Part shown: positions 1-37,712 of the stretch, one piece after another | How positions within the stretch are numbered: the first letter of the stretch is position 1 | Layout of the letters: every line of letters starts with the position of its first letter | NCBI GenBank assembly: GCA_030589055.1 | Contig: JAUUWK010000001.1 | Coordinates: forward strand, 1-37,712 | Direction: 5' to 3' | Length of the DNA stretch: 37,712 nucleotides | DNA from: Candidatus Bathyarchaeota archaeon | GTDB lineage: Archaea; Thermoproteota; Bathyarchaeia; Bathyarchaeales; Bathycorpusculaceae | Translations under genes and position numbers: made by a program | The notes under the pieces: generated by a model | What the model saw: only the letters and a program-made list of their open reading frames with translations | The model's database searches: none | What the model was told of the DNA's origin: nothing

Positions 1-759
1 GAGCTGAAGAAGTCTCAAGAGCAACTCCTCAAAGCGCAAAGACTTGCAGTAATAGGTGAATTAGCCGGCATGGTAGGTCACGACCTACGTAACCCTCTAA
101 CAAGTATCAATGGAGCTGCATACTATCTGAAGAAACGGTTAAGTTCAAAAATAGACGACAAAGCAAAAGAAATGCTCGATCTTATAGAGAAGAACATAGA
201 ATATTCAAACAAGATAATAAATGACCTTTTGGATTATTCGAGAGAGATGAAGCTGGACTTGACGGAGAGTAATCCGAAGTCGATAATAAAAGAGGCATTG
301 TCTCTTGTTAAGATTCCGAAAAATATTCAAGTAATAGACTTGACGGAAAACAAGCCGAATACACAGGTTGACATTGTAAAAATTAAGAGAGCCTTCGTCA
401 ACGTAATCCAGAACGCCGTGGACGCCATGCCTAAAGGTGGATCACTAACAATAAAAACTAGAGAATCAAATGGCAACCTAGAATACGTCTTTTCAGATAC
501 TGGAGTAGGCATATCCAAGAAAACGATGGAAAAGCTTTGGACTCCGCTTTTTACAACAAAAGCAAAGGGAATGGGTTTCGGCTTGTCAATCTGTAAACGC
601 ATTGTAAAGGCGCATGGAGGTTCCATTTCCGTAAAAAGCAACCGTGGGAAAGGCACATCTTTCACTGTGACTATCCCAACGAAACCAAAAATAGAAGGAG
701 GTGAAAAAGTATGGGTGAAAACGCTAGAATCCTCATTGTTGACGACGACGAAGACATAA
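1..759 (+). CDS. Sensor histidine kinase, C-terminal HisKA + HATPase_c part (5' end outside the window)
   Basis: The frame is open from base 1. It has an H-box 'MVGHDLRNPL', an N-box 'NVIQNAVDAMPKGG', a G1 motif 'DTGVGI' and a G2 motif 'GMGFGLSI'. A receiver gene follows directly. Confidence 0.9.
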   Translation, partial: ELKKSQEQLLKAQRLAVIGELAGMVGHDLRNPLTSINGAAYYLKKRLSSKIDDKAKEMLDLIEKNIEYSNKIINDLLDYSREMKLDLTESNPKSIIKEALSLVKIPKNIQVIDLTENKPNTQVDIVKIKRAFVNVIQNAVDAMPKGGSLTIKTRESNGNLEYVFSDTGVGISKKTMEKLWTPLFTTKAKGMGFGLSICKRIVKAHGGSISVKSNRGKGTSFTVTIPTKPKIEGGEKVWVKTLESSLLTTTKT

Positions 760-1184
760 GAAAAGTATTGACGACAATACTTGAGGACGAAGGCTACATT
801 GTTGAATCAGTGGGCACGGCTAGAAAAGCAATAGCAAAAACTAGAGACAACTTCTATAATTTAGCCTTAATCGATGTTCGACTTCCAGACCTGGTGGGAA
901 TAGAACTTCTAACAAGAATGAATGATTCAACGCCTAAGATGCGAAAAATAATCATCACAGGCTATCCAACACTGCAGAACGCGATTGAAGCAGTGAACAG
1001 AGGCGCAGACGCCTACATAATAAAGCCCTTTGACATGGAAAAAGTTCTAGACACCATCAAGGAAGAGCTGATGAAACAAGAAGAAGAGAAGAGATACAGC
1101 CAAGAGAAAGTCGCAGATTTCATTGAAGCAAGAGTGAAGGAGTTGGAAGCTAAGGGAAATTTGGCTTACAAGAGGAAACCTTAA
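711..1184 (+). CDS. Response regulator, CheY-like receiver domain only
   Basis: 'ILIVDDDEDI', a phospho-acceptor context 'LALIDVRLPD', and 'IIITGY' / 'YIIKPF'. It overlaps the kinase 3' end. Confidence 0.9.
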   Translation: MGENARILIVDDDEDIRKVLTTILEDEGYIVESVGTARKAIAKTRDNFYNLALIDVRLPDLVGIELLTRMNDSTPKMRKIIITGYPTLQNAIEAVNRGADAYIIKPFDMEKVLDTIKEELMKQEEEKRYSQEKVADFIEARVKELEAKGNLAYKRKP

Positions 1185-1268
1185 ATCTTAGCAATAATTC
1201 CCAACTTTCTTCTTTCGTTGGCATCTTTCAAATTTTCAATTTCTTCTAGTTGTGTACCATAATTTTGG

Positions 1269-2165
1269 CTAGCATTGTTTAGATAGGTTTTTGCGCATAA
1301 ATCTCCAGTGGTGGCCAATTTTGAAACCGAGTTTTCGAAAAAGAGTCACGGATGGAATGTTCCGTTCTGAAGTGTATAAAGCCACGGAGTCCACTCCCCT
1401 TTCGATGAGGAAGTTCATCGCCTTACATGTAAGAGCGGATGCAAGATTTTTGCTACGATATTTGGAAAGGGTGGCTGCTGGACCAAGATAACCTCGCTTA
1501 CCACCGAAGAATTCGTTGTATTTTCCGTCTGGTCTGGAAACAACAACTGAAACAATTTTACTGTCAAGTTCAGCGACATGAATCCATTCTTCGCTGAAAG
1601 GAAAACATCCAGACTTCCATCTCTGAACAACACCTTGTTTCAGTCTTTCCCAGCCAAACCCGGCGTTCACAGCTTCAACAAAATCTTTTTCCTCTTCTGT
1701 TTTCAAACTGCGAACAATTGTGTCTTCTGGAACTTCTGGAAGAAGCTTCAAACCGTCAAGTCTAGCAACCATGTGGTATAATCCACCCTCAGCCTTGTAT
1801 CCCCGTTCAGCCCACTCGGCGATCTTTTTGCTTCCAGCATCAACAACCGTGAAAACCGTTTCACCCTCAACATGTTTTTCGATTTCCTTAACCAACAAGC
1901 TCTCTAGACGTTTTCGATTTAAGCCTTCAAGAACACAAAGCCACTCAATTTCTTCACCCCAACGCCCATTGTTATATGCAGCAGCGCCTATGGTTCCGCC
2001 TTCTTCCTTAGCCATTAGAATTTTAAGATCCCACTCCTTAATCTGAGAGCGAAGTTTCCGTTCATTGAAGGGAATGAACTCGTATGATTCTCTGGGTATT
2101 TCATTGAGTAATTTAACCAAGCTTGGGAAGTCTTTATCGGTGAAGCTTCGAATTTGAACAGTCAT
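1269..2165 (-). CDS. Tandem GNAT-family N-acetyltransferase
   Basis: Two acetyltransferase-like halves, each ending in an 'RG.G' / 'LGF'-type motif: 'NRKRLESLLVKEIE' and 'RSKNLASALTCKAMNFLIERG...FRKLGF'. Confidence 0.7.
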   Translation of the reverse strand: MTVQIRSFTDKDFPSLVKLLNEIPRESYEFIPFNERKLRSQIKEWDLKILMAKEEGGTIGAAAYNNGRWGEEIEWLCVLEGLNRKRLESLLVKEIEKHVEGETVFTVVDAGSKKIAEWAERGYKAEGGLYHMVARLDGLKLLPEVPEDTIVRSLKTEEEKDFVEAVNAGFGWERLKQGVVQRWKSGCFPFSEEWIHVAELDSKIVSVVVSRPDGKYNEFFGGKRGYLGPAATLSKYRSKNLASALTCKAMNFLIERGVDSVALYTSERNIPSVTLFRKLGFKIGHHWRFMRKNLSKQC

Positions 2166-2243
2166 GCTTTGTCTTTTAGAACAGAACTAAAAATAGTAAT
2201 AAATGTTTAGATTAGACCTAAGTTATCGCTGTAACTATTCTGT

Positions 2244-2564
2244 CTATGCTGGTATCAAGGTTTTGGAGATTTGCATTTTTAGTTCGGCGTGTTGCTCTCT
2301 GACTTCGTTTCTTAAAACGATAATTTCTGACCGAAGTCTCTTCTTGGATTCTGGAGCCAAATCCTTCGATTTTATCATGTTCTTCTCAATCTTTTCTATG
2401 TCCTTCTCTGCGGAACGCCTTATCTCTTCAGATTTCTTCAAGGCTTCCACTTTCAATTTTTCGATTTCTGCGAAGTCTTTCCTTATGTTTCTTGCCCGTT
2501 TGTTCAGCTTTTCTCTTATCTTGTTCACTTTTTCTCTATATTCGCGCTCAGAAGGGCCTCCCAT
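2244..2564 (-). CDS. Small charged coiled-coil protein, function unknown
   Basis: A 106-aa ORF that is highly K/E/R-rich with heptad-like character. I recognised no family. Confidence 0.45.
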   Translation of the reverse strand: MGGPSEREYREKVNKIREKLNKRARNIRKDFAEIEKLKVEALKKSEEIRRSAEKDIEKIEKNMIKSKDLAPESKKRLRSEIIVLRNEVREQHAELKMQISKTLIPA

Positions 2565-2798
2565 TGTGTAACACCATTCACCCTTTTTTGTCTGTCGGAA
2601 TAATTAATAAATTTTATGACGTAACAATCAGTAAATATGGAGGCCTCAGTTTCGATGAGCGGTCAAACGAATCAAGAGTGACGGGTTGAAATATTCTTGA
2701 TTGTGAGCATTAATTCCAGCTGCAACGACAAAGGGATACAGATTATGTAGAGTTGAATCTAAGACTTTAGGTCATAGGTTTTCGGGATTGTAGAGCAA

Positions 2799-2813
2799 AG
2801 TCGCGCGCGCTAC
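2799..2813 (-). repeat. (CG)n motif copy S1, AGTCGCGCGCGCTAC on the + strand (reverse complement GTAGCGCGCGCGACT)
   Basis: A 15-nt exact match to copy S3 at 16335-16349. It is intergenic. Confidence 0.8.
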
Positions 2814-3015
2814 GATCTATGAAAAGAAAACCAAAAGAGGTTTGGAAAAATTCCTGAAGATCAGGAAAATGCTAAATCAAGAATACTTAGAGACCGAGCT
2901 GCTTCTGAGAAAAGAAAAGCTGCGGAAACGAAAGAACGTAGGAAATATGCGGGAAAATATGAGAATACAAGGAATGAAAAACGTATATATTTGGATCTCA
3001 CTTATGGCTAAATAG

Positions 3016-3540
3016 GTGAAAACTGTGAAGTGGGTGACCCGCGAATTCGTTCATGTAGACAGAACTGCATGCCCGTGGCTTATCAAGAAATTCATAGACT
3101 CACAAGCCGAATTCATGTTTGTACCAACAGAAAGAATAGCAGAAACCGCAAAAACTCGAGGAGCAACACCTTTTGACGTGCCCGGAGTTAAGCTTGGACA
3201 TAGAAACGGAAAATGCAGCTTCGAAACCATAATAGAAGAATACAAGTTGAAAGACCCTGTGCTTCATGAACTCGCCAAAATCGTTCATTCAGCAGATACA
3301 CGCGACACTGAACTGGCCCCTGAAGGAATAGGTTTAAGCTCAATAATGACTGGCGCAAGATTTAATGTAAAAGACGATTCTGAAGCAGTAGAGAAGGCTG
3401 CATACGTTTATGATGCACTTTACACCTATTGCAAAATTAAGCTGCTCCGCGAGAGATGCAAGAATGAATTAGAGAAGATGAACCGAAAACAGCAAAGAGA
3501 GTTCTTAAGAAAGAAGATGCGAGAGGAAATAACAGGTTAA
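3016..3540 (+). CDS. ChrB-like (chromate-resistance C-terminal domain) protein
   Basis: 'WVTREFVHVDRTACPWLIKKFIDSQAEFMFV...ATPFDVPGVKLGHRNGKCSFETII' resembles the Chrome_Resist/ChrB C-terminal domain pattern. The start codon is GTG. Confidence 0.55.
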   Translation: MKTVKWVTREFVHVDRTACPWLIKKFIDSQAEFMFVPTERIAETAKTRGATPFDVPGVKLGHRNGKCSFETIIEEYKLKDPVLHELAKIVHSADTRDTELAPEGIGLSSIMTGARFNVKDDSEAVEKAAYVYDALYTYCKIKLLRERCKNELEKMNRKQQREFLRKKMREEITG

Positions 3541-3992
3541 CGTTTTCTCCCACCTTTATGTATTGAAGTTAAACGGTAGCATCATATTTATAGGGGATTG
3601 CATAGACTTGCTTAAAGCTTCTTCTAGAGTCCTTTATTTTTGGCTAACTGTTGGCGAAAGTCTCTGATACTTCTCCTATAGCAGTGAATATGATCCATAG
3701 AATTATTGGAATTTCGTTGCTGGAATTATTGCTGAACTGCTGAAACCAAAAATTAAGAAAACTAAGAAGGTAATTGAAAGGCATGCTGAAATAAGAATTA
3801 GTCAAATCATCCTTCTAAGCTTCGTTTTTCCTTTCATTTCATCTTTTATAATCCATAAATAGGAAAGGTAAATTACCAATGCGAGTAACAGGAAATCCCA
3901 ATGAAAACATATCATTTAACTCGTTTAATTCTTAAGATAGCGCCTCTACTAAAGTTTTATTACTTCTTAAGTTCAATAGCCCAAAACCAATA

Positions 3993-5225
3993 GTGTTCAA
4001 AGCTGGTTTGCTGATGGCTTCACAGACAAGAAACGCTAGAGATAGCACTTTTTTGATGATATGCATTATGGGATCATTTGCGATCTTAAGCTCTACAATG
4101 TCAAAAAACCCTGTTTTGAATCCGTTTGCCACAAGTCTCGGAACTCCAGAAGTTTGGTTGGGTTTTATAGCTGCTGCTTCAACTATTCCCGGCATTTTGA
4201 TTAGTTTGCCCGCTGCTTCACTTTCAGACATTTATGGTAGAAAGAAATTCTTGTTAATATCAGGATTTGTCTTTGCTTCAGCTCCTTTCCTTTATCTTTC
4301 TGTAACTGTGTGGTGGCAACTCATCCTCGTCAGGTTTTACCATGGATTTGCAACGGCAATCTTTGTCCCAGTCGCTGAAGCCTCAGTGGCTAAGCTGTTT
4401 CCAACTAAACGAGGAGAACGCATATCACTTTTTTCTTCAGTAACGTACGTTGGGAGAGGGATTGCACCTTTTCTGGGTGCCTACATGCTACTCGTCACCA
4501 ACACAGATTTTGATGTGCTTTATTTGGCTGTAGGCGCTGCTGGTGTGACAGCGTTTATTTTGGCTTTGCTTTTTTTAGTTGAGAGGAAGAAGCAACCCGT
4601 ACCTTTGCAGCAGAAGAATGAGAAAGAGATTGTTAGGAGGGTGTACCGCGGATGGGGAAAAGTTGCTAGAAACCACGATGTTTTAGTGGTGAGTTTTGTT
4701 CAAGCTTGTCAATTTTATACCTATGGCGCGGTTGAATATTTTCTGGTTGGTTATTTAACTAAGGTTGTTCACTTTGACTGGTTCATAACCGGCGTTATTA
4801 GTGGAAGCCTCTTAGTAGTGCCGATTGTGGCTAAACCGTATATGGGCAGAATTTCAGACAAGGTTGGAAGACGAATTCCGATAATTGCAGGCTGCATAAT
4901 AGGGAGTCTTCCTTTATTGGTGATTCCTTTCGTCGTTGAGTCTTCCATTCTCCTTCTGCTTTCAGTAGTTTACGGATTTGGTTTTGCAGCTGTAACGGCT
5001 TCCACATCAGCTTTAGTCAGCGAGCTTGTACCCAAGGAATTAGTCGGCACATCCATGGGGTTTCTCGCCACAATAATGGATGTTGGTCAGACCATAGGGC
5101 CAATCATTACAGGGATGATAATTGCAACAAACGTGGCCTACCAAGGCTCATTTCCAGCATTAACCGCAGTACTACTGCTTTCTTGTGTAATATTCACCTT
5201 GTCCAGAGTTGCCAAAACTAAATAG
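3993..5225 (+). CDS. MFS transporter (more likely start at ATG 4014)
   Basis: About 12 hydrophobic segments. It has the MFS loop 2-3 motif 'LSDIYGRKKFLLISG' and a second-half motif 'ISDKVGRRIPII'. Confidence 0.85.
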   Translation: MFKAGLLMASQTRNARDSTFLMICIMGSFAILSSTMSKNPVLNPFATSLGTPEVWLGFIAAASTIPGILISLPAASLSDIYGRKKFLLISGFVFASAPFLYLSVTVWWQLILVRFYHGFATAIFVPVAEASVAKLFPTKRGERISLFSSVTYVGRGIAPFLGAYMLLVTNTDFDVLYLAVGAAGVTAFILALLFLVERKKQPVPLQQKNEKEIVRRVYRGWGKVARNHDVLVVSFVQACQFYTYGAVEYFLVGYLTKVVHFDWFITGVISGSLLVVPIVAKPYMGRISDKVGRRIPIIAGCIIGSLPLLVIPFVVESSILLLLSVVYGFGFAAVTASTSALVSELVPKELVGTSMGFLATIMDVGQTIGPIITGMIIATNVAYQGSFPALTAVLLLSCVIFTLSRVAKTK

Positions 5226-5417
5226 CCATTCATAGAAGCCCTGAAAAGAGATTGTCGAACGAAAAATACTCACCTATTTCTTCTGATAAAACCTGCAAAA
5301 AGTCTAGACACTTACGCTTCAACTTTCTCACTTGCTTTACTGAAAAAAGGAAGAAAGAGATGGTCTTTCCTCTTGAGTAGAGAGGTGTAATCTAATTGAA
5401 TGTAGACGAGTTCGCAC

Positions 5418-5738
5418 TCATTTTTCCAGCAGATTGATTTTGATTTCTTTTATTTTCAATTTCCAGATTTTTTCAGGTGCTCCTCCGCCAGTTTCTCTGT
5501 ATTCTGCTAGTTCGATGATGCCTGCTTCTTCCAGTTCGGAGAGATGGTAGTAGAGCCCTGATCTTGAGAGTGATTCTCCAGCCTTCTCTAATTCCTTCAG
5601 TATTTCTTTCGAGCCTCTTGTTTTATCTCCTATCGAGCGGGTTATGAGCCATCTTGTTGGGCAATGAAGTGCCCCAAAGTATTTCTGGATTTGAGTCAAA
5701 TCTTTTAGGTTGGAGTGTCTGCATCCGTTAGTGCACAT
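5418..5738 (-). CDS. ArsR/SmtB-type winged-helix transcriptional regulator
   Basis: 'ALHCPTRWLITRSI...GSKEILKELEKAGESLSRSGLYYHLSELEEAGIIE' is a typical ArsR HTH. The N-terminus is Cys-rich. Confidence 0.7.
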   Translation of the reverse strand: MCTNGCRHSNLKDLTQIQKYFGALHCPTRWLITRSIGDKTRGSKEILKELEKAGESLSRSGLYYHLSELEEAGIIELAEYRETGGGAPEKIWKLKIKEIKINLLEK

Positions 5739-5778
5739 GTTCCCATCTTGCCTTTAATATCTATAAAGGAGTTTTAGC

Positions 5779-5937
5779 TTATTCTTTTTTCCAGTGTTTT
5801 TCTACATGGCTTAGTTCGAGGTCAGCGCCTTTAACATCGCCTTTTAAAAGCAGTTCGCGAGCTTCACTTATGTGTTCTAGAGCGCAACCTTTTGGGTCGT
5901 GTTTGAATTCGCATTGTTCTTTCTCTTTTTTACACAT
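5779..5937 (-). CDS. Possible 52-aa Cys/His-containing small protein upstream of the ArsR gene
   Basis: Translated by hand: MCKKEKEQCEFKHDPKGCALEHISEARELLLKGDVKGADLELSHVEKHWKKE. It is not in the ORF track because it is under 60 aa. It lies on the same strand as the ArsR gene. Confidence 0.3.
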   Translation of the reverse strand: MCKKEKEQCEFKHDPKGCALEHISEARELLLKGDVKGADLELSHVEKHWKKE

Positions 5938-6165
5938 GATATATCACTAGAACGTTATAGTGTTCTTTGCAATATTTAAGTCTTTCCTGAGATATACGGT
6001 AATCTTTGATACGAAAGTTTTAAGCGTATTCTTTACGACTTAGAATTGAGGTCATTCATCCGAAAACACGTTATTTCATGCTTTCTTTTTTGTGTGATTA
6101 TGTCTATGCTTTGCATTGTTTCTCTTCTTGTTAAACTAGTTATTATTCATGTCAATGTAGAAAGG

Positions 6166-6196
6166 TTTTATATAATGAAACACTACGCGTAGTGTT
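6166..6196 (+). promoter_or_regulatory. TATA-like box (TTTTATATAAT, 6166-6176) followed by an 18-bp perfect palindrome AACACTACGCGTAGTGTT (6179-6196), which looks like an NrdR box
   Basis: The palindrome arms ACACTA/TAGTGT match the outer positions of the published bacterial NrdR-box consensus (acaCwAtATaTwGtgt). The element lies about 75 nt upstream of nrdR. Confidence 0.5.
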
Positions 6197-6268
6197 CGTT
6201 TTGCTTCACAAACGCTAGATGTATAGGAGGCAAATCTCTTTAGGGGATTATGAGGGAAAAAGGGTAGG

Positions 6269-6715
6269 ATGAAGTGTCCATATTGTGGGTCAGAGAGTAT
6301 CAGGACCCTTGAGACGAGGGATTCGCAGAACGACACTATTAGACGTCGTAAAGAATGTCTGAACTGTGGAAAACGCTTCACAACTTACGAGTATATTGAA
6401 ACCGTGGAGCTTATGGTTCGGAAAACAGATGATAGAATTGAGCGTTTTGACTTAAACAAAATTATTAGGGGCATTCAGAAAGCCTGTGAGAAAAGACCCA
6501 TAACTATGGAGCAGATTCGCAATCTGGCTGAACGTGTCCGACAGGATTTGATGATGAGGGGGAAAGGAGAGGTTTCTTCACAGGAGATCGGAGACCTAAC
6601 CGCGAAGTATTTGAAGAGACTTGACCACGTGGCTTATGTAAGATTTGCCTCAGTTTATAGGCGCTTTGAGGAGCCAGCCGACTTTACAAAAATCCTCAAA
6701 GAGGTGAGAAAGTGA
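6269..6715 (+). CDS. nrdR: Transcriptional repressor NrdR (Zn ribbon + ATP-cone)
   Basis: 'MKCPYCGS...CLNCGKRFTTYE' followed by an ATP-cone ('VRKTDDRIERFDLNKIIRGIQKA'). Its stop overlaps the nrdD GTG (GTGA). Confidence 0.93.
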   Translation: MKCPYCGSESIRTLETRDSQNDTIRRRKECLNCGKRFTTYEYIETVELMVRKTDDRIERFDLNKIIRGIQKACEKRPITMEQIRNLAERVRQDLMMRGKGEVSSQEIGDLTAKYLKRLDHVAYVRFASVYRRFEEPADFTKILKEVRK

Positions 6716-8829
6716 AGTTTGTTAGAAAACGTGATGGAAGATTAGAACCTTTTGATCAGGAACGAATAACAAACGCGATTTGGAAGGCAGCGCGCGCTAT
6801 AGGTGGAAAAGACCGCGAGTTAACCAAGAAACTAAGTGACCAAGTTGTGGTCTTGCTTCAGGAACGCTTCGGAGAAGACGGCGTTCCAACTGTTGAGGAA
6901 ATCCAGGACTTGGTTGAGAAGATAATCATAAAAAATGGGTATGCAAGAACAGCCAAGGCTTACATTCTCTACCGGAAGCAGCATCAAGACTTGCGTGAGT
7001 TAGCTGCCCTACTAAGCTCAGCAGATCTTGTGGATCAATACTTGAATACTGAGGATTGGCGGGTGAGGGAAAATTCGAATATGAGTTATTCGTTGCAGGG
7101 CTTAAATAATTATTTGTCGTCCACGGTTATAGCGAAGTATTGGATTACACGGATTCATCCGCCTAAAGTTGCAGACGCACACTTTTCCGGAGATCTACAT
7201 ATTCACGACTTAGGCGTTTTGGGACCGTACTGCGTGGGCTGGGACATAAAAGACCTGCTTCTTTCAGGATTCGGCGGCGTAAAGGCAAAGATAGAGAGTA
7301 CGCCTGCGAAACACTTCAGAACCGCTCTTGGGCATGTGGTGAACTTCTTTTATACGCTTCAGGGAGAGGCGGCGGGAGCTCAGGCTTTCAGCAACTTTGA
7401 TACATATTTGGCACCGTTCATACGTTATGATGGATTAAGCCGAAAGGAAGTTGAGCAGGCGCTTCAGGAATTCTTCTTCAACATGAACGTGCCAACCCGT
7501 GTGGGTTTCCAAACACCCTTTACGAATTTAACCTTGGACCTTACAGTTCCGGAGTTTATGAAGGACGAGTCTGTGATTGTCGGTGGAAAGGTGATGAATG
7601 AAACTTACGGCGAGATGCAAGAGGAATTAGACATTTTCAATCTTACCTTCGCGGAAGTTATGTGTAAGGGAGATTCGAAGGGTAGGGTTTTCACTTTTCC
7701 GATACCGACATATAACATAACGAAGGATTTTGATTGGGAGAACGGGGTCTGTGAGAAGCTCTTTGAAGTTACTGCCAAGTATGGTGTGCCATACTTCTCT
7801 AACTTCATAGGCAGTGACATGAAGCCTGAAGACGTTAGGAGTATGTGTTGTCGCTTAAGAATAGACAACCGAGAACTGCGTAAGCGCGGCGGCGGTTTCT
7901 TCGGAGCAAATCCGTTAACGGGCAGCATAGGTGTAGTGACGATTAATCTTCCGAGGATAGGATATTTAGCGAAGGATGAGGATGAATTTTTTGAACGTTT
8001 AGGGGAGATGATGGAGACTGCCAAGAACAGCTTAGAGACAAAGAGAAAGGTGCTTGAAAAATTCACAGAGAACGAGTTGTATCCATACTCGAGGCGTTAT
8101 CTTCATCAAGTAAAGGAAGGTTTTGGGAAATTCTGGAAAAACCATTTCTCGACAATAGGGTTAGTGGGCATGAATGAGGCATTGCTGAATCTCTTTGGAC
8201 GTGGCATAGGAACTCCAGAAGGATTAGACTTTGCAGCAAAAGTGCTAAGCTTCATGCGAAACAAACTGGCAGATTTTCAGGAGGAAACTGGAAGCATATA
8301 TAACCTTGAGGCAACGCCTGCTGAAGGCACATCTTACAGACTCGCGCGCATAGACAAACGGAAATATCCAAATATTATTGTAGCTAATGAGAAACATCTT
8401 GCAAAAGGCGTTGAACCTTTCTACACCAATTCTTCACAGTTGCCTGTGGACTATGAAGTGGACTTGTTTGAGGCTTTAAGGCATCAGGATAGATTACAGA
8501 CGCTTTACACTGGCGGCACAGTTTTCCACATCTATCTTGGTGAGCGGATCTATTCGTGGAAGGCTGCAGCTGAACTCGCTAGGAAGGTGGCTTGGAACTC
8601 GCATCTGCCCTACTTCACTTTGACGCCTACCTTCAGCGTTTGTCCAACTCACGGTTACGTAGGCGGCGAACACAAACAATGCCCAACGTGCGGAGCAAGA
8701 TGTGAGGTTTACTCGAGGGTTGTTGGTTATCTCAGGCCAGTTGACCAGTGGAATGACGGTAAACAGGCGGAATTTGCTATACGTAGAAGCTTTGACAAAT
8801 CTGTTGTTTTGGCAACTGTGCATGCGTGA
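6712..8829 (+). CDS. nrdD: Anaerobic (class III) ribonucleoside-triphosphate reductase
   Basis: An N-terminal ATP-cone, the active-site region 'SMCCRLRID', a C-terminal Zn site 'CPTHG...CPTCG', and a glycyl-radical motif 'YSRVVGYLRP'. Confidence 0.95.
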   Translation: MKFVRKRDGRLEPFDQERITNAIWKAARAIGGKDRELTKKLSDQVVVLLQERFGEDGVPTVEEIQDLVEKIIIKNGYARTAKAYILYRKQHQDLRELAALLSSADLVDQYLNTEDWRVRENSNMSYSLQGLNNYLSSTVIAKYWITRIHPPKVADAHFSGDLHIHDLGVLGPYCVGWDIKDLLLSGFGGVKAKIESTPAKHFRTALGHVVNFFYTLQGEAAGAQAFSNFDTYLAPFIRYDGLSRKEVEQALQEFFFNMNVPTRVGFQTPFTNLTLDLTVPEFMKDESVIVGGKVMNETYGEMQEELDIFNLTFAEVMCKGDSKGRVFTFPIPTYNITKDFDWENGVCEKLFEVTAKYGVPYFSNFIGSDMKPEDVRSMCCRLRIDNRELRKRGGGFFGANPLTGSIGVVTINLPRIGYLAKDEDEFFERLGEMMETAKNSLETKRKVLEKFTENELYPYSRRYLHQVKEGFGKFWKNHFSTIGLVGMNEALLNLFGRGIGTPEGLDFAAKVLSFMRNKLADFQEETGSIYNLEATPAEGTSYRLARIDKRKYPNIIVANEKHLAKGVEPFYTNSSQLPVDYEVDLFEALRHQDRLQTLYTGGTVFHIYLGERIYSWKAAAELARKVAWNSHLPYFTLTPTFSVCPTHGYVGGEHKQCPTCGARCEVYSRVVGYLRPVDQWNDGKQAEFAIRRSFDKSVVLATVHA

Positions 8830-9518
8830 GTGAAGCTTACATGAAGTTCAGCGGCATCCAAAAGACAAGTCTGATAGATTTTCCAGATAGAGTAGCTACA
8901 GTGCTTTTTACCCCTGACTGCAATCTGCGCTGTCCTTTCTGTCACAACTGGAGAATCGTGCTGGATCCTAAGCCTCCATTCCTCAACGAAGAAACAGTGA
9001 TTCAAATTCTTGAGAAACGCAAGAAATTCGTGGACGCAGTAGTCATAACTGGCGGAGAACCGACAATACACAAGGAGATTCCAAAATTCCTAAAGAAACT
9101 TAAGGAAAAAGGCTTTTCGGTTAAACTCGACACTAACGGTTTTTTTCCAGAGGTTTTGAAGGAATGCTTGGCTTATGTGGATTACGTTGCTTTGGATGTG
9201 AAGACTTCATTGGAGAGATATGGACGTTTAGGAGCAAAGGACACGGCTGATTTTTTGCGTACGGTTGAGATTTTGAAGAATGAAAACGTTGACTATGAGT
9301 TTAGAACTACAGTTGTTCCAGGCTTCGTCGACAAGGAAGATATTTCAGAGATAGGTGAAATCGTCAAGGGTGGAAAACGTTTTGCATTCCAACAGTTTGT
9401 TGCTGGCGACACATTAGACAAGGTATTCAACAGTGTTAATCCTTATCCGCCTGAAGTTATCGGTGAATTTGCCAGCGTCATGAGAGAATACGTTGCGAAT
9501 GTAACGCTTCGTATATAA
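8826..9518 (+). CDS. nrdG: Class III RNR activating enzyme (radical SAM). The start may be ATG 8841
   Basis: The radical-SAM cluster motif 'CNLRCPFCHN' and 'VVITGGEPT'. It overlaps the nrdD stop. Confidence 0.9.
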   Translation: MSEAYMKFSGIQKTSLIDFPDRVATVLFTPDCNLRCPFCHNWRIVLDPKPPFLNEETVIQILEKRKKFVDAVVITGGEPTIHKEIPKFLKKLKEKGFSVKLDTNGFFPEVLKECLAYVDYVALDVKTSLERYGRLGAKDTADFLRTVEILKNENVDYEFRTTVVPGFVDKEDISEIGEIVKGGKRFAFQQFVAGDTLDKVFNSVNPYPPEVIGEFASVMREYVANVTLRI

Positions 9519-9668
9519 CTCGACATTTTGGAAGAGGCCCGTAGAGATCATAGAAAATCGGAAGAGTTGGCTTAGTGCTTTGTCACTAGTTGAGAGCGAG
9601 TTGGAGTCGTACGTGTGAGAAAGATTATTATGTCGTTGCATTGCCATATAGTTATGTGGTGATAAAAT

Positions 9669-9896
9669 TTGGGAAAGTATGCAACAATATCGGTTCCCGC
9701 AGAGATCAAGAAGGTTCTGAAGGAAGCTAAAGGTGAGAATGAGTGGGGAGAGTTTCTCCTGAACTTGTATGCTGAAGTTAAGAGACTGAGGAGTGAGGAG
9801 GCATTTAAGAAGCTGGCGAGAACACTTACCGATGAAGACTTGAGGGTTATAGTCGAATCGAGCAGAGAGTTTAGGGAGAGGTTCGCGTTTAGATGA
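9669..9896 (+). CDS. VapB-like antitoxin
   Basis: A 75-aa protein whose stop overlaps the start of the PIN gene. This is the typical archaeal vapBC layout. Confidence 0.6.
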   Translation: MGKYATISVPAEIKKVLKEAKGENEWGEFLLNLYAEVKRLRSEEAFKKLARTLTDEDLRVIVESSREFRERFAFR

Positions 9897-10252
9897 ACCT
9901 ACTCGACACAGACATAATCATGGAGTTGTTGCACAAGAGAAGACATGAGATGGGAGCTATTTCAATCATAACGCTCATCGAGATCTTAAGAGGGCTAGAA
10001 GATAGGAAAAGGATTGAAGTCAAGAATTTACTCGAAGAAAGCTTCAATGTGCAAAGCCTAGATAACGAAACGATCAAAGCTTACTGCAGCTTATACCGCA
10101 AGCTCAAAAAGGAAGGCACGTTAATACCTGACGCAGACCTACTCATAACCGCAACAGCCATATCCAGAAACATAACGCTGAGAACACATGACGAACACTT
10201 CACAAGACTGACAAAGTTCGGCCTAAGATTGGCGCAAACACCCAAAAAGTAA
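9893..10252 (+). CDS. vapC: PIN-domain toxin VapC
   Basis: 'MNLLDTDIIMELL' supplies the first acidic residue, and 'IPDADLLITATA' and 'TLRTHDEHF' supply further PIN acidic positions. Confidence 0.8.
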   Translation: MNLLDTDIIMELLHKRRHEMGAISIITLIEILRGLEDRKRIEVKNLLEESFNVQSLDNETIKAYCSLYRKLKKEGTLIPDADLLITATAISRNITLRTHDEHFTRLTKFGLRLAQTPKK

Positions 10253-10445
10253 ATGGAAACCCGAATTCGTACCTATCACTTAGCGGAGTAGGTAAACTTC
10301 GAATCTTTAAACCGAAATATAATCTTTATATATAAGCTCACGAAAAAACCAAAAAAGGGTCTTGGAGCTTTTCTATGAAGGACTCAGCAAGGGTAAAACC
10401 AGAAAAACAACCACTTTGGCCTCTTCCTCAGTTGATGAAGCCCTT

Positions 10446-10460
10446 GAAGCACGCGCGCTA
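10446..10460 (+). repeat. (CG)n motif copy S2, GAAGCACGCGCGCTA (weaker copy)
   Basis: It shares TTGAAGC..CGCGCGC with S4/S6 and CGCGCGCTA with S1/S3. It is intergenic, 5 nt from the pmbA stop. Confidence 0.5.
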
Positions 10461-10465
10461 GGGTG

Positions 10466-11839
10466 TTAGTAGGCGGATATCCCTACGAATTTTAGTTTTT
10501 GGATTTTCATTGAGGGGACTGTTGTTGCTTTTATCATTTCAAGTTTTTTGCCGATCAATGGTATGTTGCTTAGGGCTGAGAGCATGCTGTCCGTGAACCG
10601 CATATTCACAATCGGCTTAGATATTTCACCGTTTTCAATCAGGAAGGTTCCGTCTCTCGTCAGCCCCGTTAAAACCATCTTTGCCGGTTCAACAGGGTTC
10701 ACGTAATGAAACGTCGTAACGAATATTCCACGCTTTGTTTCAGCAACCATTTCCTCCAAAGTAGCATCTCTTGGACTCGCAATTAAGTTGAAGGGCATAG
10801 GACGCTCAGAATAAAAATCACTGATAGGAGGCAAAGCATGACCAGTGCTCTTCTTACCTTCCTTACCAGCAGTAAAAGAGTTATAACATATGCTCTCTTC
10901 AGAAACAACTCCGTTGCTTATCAAGTGTGAAGTCCTCTTCGGGACTCCTTCACCATCGATTGGCGTTGCATAAAGCGTCTGCGGATCTCTAGCATCATCT
11001 TTTACGTTAAGTTTGCCGTCGAAAACCTGCTGATTCAGACAATACTTGACAAACGATCGTCCATCCTGATATGAAGTCGCTGAGAACCCAATGTAGCCAA
11101 GATACATTAAAAGTGTCGCAGAAGCCAAAGGCGACAAAACAACCTCGTACTCGCCCGGAGAAAGATTGATTGGATTTATGCTCTTCACAGATTTTTCAGT
11201 GGCATCTCCAGCCAAAACAGCTGGTTCAATGTCTTTAACACGCCTCGAATACTTCTCAGCAGTTCCAAAACCCTCTGAAGCCCCAGACTTGGAAATAACC
11301 GTGGTCTTCATGTTTGTCGAGGATATTCTAGCCGACGCTGAGACACCCAACGAATTCGCCACCGCATAAGCCATCGAGCTACTTGAAAAAAAACCTGCAA
11401 CAGCCTTCACAATCGAAGACTTCGAATGTGCAGTTTCAATAGCCTCTTTAACCTTTTCCGCTCTGTACATAGGCGTACAATTCGCTGTCTCCTCGTCAAA
11501 GGTTCCTTCAATAGGAGCCCAAGATTGCGGTTCCGGCAAGCTCTTAAAGTCCTTGTTTGGCGGTGAAGCCCCTGCAATCTTCACTGCCTGCAATACAGCC
11601 TTTTCAATTTGTTCTTTTTCCAAAGTGTTAACACGTGTTGTGCTGATCTGCTTGTTCAGGATCACCTTGATTAATACTCCACCCTTTTTCGTTGCAACAT
11701 TCTGATGTATCTGGGAATTCGCAAACCTTGTCAACGTCGTGTCAAGCAGAAACCCCGAAGCCTGCGCTTGATCGATATTCTGTCGCATAGCATATTGCAC
11801 AGTTTTCTCCGCTATTCCTAACAATCTTTCTGTAACCAA
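10466..11839 (-). CDS. pmbA: PmbA/TldE-family protein (partner of TldD)
   Basis: Length and overall TldD/PmbA-fold pattern. It lacks the HExxxH motif and lies immediately downstream of tldD. Confidence 0.8.
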   Translation of the reverse strand: MVTERLLGIAEKTVQYAMRQNIDQAQASGFLLDTTLTRFANSQIHQNVATKKGGVLIKVILNKQISTTRVNTLEKEQIEKAVLQAVKIAGASPPNKDFKSLPEPQSWAPIEGTFDEETANCTPMYRAEKVKEAIETAHSKSSIVKAVAGFFSSSSMAYAVANSLGVSASARISSTNMKTTVISKSGASEGFGTAEKYSRRVKDIEPAVLAGDATEKSVKSINPINLSPGEYEVVLSPLASATLLMYLGYIGFSATSYQDGRSFVKYCLNQQVFDGKLNVKDDARDPQTLYATPIDGEGVPKRTSHLISNGVVSEESICYNSFTAGKEGKKSTGHALPPISDFYSERPMPFNLIASPRDATLEEMVAETKRGIFVTTFHYVNPVEPAKMVLTGLTRDGTFLIENGEISKPIVNMRFTDSMLSALSNIPLIGKKLEMIKATTVPSMKIQKLKFVGISAY

Positions 11840-11852
11840 AACTTCTACCTCA

Positions 11853-13298
11853 CTAGATTAATCCAACACACACCTTACGAAACCTTGCAGTTCCGCAGCC
11901 ATGTCCAACATACATCACCTGACTTGGTACACCTTTGCCACAGTTCGGTAAGCCATGCATCATCCAGTCGTCATTGCTCAGAGCATCACATGAACCCCAA
12001 AACTCCGGAGTGACACCCATATAAGTCGGATTCTTAACCAAGTTTTCTTTACTTCCATTCTTTATTCTCCAGCCAATTTCAGTGCCGAATTGAAAGTTTA
12101 CGCGTCTGTCATCGATGCTCCACGAACGATTAGTCAACATCAAAACACCGTCCTTCGTGTCCTCGATAACATCCTCAGCCTTCCAGTCTCCCGGAAGCAA
12201 ATTGATGTTTGTCATGCGAATAAGCGGCAGAGCCAAAGGCGAATCCGCCCTCATCCCACCGCTGCTCTCTCCAAGATTCAACTCAACCGCAGTCTCCCGA
12301 GAACTCTGATAGCCCACAAACAAGCCATCCCTAACCAAATACACCTTTCTCGCTCTTGTACCCTCATCATCATAACCAAACGACCCAAGCCCATGCAAAA
12401 CAGTAGCATCAGCCATCAGGTTCACCTTTTCAGAACCATAACGAAAGTTCCCAAGCTTCTCAGGAGTAAGAAAGCTCGTTCCAGCATAATCCGCTTCTGT
12501 GCCCAACACCCGATCAAGCTCTGTCGGATGCCCACAACTTTCATGAATCTGCAAAGCAAGCTGATCGCCTGTGAGGATTAGATCCATTTCTCGTGAAGGG
12601 CACTTTTCAGCATCGAAAAGCTTCAAAAGCTCCTGCCCAGTCTCCTTCGCATGATCGATCAAGGCTAGAGACTCAAAGAACTCATAACCGCTTGCGGCAT
12701 TGTTGCCTCCAAAAGAAGCTGGATACGACCGTGTCTCCATTTCTCCATTCTTAACAGCTATGGCTGACAATCCTCCGCCACACCACGTTATTTGCTGACT
12801 GATCTTCGCGCCTTCGGTACTCATGAAAAGCTTGTTCTCTCTGAATCCACGATAATAAGCGTAAGCAGCCTTAATCAGCGGAGACTGCTCCTTAAGAATT
12901 CGTCCAGCTTGAACAAGCACACCCAGCTTCTCCTCCACTGGAACCTTAAACGGGTCTTTACGAAAACTGCTAACATACCGATCTTCTCTAGCTTCTTCCG
13001 AGATTAATGCCGCATCTTTCTTCTTCAATAAAGCGCTTGCCCTTGCAATGCTGACGGCTTTCTCAACGGTTTTTATGATTTCTTCCTTGCTTATGTCAAT
13101 TGAACCAGCAAAACCCCACGCCCCATCTACAATTACTCTAACACCGAACCCCTTCGCCTGGAACAGGTTAACAGCTTCTGGTTCACCGTTCTTCACTGTC
13201 AAAACTTCATTGAGAATCTCGCTCACTCTGACATCCGCGTATGAAGCCCTTTTCTTCCCTGCTTCTTCCAAAGCTATTTTCCCAAACTCAGCGAACAA
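11853..13298 (-). CDS. tldD: Metalloprotease TldD
   Basis: The 'IHESCGHPTELD' HExxxH motif, a C-terminal 'CGKG' region, and pairing with pmbA. Confidence 0.9.
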   Translation of the reverse strand: MFAEFGKIALEEAGKKRASYADVRVSEILNEVLTVKNGEPEAVNLFQAKGFGVRVIVDGAWGFAGSIDISKEEIIKTVEKAVSIARASALLKKKDAALISEEAREDRYVSSFRKDPFKVPVEEKLGVLVQAGRILKEQSPLIKAAYAYYRGFRENKLFMSTEGAKISQQITWCGGGLSAIAVKNGEMETRSYPASFGGNNAASGYEFFESLALIDHAKETGQELLKLFDAEKCPSREMDLILTGDQLALQIHESCGHPTELDRVLGTEADYAGTSFLTPEKLGNFRYGSEKVNLMADATVLHGLGSFGYDDEGTRARKVYLVRDGLFVGYQSSRETAVELNLGESSGGMRADSPLALPLIRMTNINLLPGDWKAEDVIEDTKDGVLMLTNRSWSIDDRRVNFQFGTEIGWRIKNGSKENLVKNPTYMGVTPEFWGSCDALSNDDWMMHGLPNCGKGVPSQVMYVGHGCGTARFRKVCVGLI

Positions 13299-13428
13299 TC
13301 TAGCACCTCCTCTACTTGAAACAACTGAAAGATCTTATCTTGCTTTTCACTTTTGCGGTAAAAAGCGTAAGGTTTAAGGGTTAATGTTTCACTTAGGTTT
13401 CGACTGTTCTTAAGATGAGGTTTGTGGT

Positions 13429-13977
13429 TTGAGTGAAGAGAAAAGCTTAGAGGAACTCAAGGCTGATGTTCTGATTAAGCTTAGGAAATACAGGCTGCTT
13501 AAGAAGGAAAAAGTCAAGGATATTATGCACTATTTTATCAAGGTTCCCAAAGAAAAACAGAAAGCCCTGATTTGGTGCATCCCCAAAGAAGGCACAGTTG
13601 GCATAGCGGTAGTTAAAAACTTGGAAAAGGTCATGAAAGAGAAGAACATGGAAAGAGGGATACTTATTACAAGTGGAAAATACACCCATGCGGCACGCGT
13701 GAATGCCAAGAAAATGAACATTGAGCTTCTACCTAAAATCTTTCCATCCTTCGACATATTCAAACATAAGCTTGTTCCAAAACACGAAATGTTAACACAG
13801 AAAGAAAGAGACCAAGTACTTACTCAATACAAGATTCAGCCATACCAACTACCTGAAATCAGAGCTTCAGACCCAGCCGTAAAGGCTATAGGCGCAAACC
13901 CCGGAGATATATTGCGGATAATCAGAAAGAGCCCCACAGCAGGCACACACATAGCTTACCGTTACGTCGTGGAGTAA
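13429..13977 (+). CDS. rpoH: RNA polymerase subunit Rpo5/RpoH in a long, two-domain Rpb5-like form (TTG start uncertain)
   Basis: The C-terminus 'HKLVPKHEMLTQKERDQVLTQYKIQPYQLPEIRASDPAVKAIGANPGDILRIIRKSPTAGTHIAYRYV' is the RpoH/Rpb5 C-domain. About 100 preceding residues align by eye with the eukaryotic Rpb5 N-domain. Confidence 0.85.
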   Translation: MSEEKSLEELKADVLIKLRKYRLLKKEKVKDIMHYFIKVPKEKQKALIWCIPKEGTVGIAVVKNLEKVMKEKNMERGILITSGKYTHAARVNAKKMNIELLPKIFPSFDIFKHKLVPKHEMLTQKERDQVLTQYKIQPYQLPEIRASDPAVKAIGANPGDILRIIRKSPTAGTHIAYRYVVE

Positions 13978-14010
13978 TAGCCTTCTTGTCCTTACAACCG
14001 GTTCAGTAGT

Positions 14011-14253
14011 TCACCTAACTTGTTCCTTCAACTCGTGCAAAATTACTAAGGCTTCGCCTAAAGATATGCCAAGCATTGCAGCCAATTCATCCGGCTTTAT
14101 ATCCGGTTTCTCGTGAAGAATAACTTCTCTTGTATAGGCGTTGTGATGTGGATACATGACTAAGGCGTGAACTGTCTCAACAAGTGTCGGCCAGAGTCTA
14201 TCCTTCGTATAATCCTCAAGACTCATATGCATCACATATAATATGTTAAGCAA
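14011..14253 (-). CDS. Hypothetical small protein with a C-terminal HTH-like segment
   Basis: 'PDELAAMLGISLGEALVILHELKEQ' looks like an HTH. I recognised no family. Confidence 0.35.
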   Translation of the reverse strand: MLNILYVMHMSLEDYTKDRLWPTLVETVHALVMYPHHNAYTREVILHEKPDIKPDELAAMLGISLGEALVILHELKEQVR

Positions 14254-14265
14254 TGGTTATTCAAT

Positions 14266-14816
14266 TTACCGTAAAGCTGGGTGGTCTGTGTGGCGCCTCA
14301 AACCACACTTGCAGTCAATTGGTTGGCCCACTTTGAAACGACAAATAAGCCCCCTCCCCCTAGGTTTTTTTAGGCAGGTTGCCTGGCACGTCTTTCTTGC
14401 GCCACGCGTCGTTGGCTAGTCAAAACTGAAAGGAAGCCTTCCAAGACAATGTGCAACAAAGAGTGTTGATAGACGGGGCAGTTTTTCTAAGTTCTAACAT
14501 AAAAAAAAGGGATGGGTGTCGACGAAGCACATTCTACCTTTTCACATTGTTGAACTCGCCTCTCAAAGCTCTCTTAGCCATAATGCAAACTCCTCCCTTA
14601 TGCTTTTCAGGTAGAAGCCGTTCTTGAGCAAAAATGAAGTATGTCCTCTCCAAGATTTGTAGCGCGCATCTCGTAACAACCCGTCCCCAAAAAACCTAGG
14701 GGGGTAGATCCCACTGGCAAAAATTGCAAGCGACACTTCGCTAACTTGTTTCAGAAAGCAGAAAATAGGGGTTCTTGGAAAGTGAAATCTTGTACTAAAA
14801 TAGTATTACCGTAAAG
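14266..14816. repeat. Non-coding block bracketed by an 11-bp direct repeat and containing a 15-bp perfect inverted repeat. It may be a MITE-like insertion or a structured RNA
   Basis: The direct repeat is TTACCGTAAAG at 14266-14276 and 14806-14816. The inverted repeat is CCCCCTAGGTTTTTT at 14356-14370 and its complement at 14689-14703. All coordinates were read directly from the sequence. There is no convincing ORF. Confidence 0.4.
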
Positions 14817-14860
14817 TATATTTCCATCAGGATGTTTTAGGCTTTAAATTCAGGACACAA

Positions 14861-15553
14861 GTGGAATATGCGATGGAAATTAAAGCAGTAGTCTTTGATC
14901 TTGATGGAACCCTTGCCCGTTTCAACCTGAATTATAAGGCTGTGAGAGTAGAGGTTAGAAGCTTTCTTACAAAGAAGGGCTTTCCAGCCTCGATCCTATC
15001 AACGAATGAAAGCATATTCGAAATGCTGAAAAAAGCTGAAGTATTCTTGAAAAACAACGGCAAATCAGAGAAAGTAATAGAAGAAATCTACGGGAAAGCT
15101 TTGGCAATAGCCGAAAAATACGAGTTAGAAGCTGCAAAAACTACAAGCTTACTTCCGGGTGCGGCTGAGACCCTTAATACGTTAAAGAAGATGGGCTTGA
15201 AAATTGGCTTATTCACAATTAACAGTGAAAAGTCCACAAACTACATCTTGAAACGGTTCAGAATAGCAGACTTTTTCGATGTAGTGATTCCAAGAAACAG
15301 TGTAAAACACGTTAAACCTAGCAGTGAACACCTCGAAGCCGCTTTAAAGGCTTTAGAGGTTAATCCAGATGAGACAATAGTTGTTGGAGATGGGATCAGC
15401 GATATGAGATGCGCCAAAGAACTAAAAGCGATTGCCGTGGGTTTGCCAACGGGAATCTCTTCCCAAAAGAAACTAGCCTATTCGGGAGCAAACTACATAA
15501 TCACGTTAATTACAGACATACCAACGCTAATAGAACAGACCAGCGAAGCTTAG
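14861..15553 (+). CDS. HAD-superfamily hydrolase (phosphoglycolate phosphatase-like)
   Basis: Motif I 'VVFDLDGTL', motif II 'GLFTINS', a conserved Lys in 'VKHVKPS', and motif IV 'VVGDGISDM'. Confidence 0.85.
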   Translation: MEYAMEIKAVVFDLDGTLARFNLNYKAVRVEVRSFLTKKGFPASILSTNESIFEMLKKAEVFLKNNGKSEKVIEEIYGKALAIAEKYELEAAKTTSLLPGAAETLNTLKKMGLKIGLFTINSEKSTNYILKRFRIADFFDVVIPRNSVKHVKPSSEHLEAALKALEVNPDETIVVGDGISDMRCAKELKAIAVGLPTGISSQKKLAYSGANYIITLITDIPTLIEQTSEA

Positions 15554-15555
15554 CA

Positions 15556-16336
15556 TTACACTTCAAGCTCTGAAAGTTTACGTTTTTTGTTGAGAGCAAG
15601 AATCGAAGCTGATGCAGCGATTAAACCTATGGCTAAACCTGAAACCACCCCATCATCAGACCGAAATCCATGCCCGCTACATAATTTTCTTCGTTTGCCT
15701 TTTGAACGTTCACAGTTTTCACAGATAACGGAATGGTTTCAGCCATGTTCCCAGCCTTGTCGTAAGCAACAAGCCTTATTGTGTGTGTTCCATCACCAAC
15801 CTCAGTTGTATTCCATTCATATGAATAAGATGCGGTGACATTAAGTGCCGCGGAGTCTATGTAGAGAAACACATCATCTAGGTTCTAGTCTGAAACATTA
15901 AGTTCTATTACTACTATTCCTGTTAGCTCAGCTCCATTCAGATCCGCGGAATTTATCATGCTAACCTCGGGATCAGTGTTGTCCACAGTTATCGTGACAG
16001 TCTCATCGACGACATTCCCAGCATTGTCAATCACAGTTAGGGTAATCGTGTAGTTTCCATCAATCAGCTCTGTTGTGTCAAGTGTGAACTCTGTTACGTC
16101 AGTTACATTATAAACTACAGCAGCTATTCTCAATGTGGCGTTTTTCAAGTTTGCATCATAATGCCTAAAGGATATACTGCATGGTCCACCTATGATTTGT
16201 CCCTCATCAGGCGCTAGAATTTTAGCTGTAGGGGTCATGTTATCTAAGGTTACAATCGTGGGTAACGTGGCGTTGGTGTTTGCAGCTTCGTCTAGTGCCA
16301 TTAACGTCAGTACGTGTTCTCCATCTGTTATCCCAG
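15556..16336 (-). pseudogene. Remnant of a cell-surface protein with Ig-like repeats
   Basis: The motif 'DG.h.l.L.a.D.AGN' occurs three times ('DGEHVLTLMALDEAAN', 'DGNYTITLTVIDNAGN', 'DGTHTIRLVAYDKAGN'). The fragment has no N-terminus or signal peptide, and the frame opens right at motif S3. There is an in-frame TAG at 15885-15887. The C-terminal anchor 'GVVSGLAIGLIAAASASILALNKKRK' lies in a shifted frame. Confidence 0.75.
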
Positions 16337-16349
16337 TCGCGCGCGCTAC
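16335..16349 (-). repeat. (CG)n motif copy S3, AGTCGCGCGCGCTAC
   Basis: Identical to S1 over 15 nt, and also shares CTATnAAA 3 nt further on. It abuts the truncated 5' end of the surface-protein remnant. Confidence 0.8.
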
Positions 16350-16393
16350 TTCCTATTAAATCTAAGATGTTAAAGTAATTGAAGATTATTCTG

Positions 16394-16795
16394 CTAGGTT
16401 GGTTTGAAGCAGTATCTGGGCCACTGAGGCCATTCTGATTGCACAGCTGATGTGTCAAATCTTAAGGTTAGTTCCATGCCTATCTTGACTTTTCCATGTT
16501 CTACGTCTTTTATCATACCTGGGATTTTTAGGCTGTTTTCAAGTTGGACTATACCTACGGCGTATGGCGCCATTTGTTGGAATCGTGGAGGTGCAACGTG
16601 AATAATTGTGTACGTTAATAGTTTTCCTTTCTTGGGGACTTCAGTCCATTCGAACTCTTCCGAGAAGCAACCGTCGCACAAAGGCCTCGGCGGAAGATGT
16701 ATTTTTCCGCATCTTTTGCATTTTCCACCCATAAGTTTTCCTTCGTTGATGTACTTGTAGAATTGTTCTATTGTGAATGGTGGTTGTTCACTCAT
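16394..16795 (-). CDS. DUF35 OB-fold/Zn-ribbon protein (thiolase partner). The start is taken at 'MSEQ'
   Basis: A Zn ribbon 'CKRCGKIHLPPRPLCDGC' followed by an OB-fold region. Its ATG lies 1 nt after the thiolase stop. Confidence 0.85.
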   Translation of the reverse strand: MSEQPPFTIEQFYKYINEGKLMGGKCKRCGKIHLPPRPLCDGCFSEEFEWTEVPKKGKLLTYTIIHVAPPRFQQMAPYAVGIVQLENSLKIPGMIKDVEHGKVKIGMELTLRFDTSAVQSEWPQWPRYCFKPT

Positions 16796-16796
16796 T

Positions 16797-17969
16797 TCAT
16801 TCCCTCCTGAAAATGTGAACGGTTGCTGTTGCACCGGAACCGCCAACGTTATGGGCTAAACCTATCTTTACGTCTTTCACTTGCCTTTTCTCCGCTTGTC
16901 CAGTTAGTTGCAGATATATTTCGTAGGCTTGTGCTGTTCCTGTTGCGCCTACTGGGTGTCCTTTAGCTTTTAATCCACCGCTTGTATTCACTGGAATCTT
17001 CCCCTCAAGCCTTGTTTCGCCCTCTTCAACGAGTTGTCCACCTTCTCCAGGCTTGCAGAAGCCTAGGTCTTCGTAGGCTATTATTTCAGCTATTGTGAAG
17101 CAATCGTGAACTTCCGCTACATCTACGTCTTCAGGCTTCACCCCAGCCATCTCATAAGTTTGTCTTGCTGCCAGTTTCGCTGCCATTAAGGATGTGAAGC
17201 TTTCGCGTTCATATATTCCTATGCTGTCGCCTGCTTGTCCGCTTCCAATAACTTGGATTGGCATGTCTGTATACTTTTTAGCTATTTCTGGTTTTGTTAT
17301 GACTAAGCAGCTTGCTCCATCAGTAATCAGTGAACAGTCGTAAAGCTTTAAAGGCCAAGCGACAACTCTTGACGACACAACTTTTTCAAGGGTTACTTCC
17401 TTTTGCATGTGAGCTTTCGGGTTTAAAAATCCGTTTTGATGGTTTTTCACGGCAACCATAGCTAGTTGTTCCTCGGTTGTTCCATATCTGTGCATGTGAG
17501 CTGTAGCCATCAAAGCGTACAATCCCGGGAAGGTTATGCCGTGCCACTGCTCGAAGGGGAAATCTGAAGCCATAGCTAAATATTCAGTTACTTCTGCCGT
17601 CCTTCGGTGGGTCATCTTCTCTACCCCGCCGACCATGACAACGTCACAGAAGCCTGACAGCACAGCAAATATTCCAACCCTCAGGGCGGCGCCAGAAGAA
17701 GCGCATGCTGTTTCGATTCTTGTAGCTGGTATATGCAGTAAGCCTGCCCAGTCGGCTACTGTTGCGCCCGTATGTCCTTGATGCTCGTAGGATTCTCCCA
17801 TGTGCCCGACAAATAAGGCTTTTATGTCTTTTTTGGGGTTTAGGTTTGGGCAGCGATCAAAGGCTTCTTTTGCTGCTTCTGCGAAGATTTCTCTAGCGTA
17901 TAGGCCTTCTAATTTTCCGAATTTTGACAGTCCAGCCGACACTATCGAGACGAGCGGTTCGCCCTTCAA
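16797..17969 (-). CDS. Thiolase (archaeal acetyl-CoA C-acetyltransferase / SCP-x type) with intact catalytic residues
   Basis: A nucleophile context 'IETACASSGAAL', 'GGLKAKGHPVGATG' and 'GLAHNVGGSG'. Confidence 0.9.
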   Translation of the reverse strand: MKGEPLVSIVSAGLSKFGKLEGLYAREIFAEAAKEAFDRCPNLNPKKDIKALFVGHMGESYEHQGHTGATVADWAGLLHIPATRIETACASSGAALRVGIFAVLSGFCDVVMVGGVEKMTHRRTAEVTEYLAMASDFPFEQWHGITFPGLYALMATAHMHRYGTTEEQLAMVAVKNHQNGFLNPKAHMQKEVTLEKVVSSRVVAWPLKLYDCSLITDGASCLVITKPEIAKKYTDMPIQVIGSGQAGDSIGIYERESFTSLMAAKLAARQTYEMAGVKPEDVDVAEVHDCFTIAEIIAYEDLGFCKPGEGGQLVEEGETRLEGKIPVNTSGGLKAKGHPVGATGTAQAYEIYLQLTGQAEKRQVKDVKIGLAHNVGGSGATATVHIFRRE

Positions 17970-18125
17970 GTCAAATTCTCCTTCCAGACTGCAATTGTGT
18001 ACAGAGATTCAAATAGGCTTCAAACGAATATTTAAGTTTCATCAATAAAACCTGGAATTTTTCACGAAAGTTTTATGTGAGTAACCTTTTCATACTAAGC
18101 TTCTAAAGTTGAGAGGAAAAGAAAA

Positions 18126-19280
18126 ATGAGTGAAGTTGCCATTGTAGGTGTTGGATGCGTTGGTTTTCAACCAATACTACCGGAACTATCATACAAGGAG
18201 TTGATGTATGAAGCAGCTGTAAAAGCCTATGAGGACGCTGGAGTTGATCCACGTAAAGACGTTGATGTCTTCATCACTTGTGCTGAGGATTACTTGGAAG
18301 GCTTCAGCATCTTCGATGAATTCGTTCCAGACCAATTAGGTGCCGTGTTACGTCCTCTATTCACGGTTTCAGGCGACGGACTTCTTGGGTTGGCAAATGC
18401 TTATATGCTTATTAAGACTGGACATTTTGACACGGTTGTTCTTGAAGCTCACAGCAAAGCCTCAGACCTGCTCACATTAATGGACGTTATTGCATTCGCC
18501 CTAGATCCAGTACTCAACAGACCCTTGGGTGGTCATCCGTACTATGTTGCTGGAATGGAGATGAACCGCTATTTGCACGATACTTGCGCAACTGTGGAGC
18601 AGTGTGCTCAAGTTGTCGTCAAAAACAGGAAAAATGCTTGTGGAAATCCTTACGCGGCGTATGGTGCCAACATGACTTTAGATCAAGTTTTATGCTCTGA
18701 CATGTACTTCTATCCGTTGAAAAAGTTGGAGATAAGCACGCCTGCAGACGGTTGCGTAGTCATGGTGTTGGCTTCTGAGAAGGTTGCGGAAAAGCTTACA
18801 GACAAGCCTGTTTGGGTTAAGGGTGTTGGATGGTGCACTGAAACTCCAAATCTAGAAACAAAAGACTGGTCTAAATCTGTAGATACTCGGTTGGCGGCTG
18901 AAATGGCATACAAAACAGCCAAAATACACAATCCACGGAAGGAGGTAGACTTAGCAGAGGTCAACGACCTATTTGCATACAAGGAACTTCAACACATGGA
19001 AGCACTAAAACTATGCGCGTGTGGGGAGGCTGGAAAATTGACAGAAGAAGGGGTTACAGCTAGAAACGGCGAATTGCCTGTGAATCCCTCTGGAGGCTTG
19101 CTTGGAATGGGATACGGACTTGAGGCGTCAGGAATGGAAAAACTTCTGGAAGTGGTTTTGCAGTTAAGAAGTGAAGCGGGCAGAAGGCAAATACGCGACG
19201 CGGAGATTGGCTTGGCTCACGCTTGGCGTGGAATACCAACAACGACTGGAATTGTGGCAGTTTTAAGCAATAATAAGTGA
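18126..19280 (+). CDS. Thiolase-fold protein, apparently lacking the catalytic Cys and His
   Basis: It is collinear with the thiolase at 16797-17969. The nucleophile position reads 'TVSGDGLLGL' (Ser), and the 'GHP.GATG' position reads 'GMGYGLEASG'. Confidence 0.8.
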   Translation: MSEVAIVGVGCVGFQPILPELSYKELMYEAAVKAYEDAGVDPRKDVDVFITCAEDYLEGFSIFDEFVPDQLGAVLRPLFTVSGDGLLGLANAYMLIKTGHFDTVVLEAHSKASDLLTLMDVIAFALDPVLNRPLGGHPYYVAGMEMNRYLHDTCATVEQCAQVVVKNRKNACGNPYAAYGANMTLDQVLCSDMYFYPLKKLEISTPADGCVVMVLASEKVAEKLTDKPVWVKGVGWCTETPNLETKDWSKSVDTRLAAEMAYKTAKIHNPRKEVDLAEVNDLFAYKELQHMEALKLCACGEAGKLTEEGVTARNGELPVNPSGGLLGMGYGLEASGMEKLLEVVLQLRSEAGRRQIRDAEIGLAHAWRGIPTTTGIVAVLSNNK

Positions 19281-19293
19281 GGTGAAATGTGAA

Positions 19294-20460
19294 ATGTTTG
19301 GCAAAAAAAGAGTTGCAATTGTTGGAGCTGGCTTGACCCTATTCCGAAGACGCTTAAAAGAAACAGGTAAAGAACTGTCTTATGAAGCGTCAAAAATGGC
19401 TCTCGATGCTGCTGGAATGGAATTGCGAGATATGCAAAGCGTTGTATTGGGAACGGCGCCAGATGCTTTCGACGGAGTTCACATGAAAGGCGAATATTTA
19501 GCAGATGGGGCAGGAGCATACCGAAAACCATACACAAGGGTTTTCGTTGGTGGCGGAACAGGAGTTTTTACACCTCTGGCGGGTTGGTGGCACGTAGCCT
19601 CTGGACAGTTCGACTCATGCTTGGTTGTCGCTGAAGAGAAGATGTCCTCTTGTTATCCGCATCCTCAATATGCTTTCACAACGATATTCGACCCGATCCT
19701 CGAGCGACCGCTTGGCATGAACTTAATCTGGATATTTGCCTTGGAAATGCATCGTTACATGCACAAACACGGCATCAAGAAGGAAGATATAGCCCGAGTT
19801 TCCGTTAAAAACAAGGGAAATGCTCTAGATCATCCGTGTGCCCAATTAGGCGCAAAAATAACTGTTGAAGATGTTTTAAACTCTGAGGTTATGGCTTGGC
19901 CGGTTCAACGCTTGGATGTGAGTCCAACGAGTGACGGTGGTGCTGCGCTGGTTTTGGTTTCGGAGGATGTTGCCAAAGAGATTACTGATGACCCTGTTTG
20001 GATTGATGGTGCTGGCTGGTGCATTGACTCTACGCTTTGGACGAATCGTGACCTTTATTATCCGGATTATGTGGAGTGTGCAGCTCGTATGGCGTACAAG
20101 ATGGCTGGAATCAAAAATCCGCCGAAGGAGATCGACCTAGCTGAACCCTACGACCCATTTGACTATAAGGAACTTCATCACATGGAAGGGCTACTGCTGT
20201 GCAAGAAAGGGGAAGCACCAAAACTGACAGCGGAAGGCGTAACACAAAGGGACGGTGACTTACCGATAAATCCGTCTGGTGGACTGTTAGGCGTTGGCAA
20301 TCCAATAGCAGCGGCAGGCTTGATGAAAGTGTGTGAAATCTTTTGGCAGTTACGCGGCGAAGCAGGGAAGAGGCAGATTCCAGGCGATCCAAGAACCGGT
20401 TTGGCTCAAGCGTGGGGCGATCTGATGCAGTATGGCTCAGTGATTGTGTTGAGACGTTAA
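19294..20460 (+). CDS. Second thiolase-fold protein, apparently lacking the catalytic Cys and His (the track ORF begins at GTG 19282)
   Basis: The nucleophile position reads 'FVGGGTGVF' (Gly), and the 'GHP.GATG' position reads 'GVGNPIAAAG'. A GAGGTGA sequence precedes ATG 19294. Confidence 0.8.
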   Translation: MFGKKRVAIVGAGLTLFRRRLKETGKELSYEASKMALDAAGMELRDMQSVVLGTAPDAFDGVHMKGEYLADGAGAYRKPYTRVFVGGGTGVFTPLAGWWHVASGQFDSCLVVAEEKMSSCYPHPQYAFTTIFDPILERPLGMNLIWIFALEMHRYMHKHGIKKEDIARVSVKNKGNALDHPCAQLGAKITVEDVLNSEVMAWPVQRLDVSPTSDGGAALVLVSEDVAKEITDDPVWIDGAGWCIDSTLWTNRDLYYPDYVECAARMAYKMAGIKNPPKEIDLAEPYDPFDYKELHHMEGLLLCKKGEAPKLTAEGVTQRDGDLPINPSGGLLGVGNPIAAAGLMKVCEIFWQLRGEAGKRQIPGDPRTGLAQAWGDLMQYGSVIVLRR

Positions 20461-20475
20461 AGGAGGAGATGAAAC

Positions 20476-20997
20476 ATGAGTGAGAAGATTAAGGATTATC
20501 GGGGTGAAGCCTTAAAATCTGCAGACTTTAAAGAAGGGAGGGTTCCAACTGAGAAGTGTAGGCCGAAGGCCAAGTTCGCGTGGAGTGCAGGCATAGCCAT
20601 AGGCAGATTTCTTGAGGAGTTAAAGAAGGGAAAGATAATAGCATCAACATGTAGTAAGTGTGGACGCATTATGGTTCCGCCGAGGATATACTGTGAAAAC
20701 TGCTTTAAACCGACGGATGGCTGGAAATACGTGAAGGACACGGGGACAATAAACACTTATTCGGTTTCCTACTTAGCTGCAGACGCAAGCAGATTGAAAG
20801 AACCGATACTTGTTGCGATCATAGATTTGGACGGAGCCTCGAAAAACATGGGCTTAATCCATAAGCTTGGCGAAGTAGACAAAGATGAGATAAAATTCGG
20901 GATGAAAGTCAAAGCCGTATGGAAACCGAAGGAAGAACGAGTTGGCGCAATCACAGACATTAAATACTTCAAGCCAATAAAGGAGGCGACACCATGA
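20476..20997 (+). CDS. DUF35 OB-fold/Zn-ribbon protein, copy 2
   Basis: 'CSKCGRIMVPPRIYCENC' followed by an OB-fold tail 'IKFGMKVKAVWKP'. Confidence 0.85.
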   Translation: MSEKIKDYRGEALKSADFKEGRVPTEKCRPKAKFAWSAGIAIGRFLEELKKGKIIASTCSKCGRIMVPPRIYCENCFKPTDGWKYVKDTGTINTYSVSYLAADASRLKEPILVAIIDLDGASKNMGLIHKLGEVDKDEIKFGMKVKAVWKPKEERVGAITDIKYFKPIKEATP

Positions 20998-21467
20998 GCC
21001 TAGATAAAATAACAAACCCACTCCATATTCGCCACTGGCTGGGGGACATGGAAGCAGACTACATCTACACGTTAGGCATTGCTGGAGAACACTTCTTCAA
21101 GGAGATAAAGGAAAACGGAAGAATAATGGGTGCAAAATGTCCACGCTGCAACGTTGTCATTGTTCCACCGAGGATGTACTGTGAAAAATGCTTTGCAAAA
21201 CTTGAGGAATGGGTTGACGTAGGCACAAAAGGCACAATCCACACGTTCACGGTTGCCACAATAGATGTCGACGGTAAAAAACTGAAGGAGCCAGTGATAT
21301 TTGCATTGGTAAAGTTTGAGAGAGGTTGCGGCGGACTAATCCACAAGATAGGCGAAACGAAGACGAAGGAAGTGAAGATTGGCATGAACGTCGAGGCAGT
21401 CTTTAAGCCATCATTTGAAAGGAAAGCCTCCATAAACGACATAAAATACTTCAAACCAACTGAATAA
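20994..21467 (+). CDS. DUF35 OB-fold/Zn-ribbon protein, copy 3
   Basis: 'CPRCNVVIVPPRMYCEKC' followed by 'VKIGMNVEAVFKP'. It has a 4-nt overlap with copy 2. Confidence 0.85.
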   Translation: MSLDKITNPLHIRHWLGDMEADYIYTLGIAGEHFFKEIKENGRIMGAKCPRCNVVIVPPRMYCEKCFAKLEEWVDVGTKGTIHTFTVATIDVDGKKLKEPVIFALVKFERGCGGLIHKIGETKTKEVKIGMNVEAVFKPSFERKASINDIKYFKPTE

Positions 21468-21698
21468 CCCCAACTCCACCCCATTTTTTCCAACACTTAT
21501 TGAAGTGTTCTATAACTCAAATAGGATGAAAATTTAGTCTAATCTATGGTGGTTATGTTCAAACAGTTCTTTTGCAGAATCTTGATAGTGTTTCTTGTTG
21601 CCTTCGTGTTGATTTCTCTGATGTTTGCACAAACAGAATGTCCTAGTAGCCGGAACGAAAAGGTCTCTTGTAGTCCTGAGAAAATGCTATGGTGCAAC

Positions 21699-21719
21699 AT
21701 GTTAGAAGCGCGCGCGCAC
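21699..21719 (+). repeat. (CG)n motif copy S4, ATGTTAGAAGCGCGCGCGCAC
   Basis: Matches S6 at 18 of 19 nt. It is an inverted counterpart of S3 (GWAG(CG)n core). Confidence 0.8.
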
Positions 21720-22082
21720 ATCTGGACAAAGAACTTCCGAAACTCGGAGTTGAATACACATCTCTATCCATCAAGAAACTGCTTGGAAAAAACGCTGAAA
21801 CCATAGTGAAAGCCGCTAAAAAAATGGGCAATCCATACAGGCAGCGAAAAAATACTCAGCATGATGACCAAGCACTACAAAATTCCATATGAAAAACTCA
21901 AAGAATCGTATGAAGTGCTCGATGAATACGGCAACTTATCTGGAGCAAGCCTACCTTTCATCCTTGAAAAAATAGTTAGAGAAAATAATTTTTCCGATGG
22001 CGATATCATTTTGATGCTTGGTTTCGGATGGGGATTTTCAGCCTCTGCTTGCATGCTAAAATTTAAGAAACAACAGAAATGA
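21719..22082 (+). pseudogene. 3' fragment of a type III PKS / KAS III-like condensing enzyme. It is 5'-truncated at motif S4 and has an internal frameshift near 21840
   Basis: 'HLDKELPKLGVEY...' is in one frame. 'IHTGSEKILSMMTKHYKIPYEKLKESYEVLDEYGNLSGASLPFIL...GDIILMLGFGWGFSA' is in another and matches the chalcone-synthase/FabH C-terminal pattern. The N-terminal two thirds, including the catalytic Cys, are absent. Confidence 0.75.
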
Positions 22083-22172
22083 AGCGATAGGTTTAAACCG
22101 ATAAGAAAATAACTCTTAGCTTCAAAGGGATATTCAAGTTAGAAACCAGATTTGTTAAGGAGCAAAAGCTAG

Positions 22173-23852
22173 ATGTCTGACAAAGAAAAAATTAATCAAA
22201 TAACAAGGGAACGGGAACGCTGGGAAAATACAACCCTACCCAAGTGGATGGGACAACGCCCTGAAAGAAAAAGCGAATTCCGAAACCATTCGGACACGTT
22301 GATAAAACGTGTCTACACACCAGAGGACATCAAAGACCTAGATTACATGCGAGACCTTGGTTTACCAGGCGAATACCCCTTCACCCGCGGAGTACATGCA
22401 ACCATGTACAGAGGCAGACTATGGACCATGCGGCAATTTTCAGGATACGGCACAGCAGAACAAACAAACCAGCGATTCAAATACCTGCTAAAAGAAGGAG
22501 AAACAGGACTAAGCATAGCCTTTGACTACCCAACAATTAGGGGTTACGATTCAGACAATCCATTCTCTCAAGGTGAAGTCGGCACATGCGGAGTAGCAGT
22601 CGCATCATTAAAGGACATGGAAGTTCTCTTTGACGGCATACCCCTCGACAAAGTCACAACCTCCATGACTGTTAATGGTCCAGCAGCAATGTTGCTTGCT
22701 ATGTACATAGCAGTGGGAGACAAGCAAGGAGTATCCAGAGAAAAGCTCGGAGGCACAACACAAAACGATGTTCTTAAAGAATTCTTCGCTCAGAAACTAA
22801 TCATATTTCCGCCGAAGCCCTCGATAAAACTTGTAACAGACATAGTAGAATACTGCACAAAACACATGCCCAGATGGAATCCCATAAGCATAAGCGGATA
22901 CCACATACGAGAAGCTGGGTCAAACGCCGTTCAAGAACTGGCTTTCACGCTTTATGATGGAATAACCTATGTGGAGTCATGCCTTGAAAGAGGAATGAAA
23001 GTTGACGAATTTGCCCCCCGCTTATCATTCTTCTTTGCATCCCACAACAACTTGTTTGAAGAGGTAGCCAAGTTCAGAGCAGCTCGTAGAATATGGGCAA
23101 AAGTAATGAAGGAACGCTTCCACGCTAAAAACTCAAGGTCCATGTGGATGCGTATGCATGTCCAAACTTCAGGATGCACCCTCACAGCACAACAGCCACT
23201 GAACAACATCACACGAACCACAATCCAGGCTTTAGCAGCAGTCTTGGGTGGAACCCAATCGTTACACACAAACTCCTTTGACGAAGCCTTATGCTTGCCA
23301 ACCGAAGACGCCGTCAAGGTCGCATTAAGAACCCAGCAGATAATAGCTCACGAAAGCGGATCAGCTGACACGATAGATCCCCTAGCAGGCTGCTACTACA
23401 TCGAATGCTTAACGAACGAAATGGAAGGACAAGCGATGGATTATATCCAAAGAATTGACGATATGGGCGGAGCCACTGTAGCCATAGAAAGAGGGTTCTT
23501 CCAAAAAGAAATTGCTGACAGCGCCTATAAATACCAGGGGGAAACAGATGAGAAAAAACGAATCATAGTGGGCGTAAACGAATACACAACTGGGGAGGAT
23601 GCAGCAATACCGATTTTAAGGATTGACCCAAAGGTTGAAGAGAAACAGGTTGCAGGGCTGCAAAAACTGAGAAGAGAAAGAGACAATAGAAAAGTGGATG
23701 AAGTGCTTGAAGAACTCCACTACGCCGCGGAAAAGGATGAAAACCTCATGCCAGTAATTATTGAAGCCGTAAAAGCTTACGCAACAATAGGCGAAATGTG
23801 CGGCGTATTACGGAAAATTTACGGAGAATATAAAGAACTGATAGTAATCTAG
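22173..23852 (+). CDS. Methylmalonyl-CoA mutase, catalytic (TIM-barrel) subunit
   Basis: '[51 protein letters not shown]' is the classic MCM signature. Confidence 0.95.
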
Positions 23853-23866
23853 AGGAGGGAAAACAC

Positions 23867-24274
23867 ATGCAGAGCGAAAGAAAAATCAGAATTTTGATCG
23901 CCAAGCCAGGTCTTGATAGTCACGACAGAGGAGCAAAGATTGTGGCTAGAGCCCTAAGGGACGCTGGAATGGAAGTAATCTACACCGGTTTGAGGCAGAC
24001 TCCAGAGCAGATAGTTGAAACCGCCCTTCAAGAAGATGTGGACATCATAGGCTTAAGCATACTTTCGGGAGCCCACAAGGTTCTTTTCCCACGAATAATG
24101 GAACTTGTAGAACAGAAGGGCTTGACAGATGTAATGGTCTTCGCTGGAGGCATAATCCCAGAAGAAGATGTCCCAGAAATGAAGAAACTCGGAATAAAAG
24201 AGATTTTTGGACCAGGAACCCCAACAGAGAAAATAGTTCAGTTTGTATTTGAAAATCTTCCAGAAAGAACCTGA
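23867..24274 (+). CDS. Methylmalonyl-CoA mutase, B12-binding subunit
   Basis: The cobalamin-binding motif '[14 protein letters not shown]' (DxHxxG) and 'GLSILSGAH'. Confidence 0.93.
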
Positions 24275-24287
24275 ACCGTGAAGATGT

Positions 24288-25268
24288 GTGAAGCCGTTGC
24301 TACCAGTCGGAGAAATAGCCAAGGGCGTGTTAGCCGGAGACCGCAGAAGCGTAGCGAAAGCGATAACAATCATTGAAAACAACGCCTCTAAAGCACAAGA
24401 ACTAATCGCCTCGATTTACCCTCACACCGGAAAAGCCCACATAATAGGAATAACTGGCCCTCCCGGCTCTGGAAAGAGCACTCTCATAGGGAAGATCATA
24501 CGCGAGTACAGGCGGAAAGGCAAAACGGTGGGTGTTATAGCTGTGGATCCCACAAGCCCATTCACAGGAGGCGCATTCTTGGGCGACAGAATTCGCATGC
24601 AAGAGCTAAGCACAGATCAAGGAGTCTTTATACGTAGCATGGCAACCCGTAACTATCTTGGGGGAATAGCCAGAGCAACAAAAGGCGCCGTGAAAGTCTT
24701 AGACGCCGCAGGTAAAGACACAGTCATCGTGGAAACTGTTGGTGCTGGGCAGTCCGAGGTCGAAATAATTAAAATAGGGCAAACAATAGTCGTTGTATGT
24801 GCACCCGGGTTAGGAGATGAAATACAAGCAATAAAAGCTGGAATAATGGAGATAGGCGACATCTTCGTCGTAAACAAGGCTGACCGTGAAGACGCCAACA
24901 AAGCCGTAATGGACATCCAAGCAATGCTGCAACTAAACAATAAGGAAAAGAAGTGGAGGCCGACGGTTCTAAAGACTACAGCTCTCACAGGTGAAGGTGT
25001 CTCGCAACTTATTGAAAAAATAGAAGAGCATAAACTCTTCTTAGAACAGGAGTTAGAACGTAACACAAGCCGAGGAAAGGCTGAATCCGAACTGGCAGAA
25101 GCCATAAAAGAGAAAGTAGCAAATTCAATAATAGAAGAATTGAAAAGCGAAGGGAAGTTCGAAGAGTTTCTGCAAAAAATTCTGGAAAAGAAGATGGATC
25201 CTGCTTCCGTAGCTGAGAAACTCTTAAACGAGAAATTTAGAAAGCAAGTTCAGAAGTGTCAAAACTGA
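24288..25268 (+). CDS. meaB: MeaB/ArgK G3E-family GTPase (MCM chaperone)
   Basis: A P-loop 'GITGPPGSGKST', 'AVDPTSPFTGGAFLGDRIRM' and 'VVNKADRE'. Confidence 0.92.
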   Translation: MKPLLPVGEIAKGVLAGDRRSVAKAITIIENNASKAQELIASIYPHTGKAHIIGITGPPGSGKSTLIGKIIREYRRKGKTVGVIAVDPTSPFTGGAFLGDRIRMQELSTDQGVFIRSMATRNYLGGIARATKGAVKVLDAAGKDTVIVETVGAGQSEVEIIKIGQTIVVVCAPGLGDEIQAIKAGIMEIGDIFVVNKADREDANKAVMDIQAMLQLNNKEKKWRPTVLKTTALTGEGVSQLIEKIEEHKLFLEQELERNTSRGKAESELAEAIKEKVANSIIEELKSEGKFEEFLQKILEKKMDPASVAEKLLNEKFRKQVQKCQN

Positions 25269-25798
25269 TGTCTAAACTGGAAAAGGGGCTTGTTCAAGTT
25301 TACACTGGGAATGGAAAAGGCAAAACTTCAGCGGCTTTTGGGCTTGCCTTGAGGGCTATTGGTAGAGGATTGAAGGTTCATGTAATTCAGTTTATCAAAG
25401 GCGGTTTTGACTACGGCGAACTCTACATAGTGGACAAGCTTCCAAACATCAAACTGAAAGCCTTCGGTAGAGGTAAGTTCGTGACACAAAGGCCTCCGGG
25501 AAAAGAGGATGTTGAACTTGCACACGAAGCCTTCGCTTTAGCTGAGGAAGTAGTCAAAAGCGGCGAATATGACATCGTCATTCTAGACGAGGTTAATGTG
25601 GCGCTAAACTTGAAACTGATAAGTCTTGAAGAAGTTCTGGAATTAATAAAGGACAAGCCAAAACACGTTGAACTCGTGCTAACTGGACGTCATGCACCCG
25701 AGGAAATAATTAAAGCAGCTGATTTAGTTACAGAAATGAGAGAGGTTAAACATCCATTCAACAAAGGTTTTTCAGCCAGAAAAGGAATAGAATATTAG
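25256..25798 (+). CDS. ATP:cob(I)alamin adenosyltransferase, CobA/CobO/BtuR type
   Basis: 'VYTGNGKGKTSAAFGLALRAIGRGLKVHVIQFIKG', 'ILDEVN' and 'LTGR'. It overlaps the meaB 3' end. Confidence 0.88.
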   Translation: MSKLMSKLEKGLVQVYTGNGKGKTSAAFGLALRAIGRGLKVHVIQFIKGGFDYGELYIVDKLPNIKLKAFGRGKFVTQRPPGKEDVELAHEAFALAEEVVKSGEYDIVILDEVNVALNLKLISLEEVLELIKDKPKHVELVLTGRHAPEEIIKAADLVTEMREVKHPFNKGFSARKGIEY

Positions 25799-25838
25799 CA
25801 TAACTCTTAACGAGCCCCCTTTCTACGAATTCTCAAAG

Positions 25839-26215
25839 CTATTTTACATAAGACTCATTTATGCAAACTCTTGCTCCTTCAGTGTTTAGGCTTGCTTCTA
25901 GCCACGTCGGTAAAAGCAAGTTAGGCGTGGAATGACCGAAATCCATACCTGCGATAATTGGAAACTCAAATTTGTCGGTTATATCCAAAACGACTTTTTC
26001 AACCTCGCTGGTCATATCTTTTATAGCATTAGCTTCCTCGCCTCTAATGTTACCGATCAACATGCCCTCCGTTTTGTCAAATAAGCCATTTTCTCTGAAA
26101 TGAACCAACAGTTGGTCAATCTCTTCCAATGGGTGCCTTGAGGTAGCCTTTTTAAGAAAATAATATCCTTATCCAACTTTGGAAAATACGGTGTCGCAAG
26201 CAAAGAGCGAGCGCT
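25839..26215 (-). pseudogene. C-terminal fragment of an LD-carboxypeptidase (MccF-like). It is 5'-truncated and frameshifted at an A-run
   Basis: 'SLLATPYFPKLDKDIIFL' is in one frame. 'EEIDQLLVHFRENGLFDKTEGMLIGN...GMDFGHSTPNLLLP' is in another. The N-terminal nucleophile domain is missing. Confidence 0.7.
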
Positions 26216-26459
26216 CTTGAAACTGTTTTTTGAGACAGCAGACATGCTTTTGCTGGACCAAGATTTTTTTGTGCAAAAGGGCTATGGATGGATGCTGAAG
26301 GAAGCAGGCGATCGATATTCAGTAGAGGTCTTTCGCTATGTAATGAAAGACAAGGAAGAAATGCCAAGAGTAGCATTAAGATACGCAATTGAGAAGCTGT
26401 CACCGGAATTAAAGAAAAAAGCTATGGCAAAAGAATCTTGGAGGGGAAGCACACGTTAG
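26205..26459 (+). pseudogene. C-terminal fragment of a DNA alkylation repair (AlkD-like HEAT repeat) protein
   Basis: 'DQDFFVQKGYGWMLKEAGDRYSVEVFRYVM' resembles the AlkD-family C-terminus. Only about 80 codons remain, and they begin at the palindrome at 26204-26217. Confidence 0.55.
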
Positions 26460-26585
26460 AAAAATCAGTGGGTAGCTTTCTGATAATAACAGTGAAAGTT
26501 TTCTGTTTGAGATTTCTCAAAGGGCTTCGATGAACTCTATCTTAGCGTGTTCATTTTGCTCGAAATCTTTAGCTTTTCAGTAGTT

Positions 26586-27662
26586 CTATTGTGTAACAGA
26601 GTGATACCAACTGATTATATACTCTGGTAGCTTCAGTCCCTTTTCAGCCAATCTTTCAGCTAATTTGACTGGCAAAGGGCTTAGAACGTATGCTGCTCTC
26701 ATGTAGAACCTTCTAGGTTGGCCTGGCTTGACTTCTTCTTCTAGCGTTATATGAAAGTCTGCCTTCTCGGCTAAAGTTGACTTCTTCGTTCCCGTGATTG
26801 CTAAGACAGTTCCGTTCAGCTTTTTGAAGACGTCACGCCAGATGATAACAGGTTTAGTTTCTCCCGAAAATGACACCAAAATCTCTAGATCTCCGGCTCT
26901 CGGATGCGGAGTGTTCACGCCTCTGGCTATATAGACGTTGTCTCCCAACAAATTTTTGATGTGAAAAAGTCTTACACCAGCCATTTTGACAATTTCGTTT
27001 GCTGTGCCCTTCCCACCTAGAAACACGCTAGTCCGTCTTTCCAGTATATCAACGATGTGAGCGTAGGTTTCTGACTCCACGCTCAAGTCAATTATGGGTC
27101 CCAGCTTAGTAAACTCTTCCTCACAGAGTTGAAACACTCCATCTGCCTCAAGATTCCGGAAGATTGCTTCAGTCATCATACACAAAAGAAGCAGGCTCTC
27201 CAGCTCAAAGATGTCACCCATGATGCCTGTCTCGCTGTATTCGAAGGAAGGCTTTAGTCTTCCTCGTCCTTTCAGCCTAACTACATGACCATGTTCTTGG
27301 ACTATCTTTGCTAGCGGAGAGTTTACGTTAGAGGTTAGGAGTCCCATAGAAAACTTTGAAGTTTTTTTGTCTTCGACATACCGTGCCAAATCTTGTGCCA
27401 TCGCTAGAGGATCATCAGAGAAGCCACTACCCGAGTTTATAAGGAGCAGAGTCTTTTTGTATCGTCTTTCCAGCTCGGTTGCTGCATCGTACATGTTCTT
27501 CCCGGGAAAGCCGGGGTCGTCCGGGGTCAACACAACCTTGTTTCTCCAACCTATCTGGCTCACAGCGATTTGACTCATCGCAGCGTTCAAAGAGAACAAT
27601 GACCTGCCTGATCCTCCGCAGACTACACAGTTTGCTGACTTCAGGTCTTCGTACAATGGCAA
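26586..27662 (-). CDS. Tandem SIS-domain sugar-phosphate isomerase-like protein
   Basis: 'VVCGGSGRSLF...LLLINSGSG' and a second 'FLGGKGTANEI...LVSFSGET' segment. Confidence 0.65.
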   Translation of the reverse strand: MPLYEDLKSANCVVCGGSGRSLFSLNAAMSQIAVSQIGWRNKVVLTPDDPGFPGKNMYDAATELERRYKKTLLLINSGSGFSDDPLAMAQDLARYVEDKKTSKFSMGLLTSNVNSPLAKIVQEHGHVVRLKGRGRLKPSFEYSETGIMGDIFELESLLLLCMMTEAIFRNLEADGVFQLCEEEFTKLGPIIDLSVESETYAHIVDILERRTSVFLGGKGTANEIVKMAGVRLFHIKNLLGDNVYIARGVNTPHPRAGDLEILVSFSGETKPVIIWRDVFKKLNGTVLAITGTKKSTLAEKADFHITLEEEVKPGQPRRFYMRAAYVLSPLPVKLAERLAEKGLKLPEYIISWYHSVTQ

Positions 27663-27810
27663 CAGTTTCCTTCTTTTTATGTTGAAAAGGTTATCTCTAA
27701 TCCTGTTAATGTACCCTACACGACTGATCTTGCTCCTAATTTCACTTACACCTCATTTAAGGATGAAGGTTAACCATTCTATATTTGCTTTGCGCGTGGA
27801 TTTTTCGGAG

Positions 27811-27824
27811 ACTCGCGCGCTTAC
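27811..27824 (-). repeat. (CG)n motif copy S5, ACTCGCGCGCTTAC (weaker copy)
   Basis: Its reverse complement GTAAGCGCGCGAGT resembles the reverse complements of S1 and S3. It is intergenic. Confidence 0.5.
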
Positions 27825-28009
27825 ATTAGCTTCCGATTTTTCAAGTTATCTGTCACACATTACCTTTTCTCAATTGGGGTTCGCTTTTAAACCTTATGAC
27901 TCTCACAGCGCACAGAAGTCATCCTGATTCTGATGTGGAATCCGAGTCTGAATCCACGATTCATAACCTATAGATAAGTAGCGCAACAAAGGGTCACTAC
28001 AAGATTTGT

Positions 28010-28630
28010 TTGGTGTTTCTGATGTCACTGAAGCTGAAGAAAATCATGGTAAAGAATGTCGTAACTGTGAACGCCAATGTTACTGTAAAGAAGGCGACTG
28101 AGATTATGAACAAACATGAAATTGGCTGTCTGGTTGTTGTTAGCGGTGGGAAACCTATAGGCATCGTGACTGAGAGAGACATGCTAAAAAGAATTATACA
28201 TGAGTTGAGGGAACCTGAAAAGACGAAGGTTATTGATATAATGTCAAAACCTTTGATTACAGCAGCGTCTAAAATGCGTGCAGGGGACGCTGCTAAACTT
28301 ATGTTTGAGCAAAAGATAAAGAAACTTCCAGTGGTTGAAAATGGAAGACTCGTTGGTTTGGTTACTTTAACGGATCTCATTCGTTCTCAAGAGGTGCTTA
28401 GTTTTCTAAACGGTTTCTCTACGAATGATGCACCCAGGCGCATGAAGAAGGTGGTCAACTTGTATTTTGACAGTGCAAAGCGCCATAGACGGAGATGTCC
28501 ACTCATAATGAAAGATGGCTTTTCAATGGGTTGTCAAGAAAAAAAGTGCATGTGGTGGCTTGGAGACGAATGCGCGATCACTAAGCTTTCTCGCCAAGTG
28601 CCCAACATGACAAGTGCGGTTCAAACATAA
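28010..28630 (+). CDS. CBS-pair protein with a Cys-rich C-terminal tail (the start may be internal)
   Basis: Two CBS modules ('IMVKNVVTV...IGCLVVV..GKPIGIVTERD' and 'IMSKPLITA...IKKLPVVENGRLVGLVTLTD') followed by 'RRCP...GC...KCMWWLGDEC'. Confidence 0.8.
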   Translation: MVFLMSLKLKKIMVKNVVTVNANVTVKKATEIMNKHEIGCLVVVSGGKPIGIVTERDMLKRIIHELREPEKTKVIDIMSKPLITAASKMRAGDAAKLMFEQKIKKLPVVENGRLVGLVTLTDLIRSQEVLSFLNGFSTNDAPRRMKKVVNLYFDSAKRHRRRCPLIMKDGFSMGCQEKKCMWWLGDECAITKLSRQVPNMTSAVQT

Positions 28631-28847
28631 TTTTCTCTTACTAAATGGTGTAGCTACATTGAACTCTGCAAAGAAATGAGGCAAAAGGAGAATAGCCTGC
28701 AGCAATCGCCTGCTTTGAAAATAGTACAGAATTGAAGTAAGTATTCTAAATCTAGAAGACGAGTAATCTATTCTGATTTTTCATAAGCTATAAATAGTGA
28801 AAAGGCTAAATCTACTTTTGCCGATTAGGGTTTAGGATGTTGATAAA

Positions 28848-29066
28848 ATGGTGAGTGAAGGTAGAGGGCGTTTGTTTCGTAGAAAGGATGGCAAGTACTT
28901 GATTTATTTGCCAGAGTACTTGGCTGAAGATAGCATGTTCCCGTTCAAAGATTTTGGCAGAGGCAGGAGAGGTGCAAGCGGTTCCATAGACGTAAAAGTG
29001 AGTTTCAAACCTGGCGGAGACGACAAGCTACTTATAGAAAAGTGGAAAGCACCAGAAAACCAGTAA
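28848..29066 (+). CDS. Small AbrB/SpoVT-like protein (tentative)
   Basis: 'GKYLIYLPEYLAEDSMFPF...IDVKVSF..GGDDKLLIEKW' resembles a swapped-hairpin barrel pattern. Confidence 0.35.
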   Translation: MVSEGRGRLFRRKDGKYLIYLPEYLAEDSMFPFKDFGRGRRGASGSIDVKVSFKPGGDDKLLIEKWKAPENQ

Positions 29067-29464
29067 AGTCGAATCATTGTTAACCAAATAACGGGCGCAT
29101 GAAACACGTCTAGAAGGCTGAATTCTACTGTATGTTTCCTTCGGCATATTTGCTATTCTTTAAAATGCAGTTAACCAATATGCATTGGGTTCCTGTATTC
29201 TCGATTTTGTTCCCGCTAACGTTGTATTCTTGAAAAGATACGGTTCAGTAAAGTGGTTGCTGGTAAAGTGAATCTATCGAAGCAGTTTCTTTCAGGATCT
29301 AGATATGTGGAATGAGCAGGTACAAGTCGTGGCACATTATGGTGGTGAATAGGCAAAGAGAAGCAGTCAAAATTAGGGGCGAAATCTAGTGCTTAACTAT
29401 AGCACACGTGTAGGGGTGGAAAGTATTAAGAGGTTGAGAGTAAGATAACGCACTCGGGTATACT

Positions 29465-30040
29465 ATGAAACTTCACGTTTCCATATTCAGGCATGGCGAA
29501 ACCTATTATAATAAGAGTAAGAGATTTACCGGGTGGATCAATTCAGGGTTGACACCTAGAGGAATCAGCCACGTCAAAGCAATAGCCGAGAAATTAAGAA
29601 AGAAGACTTTTCAAATAGCATTCAAAACAAGCCTTTCTCGTTCATCGGATACGCTGAAAATAGTTCTAAAGTATCATCCCGAATGCAAGAGAGTTGTCGT
29701 TGATGATAGAATGATAGAAAGATCTTATGGGGATCTTCAGAGGAGATTTCACAAAACTGTAATTAAACAATACGGTAAAAGGCAGTTCCACATTTGGCAC
29801 AGATCCTATGATGTCCCTCCTCCTGGAGGTGAATCAATCAGAATGGTCGAGAAAAGAGTTCTATCCTTTATAGATGATTTAATCATCCTTATGAAAAAGG
29901 AAAGAGTCAATGTTGCAGTATCTGCTCATGGAAATTCGATGAGACCGTTTAGAAGGTATTTTGAAAATCTAACCATAAAAGAAATGATGAAACTAGAAAA
30001 TCCCTACGACAAATATTTTGAATATGTTGTTGGATTCTAA
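29465..30040 (+). CDS. Histidine phosphatase (phosphoglycerate mutase superfamily)
   Basis: An 'RHGETYYN' catalytic RHG motif, 'ERSYGDL' and 'VSAHGNSMR'. Confidence 0.8.
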   Translation: MKLHVSIFRHGETYYNKSKRFTGWINSGLTPRGISHVKAIAEKLRKKTFQIAFKTSLSRSSDTLKIVLKYHPECKRVVVDDRMIERSYGDLQRRFHKTVIKQYGKRQFHIWHRSYDVPPPGGESIRMVEKRVLSFIDDLIILMKKERVNVAVSAHGNSMRPFRRYFENLTIKEMMKLENPYDKYFEYVVGF

Positions 30041-30099
30041 TTTCCACTGCACGCGTTTTACGCCAAATATTAATAGTTCACGGAGTACGATAAAATGTT

Positions 30100-30627
30100 A
30101 TGGTAGAATACGAATACTTCTGCATCTATGGATTTCGTACAGTTTATCCCGTTACTTGGAAAGTAGAGCTTGATCCAAAGTCGGAACGAAGTGAAGGGAA
30201 CGTTACCATCAAATCTCCTGAAAAAGCGAATATTGTTGTAAGTTGGGGACTACTTGAAAAGGCAAAGAAAAGGTATTCCTTCCTGAAAGAACATGCTAAG
30301 GACTCTATTAACAGAATAAAAAAGGAGTCAAAGATTAAAAAAGTTGAGTTAGTTCAGACTAAGGATATTCAAGTAAACTCACACAAAGCTATATTCTCTC
30401 ACATTAGAATAATCTTCTCCATGCCCAAACTATTGCCTTTTGGAAAGGCAAAAACATACGAGCAGGAAGTCTATAGTTTGCACTTCTATTGCGAACCTTC
30501 TAAGCGATACTTCGTGGTATATGGCGTAACAACATCTGATAAATCTGTACAACAAGGGCGCATCTTCAAGAATATTATACAATCTTTCATTTGCCATAAG
30601 GCGAAGGCGAGTCCTACTAATAAATAA
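30100..30627 (+). CDS. Hypothetical protein
   Basis: A 175-aa ORF with no recognisable motifs. Confidence 0.35.
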   Translation: MVEYEYFCIYGFRTVYPVTWKVELDPKSERSEGNVTIKSPEKANIVVSWGLLEKAKKRYSFLKEHAKDSINRIKKESKIKKVELVQTKDIQVNSHKAIFSHIRIIFSMPKLLPFGKAKTYEQEVYSLHFYCEPSKRYFVVYGVTTSDKSVQQGRIFKNIIQSFICHKAKASPTNK

Positions 30628-30727
30628 CGACATGTTGCGTTCGCACACTTGTTTGTCTCACAGTCTTCTGGATAAGTGTAGATATTGATTTTCATTTTTT
30701 ATTTCTAATGCATAAGGTTTTTCTGAG

Positions 30728-30747
30728 ATGTTGGAAGCGCGCGCGCC
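30728..30747 (+). repeat. (CG)n motif copy S6, ATGTTGGAAGCGCGCGCGCC
   Basis: Matches S4 at 18 of 19 nt. It lies 10 nt upstream of an orphan membrane-anchor fragment. Confidence 0.8.
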
Positions 30748-30756
30748 ATAACAAAC

Positions 30757-31014
30757 ATGACTCGAGTATACTACCTCTTCTTAATATCCTATCCAAACTA
30801 CAGCGGCTACAGAATAGAACATGACCCATTGTACACTGTCTACTTTGCCCCAACCACTGAAGCTGGACCTAACCTCGGCGACCTTGTATTGATCGCGGCA
30901 ATAGCAAGCATAATAATCGTAGCGGCGGTTGTCATTCTACGGAGAAAAAACACAAAGAAAACATCTCAAACACTAACAAATCAATCCTTACCGCCACCAC
31001 CCTCAACAACCTAG
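30757..31014 (+). pseudogene. Orphan C-terminal fragment of a membrane-anchored extracellular protein
   Basis: 'YRIEHDPLYTVYFAPTTEAGPNLGDLVLIAAIASIIIVAAVVILRRKNTKK' is a terminal strand, a TM anchor and a basic tail. There is no signal peptide or ectodomain. The frame is open back through motif S6. Confidence 0.5.
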
Positions 31015-31205
31015 CATCCATTTTTTGCCAAGCATCGACAAGCCTGTACGCACTTCGATGGTTCCTTGGCACTTGTCTATTACCTAGGTTTAAACTTTAG
31101 ATGTTGTTTTGGCATAATCGAGCTTTTGTGGAACGCAATGTTTCCTCTATAATTGGTTTTTTGCCTTGGATGGTAACTGTAAGGTTCGGCTTGGTAACTG
31201 GAAAA

Positions 31206-31889
31206 TTATAGAATTAGCGGGTATATCTCCTTTGTCACGTATTCCAGATACTTTTCTTTGTCTGTCAAATCGAATATTGTTACTGAGGTGTCTCTTGTAA
31301 CACCGACTACGTAGCCGTATTCCTTGGATCTCGCAACAACATACCACAAGTCACCGTGCTTACAATAGTCCTCGAAAACTGAAGTGTTTATCAAGTCTGG
31401 TCCATAAAGCGAAAGCTTATTCACATTGGGAATATCGACATTGTCGAAAAACGTGATTTTCGTATCCTGTCGATTCTTCAAGTGGAATTCCATTAAAGTT
31501 TCAGGTGAGATTCTAGCTTCCAGTATGTCGCCCACTTTTTCGAAGAGAATTTTGCTCAGTTTGTTTGCCATGAAATTAGCTAAACGTTTCTTCTCTACTA
31601 TAGTCAAAAACGTTGCACCATCATGTTCAGCGAAGCTGAAGAGAGCTTCAACAGTTCGTGGCAATGGCATAACTTTGCCTCTGTGAAAAACGTTAATTAT
31701 GTGATCATGAGAATAGACTCCCCTAAGCATGTTGTCCTTTGCTAGAAGACCCACAACCTCCGTTACAAGAGTATACTTGTAATCACCTTCCTCATAAGGC
31801 TCTTCAACGAGATGTCCTTCAAGCCTCGACCCAGTTTCAGCCAGCGAAAGCGATTCAACAAGCCTAAAGACCTTTCCAGCAACAACCAT
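31206..31889 (-). CDS. Hypothetical protein (227 aa)
   Basis: A long ORF with normal composition and no recognisable family. It lies downstream of 31923..32384 on the same strand. Confidence 0.5.
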   Translation of the reverse strand: MVVAGKVFRLVESLSLAETGSRLEGHLVEEPYEEGDYKYTLVTEVVGLLAKDNMLRGVYSHDHIINVFHRGKVMPLPRTVEALFSFAEHDGATFLTIVEKKRLANFMANKLSKILFEKVGDILEARISPETLMEFHLKNRQDTKITFFDNVDIPNVNKLSLYGPDLINTSVFEDYCKHGDLWYVVARSKEYGYVVGVTRDTSVTIFDLTDKEKYLEYVTKEIYPLIL

Positions 31890-31922
31890 AAGCTCAACAC
31901 CTAGCCTTTTAGTATGCAGTAT

Positions 31923-32384
31923 TCACTTAAGAAATTTAAGTTTCATTTTCTTCTCAGCCGTTTTCCCGTTCATCCCCTCTGTGTCTCTGTTCATTTTCAA
32001 CCATAGAGAATCATCTTTCCACAATGTAAACTCGTCTTTTCTAGCTCTTTCATGAGCTTCATCTCTTTCAAATCCTTTAGCTCGGTAATATGGTTCTTTG
32101 AGTTCATGGAAAATTACGTACTTCGTGTAGGGCTTCCACTTTTCACAAATCCAAATTTCCCTAAGAGGAATGCACAGTTCACTTGCGGCGTTAGTCGTAA
32201 TCAACTCGTTTTCGCATACGATGTTGTAAGTTGCATTGTAATCGTCTGAAACTCCGTGCGGAGCATAAATAATTTTGCAGAGATATTCACTCGGCAACTT
32301 TTCTGTTTCTTCATGTAGATTCTCTACAGATTTCATGCAACTCCTATCCTTAAATGGAAATGTGCAGCAACGCTTTTTAAACAT
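31923..32384 (-). CDS. Hypothetical protein (153 aa, or about 137 aa from the second Met)
   Basis: The N-terminus is Cys-rich. 'YVIFHELKEPYYRAKGFERDEAHERA' is present but is not a canonical HExxH. It is divergent from the SMC-like operon. Confidence 0.45.
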   Translation of the reverse strand: MFKKRCCTFPFKDRSCMKSVENLHEETEKLPSEYLCKIIYAPHGVSDDYNATYNIVCENELITTNAASELCIPLREIWICEKWKPYTKYVIFHELKEPYYRAKGFERDEAHERARKDEFTLWKDDSLWLKMNRDTEGMNGKTAEKKMKLKFLK

Positions 32385-32454
32385 GAACTCAGCCTAATTG
32401 TTTTAATAAGAGACTTTTGACTCTATTACTACGCTAAAAGAGGTTGCTTCTCCA

Positions 32455-34419
32455 ATGCTGATTCAAGAGGTAATCCTGGAAAACTTTATGAGTTACGAAT
32501 ATGCTAGGGTACCCTTCAAATCAGGCGTAAACGTTATCTGTGGACCCAACGGTTCGGGGAAATCTTCACTTTTATTAGCTATTTCTGTGGCATTGGGGCA
32601 GTCTTACACTGAGCGATCTAGAAAGTTGAGCGATCTGATACGGTGGGGAAGAGATCAAGCCCGTGTGACGCTGGTTCTAGACAACACTAAGATTGGTAAA
32701 CGTAGACCTGTTCCCAAATTTAAGAAAGACCAAATTTTCCTTACACGTGCTCTGCGGAAGGATGGCAAATACTGGTTTGCGCTTGAAAACAGGGCAGCCA
32801 CAAAAGCTGAAGTTGAAAGGCTTCTAGCTAGGCTCGGCGTCGACCCTGATAACATGCTTATTATTATGCATCAGAACATGGTTGAACAGTTTACCGTGCT
32901 TTCTCCACAGGAAAAGTTGCGAATGGTTGAGGCTGCCGTTGGGCTTGAATCCTATCGCCAAAACGTGCTGAAGGCACGGAAGAAGCTGACACGCATATCA
33001 AGTCAAGAGAGTTCAATAAGTGAGCTTCTGGAATCAGCCGAACAGACGCTTAACTACTGGAGGGAACAGTATGACCGGTACCAAGAGAAAAAGCAACTAC
33101 TGACTAAACGGAGATTCTTGGAAAGGGAACTCGCTTGGGCAGGAGCGACAAGAAGAGAAAACATAGTTAAAGAATTAGAAGCAAACACGAAAAAACAACA
33201 GAATGTTCTAAATCAGATTGAAGACGAAACCAAAGAGATAGTAGGTCAACTTCAAATTCAGCAAAACCAGCTCGAAAAGATAAAGGATGAATGGAAAAAG
33301 CTTTTTGACGACCGTCTAAGCCTTGAACGTGAAAAAGCCAAAGGCGATTCGACAATCTCCCTGTGCGAACAGCTGCTGAAAGAAACGGCAATACTAGAGA
33401 ATGCTATTCGAAGCGGAAATCCTTCTCCCTTAGTAAGTCAAAGCTTTGAGAAAACTGTTTCAAATCGTTTTAAGCTCCTACGAAGTGAAAACCTGAAGGA
33501 GATAATACAGAACTTTGATCAGCAACTTTCAAAACTGAACACCAAAATAACGGAAAACAAAAAGGGAATGGAAAGCCTAGAAGAGAACGTTGAAAAGGTT
33601 AGCACTCACGCTTTGGACAGCAGAATTAAGTTAGCGTTGCTTCAGTACCGTGAAGAAAACGTAGAAGCTGAACTTGAAAGATTGAAAAGGGAACTGAGAG
33701 AGGCAAAAACCTACTTGGATGAAGCACTAAGAAAAGCGGAGCAGATAGGACTCCGAATCGCCGTGATAAAAAGTGTTAGTGAGATTCTTGACGAGATTAG
33801 AGTTACAGACGGGCATTTAGCTGCCCTTTCTGATGTTTCCGAAGATATAGAACGAATGTATGAATCTTATTCGAAGCTTTACTTAGAGCTGAAGGAGAAG
33901 GCAAGACTTGTTGCTGAAAACCGTGAAAAGACACTGGAAGAAATCAAAGCGAGAATGCAGGCTTGGCGAACAGTGATCCAAAGCCTCCTAGACCGCGTGA
34001 ACCTACAATATCAAAAGATTCTCACGCAAGCCCAAGCCCTTGGAGAGGTCAGACTTGTCAATGGACAAGATATAGAGGCTGCTGGACTTGGAATTCTCGT
34101 AGGTTTCAAGGGCAGCAAACCAGTTCCACTTAATGGTTACACGCAAAGCGGTGGAGAAAGAACAACAGCAACCATAAGCTTTCTGCTGGCTTTGCAGCAA
34201 CATGTTCGTTCACCTTTCCGCGCTGTTGACGAATACGATATCCACATGGACCCGAAAAACCGTGAAATAATCGCAAAGATGCTCGTTTCAACAGTTAAAG
34301 ACGCAAACGCTCAATACATTGTTCTTACGCCCAGCCAGATAACATTCACAAAAGAAGAAGTAAACATAATCACAGTGCAAAACATCGAAGGAAAATCAAT
34401 AATCAGAGGGATTGCCTAA
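32455..34419 (+). CDS. Short SMC-family ABC ATPase with Smc5/6-like head motifs and no hinge
   Basis: The N-terminus reads 'LENFMSYEYARVPFKSGVNVICGPNGSGKSSLLLAISVALGQ' (Walker A). About 330 aa of heptad-rich sequence are interrupted by 'SGNPSPLVSQSF'. The C-terminal head reads 'QSGGERTTATISFLLALQQHVRSPFRAVDEYDIHMDPKNREII' (signature motif, Walker B and D-loop). Confidence 0.85.
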   Translation: MLIQEVILENFMSYEYARVPFKSGVNVICGPNGSGKSSLLLAISVALGQSYTERSRKLSDLIRWGRDQARVTLVLDNTKIGKRRPVPKFKKDQIFLTRALRKDGKYWFALENRAATKAEVERLLARLGVDPDNMLIIMHQNMVEQFTVLSPQEKLRMVEAAVGLESYRQNVLKARKKLTRISSQESSISELLESAEQTLNYWREQYDRYQEKKQLLTKRRFLERELAWAGATRRENIVKELEANTKKQQNVLNQIEDETKEIVGQLQIQQNQLEKIKDEWKKLFDDRLSLEREKAKGDSTISLCEQLLKETAILENAIRSGNPSPLVSQSFEKTVSNRFKLLRSENLKEIIQNFDQQLSKLNTKITENKKGMESLEENVEKVSTHALDSRIKLALLQYREENVEAELERLKRELREAKTYLDEALRKAEQIGLRIAVIKSVSEILDEIRVTDGHLAALSDVSEDIERMYESYSKLYLELKEKARLVAENREKTLEEIKARMQAWRTVIQSLLDRVNLQYQKILTQAQALGEVRLVNGQDIEAAGLGILVGFKGSKPVPLNGYTQSGGERTTATISFLLALQQHVRSPFRAVDEYDIHMDPKNREIIAKMLVSTVKDANAQYIVLTPSQITFTKEEVNIITVQNIEGKSIIRGIA

Positions 34420-35246
34420 TGCAGTCTAAAAGAACTCGGATAAAACTTGGCAGGCAAAAACTTGAAAGAATAATCGAGACGTGCAAATCTGTAGAGGAAC
34501 GTTCCCTCGACCCATTCCTGTTAGATGTTGACGAAGTCATAAGTGTAATCAAAGAGTATTTTCCAGAATGGGAACTGCCAGAAGACTTGTGCTTAGATGC
34601 TGAAACTATCCATCACATAGCTTCTGTCATAAAGCTTCAAAGCGAGTGGGTTAAACATCGTTCCACATCACTTTATACAGATCCATTTCTTTTTGAGGAG
34701 AAACTTACGCGAATAAGCAAAGAAGAGATTGTTGAGATTTTCCTGAAGGCTTGGCATCCAACGGTTGAATTAGAACAGATTTCGCTTCACAGTTTAGCGG
34801 AGGCAATCAAGTATTGGAAAAGCTTGTTGCCGTTAAATGCAAGGTGGAAAGAATTTTTCCCTGAGAAAATTGAAGCCGGTCTTGCAACAAGAGAAGAGCT
34901 GATAAAGCAGAGAGTCTTAGGAGAGAAAGCGTTCTCAGAGGAACTTGAGGACTCTTGGCTGAAATTAAAGAGGAAGGTTGAAGAGAGGGGTGAAGACGGC
35001 AAAATTCGATACTGGGATTTCATTGGTGCAGAAACTTATGAGGAAACCGTGCATAAAGCCTTCATGATAAGTTTCTTGGTCACATATGGCTATGCAACTT
35101 TGGAAATTTATCCATTGGAGGAGGAGATTTTCATTAAACCATACGAAGAGCTATTGACCAAAATCGGAGAAAAACAGTTGGTTTCAATACCTATAGCTAT
35201 CACAGCAGAAGACTGGATGAAATGGAAACGAGGCGAGCTACAGTGA
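34419..35246 (+). CDS. Kleisin-like protein (ScpA/Nse4-like)
   Basis: An N-terminal helical segment 'SLDPFLLDVDEVISVIKEYF'. A C-terminal winged-helix-like 'YEETVHKAFMISFLVTYGYATLEIYPLEEEIFIKP' resembles the kleisin cap-binding WHD. Its ATG overlaps the SMC stop (TAATG). Confidence 0.6.
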   Translation: MQSKRTRIKLGRQKLERIIETCKSVEERSLDPFLLDVDEVISVIKEYFPEWELPEDLCLDAETIHHIASVIKLQSEWVKHRSTSLYTDPFLFEEKLTRISKEEIVEIFLKAWHPTVELEQISLHSLAEAIKYWKSLLPLNARWKEFFPEKIEAGLATREELIKQRVLGEKAFSEELEDSWLKLKRKVEERGEDGKIRYWDFIGAETYEETVHKAFMISFLVTYGYATLEIYPLEEEIFIKPYEELLTKIGEKQLVSIPIAITAEDWMKWKRGELQ

Positions 35247-35803
35247 GCAGAAGGAAAGCCTACTACACGAACAAAATTAAGAGGGCGGTTCATCTGCTCT
35301 TCTACCGAAGACACAGAAAGCCCGGAGTAAAGGGATGGGAGCTCCGGAAAGCCTTAGGCTCAGATTACCCAAAAGTCCTGAAAATTCTAGACAAACATCT
35401 AAAACCCCTCGATTTACAGGTGAAAACAGTTTTTGAGGGAGAGAAACCAGTTGGAAAACCAACTTTAGACCAGTTGAACAAGGCCAGGTTCTGCATAACA
35501 TTAAGAGGGGAATTAACACCCAAAGAAGCCAAGATGATAGGGTGGCGAATAGACGACCTCGCAGGACTAGCAATAACAATCGCCTACATAATATCCAGAA
35601 AAGGAAGAGCACCGCGAAAAGAAGTTGAAGAGCTGTTGCGCGACAAACTGCCCGAATGGAAGGTTGGAATGAACGTCGATCGGTACATTCGTTACGGATA
35701 TTTAACACAGGATGAAAATGAACAAGTATACTTGGATTGGAGAACCAATACTGAGGTTGATCAGAAAGCCCTCGTAGACCTTGTTTTGAGCGCTGAAACC
35801 TAA
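35222..35803 (+). CDS. Tandem winged-helix KITE-like protein (ScpB/Nse3-MAGE-like). An alternative GTG start lies at 35243
   Basis: WH-A reads 'AVHLLFYRRHRKPGVKGWELRKALGSDYPKVLKILDKHLKPLDLQVKTV...ARFCITL'. WH-B reads 'LAGLAITIAYIISRKGRAPRKEVEELLRDKLP...YIRYGYL'. It overlaps the kleisin gene. Confidence 0.55.
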   Translation: METRRATVSRRKAYYTNKIKRAVHLLFYRRHRKPGVKGWELRKALGSDYPKVLKILDKHLKPLDLQVKTVFEGEKPVGKPTLDQLNKARFCITLRGELTPKEAKMIGWRIDDLAGLAITIAYIISRKGRAPRKEVEELLRDKLPEWKVGMNVDRYIRYGYLTQDENEQVYLDWRTNTEVDQKALVDLVLSAET

Positions 35804-35809
35804 CGCAGT

Positions 35810-35983
35810 CTATCTTTTTATTTTATGATAGATTAATGCGATGATGTCGACAGTAATTATTGCTACGAGAACGATCAGCGGGTTGCTTAGAAACTTGTCA
35901 ACAAGAGGTTCTTCTTCCGCACTGACAGAATTGATTAACGCAAATAAAAGAAATAGAATATGCAAAATTTCGAGTTTCTTCAT
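35810..35983 (-). CDS. Possible 57-aa secreted or membrane peptide downstream of nusA
   Basis: Translated by hand: MKKLEILHILFLLFALINSVSAEEEPLVDKFLSNPLIVLVAIITVDIIALIYHKIKR. This reads as a signal-like segment plus a TM segment. It is below the ORF-track size cut-off. Confidence 0.3.
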   Translation of the reverse strand: MKKLEILHILFLLFALINSVSAEEEPLVDKFLSNPLIVLVAIITVDIIALIYHKIKR

Positions 35984-36003
35984 GTTCTTGGTCTCTTGAA
36001 GGT

Positions 36004-36441
36004 TTACGTTATGCTTACCTTTTCTATTTGGAAATATCTTTTAGCTAAAAAGCGGAGGCGTTCAGCGTTCCTTCCGTTTTTTCCTATGGCGACGCCTTTA
36101 TCTTTTGGATTGACTGCTACGACAGCTATTGTTTTTCCGTTAGGTGTTTCTGTTATGCGGACCTCCTTAACCATTGCTGGTTTGAGAGCATTTTTGATGA
36201 ATTGCACAGGTTCTTCTGAATATTCGATTATTTCGTGTTTTTTTCCTGTCATCCTTTCTAACGTGTGGATGTTTCTTCCGCTCCTTCCAATGGCCATTCC
36301 TATCTGTCCTTCGCTGACAACAAAGATTACACGGTTCTGTTCCTCATTGACTATGCAGTCTTTAACGCTTGCACCCGTTATACTTTCGAATAATGATATA
36401 TACCGCATTTCTTTGCTTGTGATTTTTATTCCGCTTGTCAT
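36004..36441 (-). CDS. nusA: Archaeal NusA-like protein (two KH domains)
   Basis: 'GMAIGRSGRNI' and 'GVAIGKNGRN' are GxxG KH motifs. It occupies the conserved position after rpl30e. Confidence 0.85.
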   Translation of the reverse strand: MTSGIKITSKEMRYISLFESITGASVKDCIVNEEQNRVIFVVSEGQIGMAIGRSGRNIHTLERMTGKKHEIIEYSEEPVQFIKNALKPAMVKEVRITETPNGKTIAVVAVNPKDKGVAIGKNGRNAERLRFLAKRYFQIEKVSIT

Positions 36442-36773
36442 TCAGTTCCTCCGTAGGACTCCTCTGGTTCCGTCTTTTCTATTAACCTAAAGATTTCTGA
36501 ATCCCCGGGCTCTTTTATACTTAACGCTGAAATGACAAAGGGTTTACCGCATACAGCGGCTAAGTCTATGGATGAGCTCTTGTATATAATTAGTGGAACA
36601 TCTGAAAGCTTACAATAATACTCTATGTCTTCATGTGTGCCTTTCGGGCAGTTCGCAGCCAAAATTATCAGTTTGGTTTTTCCATTTTTTGCGTTCTGTA
36701 TGGTGGAGTTCGCGCCAAAAAAAACTTTCCCTGTTTTGACAACAGTTGTAATCGCTTTTTCTACGTCTATCAC
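36438..36773 (-). CDS. rpl30e: Ribosomal protein L30e (eL30)
   Basis: 'KTGKVFFGANSTIQNAKNGKTKLIILAANCP' is the L7Ae/L30e-fold signature. It lies between rpoA'' and nusA. Confidence 0.9.
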   Translation of the reverse strand: MIDVEKAITTVVKTGKVFFGANSTIQNAKNGKTKLIILAANCPKGTHEDIEYYCKLSDVPLIIYKSSSIDLAAVCGKPFVISALSIKEPGDSEIFRLIEKTEPEESYGGTE

Positions 36774-37712
36774 TTGCCCTGCCTCTTCAACTTGGATGTC
36801 GACATGTATAGTTCAACTAGTCCTGTACCAATTGGTATGGATTGCCCTATTATTACGTTTTCGGTTACACCATCCAATGGGTCGCTTTCACCCCTCACGG
36901 AAGCATCAACAATATTTGGGACTGTTATTTCGAATGCGGCTCTGGCTAAAACACTTGATTTCTTACCGCTTATTCCATGTCTACCTATCTGTTGCACGTC
37001 ACCCGTGGATGTCATCGTATCCGCAACAAGCATTACATGACGGACGTCAACGTCTAAACCTTGTTCCTCCAAAACGCTTTTAGCCTCATATATTAAAGCG
37101 TTCCTAGCGGCTTCTATTCCCAACATCTTAGCTATTTCATGAACGTTATTTGTTGTCGTTCGTGAAGCCTCTACTTCGGAAATTTCTAACACTTTAGGGA
37201 GGTTTGACCCGTCTGTTCTTATGACCCATTCTCCACGTTCTTCTGTGACCAACACACGCTTTGTTTTGGGTACACCTTTGATGTGGAAAGAGGAAACCTT
37301 GGGAAGTAATTTTTTGAGGTTTTCAGCCTTTTCAGGTTTTATGTACACGCGGTTACTTCTTGTTCTTACAGTGCAGTTTGGTATCTCTAACAGATTCTTC
37401 AATTCTTCAAGTGTTATTCTTCTATCCTCCATCATTCTTTTGCTAAGTTCCACTGTTATTTCTTCTTTTATGGGATCTTCATAAATTGCTTGTGCCAAGT
37501 CTTCTATCGTCGTATGGATTATTTTGCGGGCAATCTCTGTTGCGGCTTCCTTGTTTTTTCTGTATTTTTTGGTCAAGTATATTGTCATTATAGGAGTGGA
37601 TGGAACTCGTCTCGCATCAACAATTTCTATGAGTCTTGGCAGTCCTAGGGTTACGTTCTGCTCTCGAACTCCTGCATAATGGAACGTTCTGAGAGTCATC
37701 TGTGTGCCTGGT
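36770..37712 (-). CDS. rpoA2: DNA-directed RNA polymerase subunit A'' (5' end outside the window)
   Basis: 'MTLRTFHYAGV...NVTLGLPRLIEIVDA', 'GIEAARNALI' and 'DVRHVMLVADTMT..G' are all present. The frame is open to the window edge. Confidence 0.93.
   Translation of the reverse strand, partial: PGTQMTLRTFHYAGVREQNVTLGLPRLIEIVDARRVPSTPIMTIYLTKKYRKNKEAATEIARKIIHTTIEDLAQAIYEDPIKEEITVELSKRMMEDRRITLEELKNLLEIPNCTVRTRSNRVYIKPEKAENLKKLLPKVSSFHIKGVPKTKRVLVTEERGEWVIRTDGSNLPKVLEISEVEASRTTTNNVHEIAKMLGIEAARNALIYEAKSVLEEQGLDVDVRHVMLVADTMTSTGDVQQIGRHGISGKKSSVLARAAFEITVPNIVDASVRGESDPLDGVTENVIIGQSIPIGTGLVELYMSTSKLKRQGK

Follow-up and report, generated by a model that had tools for sequence, protein, structure and literature searches.

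Short alternating GC palindromes in a genus of Bathyarchaeia are landing sites of IS5-like elements and may be seams of rearranged DNA

Some insertion sequences (IS elements) insert into REP sequences and thus home to a palindrome (PMC1525189). In cyanobacteria the highly iterated palindrome HIP1 (GCGATCGC) shows evolutionary conservation and is linked to two methyltransferases (PMC5861425, PMC4390886). The fillers left by known end-joining reactions are short and variable in sequence; the archaeal primase PriSL can add tails to 3′ ends and pair regions of microhomology, and its repair products in Saccharolobus islandicus are mostly 1-2-bp indels (PMC12019639, PMC3333859). Our literature search found no paper describing the runs of alternating G and C analysed here.

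The window is the whole stretch of 37,712 nucleotides analysed, part of the 832-kb assembly G000 from a Candidatus Bathyarchaeota archaeon. The preliminary description listed runs at six non-coding positions, S1 to S6. All six lie where they had been placed, but the list was incomplete, as two more runs lie inside nrdD:

2802..2810, no strand: S1, a CGCGCGCGC run adjoining a 5′-truncated gene fragment
6790..6797, + strand: first nrdD-internal run, GCGCGCGC in coding sequence; continuous homology, not a seam
8343..8349, + strand: second nrdD-internal run, CGCGCGC in coding sequence, not a seam; the G001 orthologue reads TGCCCGC
10452..10458, no strand: S2, CGCGCGC, 7 nt past the stop codon of gene 10466..11839 (- strand)
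16338..16346, no strand: S3, CGCGCGCGC, marking a 6.3-kb deletion joint
21708..21717, no strand: S4, GCGCGCGCGC, where a gene is truncated at its 5′ end
27814..27820, no strand: S5, CGCGCGC, at a synteny break
30737..30746, no strand: S6, GCGCGCGCGC, within the window-specific stretch 30645-31212

The runs are far in excess of chance, as had been supposed: both strands of the window together contain 19 matches to CGCGCGC against 1.33 expected, and none of 100 shuffles reached this number. The earlier idea of a set of paired sites specific to the window did not survive, as the motif is abundant across the whole genome. In the G000 assembly (77% complete) no 8-mer is more over-represented than GCGCGCGC, which has 74 sites where 3-9 are expected (8-22 times expectation), and site density is about 100 per Mb. 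The distribution of run lengths is not geometric and peaks at 8-9 nt. The expected intergenic enrichment was also observed: of 70 runs that are 8 nt or longer, 53 (76%) are intergenic, as judged by a crude ORF heuristic for gene calling. Each of the eight genomes in the genus is run-rich, with 15-110 sites, while most neighbouring genera are poor (0-7), a correlation with lineage that is inflated by kinship among the genomes. With a typical length of 8-10 nt, the runs have the palindromic form A(GC)4-5T and are peculiar to this genus and a few other genera of the order.

The core of a run is its own reverse complement. Genome-wide, flanking information is restricted to positions +1 and +2, with T then A after a run ending in C and A after a run ending in G, so that the whole signal is A(GC)nT within 1-2 nt on either side. 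There is therefore no polar consensus and no meaningful orientation. The proposed consensus GWAG(CG)n fails accordingly: GWAG flanks one side of 20 of the 95 runs in the genome and both sides of one, 21 runs in all, and the alternation -,+,-,+,-,+ read from it has no basis, as the runs have no direction. The reported identity of S1 and S3 over 15 nt and the match of S4 and S6 at 18 of 19 nt were both confirmed, and by our own estimate are at about chance level given some 4500 run pairs in the genome. REP/BIME elements were rejected as a classification, the unit here being 8-10 nt without conserved flanks rather than an imperfect hairpin palindrome of 20-40 nt.

When G000 was compared with relatives, the unaligned part of its intergenic DNA proved to carry 0.96 runs per kb; the density was 0.041 per kb where intergenic DNA aligns and 0.013 per kb in aligned coding sequence. 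Of 27 collinear gaps that contain a run in G000, just one contains one in G001 as well. Runs seem to persist only in DNA unprotected by selection. These figures bear on the reading of the run as a place bound by a regulator or chromatin protein, or as a signal for transcript ends. The run is an intergenic palindrome, mildly enriched 0-30 nt past stop codons and depleted 0-30 nt ahead of start codons, which speaks for such a role; against this, divergent, tandem and convergent spacers hold runs roughly in proportion to their length, conserved intergenic DNA carries runs at a 23-fold lower density than non-conserved intergenic DNA, their positions are not conserved in the genus, and they adjoin pseudogene stumps. 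We consider a regulatory role very improbable. The anticipated association with breakpoints was found: of 83 runs, 14 come within 3 nt of the end of a homology block, where 3.7 would be expected and 200 random placements never gave more than 8.

It had been proposed that the sites coincide with block boundaries and truncated genes, and comparison with relatives bears this out. Three gene remnants adjoin runs in the window:

2812..3011, + strand: C-terminal remnant of about 60 codons from a multi-copy gene family
15560..16337, - strand: pseudogene remnant, C-terminal Ig-like repeats of a Peptidase_C25/Big-domain giant gene
21719..21892, + strand: remnant of an ACP_syn_III/HMG-CoA-synthase-like gene, 375 aa in G001

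At S3, contig C57 of G004 aligns over 14750-16337 and resumes from 16354; its intervening DNA is 6.3 kb of an intact 2356-aa ORF, a surface-protease gene, and the window remnant, which carries an in-frame stop, reads straight out of the run. At S4, alignment starts at 21717-21719 in five relatives and at 21732 in a sixth; in all six the ORF extends upstream (...NEPFKFGFYS/HLGKE...) and the gene is intact, and in the window 57 open codons are followed by decay into stops. Beside S1, matches to paralogues of the fragment begin at 2812-2816; G001 has longer paralogous copies (C1:22114-22754 and C1:492602-493228). The region 2727-3013 is absent from G001 and G006, and the G004 orthologue of the fragment is cut about 60 nt earlier, also exactly at a run. 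At S2, homology with G001, G006 and G002 stops at 10460-10462, and on the other side the window has 187 nt against 2890 nt in G001. At S5, homology on the left stops at 27787-27806 and on the right begins at 27937, the two flanks lying on separate G001 contigs, C3 and C7. In place of the stretch containing S6, G001 carries 1166 unrelated nt; at the left edge of that stretch (30644), G003 reads GCGCGCGC, G001 reads GCGTGCGC and the window reads GCACAC. Five of the six sites lie at seams, S3 and S4 clearly so, as demonstrable gene-truncating deletions, and S1, S2 and S5 probably.

S3 and S4 behave like four other clean scars. At C57, a 19-nt filler, GGGGAAGCGCGCGCGATAA, stands in place of 7.8 kb with 12 ORFs; at C63, GCGCGCGCCAA replaces 1083 nt within a phosphoglucomutase gene; and a metallo-beta-lactamase-fold gene and an aminotransferase gene have given way to the scars at C18 and C79. 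As read from the assemblies, the source of all junctions described here, each of these six joints contains extra nucleotides from neither parent, and no run is present at the G001 or G004 parental endpoints of the C57, C63, C18, C79 and S3 deletions. Other rearrangements show the same association: contig C35 is a mosaic in which fragments from three places in G001 are joined by runs, duplicated segments of G001 terminate at runs, and a G004 IS copy reduced to 140 nt has GCGCGCGC at its internal break. Run-less joints are nevertheless the majority. At 41 junctions that are short in G000 and long in G001, the short side holds 8 runs in 2.06 kb (3.9 per kb) and 33 of the 41 have none, and none of five structural differences between G003 and G001 has a run.

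The preliminary description suggested that a site-specific recombinase or invertase might recognise the sites or cross over at them. Polar sites of this kind, or integron-like cassette boundaries, would make the units of the window invertible or excisable. Variable blocks are indeed bounded by runs, a 4.5-kb insert in G001 has runs near both ends, and G000 contains an intact integrase gene (C68) and integrase fragments (C75, C23), all outside the window and none linked to runs. The core is palindromic and lacks conserved arms, however, sites number about 100 per Mb, their positions are not conserved across the genus, and parental deletion endpoints have no site. No block is inverted or excised in seven relatives, and the window contig has no match to the integrase and transposase families searched for genome-wide. 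A run without direction is thus presumably not a recombinase crossover site, and we regard this explanation as extremely unlikely.

We consider the chances evenly balanced that the runs are seams of deletion, insertion, duplication or translocation in unprotected DNA, used later as landing sites by IS elements. In the sequences compared, full-length runs occupy these joints, while the corresponding parental endpoints in relatives lack one. DNA would have been broken and then rejoined, with the run at the joint, and new runs would form at the moment of rejoining. One possible route is that a putative enzyme adds a self-complementary GC tail to both ends, so that any two ends could pair. More tentatively, and with a probability that we put at about one third, the lineage may seal double-strand breaks by (GC)4-5 tailing of a kind not described before, leaving a palindromic scar that transposons later use as a safe landing site. 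Against the seam reading, searches of all eight genus members, the 100%-complete G001 among them, gave no match to Ku (PF02735) or PolX (PF14791).

An existing run can serve as a seam again. G002 has an 11-nt run with a replaced left flank where G001 and G006 read CGCGCG. Such re-use, together with the window break at the run of G003 and G001 and the S1 fragment cut at differing points in the window and G004, each at a run, fits the view that runs are pre-existing fragile, Z-DNA-prone sites, where breaks erode one flank and the run merely seems to mark the joint. In yeast and human cells, CG repeats that form Z-DNA cause breaks and large deletions (PMC6957503). Such fragility leaves the origin of the runs and their length peak at 8-9 nt unexplained, and does not account for runs at joints whose two parental endpoints were run-less, for example inside the phosphoglucomutase gene. 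For a B-to-Z transition, 8-10 bp is short. Fragile sites are in our judgement an improbable source of the pattern.

The proposal that the sites are termini of a mobile element was right for relatives, where IS5-like elements are flanked by runs, and wrong for G000, in which no repeated element is bounded by runs and run flanks are unique. An intact IS5-like element in G001 (C6:23048-24256; DUF772 and DDE_Tnp_1, inverted repeat TAGGCTGTTTAGAAAT) lies in the context GCGCGC-IS-GCGCG. In G001, each end of the ISs and miniature derivatives (MITEs) of two families has a 5-9-nt run directly before it, and about 35 ends of the two IS5-like families in relatives of G000 all abut runs. The empty site in G006, GCGCGCGCG, compared with the occupied G001 site GCGCGC-MITE-GCGCGCG, reveals a gain of 4 bp, the target duplication. 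No direct repeats were found outside the runs at eight complete IS copies; the IS therefore does not carry the run to new places. Thus the run is a specific landing site of IS5-like elements and their miniature derivatives, with the central 4 bp duplicated.

All runs could on this evidence be by-products of IS5-like transposition, either a duplicated target or an excision footprint, a reading that we hold possible but doubtful. Solo runs would then be left behind by ISs lost later, and deletions and mosaics would come from recombination between IS copies in runs, aberrant transposition or repair of donor breaks. Transposition offers a more conventional origin for the breaks, and perhaps also for the runs, and a palindromic 4-bp duplication would allow any two excision ends to pair. 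An IS fragment lies within the G004 rearrangement joint, and the IS inverted repeat tracks run-rich genomes, being present in G001-G007, G024 and G026 and absent from run-poor genomes except for one single-mismatch match in G020. Against this, the G000 assembly has the highest run density of the genus and yet, at 77% completeness, no IS inverted repeat or DDE match anywhere, the six window sites included. IS copies are often missing from assemblies. G016 has 30 run sites and no match to either inverted-repeat pattern. Scar runs are 8-10 nt, mostly 9, whereas about 6 nt would be left if one half of an IS flank were retained and 11-15 nt if both were, and few solo runs have the latter length. 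The deletion endpoints in relatives offer no run for an IS to land in, the break inside the G004 IS itself has a run, and the eight complete copies lack direct repeats beyond their runs.

Should the runs prove to be repair scars, all break-and-rejoin events in the genome could be read from them, and they would point to a new end-joining activity in archaea without Ku. If they derive from transposons, homing would be unusually strict and directed at a tiny target of 8-10 bp, whose palindromic duplication could permit seamless excision. Either way, the run is a practical annotation marker in Bathyarchaeia for pseudogene ends, lost genes and mosaic joints, and the associated IS limits assembly of these genomes, as the contig breaks of G001 show.

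Compared with REP-homing ISs and IS5-group elements with 4-bp duplications, the system is alike in that a DDE family lands in a short, abundant intergenic palindrome, with a 4-bp duplication visible at an empty site and miniature derivatives that have the same ends. It differs in that the target is 8-10 bp of pure alternating GC, not a hairpin of 20-40 bp, and also appears at fresh deletion joints. We know of no RAYT-like mobiliser for such a target. With Z-DNA-prone (CG)n tracts the runs share alternating CG linked to deletions that start at the tract, but those tracts are longer and precede the break, whereas runs also occur at joints that previously had none (PMC6957503). Like HIP1, the run is an over-represented, lineage-specific, GC-rich palindrome of 8 bp; unlike HIP1, it is nearly confined to non-conserved spacers, and its positions are not conserved across the genus. 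The likeness to end-joining fillers and PriSL joining is short DNA from neither parent exactly at deletion joints. Fillers of Ku/LigD or PolX differ in their enzymes, neither Ku nor PolX being found in the eight genomes of the genus, and end-joining fillers in general differ in their product, which here is a stereotyped, self-complementary (GC)n of 8-10 nt.

All six intergenic runs of alternating C and G that the preliminary description had claimed for the window are present where it had placed them:

S1, 2802-2810, intergenic run
S2, 10452-10458, intergenic run
S3, 16338-16346, intergenic run
S4, 21708-21717, intergenic run
S5, 27814-27820, intergenic run
S6, 30737-30746, intergenic run

Their number also exceeds chance, as had been proposed: CGCGCGC gave 19 matches on both strands of the window where 1.33 would be expected, a count that no shuffled sequence out of 100 reached. 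Two additional runs had gone unlisted, inside the nrdD ORF at 6790 and 8343. Both are embedded in continuous homology with relatives, and the second reads TGCCCGC in G001, a relative of the same genus. They are therefore ordinary coding occurrences.

The polar GWAG consensus assigned to the sites was not borne out. The core reads the same on either strand, and of 95 runs, 20 have GWAG on a single side and one has it on both. Genome-wide, flank bias outward from the runs is confined to the first two positions, giving A(GC)nT, often TA...TA. The runs are non-polar, and since the core is self-complementary and the flanks are unbiased past two positions, the alternating orientation read along the window is not a property of the sites. 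The flank identities between S1 and S3 and between S4 and S6 are, by our estimate, at about the level expected by chance among thousands of run pairs. A structured RNA was rejected as an explanation, as no tRNA, tmRNA or Rfam family was found in the window.

The motif is a property of the genome and genus, not of the window. The window is contig C34 of the genome assembly G000 (832 kb, 82 contigs, 42% G+C, 77% completeness). This genome contains 117 alternating runs that are 6 nt or longer, whose lengths peak at 8-9 nt and stop at about 10. GCGCGCGC is its top over-represented 8-mer, with 74 sites, 8-22 times the expectation of Markov models of order 2-4. Of the 70 runs that reach 8 nt or more, 53 fall between genes on a crude ORF map that is 86% coding. 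Each of the seven remaining genus members (G001-G007) has 15-110 sites. Most further genera in the same family and order have 0-7, and the comparison genomes G016 and G024 likewise have many.

Divergent, tandem and convergent spacers all hold runs, roughly in proportion to spacer length. The distance from run to gene is not fixed, with a mild excess right after stop codons and a deficit right before start codons. A promoter or terminator element was rejected on these grounds. Membership of a larger repeat was also rejected, because, for all 96 runs, the 300 nt on either side recur nowhere else in G000, apart from tRNA-like genes (recognised by sequence) and small paralogous genes. Two runs, at G000 C66:11785 and C45:16184, lie about 15-70 nt from tRNA-like genes, judged by sequence only. 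A 76-aa ORF in the window (28836-29066), called AbrB-like in the preliminary description, belongs to a multi-copy family with paralogous matches in all genus genomes and at G000 C67:6687-6914, C51:8964-9159 and C63:1171-1367. Integrase gene fragments were found on G000 contigs C23 and C75, and contig C68 has an intact integrase between runs at 7-13 and 1412-1421. The window's final 141 nt (37572-37712) are 100% identical, in reverse orientation, to the end of contig C74 (21025-21165), and the two contigs probably join there.

We rebuilt G001 (2.22 Mb) and aligned it to G000; 68% of G000 aligned, at 82% identity (median).

Run density by class of DNA in the alignment of G000 with G001
Aligned coding DNA: 0.013 runs per kb
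Aligned intergenic DNA: 0.041 runs per kb
Unaligned ORFs: 0.117 runs per kb
Unaligned intergenic DNA: 0.96 runs per kb

Inside gaps the runs crowd against conserved blocks: of 83 runs, 14 are no more than 3 nt from the end of a homology block, where 3.7 would be expected and 200 random placements never gave more than 8. When a collinear gap had a run in G000, G001 also had one in 1 of 27 cases. Between close genomes runs persist, decaying through point changes. Runs are seams in unprotected DNA, and their positions turn over across the genus.

The claim that the window sites bound blocks and coincide with truncated genes was upheld, most clearly at S3 and S4, which cut genes still intact in relatives. 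At S3 the alignment with relative G004 ends at 16337 and resumes at 16354, and the intervening 6.3 kb of G004 is part of an intact ORF of 2356 aa that encodes Peptidase_C25 and Ig-like domains. All that remains in the window is the C-terminal stump, reading out of the run, with a stop inside. At S4 the alignment starts at 21717-21719 in five relatives and at 21732 in a sixth; an ACP_syn_III/HMG-CoA-synthase-like ORF extends upstream in all six, and the window remnant is 57 codons, followed by stops. The partner represented by this stump (21719-21892) neighbours thiolase/DUF35 genes in 6/6 relatives; in the window these genes lie at 18126-21467 and the adjoining partner has decayed.

S1 adjoins the last ~60 codons of a gene from a multi-copy family. 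G004 has this fragment cut ~60 nt earlier, again exactly at a run; it is absent from G001 and G006, both of which have a different run 150 nt off. At S2 the homology of three relatives stops 2-4 nt from the run, and the far side is 187 nt in the window versus 2.9 kb in G001. The S2 flank TAGGGTGTT looks like an IS inverted repeat, but in relatives the AGGGTGTT part belongs to conserved sequence at the 3′ end of a gene, and we take the likeness as coincidence. At S5 the homology of G006 and G007 ends 8-10 nt from the run, whose two flanks are on separate contigs in G001. S6 is surrounded by 570 nt for which relatives have no counterpart; the left edge of this stretch is GCGCGCGC in G003 and GCGTGCGC in G001.

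Apparently clean deletion scars were found elsewhere in G000, with joints known from the assembly sequence.

Scars in G000 and the corresponding DNA of G001
C57:6112-6132: joint of 19 nt, GGGGAAGCGCGCGCGATAA; 7.8 kb with 12 ORFs in G001
C63:11014-11024: joint GCGCGCGCCAA; 1083 nt inside a phosphoglucomutase gene in G001
C18:3885-3915: joint of 29 nt including GCGCGCGCG; a metallo-beta-lactamase-fold gene in G001
C79:756-791: joint of 34 nt beginning CGCGCGCGC; most of an aminotransferase gene in G001

No run was present at either G001 endpoint of these four deletions. Across 41 junctions short in G000 and long in G001, the short sides held 8 runs in 2.06 kb; 33 of the 41 joints were free of runs, and so were the five structural differences that separate G003 from its close relative G001. 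Contig C35 of G000 is a patchwork of pieces from three places in G001, joined by runs, and segmental duplicates in G001 end at runs.

Junctions of the reverse kind numbered 23, against the 41 short in G000. Losses from G000 include phosphoglucomutase, aminotransferase and MBL-fold genes, and its estimated genome size is ~1.1 Mb versus 2.2 Mb for G001. These figures point to a lineage that is shrinking with a bias towards deletion, or to losses due to binning. In G004, contig C140 (locus L170:1150-1960) contains a joint of DNA like that of G001 contigs C14 and C4, at which lie four runs, two short stretches of unique sequence and a 140-nt fragment of an IS end; to the right of the joint, GCGCGCGTGCTA stands in place of 41 nt of G001.

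An intact IS5-like element in G001 (C6:23048-24256; transposase at C6:23103-24068 with DUF772 and DDE_Tnp_1; inverted repeat TAGGCTGTTTAGAAAT) is flanked by GCGCGC and GCGCG. Searching G001 with this repeat and that of a second family, TGGYTTGTCCCKAAATT, gave about 35 IS or MITE ends, each preceded by a run of 5-9 nt, most commonly 6 nt. Many lie at contig ends, indicating that IS break the G001 assembly. Most contig ends of this 20-contig assembly stop ~50 nt into IS of two families with repeats TAGGSTGTTTAGAAAT and TGGYTTGTCCCKAAATT (C1, C2, C3, C4, C5, C6, C8, C9, C10, C14, C16, C17 and C19). Eight complete IS or MITE copies had no direct repeat outside the runs, and two 100%-identical MITE copies carry 7-nt and 6-nt run halves on opposite element ends. 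The possibility that the run is carried within the IS ends was therefore rejected. An empty site in G006, GCGCGCGCG, corresponds to GCGCGC-MITE-GCGCGCG in G001 with otherwise identical flanks, which settles that this MITE entered a 9-nt run that was already there and duplicated 4 bp. Runs are thus targets of IS and MITEs, with 4-bp duplication. A 2-kb insertion in G001 (C7:~57140-59125, locus L154) consists of modules separated by runs, with one MITE of each family; it is missing from G004, G005, G006 and G007, whose empty sites have no run (0/4).

That the runs are a by-product of transposons is a serious rival explanation. The first IS repeat occurs in G001-G007 and in the comparison genomes G024 and G026, and was not found in run-poor genomes except for one single-mismatch match in G020. 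Re-use of old runs is clear: at a site that reads CGCGCG in G001 and G006, G002 has a run of 11 nt, and its left flank has been replaced. However, the G000 assembly has the densest runs, yet no IS end and no DDE match. Scar runs are 8-10 nt, mostly 9, whereas a surviving IS-flank half would be ~6 nt and both halves together 11-15 nt, a length rare in runs without an IS. On the same lengths, 11-15 against 8-10 nt, a simple excision footprint was rejected. The parental deletion endpoints have no run for an IS to land in, and a G004 copy of an IS has itself been shortened to 140 nt and has GCGCGCGC where it is broken internally.

We infer that the rejoining of DNA ends creates new runs, possibly by the addition of self-complementary GC tails. 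Restriction cutting with fill-in and religation was rejected by reasoning only, as it would predict lengths of 6, 10 and 14 nt or steps of +2, not the peak at 8-9. A fixed linker artefact is unlikely, as run length and adjoining filler vary and runs in G001 are IS targets with duplications. Canonical end joining was rejected because Ku and PolX, searched for in the genus genomes, gave no match. PriSL-mediated microhomology joining with terminal transfer is a known Ku-independent archaeal route (PMC12019639). In Saccharolobus islandicus it gives mostly 1-2-bp indels (PMC12019639), so that for run formation it serves as an analogy only and does not identify the mechanism.

A literature search found no description of the motif. 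The nearest known systems are IS homing to REP palindromes (PMC1525189), end-joining filler, HIP1 and Z-DNA hot spots, each of which differs from the runs in a defining respect.

Follow-up and report, generated by a model that had tools for sequence, protein, structure and literature searches.

What reaction, if any, can be carried out by thiolase-fold proteins that have lost the residues of thiolase catalysis is the question raised by positions 18126-21467 of the window, the whole stretch of 37,712 nucleotides from a Candidatus Bathyarchaeota archaeon contig (JAUUWK010000001.1) that was analysed. Four closely packed genes lie there on the same strand, two encoding thiolase-fold paralogs (T1 and T2) and two encoding DUF35 proteins (D1 and D2). 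The cassette and its borders comprise the following features.

16797-17969, minus strand: T0, the divergent thiolase
17970..18125: divergent intergenic region between T0 and T1, sequence read directly
18126..19280, plus strand: T1, 384 aa, thiolase-fold, Pfam Thiolase_C_1
19294..20460, plus strand: T2, 388 aa from ATG, thiolase-fold, Pfam Thiolase_N and Thiolase_C_1
20476..20997, plus strand: D1, 173 aa, Pfam zf-ChsH2 and OB_ChsH2_C
20994..21467, plus strand: D2, 157 aa, Pfam zf-ChsH2 and OB_ChsH2_C
21484..21489, plus strand: run of six T, 17 nt past the D2 stop codon, sequence read directly

The gap between T1 and T2 is 13 nt with the ATG start of T2, or 1 nt if the alternative GTG at 19282 is used (ORF 19282-20460); the ATG at 19294 is likelier because nearly all homologs are 388 aa in length. 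T2 and D1 are 15 nt apart with GGAGG immediately 5' of D1, and D1 and D2 overlap by 4 nt (ATGA). The ORFs confirm the spacing given in an earlier sequence-only reading of this DNA (1-13 nt between the paralogs and a 4-nt overlap of the DUF35 genes) and, judged from it, the cassette genes are translationally coupled. The intergenic region is A/T-rich with TATA-like stretches and a GAGAGG purine tract immediately 5' of the T1 ATG, and is presumed to be a promoter region common to T0 and T1, while the T run is a possible archaeal oligo-T terminator closing the four-gene unit. In some relatives, mutase genes closely trail D2 on the same strand.

The catalytic positions were checked in HMMER alignments to six solved thiolases and in a 130-sequence MAFFT alignment. 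T0 retains Cys89 (ACASSG), His288-Asp-Cys290-Phe (HDCF) and His338 (GHPVG), whereas T1 and T2, which are 43% identical, possess none of these three catalytic residues of SCP2 and archaeal thiolases. In T2 (388-aa numbering), Gly87 (GGGTG) occupies the Cys position, Tyr286-Asp-Pro-Phe (YDPF) replaces HDCF, and Asn336-Pro (GNP) replaces His-Pro. In T1 the nucleophile loop is VSGDG, shortened by a 3-residue deletion that leaves Gly or a gap in the Cys column, NDLF stands in place of HDCF, and Tyr330 in place of the catalytic His. Both alignments thus uphold the earlier by-eye claim that the nucleophilic Cys and the His are kept in T0 and missing from the two paralogs, including the Cys-to-Gly change and lost His of T2; of the Cys-to-Ser change read in T1, the absence of Cys stands while the Ser varies with how the residues are aligned. 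HDCF also contains an acid/base Cys, unmentioned in that reading, which both paralogs have lost too. This residue loss is far beyond chance, and the T2 substitutions are fixed in close homologs and in other phyla. Because both paralogs are without the nucleophilic Cys, the HDCF Cys and the GHP His, all of them kept in T0, the aligned residues exclude the covalent Claisen/thiolysis chemistry of thiolases for T1 and T2. Annotation pipelines do name them acetyl-CoA C-acetyltransferase, and in fold and length they resemble typical thiolases. However, non-catalytic residues occupy the three positions in all alignments, in which T0 keeps the catalytic ones, and together with motif counts the alignments refute the idea of ordinary SCP-x or archaeal thiolases with residues missed by manual alignment, to which we assign a negligible probability.

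The Gly, YDPF and GNP signature of T2 was present in all 120 close homologs inspected and was invariant in orthologs from Asgard archaea, Nitrososphaerales, Thermoplasmata, Methanofastidiosia and others, with 72-98% identity of T2 across phyla. At about 35-42% identity, 32 of some 130 aligned sequences still kept G, Y-x-[P/A]-F and N-P, and these distant carriers formed one clade with T2 in a neighbour-joining tree. By contrast, all three catalytic positions differ among T1 orthologs. Because of this variability T1 looks non-catalytic rather than like a second active enzyme, and it is probably a degenerate partner subunit. T2 scored 697 bits against the NCBIfam equivalog model PRK06065 (cutoff 455) and T1 516.6 bits against PRK06066 (cutoff 516), models that name both proteins only 'thiolase domain-containing protein'.

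Given that the canonical catalytic residues are all lost in both paralogs, the particle might be a non-catalytic scaffold or pseudoenzyme that organises or regulates other acyl-CoA enzymes, such as T0/D0, dehydrogenases or a mutase. In S. acidocaldarius, a reductase and a dehydratase are brought in by a KT/DUF35 core (bioRxiv 10.1101/2024.07.05.601840), a parallel in which DUF35/ketothiolase nucleates assembly of the Sulfolobus fatty-acid synthase, and in PhlABC the thiolase-superfamily subunit PhlA is catalytically silent (PMC6392133). T0 and D0, which in the window are an archaeal thiolase and DUF35 pair of the DUF35-stapled kind (6ESQ/6ET9), lie divergently 5' of T1 in about 30 fetched loci, and proteins with numerous interaction surfaces also tend to be very highly conserved. 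Most loci, however, have neither T0/D0 nor a partner gene that recurs throughout; the Gly, Tyr, Pro and Asn of T2 are invariant across phyla and common to bacterial relatives below 40% identity, while T1 exemplifies relaxation at those same columns. That the replacement residues of T2 are invariant and recur in distant relatives points to a preserved rather than a relaxed active site. We therefore hold the scaffold to be unlikely, and T2 is likely to be a catalytic subunit.

The AF2 model of T2 (pLDDT 95.6) superimposed on the DUF35-bound archaeal thiolase 6ET9/6ESQ with a TM of 0.93 at 30% identity. In alignment, its Tyr286 takes the place of the His in the SCP2-thiolase HDCF motif, which is the position of the catalytic-base Tyr of the Ltp2 and Sal aldolases (Y294-DHF in TcLtp2 and Y302-DCY in CtSal; PMC12329534). 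The spacing from this motif to the His position is 50 residues in Ltp2 (294/344), Sal (302/352) and T0 (288/338), and is the same in T2. Ltp2-ChsH2(DUF35) (6OK1) and Sal-Shy(DUF35) (9MYR), which are steroid side-chain retro-aldolases, resemble the cassette in combining a thiolase fold with DUF35, and their thiolase-fold subunits resemble T2 in lacking a nucleophilic Cys (Gly in Sal), in carrying the base Tyr first in Y-D-x-F/Y and in structure (TM 0.84-0.86 to the T2 model). Yet the sequence similarity is modest (E 5e-25 for 6OK1, 1e-23 for 9MYR), both are homodimers with one DUF35 kind that is fused to a MaoC hydratase, and their substrates are steroids. The check for Ltp2-type Tyr residues suggested by the sequence-only reading was thus positive for the base and negative for the donor: T2 lacks the proton donors of the characterised aldolases, having Asn at Ltp2 Tyr344 and Pro at Sal Cys304 and Ltp2 His296. 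The T2 backbone is also nearer to true archaeal thiolases than to Ltp2 or Sal, which weighs against an aldolase. The only invariant cysteines of T2 are Cys109 and Cys347.

Relatives of T2 occur in at least 596 species genomes from many archaeal phyla, and the T1-T2-D1-D2 order on one strand was found in 67 of 74 evaluable loci, so that the proposed survey of gene neighbourhoods shows the four-gene order to be conserved across archaeal phyla. In some bacteria, T2, D1 and D2 are fused into a 731-aa protein preceded by a T1-like gene, and in every solved relative one DUF35 is bound to one thiolase-fold subunit (PMC12329534, PMC6392133). Together with translational coupling and the closeness of the T2 model to a DUF35-bound thiolase, these observations support the 2 + 2 assembly suggested earlier, and the four proteins very probably form a heteromeric complex. 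D1 and D2 (43% identical by BLASTP) each combine a Cys4 zinc ribbon (CSKC...CENC in D1, CPRC...CEKC in D2) with an OB fold, D1 having an N-terminal extension of about 45 residues; CxxC...CxxC is kept in 60 of 62 D1 and 56 of 57 D2 orthologs. The best PDB match of both is 3IRB (E 2e-23 for D2), the DUF35 prototype SSO2064 of S. solfataricus, followed for D1 by the DUF35 chain of 6ESQ and the ChsH2-DUF35 of 6OK1. The distances of D1 track those of T2 most closely (partial r 0.57) and the distances of D2 those of T1 (partial r 0.51), tentatively placing D1 on T2 and D2 on T1.

The closest precedent, which the sequence-only reading missed, is the heteromeric Ltp3-Ltp4 of actinobacterial sterol catabolism, described in PMC6678751 (citing Wilbrink 2012) as an aldol-lyase that removes the C24 side-chain branches of sitosterol and campesterol, a role that appears to come from mutant phenotypes and not from enzymology. 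The relative examined here, a Streptomyces plasmid locus (L088), encodes in order an EchA19-like hydratase, a 313-aa double DUF35, a 350-aa PRK07937 'lipid-transfer protein' and a 388-aa PRK08313 protein. Like T1 and T2, its two thiolase-fold paralogs are adjacent and both lack the nucleophilic Cys, with two DUF35 modules per pair. The long subunit shares APDxF[E/D]GV, Gly at the Cys position, Y-x-P-F and N-P with T2, and the short subunit shares the x-D-G loop with its deletion with T1. In the neighbour-joining tree, T2 clusters with long subunits, and T1 falls on the same major branch as a heterogeneous set of degenerate partners, the short subunit among them. By contrast, the NCBIfam families differ (PRK06065/PRK06066 versus PRK08313/PRK07937) with cross-scores far under the cutoffs, and T2 reaches 260 of 514 bits and T1 110 of 419 bits with the Ltp3-like and Ltp4-like models, which tells against an aldolase assignment. 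Gene order also differs, the DUF35 modules are separate genes in the archaeal cassette and fused in the Streptomyces locus, whose first repeat, read by eye, lacks the zinc-ribbon cysteines, and the archaeal context consists of short-chain acyl-CoA genes in place of an EchA19/FadD19/sterol context. Rv3521, which adjoins ltp4/ltp3, is presumably a double DUF35 as well. On these comparisons, the cassette is best read as the archaeal counterpart of the actinobacterial Ltp4/Ltp3 and double-DUF35 system. The novelty claimed for it is reduced by this precedent and by the existing PRK06066/PRK06065 models, although no functional description of the archaeal cassette was found in literature searches.

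Other known systems match in part. In 6ET9/6ESQ, the closest structures to T2 and likewise archaeal, DUF35 is an obligatory staple, but the thiolases retain Cys/His/Cys, perform Claisen chemistry, and are homodimers with one DUF35 type. ST0096 of Sulfolobus tokodaii (4YZO, 'thiolase-like protein') ranks with the top matches of T1 and T2 in both sequence and structure and has neither a nucleophilic Cys (TSGSGG) nor an HDCF Cys (HDMA), yet its GHP His is still present and its identity is only about 30%; 4YZO and 3IRB are both structural-genomics entries. In the multicomponent acyltransferases PhlABC and MucABC, a single operon likewise encodes a thiolase-fold subunit, a silent thiolase-superfamily subunit and a DUF35 subunit, which must assemble to be active. 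However, PhlC keeps Cys88 and His347 and performs acyl transfer, PhlA is HMGCS/KAS III-like and not an SCP2-type paralog as T1 is, and there is one DUF35 type.

By analogy, we give about an even chance that the cassette encodes an archaeal version of a heteromeric aldol-lyase of the Ltp3/Ltp4 type, in which T2 is the catalytic subunit, T1 a degenerate partner and D1/D2 staples. A pseudo-symmetric T1-T2 heterodimer would form the core, with one DUF35 stapled to each subunit, T1 being needed for folding and assembly. The reaction would be a reversible retro-aldol cleavage of a 3-hydroxyacyl-CoA to acetyl- or propionyl-CoA and a ketone or aldehyde, in which Tyr286 would take the proton from the beta-hydroxyl, Gly87 would leave room for and hydrogen-bond to this hydroxyl, and Asn336, at the oxyanion-hole His position, would stabilise the thioester enolate. 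The earlier suggestion of non-Claisen, aldol-type chemistry gains from the Ltp2/Sal base Tyr in T2 and loses from the missing proton donors, and we regard that chemistry as evenly balanced. The cassette also lacks a hydratase gene or fusion, unlike ChsH2 and Shy with Ltp2 and Sal or EchA19 with Ltp3/4, which is a further point against it.

In most loci the cassette is a stand-alone four-gene unit and its neighbourhood links vary, which likewise tells against the aldol-lyase reading; by these links, we infer, it is connected to short/branched-chain acyl-CoA metabolism. B12 mutase genes of the isobutyryl-CoA mutase (ICM) type adjoin it in at least four lineages, an acyl-CoA dehydrogenase is nearby in 17 loci, and neighbours also include a class IV aminotransferase (branched-chain aminotransferase fold class) and active thiolases (T0 and c12). 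In one operon (L084), the cassette lies between mutase genes and MeaB, with acyl-CoA dehydrogenase and 3-hydroxyacyl-CoA dehydrogenase upstream and with neither an active thiolase nor a hydratase encoded there. In 8 Nitrososphaerales loci, T2 and D1 are separated by an inserted gene for acetoacetate-CoA ligase.

The L084 operon, with its dehydrogenase set and no active thiolase, would suit a thiolase-like function no less than that of an aldolase. A Cys-independent Claisen or retro-Claisen enzyme could cleave or form a 3-ketoacyl-CoA such as acetoacetyl-CoA, the product of the inserted ligase, if a second bound CoA thiolate attacked directly without an acyl-Cys and the two DUF35 proteins supplied two CoA sites. 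Acetoacetyl-CoA thiolases are the closest backbones to T2, and in the archaeal thiolase/HMGCS complex DUF35 is reported to help form a CoA-binding site that is shared. However, we know of no thiolase-fold enzyme that performs thiolysis without a nucleophilic Cys; the acid/base Cys and His are missing too, Cys109 and Cys347 of T2 are not conserved across the wider G/Y/N family, and with active thiolases beside the cassette in many loci a second one would be redundant. We consider this enzyme quite unlikely.

An oxyanion hole and one acid/base residue could also serve other enolate chemistry, namely malonyl- or methylmalonyl-CoA decarboxylation, epimerisation or enoyl-CoA hydration. Mutase, carboxyltransferase, epimerase and biotin ligase genes near the cassette in some loci would fit, as would the beta-oxidation-like operon without a hydratase, and TbSLP, a Cys-less SCP2-thiolase-like protein with YDCF, slowly decarboxylates malonyl-CoA (PMC12329534). 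But TbSLP decarboxylates at a very low rate and is now proposed by its authors to be an aldolase (PMC12329534), and Ltp3/4-like proteins, the closest family-level relatives, are assigned aldol-lyase roles. Because the mutases directly beside the cassette are of the Phe/Gln isobutyryl-CoA type and not true methylmalonyl-CoA mutases, the methylmalonyl-CoA link is weakened, and such chemistry appears decidedly unlikely. Decarboxylation precedents in TbSLP and KS-CLF partners are weak.

For the aldol-lyase reading, a candidate reaction is cleavage of HMG-CoA, or a similar tertiary 3-hydroxyacyl-CoA, to acetyl-CoA and acetoacetate, HMG-CoA itself being rather unlikely as the substrate. The annotated loci showed no HMG-CoA synthase beside the cassette. 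In a few Bathyarchaeia, D2 is followed by a KAS III-like gene, of which the window has only a decayed remnant.

The cassette and the neighbouring thiolase with canonical residues (T0), which has a DUF35 protein of its own (D0), are arranged in the window as follows.

16394-16846, divergent from T1: D0, DUF35 protein of T0, listed with a TTG start
16797-17969, divergent from T1: T0, active-looking SCP2/archaeal-type thiolase
18126-19280, plus strand: T1, ORF of 384 aa, thiolase fold
19282-20460 (GTG start) or 19294-20460 (ATG start), plus strand: T2, ORF, thiolase fold, 388 aa from the ATG
20476-20997, plus strand: D1, ORF of 173 aa, stand-alone DUF35 protein
20994-21467, plus strand: D2, ORF of 157 aa, stand-alone DUF35 protein

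The ATG start gives T2 the length found in nearly all of its homologs (388 aa), and the gap between T1 and T2 is 1 or 13 nt. T2 is separated by 15 nt from D1, which is preceded by GGAGG, D1 and D2 overlap via ATGA, and a run of six T follows 17 nt past D2. Identity is 43% between T1 and T2 and likewise 43% between D1 and D2. The nearest homologs of genes in the cassette region are from Bathyarchaeia, the window, which is archaeal, also encodes Rpb5- and Rpb1-type RNA polymerase subunits, and tRNA and Rfam scans of it returned nothing relevant. Because the TTG start of D0 overlaps the end of T0 by 50 nt, the true start is probably an internal Met (MSEQPP...). No HMG-CoA synthase gene adjoins T0/D0 in the window, although the classic archaeal three-gene arrangement has one.

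The sequence-only reading had proposed, from alignment by eye, that T1 and T2 lack the catalytic residues of thiolases. Both belong to the thiolase fold: T2 matches Pfam Thiolase_C_1 and Thiolase_N, while T1 matches Thiolase_C_1 and aligns with 6ESQ (E 1e-35). An AF2 model of T2 built from a 108-sequence alignment (pLDDT 95.6) has the Methanothermococcus thermolithotrophicus thiolase as its nearest structure (TM 0.93 to 6ET9/6ESQ); an input of 13 highly similar sequences gave an unusable model (pLDDT 42.8). The catalytic positions were compared by HMMER alignments to the solved thiolases 6ESQ, 7YVY, 7PXP, 6HSJ and 4YZO, by a MAFFT alignment of 130 sequences and by motif counts over homologs.

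Catalytic positions of T0 and their equivalents in T1 and T2
Cys89 (ACASSG) in T0: in T1 a VSGDG loop, three residues shorter and without Cys (column Gly or gap); in T2 Gly87 (GGGTG)
His288-Asp-Cys290-Phe (HDCF) in T0: in T1 NDLF; in T2 YDPF, with Tyr286 and Pro288
His338 (GHP) in T0: in T1 Tyr (G-Y-G); in T2 Asn336 (G-N-P)

The proposal holds by all three approaches. The nucleophilic Cys at the N-terminus of helix N-alpha-3 is absent from T1 and T2, with the substitutions fixed in homologs, and the HDCF acid/base Cys and the GHP oxyanion-hole His, both present in T0, are absent as well. The loss goes further than had been noticed by eye, in that a third residue, the acid/base Cys, is also gone, and rigorous alignment to solved thiolases excludes the possibility that conserved residues were merely offset. 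An identity of T1 and T2 as ordinary thiolases is refuted, the three positions being non-catalytic in the alignments, and thiolase chemistry is, as judged from these alignments, excluded for both because it requires an acyl-Cys intermediate. The name 'acetyl-CoA C-acetyltransferase', carried by T1 and T2 almost everywhere, is thus a pervasive mis-annotation, and metabolic reconstructions therefore count them as thiolases. Those of Bathyarchaeia, Asgard archaea, Thermoplasmata and Nitrososphaerales are affected, where the proteins stand in as the thiolase of beta-oxidation, butyrate metabolism, the mevalonate pathway and the 3HP/4HB cycle.

The two paralogs differ strongly in conservation. T2 is 72-98% identical across archaeal phyla, a range covering Bathyarchaeia, Asgard lineages, Nitrososphaerales/Nitrosopumilales, Thermoplasmata, Methanofastidiosia, Geoarchaeota/Geothermarchaeota and one Korarchaeota-like MAG, and its signature of Gly, YDPF and GNP is invariant among the homologs aligned. 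At 50% identity the family clusters into a few representatives. More distant relatives (35-42% identity) keep G, Y-x-[P/A]-F and N-P in 32 of about 130 sequences, and form one clade with T2 in a crude NJ tree, in which T1 shares a major branch with heterogeneous degenerate proteins and the active Cys/His/Cys/His thiolases stand apart from both groups. By contrast, T1 identity ranges from 36 to 95% and the catalytic-equivalent positions drift: orthologs read [D/H/N]-D-[K/T/S/W/R/L/M]-[F/Y] at the HDCF equivalent and G-[N/H/Y/F]-x at the GHP equivalent, leaving the x-[G/A]-D-G loop with its deletion as the sole constant element. This pattern marks T2 as the constrained subunit and T1 as the relaxed one. 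It also fits poorly with a purely scaffolding role for the complex, since the replacement residues of T2 are invariant while T1 drifts at the same positions, and we consider such a role distinctly unlikely. T2 matches the NCBIfam equivalog PRK06065 well above cutoff (697.2 versus 455) and T1 matches PRK06066 at the borderline (516.6 versus 516); both models are named 'thiolase domain-containing protein' and carry no assigned function. It is unusual for a protein at least 72% identical between archaeal phyla to be without one.

What T2 has in place of the thiolase residues resembles the thiolase-fold steroid aldolases. In these, the base is the Tyr of a Y-D-x-F/Y motif (Y294-DHF in TcLtp2, Y302-DCY in CtSal) occupying the X-D-C-X site of SCP2-thiolases, Gly replaces the nucleophilic Cys in Sal, and protons are donated by Tyr344 in Ltp2 and by Cys304 in Sal (PMC12329534). 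T2 likewise carries an invariant Tyr286 (YDPF) at the base position and an invariant Gly87. The equivalence of the Tyr rests on the HMMER alignment of YDPF with HDCF, on the placement of the motif stated in PMC12329534 and on the coordinates of the 6OK1 match, which put the T2 Tyr at about residue 294 of Ltp2; in T0, T2, Ltp2 and Sal alike, the motif lies 50 residues from the His position. There are also differences. T1 lacks the base Tyr, having N, D or H there, and T2 has Asn336 at the Tyr344/His site and Pro288 at the Cys304 site. T1 of the window does have a Tyr in the column of Ltp2 Tyr344, but T1 orthologs have N, H, Y or F there, and we give this Tyr no weight because it is not conserved and lies in a different subunit from T2. 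Of the Ltp2-type Tyr residues looked for, the base is therefore found in T2 and the Tyr344 donor is not. The T2 active site would then comprise a base Tyr, a Gly and an Asn amide at the oxyanion-hole position. The suggestion of a non-Claisen, aldol-type reaction gains from the base Tyr and Gly of T2 and loses from the absence of both known proton donors, so that aldol-type chemistry of the complex is plausible by analogy. Furthermore, the DUF35 partners of Ltp2 and Sal are fused to or work with a MaoC-type hydratase, unlike the stand-alone D1 and D2, and no MaoC or crotonase gene was present in the operons examined. That the complex instead carries out decarboxylase, hydratase or epimerase chemistry has a slim chance at best.

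The same reading had suggested a heteromeric complex with 2 + 2 different subunits, to be checked by a survey of neighbourhood conservation. T2 relatives occur in at least 596 genomes in a scan of one genome per species, from which the best 80 loci were fetched. The order T1-T2-D1-D2 on one strand was recovered by tblastn in 67 of the 74 loci with enough flanking DNA; exceptions include D1/D2 moved nearby (L047 and L089), a frameshifted T1 (L013) and an extra gene inserted at some loci. The zinc-ribbon cysteines are retained in 60/62 D1 and 56/57 D2 orthologs. In addition, T2, D1 and D2, in this order, make up a single 731-aa protein in one family (P0243 cluster, 27 members). Its context, taken from one locus (L091, 2585-4780), places the fusion after a T1-like gene and before a class A penicillin-binding protein; because of this neighbour the host is evidently a bacterium, and the cassette thus evidently occurs in some bacteria too. 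An apparent T1-T2 fusion (P0085, 679 aa) was rejected as a natural protein: about 60 residues are missing from the T1 C-terminus and 50 from the T2 N-terminus, so that a chimera due to assembly or a frameshift is the probable explanation. With the synteny and the T2-D1-D2 fusions together, the prediction that T1, T2, D1 and D2 form one heteromeric complex is well supported.

Solved relatives have one DUF35 per thiolase-fold subunit in every case (PMC12329534, PMC6392133). Sal and Shy(DUF35) are arranged alpha-beta-beta-alpha (PMC12329534), PhlB bridges subunits in PhlABC (PMC6392133), and DUF35 clamps the M. thermolithotrophicus thiolase in 6ESQ/6ET9. A T1-T2 heterodimer would present two unlike DUF35-docking surfaces and would therefore need two different DUF35 proteins, as encoded. 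Partial correlations of distance matrices (T2-D1 0.57, T1-D2 0.51, T1-D1 0.09) hint at D1 sitting on T2 and D2 on T1, a weak indication because sequence pairs are non-independent and rates differ.

A closer counterpart of this arrangement is found on a Streptomyces plasmid, where an EchA19-like crotonase (369 bits on the EchA19 model, cutoff 400), a 313-aa double DUF35 protein, a 350-aa PRK07937 protein ('lipid-transfer protein') and a 388-aa PRK08313 protein lie in a row. We take PRK08313/PRK07937 to correspond to Ltp3/Ltp4, going by the EchA19-like neighbour and the subunit lengths. As in the cassette, two adjacent Cys-less paralogs, one conserved and one degenerate, are accompanied by two DUF35 modules, a correspondence that draws on the MAFFT alignment and on the crude NJ tree. 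In the MAFFT alignment the long subunit shares with T2 an N-terminal APDxF[E/D]GV, the Gly at the Cys site, Y-x-P-F and N-P, and the short subunit shares with T1 the x-D-G loop with its deletion. However, T2 scores 260 bits on PRK08313 (cutoff 514) and T1 110 bits on PRK07937 (cutoff 419), and no sterol-type neighbours (EchA19, FadD19 context) of the archaeal cassette were found. By these scores, archaeal T1 and T2 are homologous to PRK07937 and PRK08313 yet are distinct families. A tblastn search of plasmids with T2 gave no ortholog above 37% identity; it supplied the bacterial Ltp3/4-like cassettes. In Mycobacterium tuberculosis, ltp4 (Rv3522) and ltp3 (Rv3523) adjoin Rv3521. According to a passage in PMC6678751, which cites Wilbrink 2012, Ltp3-Ltp4 is a heteromeric aldol-lyase that cuts C24-C25 once C24-branched sterol side chains have been carboxylated and hydrated, a step that we would read as formally like HMG-CoA lyase.

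The cassette is a stand-alone operon at most loci, with some recurring neighbours. In the window it is followed by a mutase set:

22173-23852: mutase large subunit, named methylmalonyl-CoA mutase (MCM) by Pfam/NCBIfam
23867-24274: B12 subunit
24288-25268: MeaB
25256-25798: adenosyltransferase

Aligned with 1REQ, 5REQ and HcmA, the large subunit has Phe in the MCM Tyr89 column, which the aligned Y89F mutant 5REQ identifies, and Gln in the Arg207 column. We take Phe/Gln to be the isobutyryl-CoA mutase signature and Tyr89/Arg207 that of MCM, an assignment that this alignment backs. The best PDB match is HcmA, a 2-hydroxyisobutyryl-CoA mutase (615 bits versus 525 for MCM), from which the protein differs in lacking the Ile at the Tyr89 column and in having Ala for the Asp of the STDFD stretch (SIAFD); these HcmA residues are presumably Ile90 and Asp117. 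Because of the Phe/Gln columns and this best match, the mutase is probably of isobutyryl-CoA type (butyryl/isobutyryl or isovaleryl/pivalyl) rather than an MCM. Phe/Gln is present in 21/21 mutases directly flanking the cassette, from at least 4 lineages, and Tyr/Arg in two mutases beside epimerase/carboxylase genes. A link of the cassette to methylmalonyl-CoA was rejected, the adjacent mutases being of Phe/Gln type.

One operon (L084) reads acyl-CoA dehydrogenase, adenosyltransferase, mutase large and small subunits, T1, T2, D1, D2 and MeaB, with thioesterase, 3-hydroxyacyl-CoA dehydrogenase and TetR regulator genes upstream. An acetoacetate-CoA ligase (938 bits, cutoff 639) lies between T2 and D1 at eight Nitrososphaerales/Nitrosopumilales loci (L053, L058, L059, L060, L063, L067, L072 and L083), near which are found a class IV aminotransferase, a classical thiolase, an AMP-forming acyl-CoA synthetase, ETF-alpha, a PrpD-like protein and a cis-prenyltransferase. 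Acyl-CoA dehydrogenases occur at 17 loci from several phyla, and an active T0/D0 pair lies divergently upstream at about 30. Taken together, the mutase, acetoacetate-CoA ligase, acyl-CoA dehydrogenase and T0/D0 neighbours point to a setting in the metabolism of acetoacetate and of C4-C6 acyl-CoAs, some of them branched. A Cys-independent thiolase would also suit L084 and the association with the ligase; to our knowledge such an enzyme has no precedent, and we hold it to be very unlikely. As a hypothesis with modest support, the complex would catalyse an HMG-CoA-lyase-like reaction yielding acetyl-CoA and acetoacetate, which would fit the analogy with Ltp3/4 and the acetoacetate-CoA ligase as well as a substrate that is a tertiary 3-hydroxyacyl-CoA. 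Neither a methylcrotonyl-CoA carboxylase nor a hydratase was found consistently near the cassette.

Partnership with HMG-CoA synthase was rejected, as no HMG_CoA_synt match was found in the annotated loci. The thiolase/HMGCS/DUF35 and PhlABC complexes have an HMGCS/KAS III-like subunit, whereas the cassette lacks an intact one here. A KAS III-like gene follows D2 at 3/86 loci. L007, L009 and L018 carry an undamaged copy of it between D2 and the mutase; in the window, 21716-22082 is a frameshifted C-terminal KAS III/type III PKS-like remnant (residues 255-372 of 372, in two frames), of which the listed 73-aa ORF at 21861-22082 is a part. At two loci where D1/D2 are not downstream of T2 (L001, 6094-8511; L089, 8734-11250), a LamB_YcsF, CT_C_D and CT_A_B trio (5-oxoprolinase-like PxpABC) stands beside T1-T2, with a biotin-protein ligase also adjacent in L001.

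A broader reading, which we advance tentatively and regard as rather unlikely, is that the cassette encodes an unrecognised, widespread archaeal thiolase-fold aldolase joining acetyl-CoA to a small carbonyl (acetoacetate, acetaldehyde or another short ketone or aldehyde) to give a 3-hydroxyacyl-CoA. It could take the place of HMG-CoA lyase, without being homologous to it, when archaea metabolise leucine or ketone bodies. Working towards synthesis, it could instead offer a route to C4-C6 acyl-CoAs that needs neither ATP nor malonyl-CoA and would bypass the thermodynamically uphill thiolase condensation. This aldolase would bear on the synthesis and breakdown of fatty-acid-like compounds and isoprenoid precursors in Asgard archaea, Bathyarchaeia and ammonia-oxidising archaea. 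If the complex is an aldol-lyase, steroid Ltp/Sal chemistry would reach central archaeal short-chain acyl-CoA metabolism, the need for two different DUF35 proteins would be accounted for, and the cassette would be a model for the evolution of catalytic and degenerate subunit pairs in the thiolase superfamily. The KS/CLF pair of type II polyketide synthases is an analogous pair.

DUF35-stapled, Cys-less thiolase-fold lyases are already known from bacterial steroid catabolism, and the heteromeric version is known genetically as Ltp3-Ltp4. The sequence-only reading knew of no described archaeal enzyme made of a degenerate thiolase-fold pair, each with its own DUF35. Literature searches found no functional description of the archaeal cassette, and a paper on branched-chain amino acids in Calditenuaceae does not mention its genes. 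What we have not found described is the archaeal, very widespread and highly conserved four-subunit version, set apart by its Tyr/Pro/Asn signature, two separate DUF35 genes and a non-steroid, short-chain acyl-CoA context. The structures 4YZO and 3IRB, with no assigned function, are probable relatives of two of its components.

Two other regions of the window were noted. At 32455-35803, an SMC/AAA_15-type ATPase (654 aa) precedes two ORFs that overlap each other and have no Pfam match (34419-35246 and 35222-35803), and the region may be a defence or DNA-maintenance module. At 13429-13977, the Rpb5/RpoH subunit (182 aa) has an N-terminal Mrr/restriction-endonuclease-like domain (Pfam NA-iREase1, Mrr_cat) preceding the Rpb5 C-terminal domain, with homologs at 11 fetched loci including one from Hodarchaeota. 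Because archaeal RpoH usually consists of the C-terminal domain only, this long form may merit comparison with the N-terminal domain of eukaryotic Rpb5.

Follow-up and report, generated by a model that had tools for sequence, protein, structure and literature searches.

An SMC5/6-related ATPase with short, hingeless arms encoded with a kleisin and a kite in a Bathyarchaeota operon

Archaeal SMC5/6-related operons and the Bathyarchaeota cassette

A clade of archaeal SMC proteins related to SMC5/6 was first shown by Yoshinaga & Inagaki in 2021 (PMC8665677), and operons combining an SMC5/6-related SMC with an Nse4-related kleisin and an Nse1/3-related kite have been described in TACK and Asgard archaea by van Hooff, Raas, Tromer & Eme (bioRxiv 10.1101/2024.01.07.573240; 2024/25). 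Bathyarchaeota E29_bin60 serves as an example cluster in the latter work, with the same gene order as the cassette analysed here, and many Bathyarchaeia rows of its table place the Nse4-related and Nse1/3-related genes side by side. Phylogeny and synteny are the subject of both studies, and neither hinge loss nor arm length comes up in their results or supplements.

The window analysed here is the whole of a 37,712-nt stretch of DNA from a Candidatus Bathyarchaeota archaeon (GCA_030589055.1 JAUUWK010000001.1:1-37712). Its cassette, at 32455-35803, consists of three overlapping ORFs on the + strand which encode proteins of 654 aa (32455-34419), 275 aa (34419-35246) and 186 or 193 aa (35222-35803 in the longer form). 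The ORFs had been read as translationally coupled, and the junctions bear this out. At the first (gccTAATGcag) the ATG of gene 2 and the TAA of gene 1 (34417-34419) have one base in common, while at the second (acaGTGAgc) gene 2, which ends with a TGA at 35244-35246, shares 4 nt with a gene 3 that starts from the GTG at 35243, an alternative ATG at 35222 giving an overlap of 25 nt. The GTG start of gene 3 is favoured because most of its homologues have 186 aa and gene callers on contigs with 99% identity also choose the 186-aa form. A putative archaeal promoter and ribosome-binding region, picked out by eye, lies upstream of the ATG of gene 1 at 32401..32444 (+), where TTTTAATAA (32401-32409) resembles a TATA box and GAGGT (32440-32444) a Shine-Dalgarno motif. 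The T-rich tract TTTTTATTTT at 35815..35824 (+), 12 nt past the gene 3 stop, is a possible archaeal terminator. The three ORFs form one operon, whose products are an ABC ATPase of Smc5/6 type, a kleisin of Nse4 type and a kite of Nse3/MAGE type. A survey of the neighbourhood found the same order of SMC, kleisin and kite on one strand at L001-L006, L085, L087, L088, L091 and L092. Among these loci, L005 belongs to Thermofilales and L006 to 'Thaumarchaeota' UBA160.

The marks of the archaeal SMC5/6-related complex, namely the grouping of the ATPase heads, the Nse4-related kleisin, the Nse1/3-related kite and the operon order, were all found at this locus. Set beside the published operons (PMC8665677; 10.1101/2024.01.07.573240), the cassette showed nothing different in kind, sharing with those of the second study the three families, the gene order, the strand and the host class. 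We regard it, with a probability of about 80%, as the form that the archaeal 'second' SMC complex, a relative of eukaryotic Smc5/6, takes in Bathyarchaeia. The novelty implied by the earlier note is lost, since the same kind of operon is already in print, including a Bathyarchaeota example with the same order, and our identification of the gene families repeats published work. The only unusual feature of the cassette is an ATPase with short arms and no hinge.

The ATPase, the kleisin and the kite

Gene 1 (32455..34419, +) was recognised through Pfam, phmmer and a family profile as an SMC5/6-related SMC ATPase of 654 aa, short-armed and hingeless. It matched Pfam SMC_N at 5e-37, and in a phmmer search of the PDB its best match was yeast Smc5 (5e-32), human Smc6 scoring 3.6e-24. 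The Smc5/6-type head motifs quoted in the earlier note are present and were paired by phmmer with those of yeast Smc5 (PFRAVDEYDIHMDPKNR with PFRVVDEINQGMDSRNE; QYIVLTPSQIT with QYFLITPKLLT). When the family profile A5 was run against the PDB, all ten of the best matches were Smc5 or Smc6 (251-279 bits), P. furiosus SMC scoring 237 bits and Rad50 68 bits. In a search of 1.84 billion representatives, the archaeal relatives were followed by proteins of about 1050-1140 aa, and the one such protein whose genomic context was examined lies on a contig that carries MDM10 and Swc3, both eukaryotic genes. In a neighbour-joining tree built from the head domains, without bootstrap, the gene 1 clade stood apart from canonical SMCs; published phylogenies cover SMC5/6-related archaeal SMCs (PMC8665677, PMC9389158). 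Both the profile search and the head-domain phylogeny had been proposed as checks, and both agree with the placement. These comparisons support the assignment of gene 1 as Smc5/6-like, and not as a canonical SMC, Rad50 or ASRP.

As read from the sequence, the ATPase motifs of gene 1 are intact. Walker A, GPNGSGKS (aa 30-37; 32542..32565, +), is invariant in alignments A3 and A5, and the ABC signature SGGER (aa 565-569) and the Walker B/D-loop FRAVDEYDIHMD (aa 588-599), together at 34147..34251 (+), align to the Smc5 motifs, with S565-E568, D592, E593 and D599 invariant in A5.

Gene 2 (34419..35246, +) was identified through Pfam and profile A7 as an Nse4-related kleisin of 275 aa. Nse4_C was the top Pfam family in 30 of 30 homologues, with a best E of 7.3e-5 that lies under the gathering score, and profile A7, run against all PDB sequences, gave yeast Nse4 as its best match (7ymd_A, E=5.4e-6), with human EID3 (9lwi_D) at 0.012. 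The earlier claim of a kleisin with a C-terminal winged-helix domain holds for that domain, the Nse4-matching region at about aa 131-240 (nt 34809-35138). Over the N-terminal, neck-binding domain, where a kleisin-like helix had been claimed, profile A7 matched no known kleisin in the PDB. Taken together, these matches support an Nse4-type kleisin.

Gene 3 (35243..35803, +; 186 aa from the GTG, or 193 aa from the ATG at 35222) was assigned as an Nse3/MAGE-like kite with profile A9 and hhalign. The best three matches of profile A9 among 177,635 PDB sequences were NSMCE3 (9lwi_E, 0.013), MAGE-G1 (5hvq_D, 0.018) and a MAGE-domain protein (7dg2_C, 0.17), as had been suspected of this gene, and hhalign aligned it with MAGE-A3/A4 in the same register (P=0.0088). 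Orthologues of gene 3, tied to it by HMM at 3e-11 to 4e-15, matched Pfam MAGE (0.055) and SMC_Nse1 (0.1) weakly. The AlphaFold2 model of gene 3 has a pLDDT of 43. An Nse3/MAGE-type kite is supported at a borderline level (E=0.013-0.17; hhalign P=0.009).

The head signature, the Nse4-type C-terminal winged helix and the Nse3/MAGE-type kite are common to the cassette and to eukaryotic Smc5/6 (Smc5, Smc6, Nse4, Nse1, Nse3, Nse2, Nse5/6; e.g. PDB 7QCD, 7TVE, 9LWI). However, while the eukaryotic complex has Smc5 plus Smc6 and Nse1 plus Nse3, the cassette has one SMC gene, whose product is presumably a homodimer, and a single kite gene. Neither a RING domain nor Nse2 or Nse5/6 was found in the operon or the neighbouring ORFs scanned, so that the hinge-joined Smc5/Smc6 heterodimer, the Nse1 RING, the Nse2 SUMO ligase and Nse5/6 that mark the eukaryotic complex are missing from the locus. 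With canonical Smc-ScpAB the cassette shares the SMC-kleisin-kite logic and the three-gene operon. Canonical SMCs, in contrast, have about 1170-1200 aa, and gene 1, with 654 aa and no SMC_hinge domain, scored 178 bits against SMC_prok_A, TIGR02169 (cut-off 729), and 140 bits against TIGR02168 (cut-off 567). Genes 2 and 3 matched none of the ScpA/ScpB models of Pfam and NCBIfam. On these scores, and on the missing hinge, canonical Smc-ScpAB was rejected as an identity for the cassette.

A short arm without hinge or hook

The earlier note had described short arms with neither a hinge nor a Zn hook, and this description stands. Pfam SMC_hinge gave no match to gene 1 at E<=1, and gene 1 contains no CxxC, its only cysteines being at positions 29 and 304. 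The AlphaFold2 model (m85b9b130a047) shows an antiparallel coiled-coil arm at aa 165-529 (32947..34041, +), in which a single ascending helix (165-320), with block means of pLDDT near 83-93 along most of its length, is followed by descending helices at 344-431, 441-457 and 464-529. For the arm as a whole the block means lie at about 80-93 along most of the stretch, and the heads are of low confidence. No globular domain appears at the arm tip of the model; the helix breaks at G321-N-P-S324 (33415..33426, +), a turn in the place of a hinge or hook, and then the return helix begins. P323 and P325 are the only prolines between aa 152 and 555, which places the proline-containing apex of the earlier note at this tip.

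The distal arm comprises about 156 residues, or roughly 23 nm, without a hinge, whereas that of eukaryotic Smc5/6 has roughly 350 and is hinge-joined. Gene 1 is not a truncation, since its homologues are similarly short: the 120 best-matching clusters span 641-680 aa, with one partial sequence excepted, and about 55 remoter 50%-identity clusters span 530-690 aa. The short arm without hinge or hook is real, and members of this clade normally have it. Conservation is strong in the heads and in the coiled coil next to them, gives way to variability further out (aa 231-430), and is lowest of the whole protein at the tip. Across the clade the tip defied alignment, and arm lengths differ by ~100 residues. 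It is to the heads and the adjoining coiled coil that kleisins bind in known SMC complexes.

We found no description of a hingeless, hookless arm in an archaeal SMC5/6-related SMC in the literature searched. 'Hinge-less' SMCs of marine Actinobacteria (Environ Microbiome 2025, PMC12153180) resemble gene 1 in having a head and coiled coil and no hinge or CxxC. They are, however, bacterial, fall within canonical SMC and have no relation to Smc5/6, and the part of that report consulted names no kleisin or kite partner for them. Among the relatives of the cassette, L087, L091 and L092 retain a hinge-like middle domain. Hook-bearing relatives exist as well, and the one locus of theirs that was examined, L086, has neither kleisin nor kite.

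Genomic setting and proposed role

The cassette had been placed in an accessory-looking region at a synteny break, a view that the genomic context does not support. It is flanked on one side by a conserved gene of 227/228 aa and on the other by the NusA-KH/L30e/RpoA/RpoB genes, and the same site is occupied in L002-L004, whose SMC is 99% identical, and in the 430-kb contig L001, whose SMC is 77% identical. In these four related contigs its position beside the RNA-polymerase operon is constant. The genes around the cassette are housekeeping genes, and its GC content of 0.41-0.42 does not depart from that of the window elsewhere. Identity stays at 76% or more for each of the three proteins throughout the 120 homologue clusters that match it best.

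Such strong conservation and stable placement would suit a cassette that is the main or only chromosome-organising SMC complex of its lineage, one that has replaced Smc-ScpAB in the condensin role and is not a specialised second complex. We consider this unlikely, however, as most Bathyarchaeia also have an ScpB-like kite (Supplementary Table 3 of 10.1101/2024.01.07.573240) and Bathyarchaeota E29_bin60 carries both operons (10.1101/2024.01.07.573240). In addition, a hingeless arm of ~23 nm would be hard to square with loop extrusion by segment capture.

The earlier note suggested, among other possibilities, a defence or anti-plasmid role, in which the cassette, as a Wadjet/Lamassu-type SMC system, would sense and restrict plasmids or viruses. 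Eukaryotic Smc5/6 does restrict extrachromosomal DNA (PMC10586767), the short arms of gene 1 look like those of LmuB, and gene 1 matched the PADLOC models mad3 (7e-29), LmuB (4e-23, nearly full length) and JetC (4e-11, partial), although these matches fall on shared SMC/ABC-ATPase regions. Genes 2 and 3, on the other hand, matched no PADLOC model, which leaves the cassette without JetA, JetB, JetD, LmuA or LmuC, and the best relatives of the three proteins are Smc5/6, Nse4 and Nse3, not JetABC. A scan of the neighbouring ORFs found no adjacent nuclease or effector gene, which agrees with the earlier remark that the operon has no nuclease partner. The constant place by the RNA-polymerase operon in the four contigs and the lack of a GC anomaly also speak against defence, and the level of identity across the clusters is what a core gene would show and not a fast-evolving, patchy island. 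A defence role is therefore very improbable.

The ASRPs (ClsN/coalescin, Sph1/2) and Rad50 are also archaeal SMC-superfamily ATPases with a coiled coil and a length near that of gene 1, but they dimerise through a Zn hook and work without kleisin or kite. That gene 1 is a repair or coalescin protein of the Rad50/SbcC or ASRP/ClsN type, with genes 2 and 3 as unrelated neighbours, can be dismissed as scarcely credible and was rejected: its length is close to that of ASRPs and it does match the best NCBIfam Rad50 model (2e-23) and the ASRP model NF045487 (6.6e-17), but with 82 bits where 700 are required and 61 where 300 are, the latter also disposing of the ClsN-like organiser suggested earlier, while its family profile favours Smc5/6 by 251-279 bits to 68 for Rad50, it has no CxxC hook, no Mre11 gene was found near the cassette, and its translation is coupled to that of genes 2 and 3, which match Nse4 and Nse3.

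For an archaeal SMC5/6-related complex, a mode of action can be proposed by analogy with known SMC-kleisin-kite complexes. Two SMC subunits would engage their heads on ATP, a single kleisin would link one subunit, at its neck, to the other, at its cap, and a kite dimer would be placed on the kleisin. As in Smc5/6 bound to DNA, the engaged heads would clamp the DNA and the kleisin compartment would keep hold of it, and the complex would help to maintain the genome, in repair, replication or the organisation of the chromosome, and would not act in defence. More speculatively, the two arms are probably not joined at their tips, because the tip has no conserved dimerisation module, and the complex would then act as a head/kleisin clamp and not as a large hinge-closed ring. 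We tentatively propose, at somewhat less than even odds, that this clade lost the SMC hinge with no hook or conserved tip module taking its place, and that, if the arms are unjoined, the result is a natural minimal SMC5/6-type machine in which the engaged heads, the kleisin and the kite alone hold the DNA and a hinge-closed SMC compartment is lacking.

Eukaryotic Smc5/6 is believed to descend from the archaeal SMC5/6-related complex, and to our knowledge no such archaeal complex has yet been studied biochemically. The Bathyarchaeia cassette is compact (654 + 275 + 186 aa, with single SMC and kite genes), highly conserved and abundant in metagenomes, and for these reasons lends itself well, as a minimal model, to structural and mechanistic work. 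If the proposal is true, a head/kleisin clamp would suffice for the ancestral Smc5/6-like function, and the hingeless clade, the hinged cassettes and the hook-bearing relatives would represent three alternative solutions within one family. The hingeless arm bears directly on SMC motors more widely, in separating functions that need a hinge-closed compartment from those that need only a head/kleisin clamp.

Organisation and conservation of the operon

The cassette consists of three forward-strand ORFs, gene 1 (32455-34419, 654 aa), gene 2 (34419-35246, 275 aa) and gene 3 (35222-35803), the last encoding 193 aa when read from the ATG at 35222 and 186 aa from the GTG at 35243. At the first junction (gccTAATGcag) stop and start overlap by one base, and at the second (acaGTGAgc) gene 2's TGA stop shares bases with the GTG at 35243; a start at ATG 35222 would instead give a 25-nt overlap. 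The GTG start is favoured because most gene 3 homologues are 186 aa long and the same form is called on near-identical contigs. These ORFs and their overlapping junctions agreed with the coupled three-gene operon described in the earlier note. A TATA-like TTTTAATAA and a GAGGT 5' of gene 1, and a T-rich tract 3' of gene 3, may serve as its expression signals.

All three proteins have named homologues from Bathyarchaeota/Bathyarchaeia. Each was matched by thousands of 90%-identity clusters, and in the best 120 of these thousands identity to the window protein was at least 76% in each case. Gene 1 homologues in its best 120 clusters were 641-680 aa long, one partial sequence excepted, and the short gene 1 is therefore not a truncated or fragmented SMC gene. 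A scan of contigs for the Walker A pattern also pulled in canonical bacterial SMCs, and among the matches listed only two loci, L005 and L006, held true relatives.

Family assignment for SMC, kleisin and kite proteins

Gene 1 matched SMC_N in Pfam (5e-37) and scored far under every cut-off of the NCBIfam models for canonical SMC, Rad50, ASRP, RecN and arcadin-4. A phmmer search of PDB placed yeast Smc5 first (5e-32), above P. furiosus SMC, human Smc5 and Smc6, and its alignment to yeast Smc5 (PFRAVDEYDIHMDPKNR against PFRVVDEINQGMDSRNE; QYIVLTPSQIT against QYFLITPKLLT) reproduced the Smc5/6 head motifs that had previously been read by eye. When a gene 1 family profile built from 32 diverse members was searched against PDB, all ten best matches were Smc5 or Smc6 (251-279 bits), with P. 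furiosus SMC at 237, Smc2 at 224 and Rad50 at 68. A scan of 1.84 billion representative proteins gave, after the archaeal relatives, proteins of ~1050-1140 aa; the one such contig examined carried the eukaryotic genes MDM10 and Swc3 as neighbours. The head columns were also used for a rough neighbour-joining tree, calculated without bootstrap, in which canonical SMCs, the eukaryote-type group and an archaeal clade with gene 1 were separate. The Smc5/6-like nature claimed for gene 1 thus held, with Smc5/6 in the top PDB places and the Rad50, RecN and ASRP models under cut-off. Membership tests likewise led us to reject Rad50, ASRP, Wadjet and Lamassu for the cassette.

As a single sequence, gene 2 gave a sub-threshold Pfam match to Nse4_C (E=0.004), and Nse4_C was the top family in 30 of the 30 homologues scanned (best E 7.3e-5). 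No PADLOC model matched gene 2, and a profile of close Bathyarchaeia homologues alone found nothing meaningful in PDB. Matches to Nse4 and Nse3 structures surfaced only once orthologues from distant cassettes had joined the profiles. For gene 2 these came from L005, L006, L085, L087, L088 and L089, and the best match of the resulting profile among all PDB sequences was yeast Nse4 (7ymd_A, E=5.4e-6), with human EID3, from a human Smc5/6 entry, at 0.012. The aligned region was limited to the C-terminal winged helix, in keeping with the kleisin carrying such a domain that had been predicted, and the gene 2 orthologues of L091, L088 and L085 also matched Nse4_C. On these profile comparisons, gene 2 is assigned as an Nse4-type kleisin.

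The case for gene 3 is borderline. No match was found in Pfam, NCBIfam or PADLOC, neither a profile of close Bathyarchaeia homologues nor a first widened profile retrieved anything relevant from PDB, and an AlphaFold2 model based on 30 close homologues had a mean pLDDT of 43. The third genes of the L091 and L092 cassettes are homologous to gene 3, with E-values from the widened profile of 4e-15 and 3e-11 when the database size was set nominally to one million sequences. With these two added, the three best of 177,635 PDB sequences were human NSMCE3 (0.013), MAGE-G1 (0.018) and a MAGE-domain protein (0.17), the alignment taking in winged helix A and reaching into the beginning of winged helix B. 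An hhalign comparison of the gene 3 family with MAGE-A3/A4, whose sequences were verified, gave P=0.0088 in the same register, and orthologues weakly matched MAGE (0.055) and SMC_Nse1 (0.1) in Pfam. Every figure is borderline and all point to one family, which suggests that gene 3 is the Nse3(MAGE)-like kite proposed in the earlier note. An Nse1/3-related kite is also the family reported for the gene in this position (bioRxiv 10.1101/2024.01.07.573240).

Such operons have been described before. Yoshinaga & Inagaki listed 80 archaeal 'SMC5/6-related' SMCs, 66 of them in the TACK superphylum, with a Bathyarchaeota sequence included in the SMC5/6-affiliated clade (PMC8665677). Van Hooff et al. 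reported, in many TACK and Asgard archaea, a second operon of SMC5/6-related SMC, Nse4-related kleisin and Nse1/3-related kite, with kleisin and kite adjacent in 31 of 31 cases examined; Bathyarchaeota E29_bin60 serves as an example with both this and the canonical operon, and a ScpB-like kite is also listed in most Bathyarchaeia table rows (bioRxiv 10.1101/2024.01.07.573240). In view of these published operons the identification made from the sequence was right, but the kind of cassette is already known.

The short arm and relatives with other tips

Pfam detected no SMC_hinge domain in gene 1, C29 and C304 are its only cysteines, leaving it without a CxxC, and P323 and P325 are the only prolines within aa 152-555. 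AlphaFold2 modelled the arms confidently and the heads poorly, with one helix at aa 165-320, a break at G321-N-P-S324, return helices at 344-431, 441-457 and 464-529, and no globular domain. From the coiled-coil rise per residue, the 156-residue ascending helix was computed to span ~23 nm. These observations concur with the short arms lacking hinge and Zn hook that had been noted. Residues 1-230 and 431-654, which make up the heads and head-proximal coiled coil, were very highly conserved; the distal arm was the least conserved part, and the most variable stretch was the tip (aa 311-340). Some 55 clusters defined at 50% identity were similarly short (530-690 aa, with 430-565 residues from Walker A to the signature motif), and thus a short, hingeless and hookless arm is the norm for this clade. 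Their tips differ in length and could not be aligned, and no conserved dimerisation module was evident there.

Other relatives carry different tips. In three of them, P0419, P0445 and P0458 (982, 928 and 835 aa), the middle of the protein is globular and rich in Gly/Pro, and that of P0458 matched Pfam SMC_hinge at 4.6e-11; downstream of each of these SMC genes lie kleisin-like and kite-like genes (L087, L091, L092). The rough tree puts the hinge-bearing forms close to the base of the archaeal clade, so that loss of the hinge within this clade would be the simplest reading of the sequences. Three further relatives, P0373, P0379 and P0385 (1016-1047 aa, 35-44% identity to gene 1), have long arms with QI(K/R)C(D/E)(K/R)CGS, a CxxC resembling the Zn hook of Rad50/ASRP, exactly mid-protein, and nest among short forms in a rough tree. 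No kleisin or kite lay downstream of the hook-bearing SMC at the one locus seen (L086, 2105-5248). A fusion origin for the ~1000-aa relatives was ruled out, as their arms are long.

Two SMC5/6-like cassettes occur in the single genome GCA_037917675.1. One (L089:5001-8356) codes for a short SMC of 628 aa and a kleisin-like protein of 241 aa, with a KaiC/RecA-like ATPase (PF06745, 268 aa) where a kite would stand; in the other (L091:5001-9438) the SMC is of the hinge type (928 aa), the kleisin (384 aa) has an additional MarR-type winged helix at its N-terminus, and the kite is 173 aa long. On the 3.58-Mb chromosome CP147778.1 (L092:3625-8632), kleisin and kite genes accompany an 835-aa SMC5/6-like gene with Pfam SMC_hinge; the gene 5' of this SMC gene codes for an AAA+ ATPase of 459 aa and overlaps the SMC start with its end, and RING and ThiF genes are close by.

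Neither PMC8665677 nor bioRxiv 10.1101/2024.01.07.573240 discusses hinge loss or arm length, and when the literature was searched for archaeal SMC5/6-like proteins that are short or lack a hinge, the sole 'hinge-less SMC' report to emerge was a bacterial one, on marine Actinobacteria (PMC12153180). The short hingeless arm is real and apparently not yet described.

Genomic setting and possible function

In three contigs with an SMC 99% identical to gene 1 (L002-L004), the cassette lies between opposite-strand 228-aa and 153-aa genes and a NusA-KH/L30e/RpoA/RpoB block. In L001, a 430-kb contig with a 77% identical SMC, the 228-aa gene is again upstream, and that block follows the cassette after two extra genes. 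A methylmalonyl-CoA mutase/MeaB block further upstream is common to L001 and the window, and the 6 kb from it to the cassette is unlike between the two. The 'synteny break' of the earlier note had this differing 6 kb as its sole basis, the placement of the cassette being kept. An accessory or defence island did not stand either, there being no defence-model matches for genes 2 and 3, no nuclease gene adjoining the cassette and unremarkable GC content. Given also the shared placement in L001-L004 and the housekeeping neighbours, the locus is stable in these relatives and not an island.

The variable stretch (window 26000-31100; L001:5100-9100), with the methylmalonyl-CoA mutase/MeaB/CobA block on one side and the cassette on the other, is flanked by conserved synteny; it holds SIS, CBS and histidine-phosphatase genes with small ORFs in the window, and Zn-ribbon and Band_7 genes with hypothetical ORFs in L001. 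Divergent from the cassette are two minus-strand genes without a Pfam match, 31206-31889 (227 aa) and 31923-32384 (153 aa). All four contigs L001-L004 retain the 227/228-aa gene there, L002-L004 also the 153-aa gene, and both are absent beside the cassettes of more distant lineages. A 57-aa opposite-strand ORF (L002:7485-7658, minus strand) is called in the kite to NusA-KH interval in the 99%-identical contigs, corresponding to 35806-36003 in the window. RpoA in related contigs is called as a single 1273-aa gene with Rpb1 domains 1-5, rather than A' and A'' (L001:16140-19961); the window ends inside its RpoA gene (36770-37699, minus strand). No tRNA genes or Rfam families were found in the window.

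The reading of the cassette as an Smc5/6-type SMC-kleisin-kite operon, and not a defence island, is thus well supported. Gene 1 combines intact ATPase motifs and a conserved head and neck region with its short hingeless arm. By analogy with established SMC biology, ATP would drive the heads of an SMC homodimer to engage, a single kleisin would bridge neck and cap with a kite dimer seated on it, and DNA would be clamped at the heads inside the kleisin compartment, in what may be a genome-maintenance role. It could be speculated that the arm tips are unjoined, giving a head/kleisin clamp and not a hinge-closed ring. The short hingeless arm gives the cassette some interest as a minimal model system.
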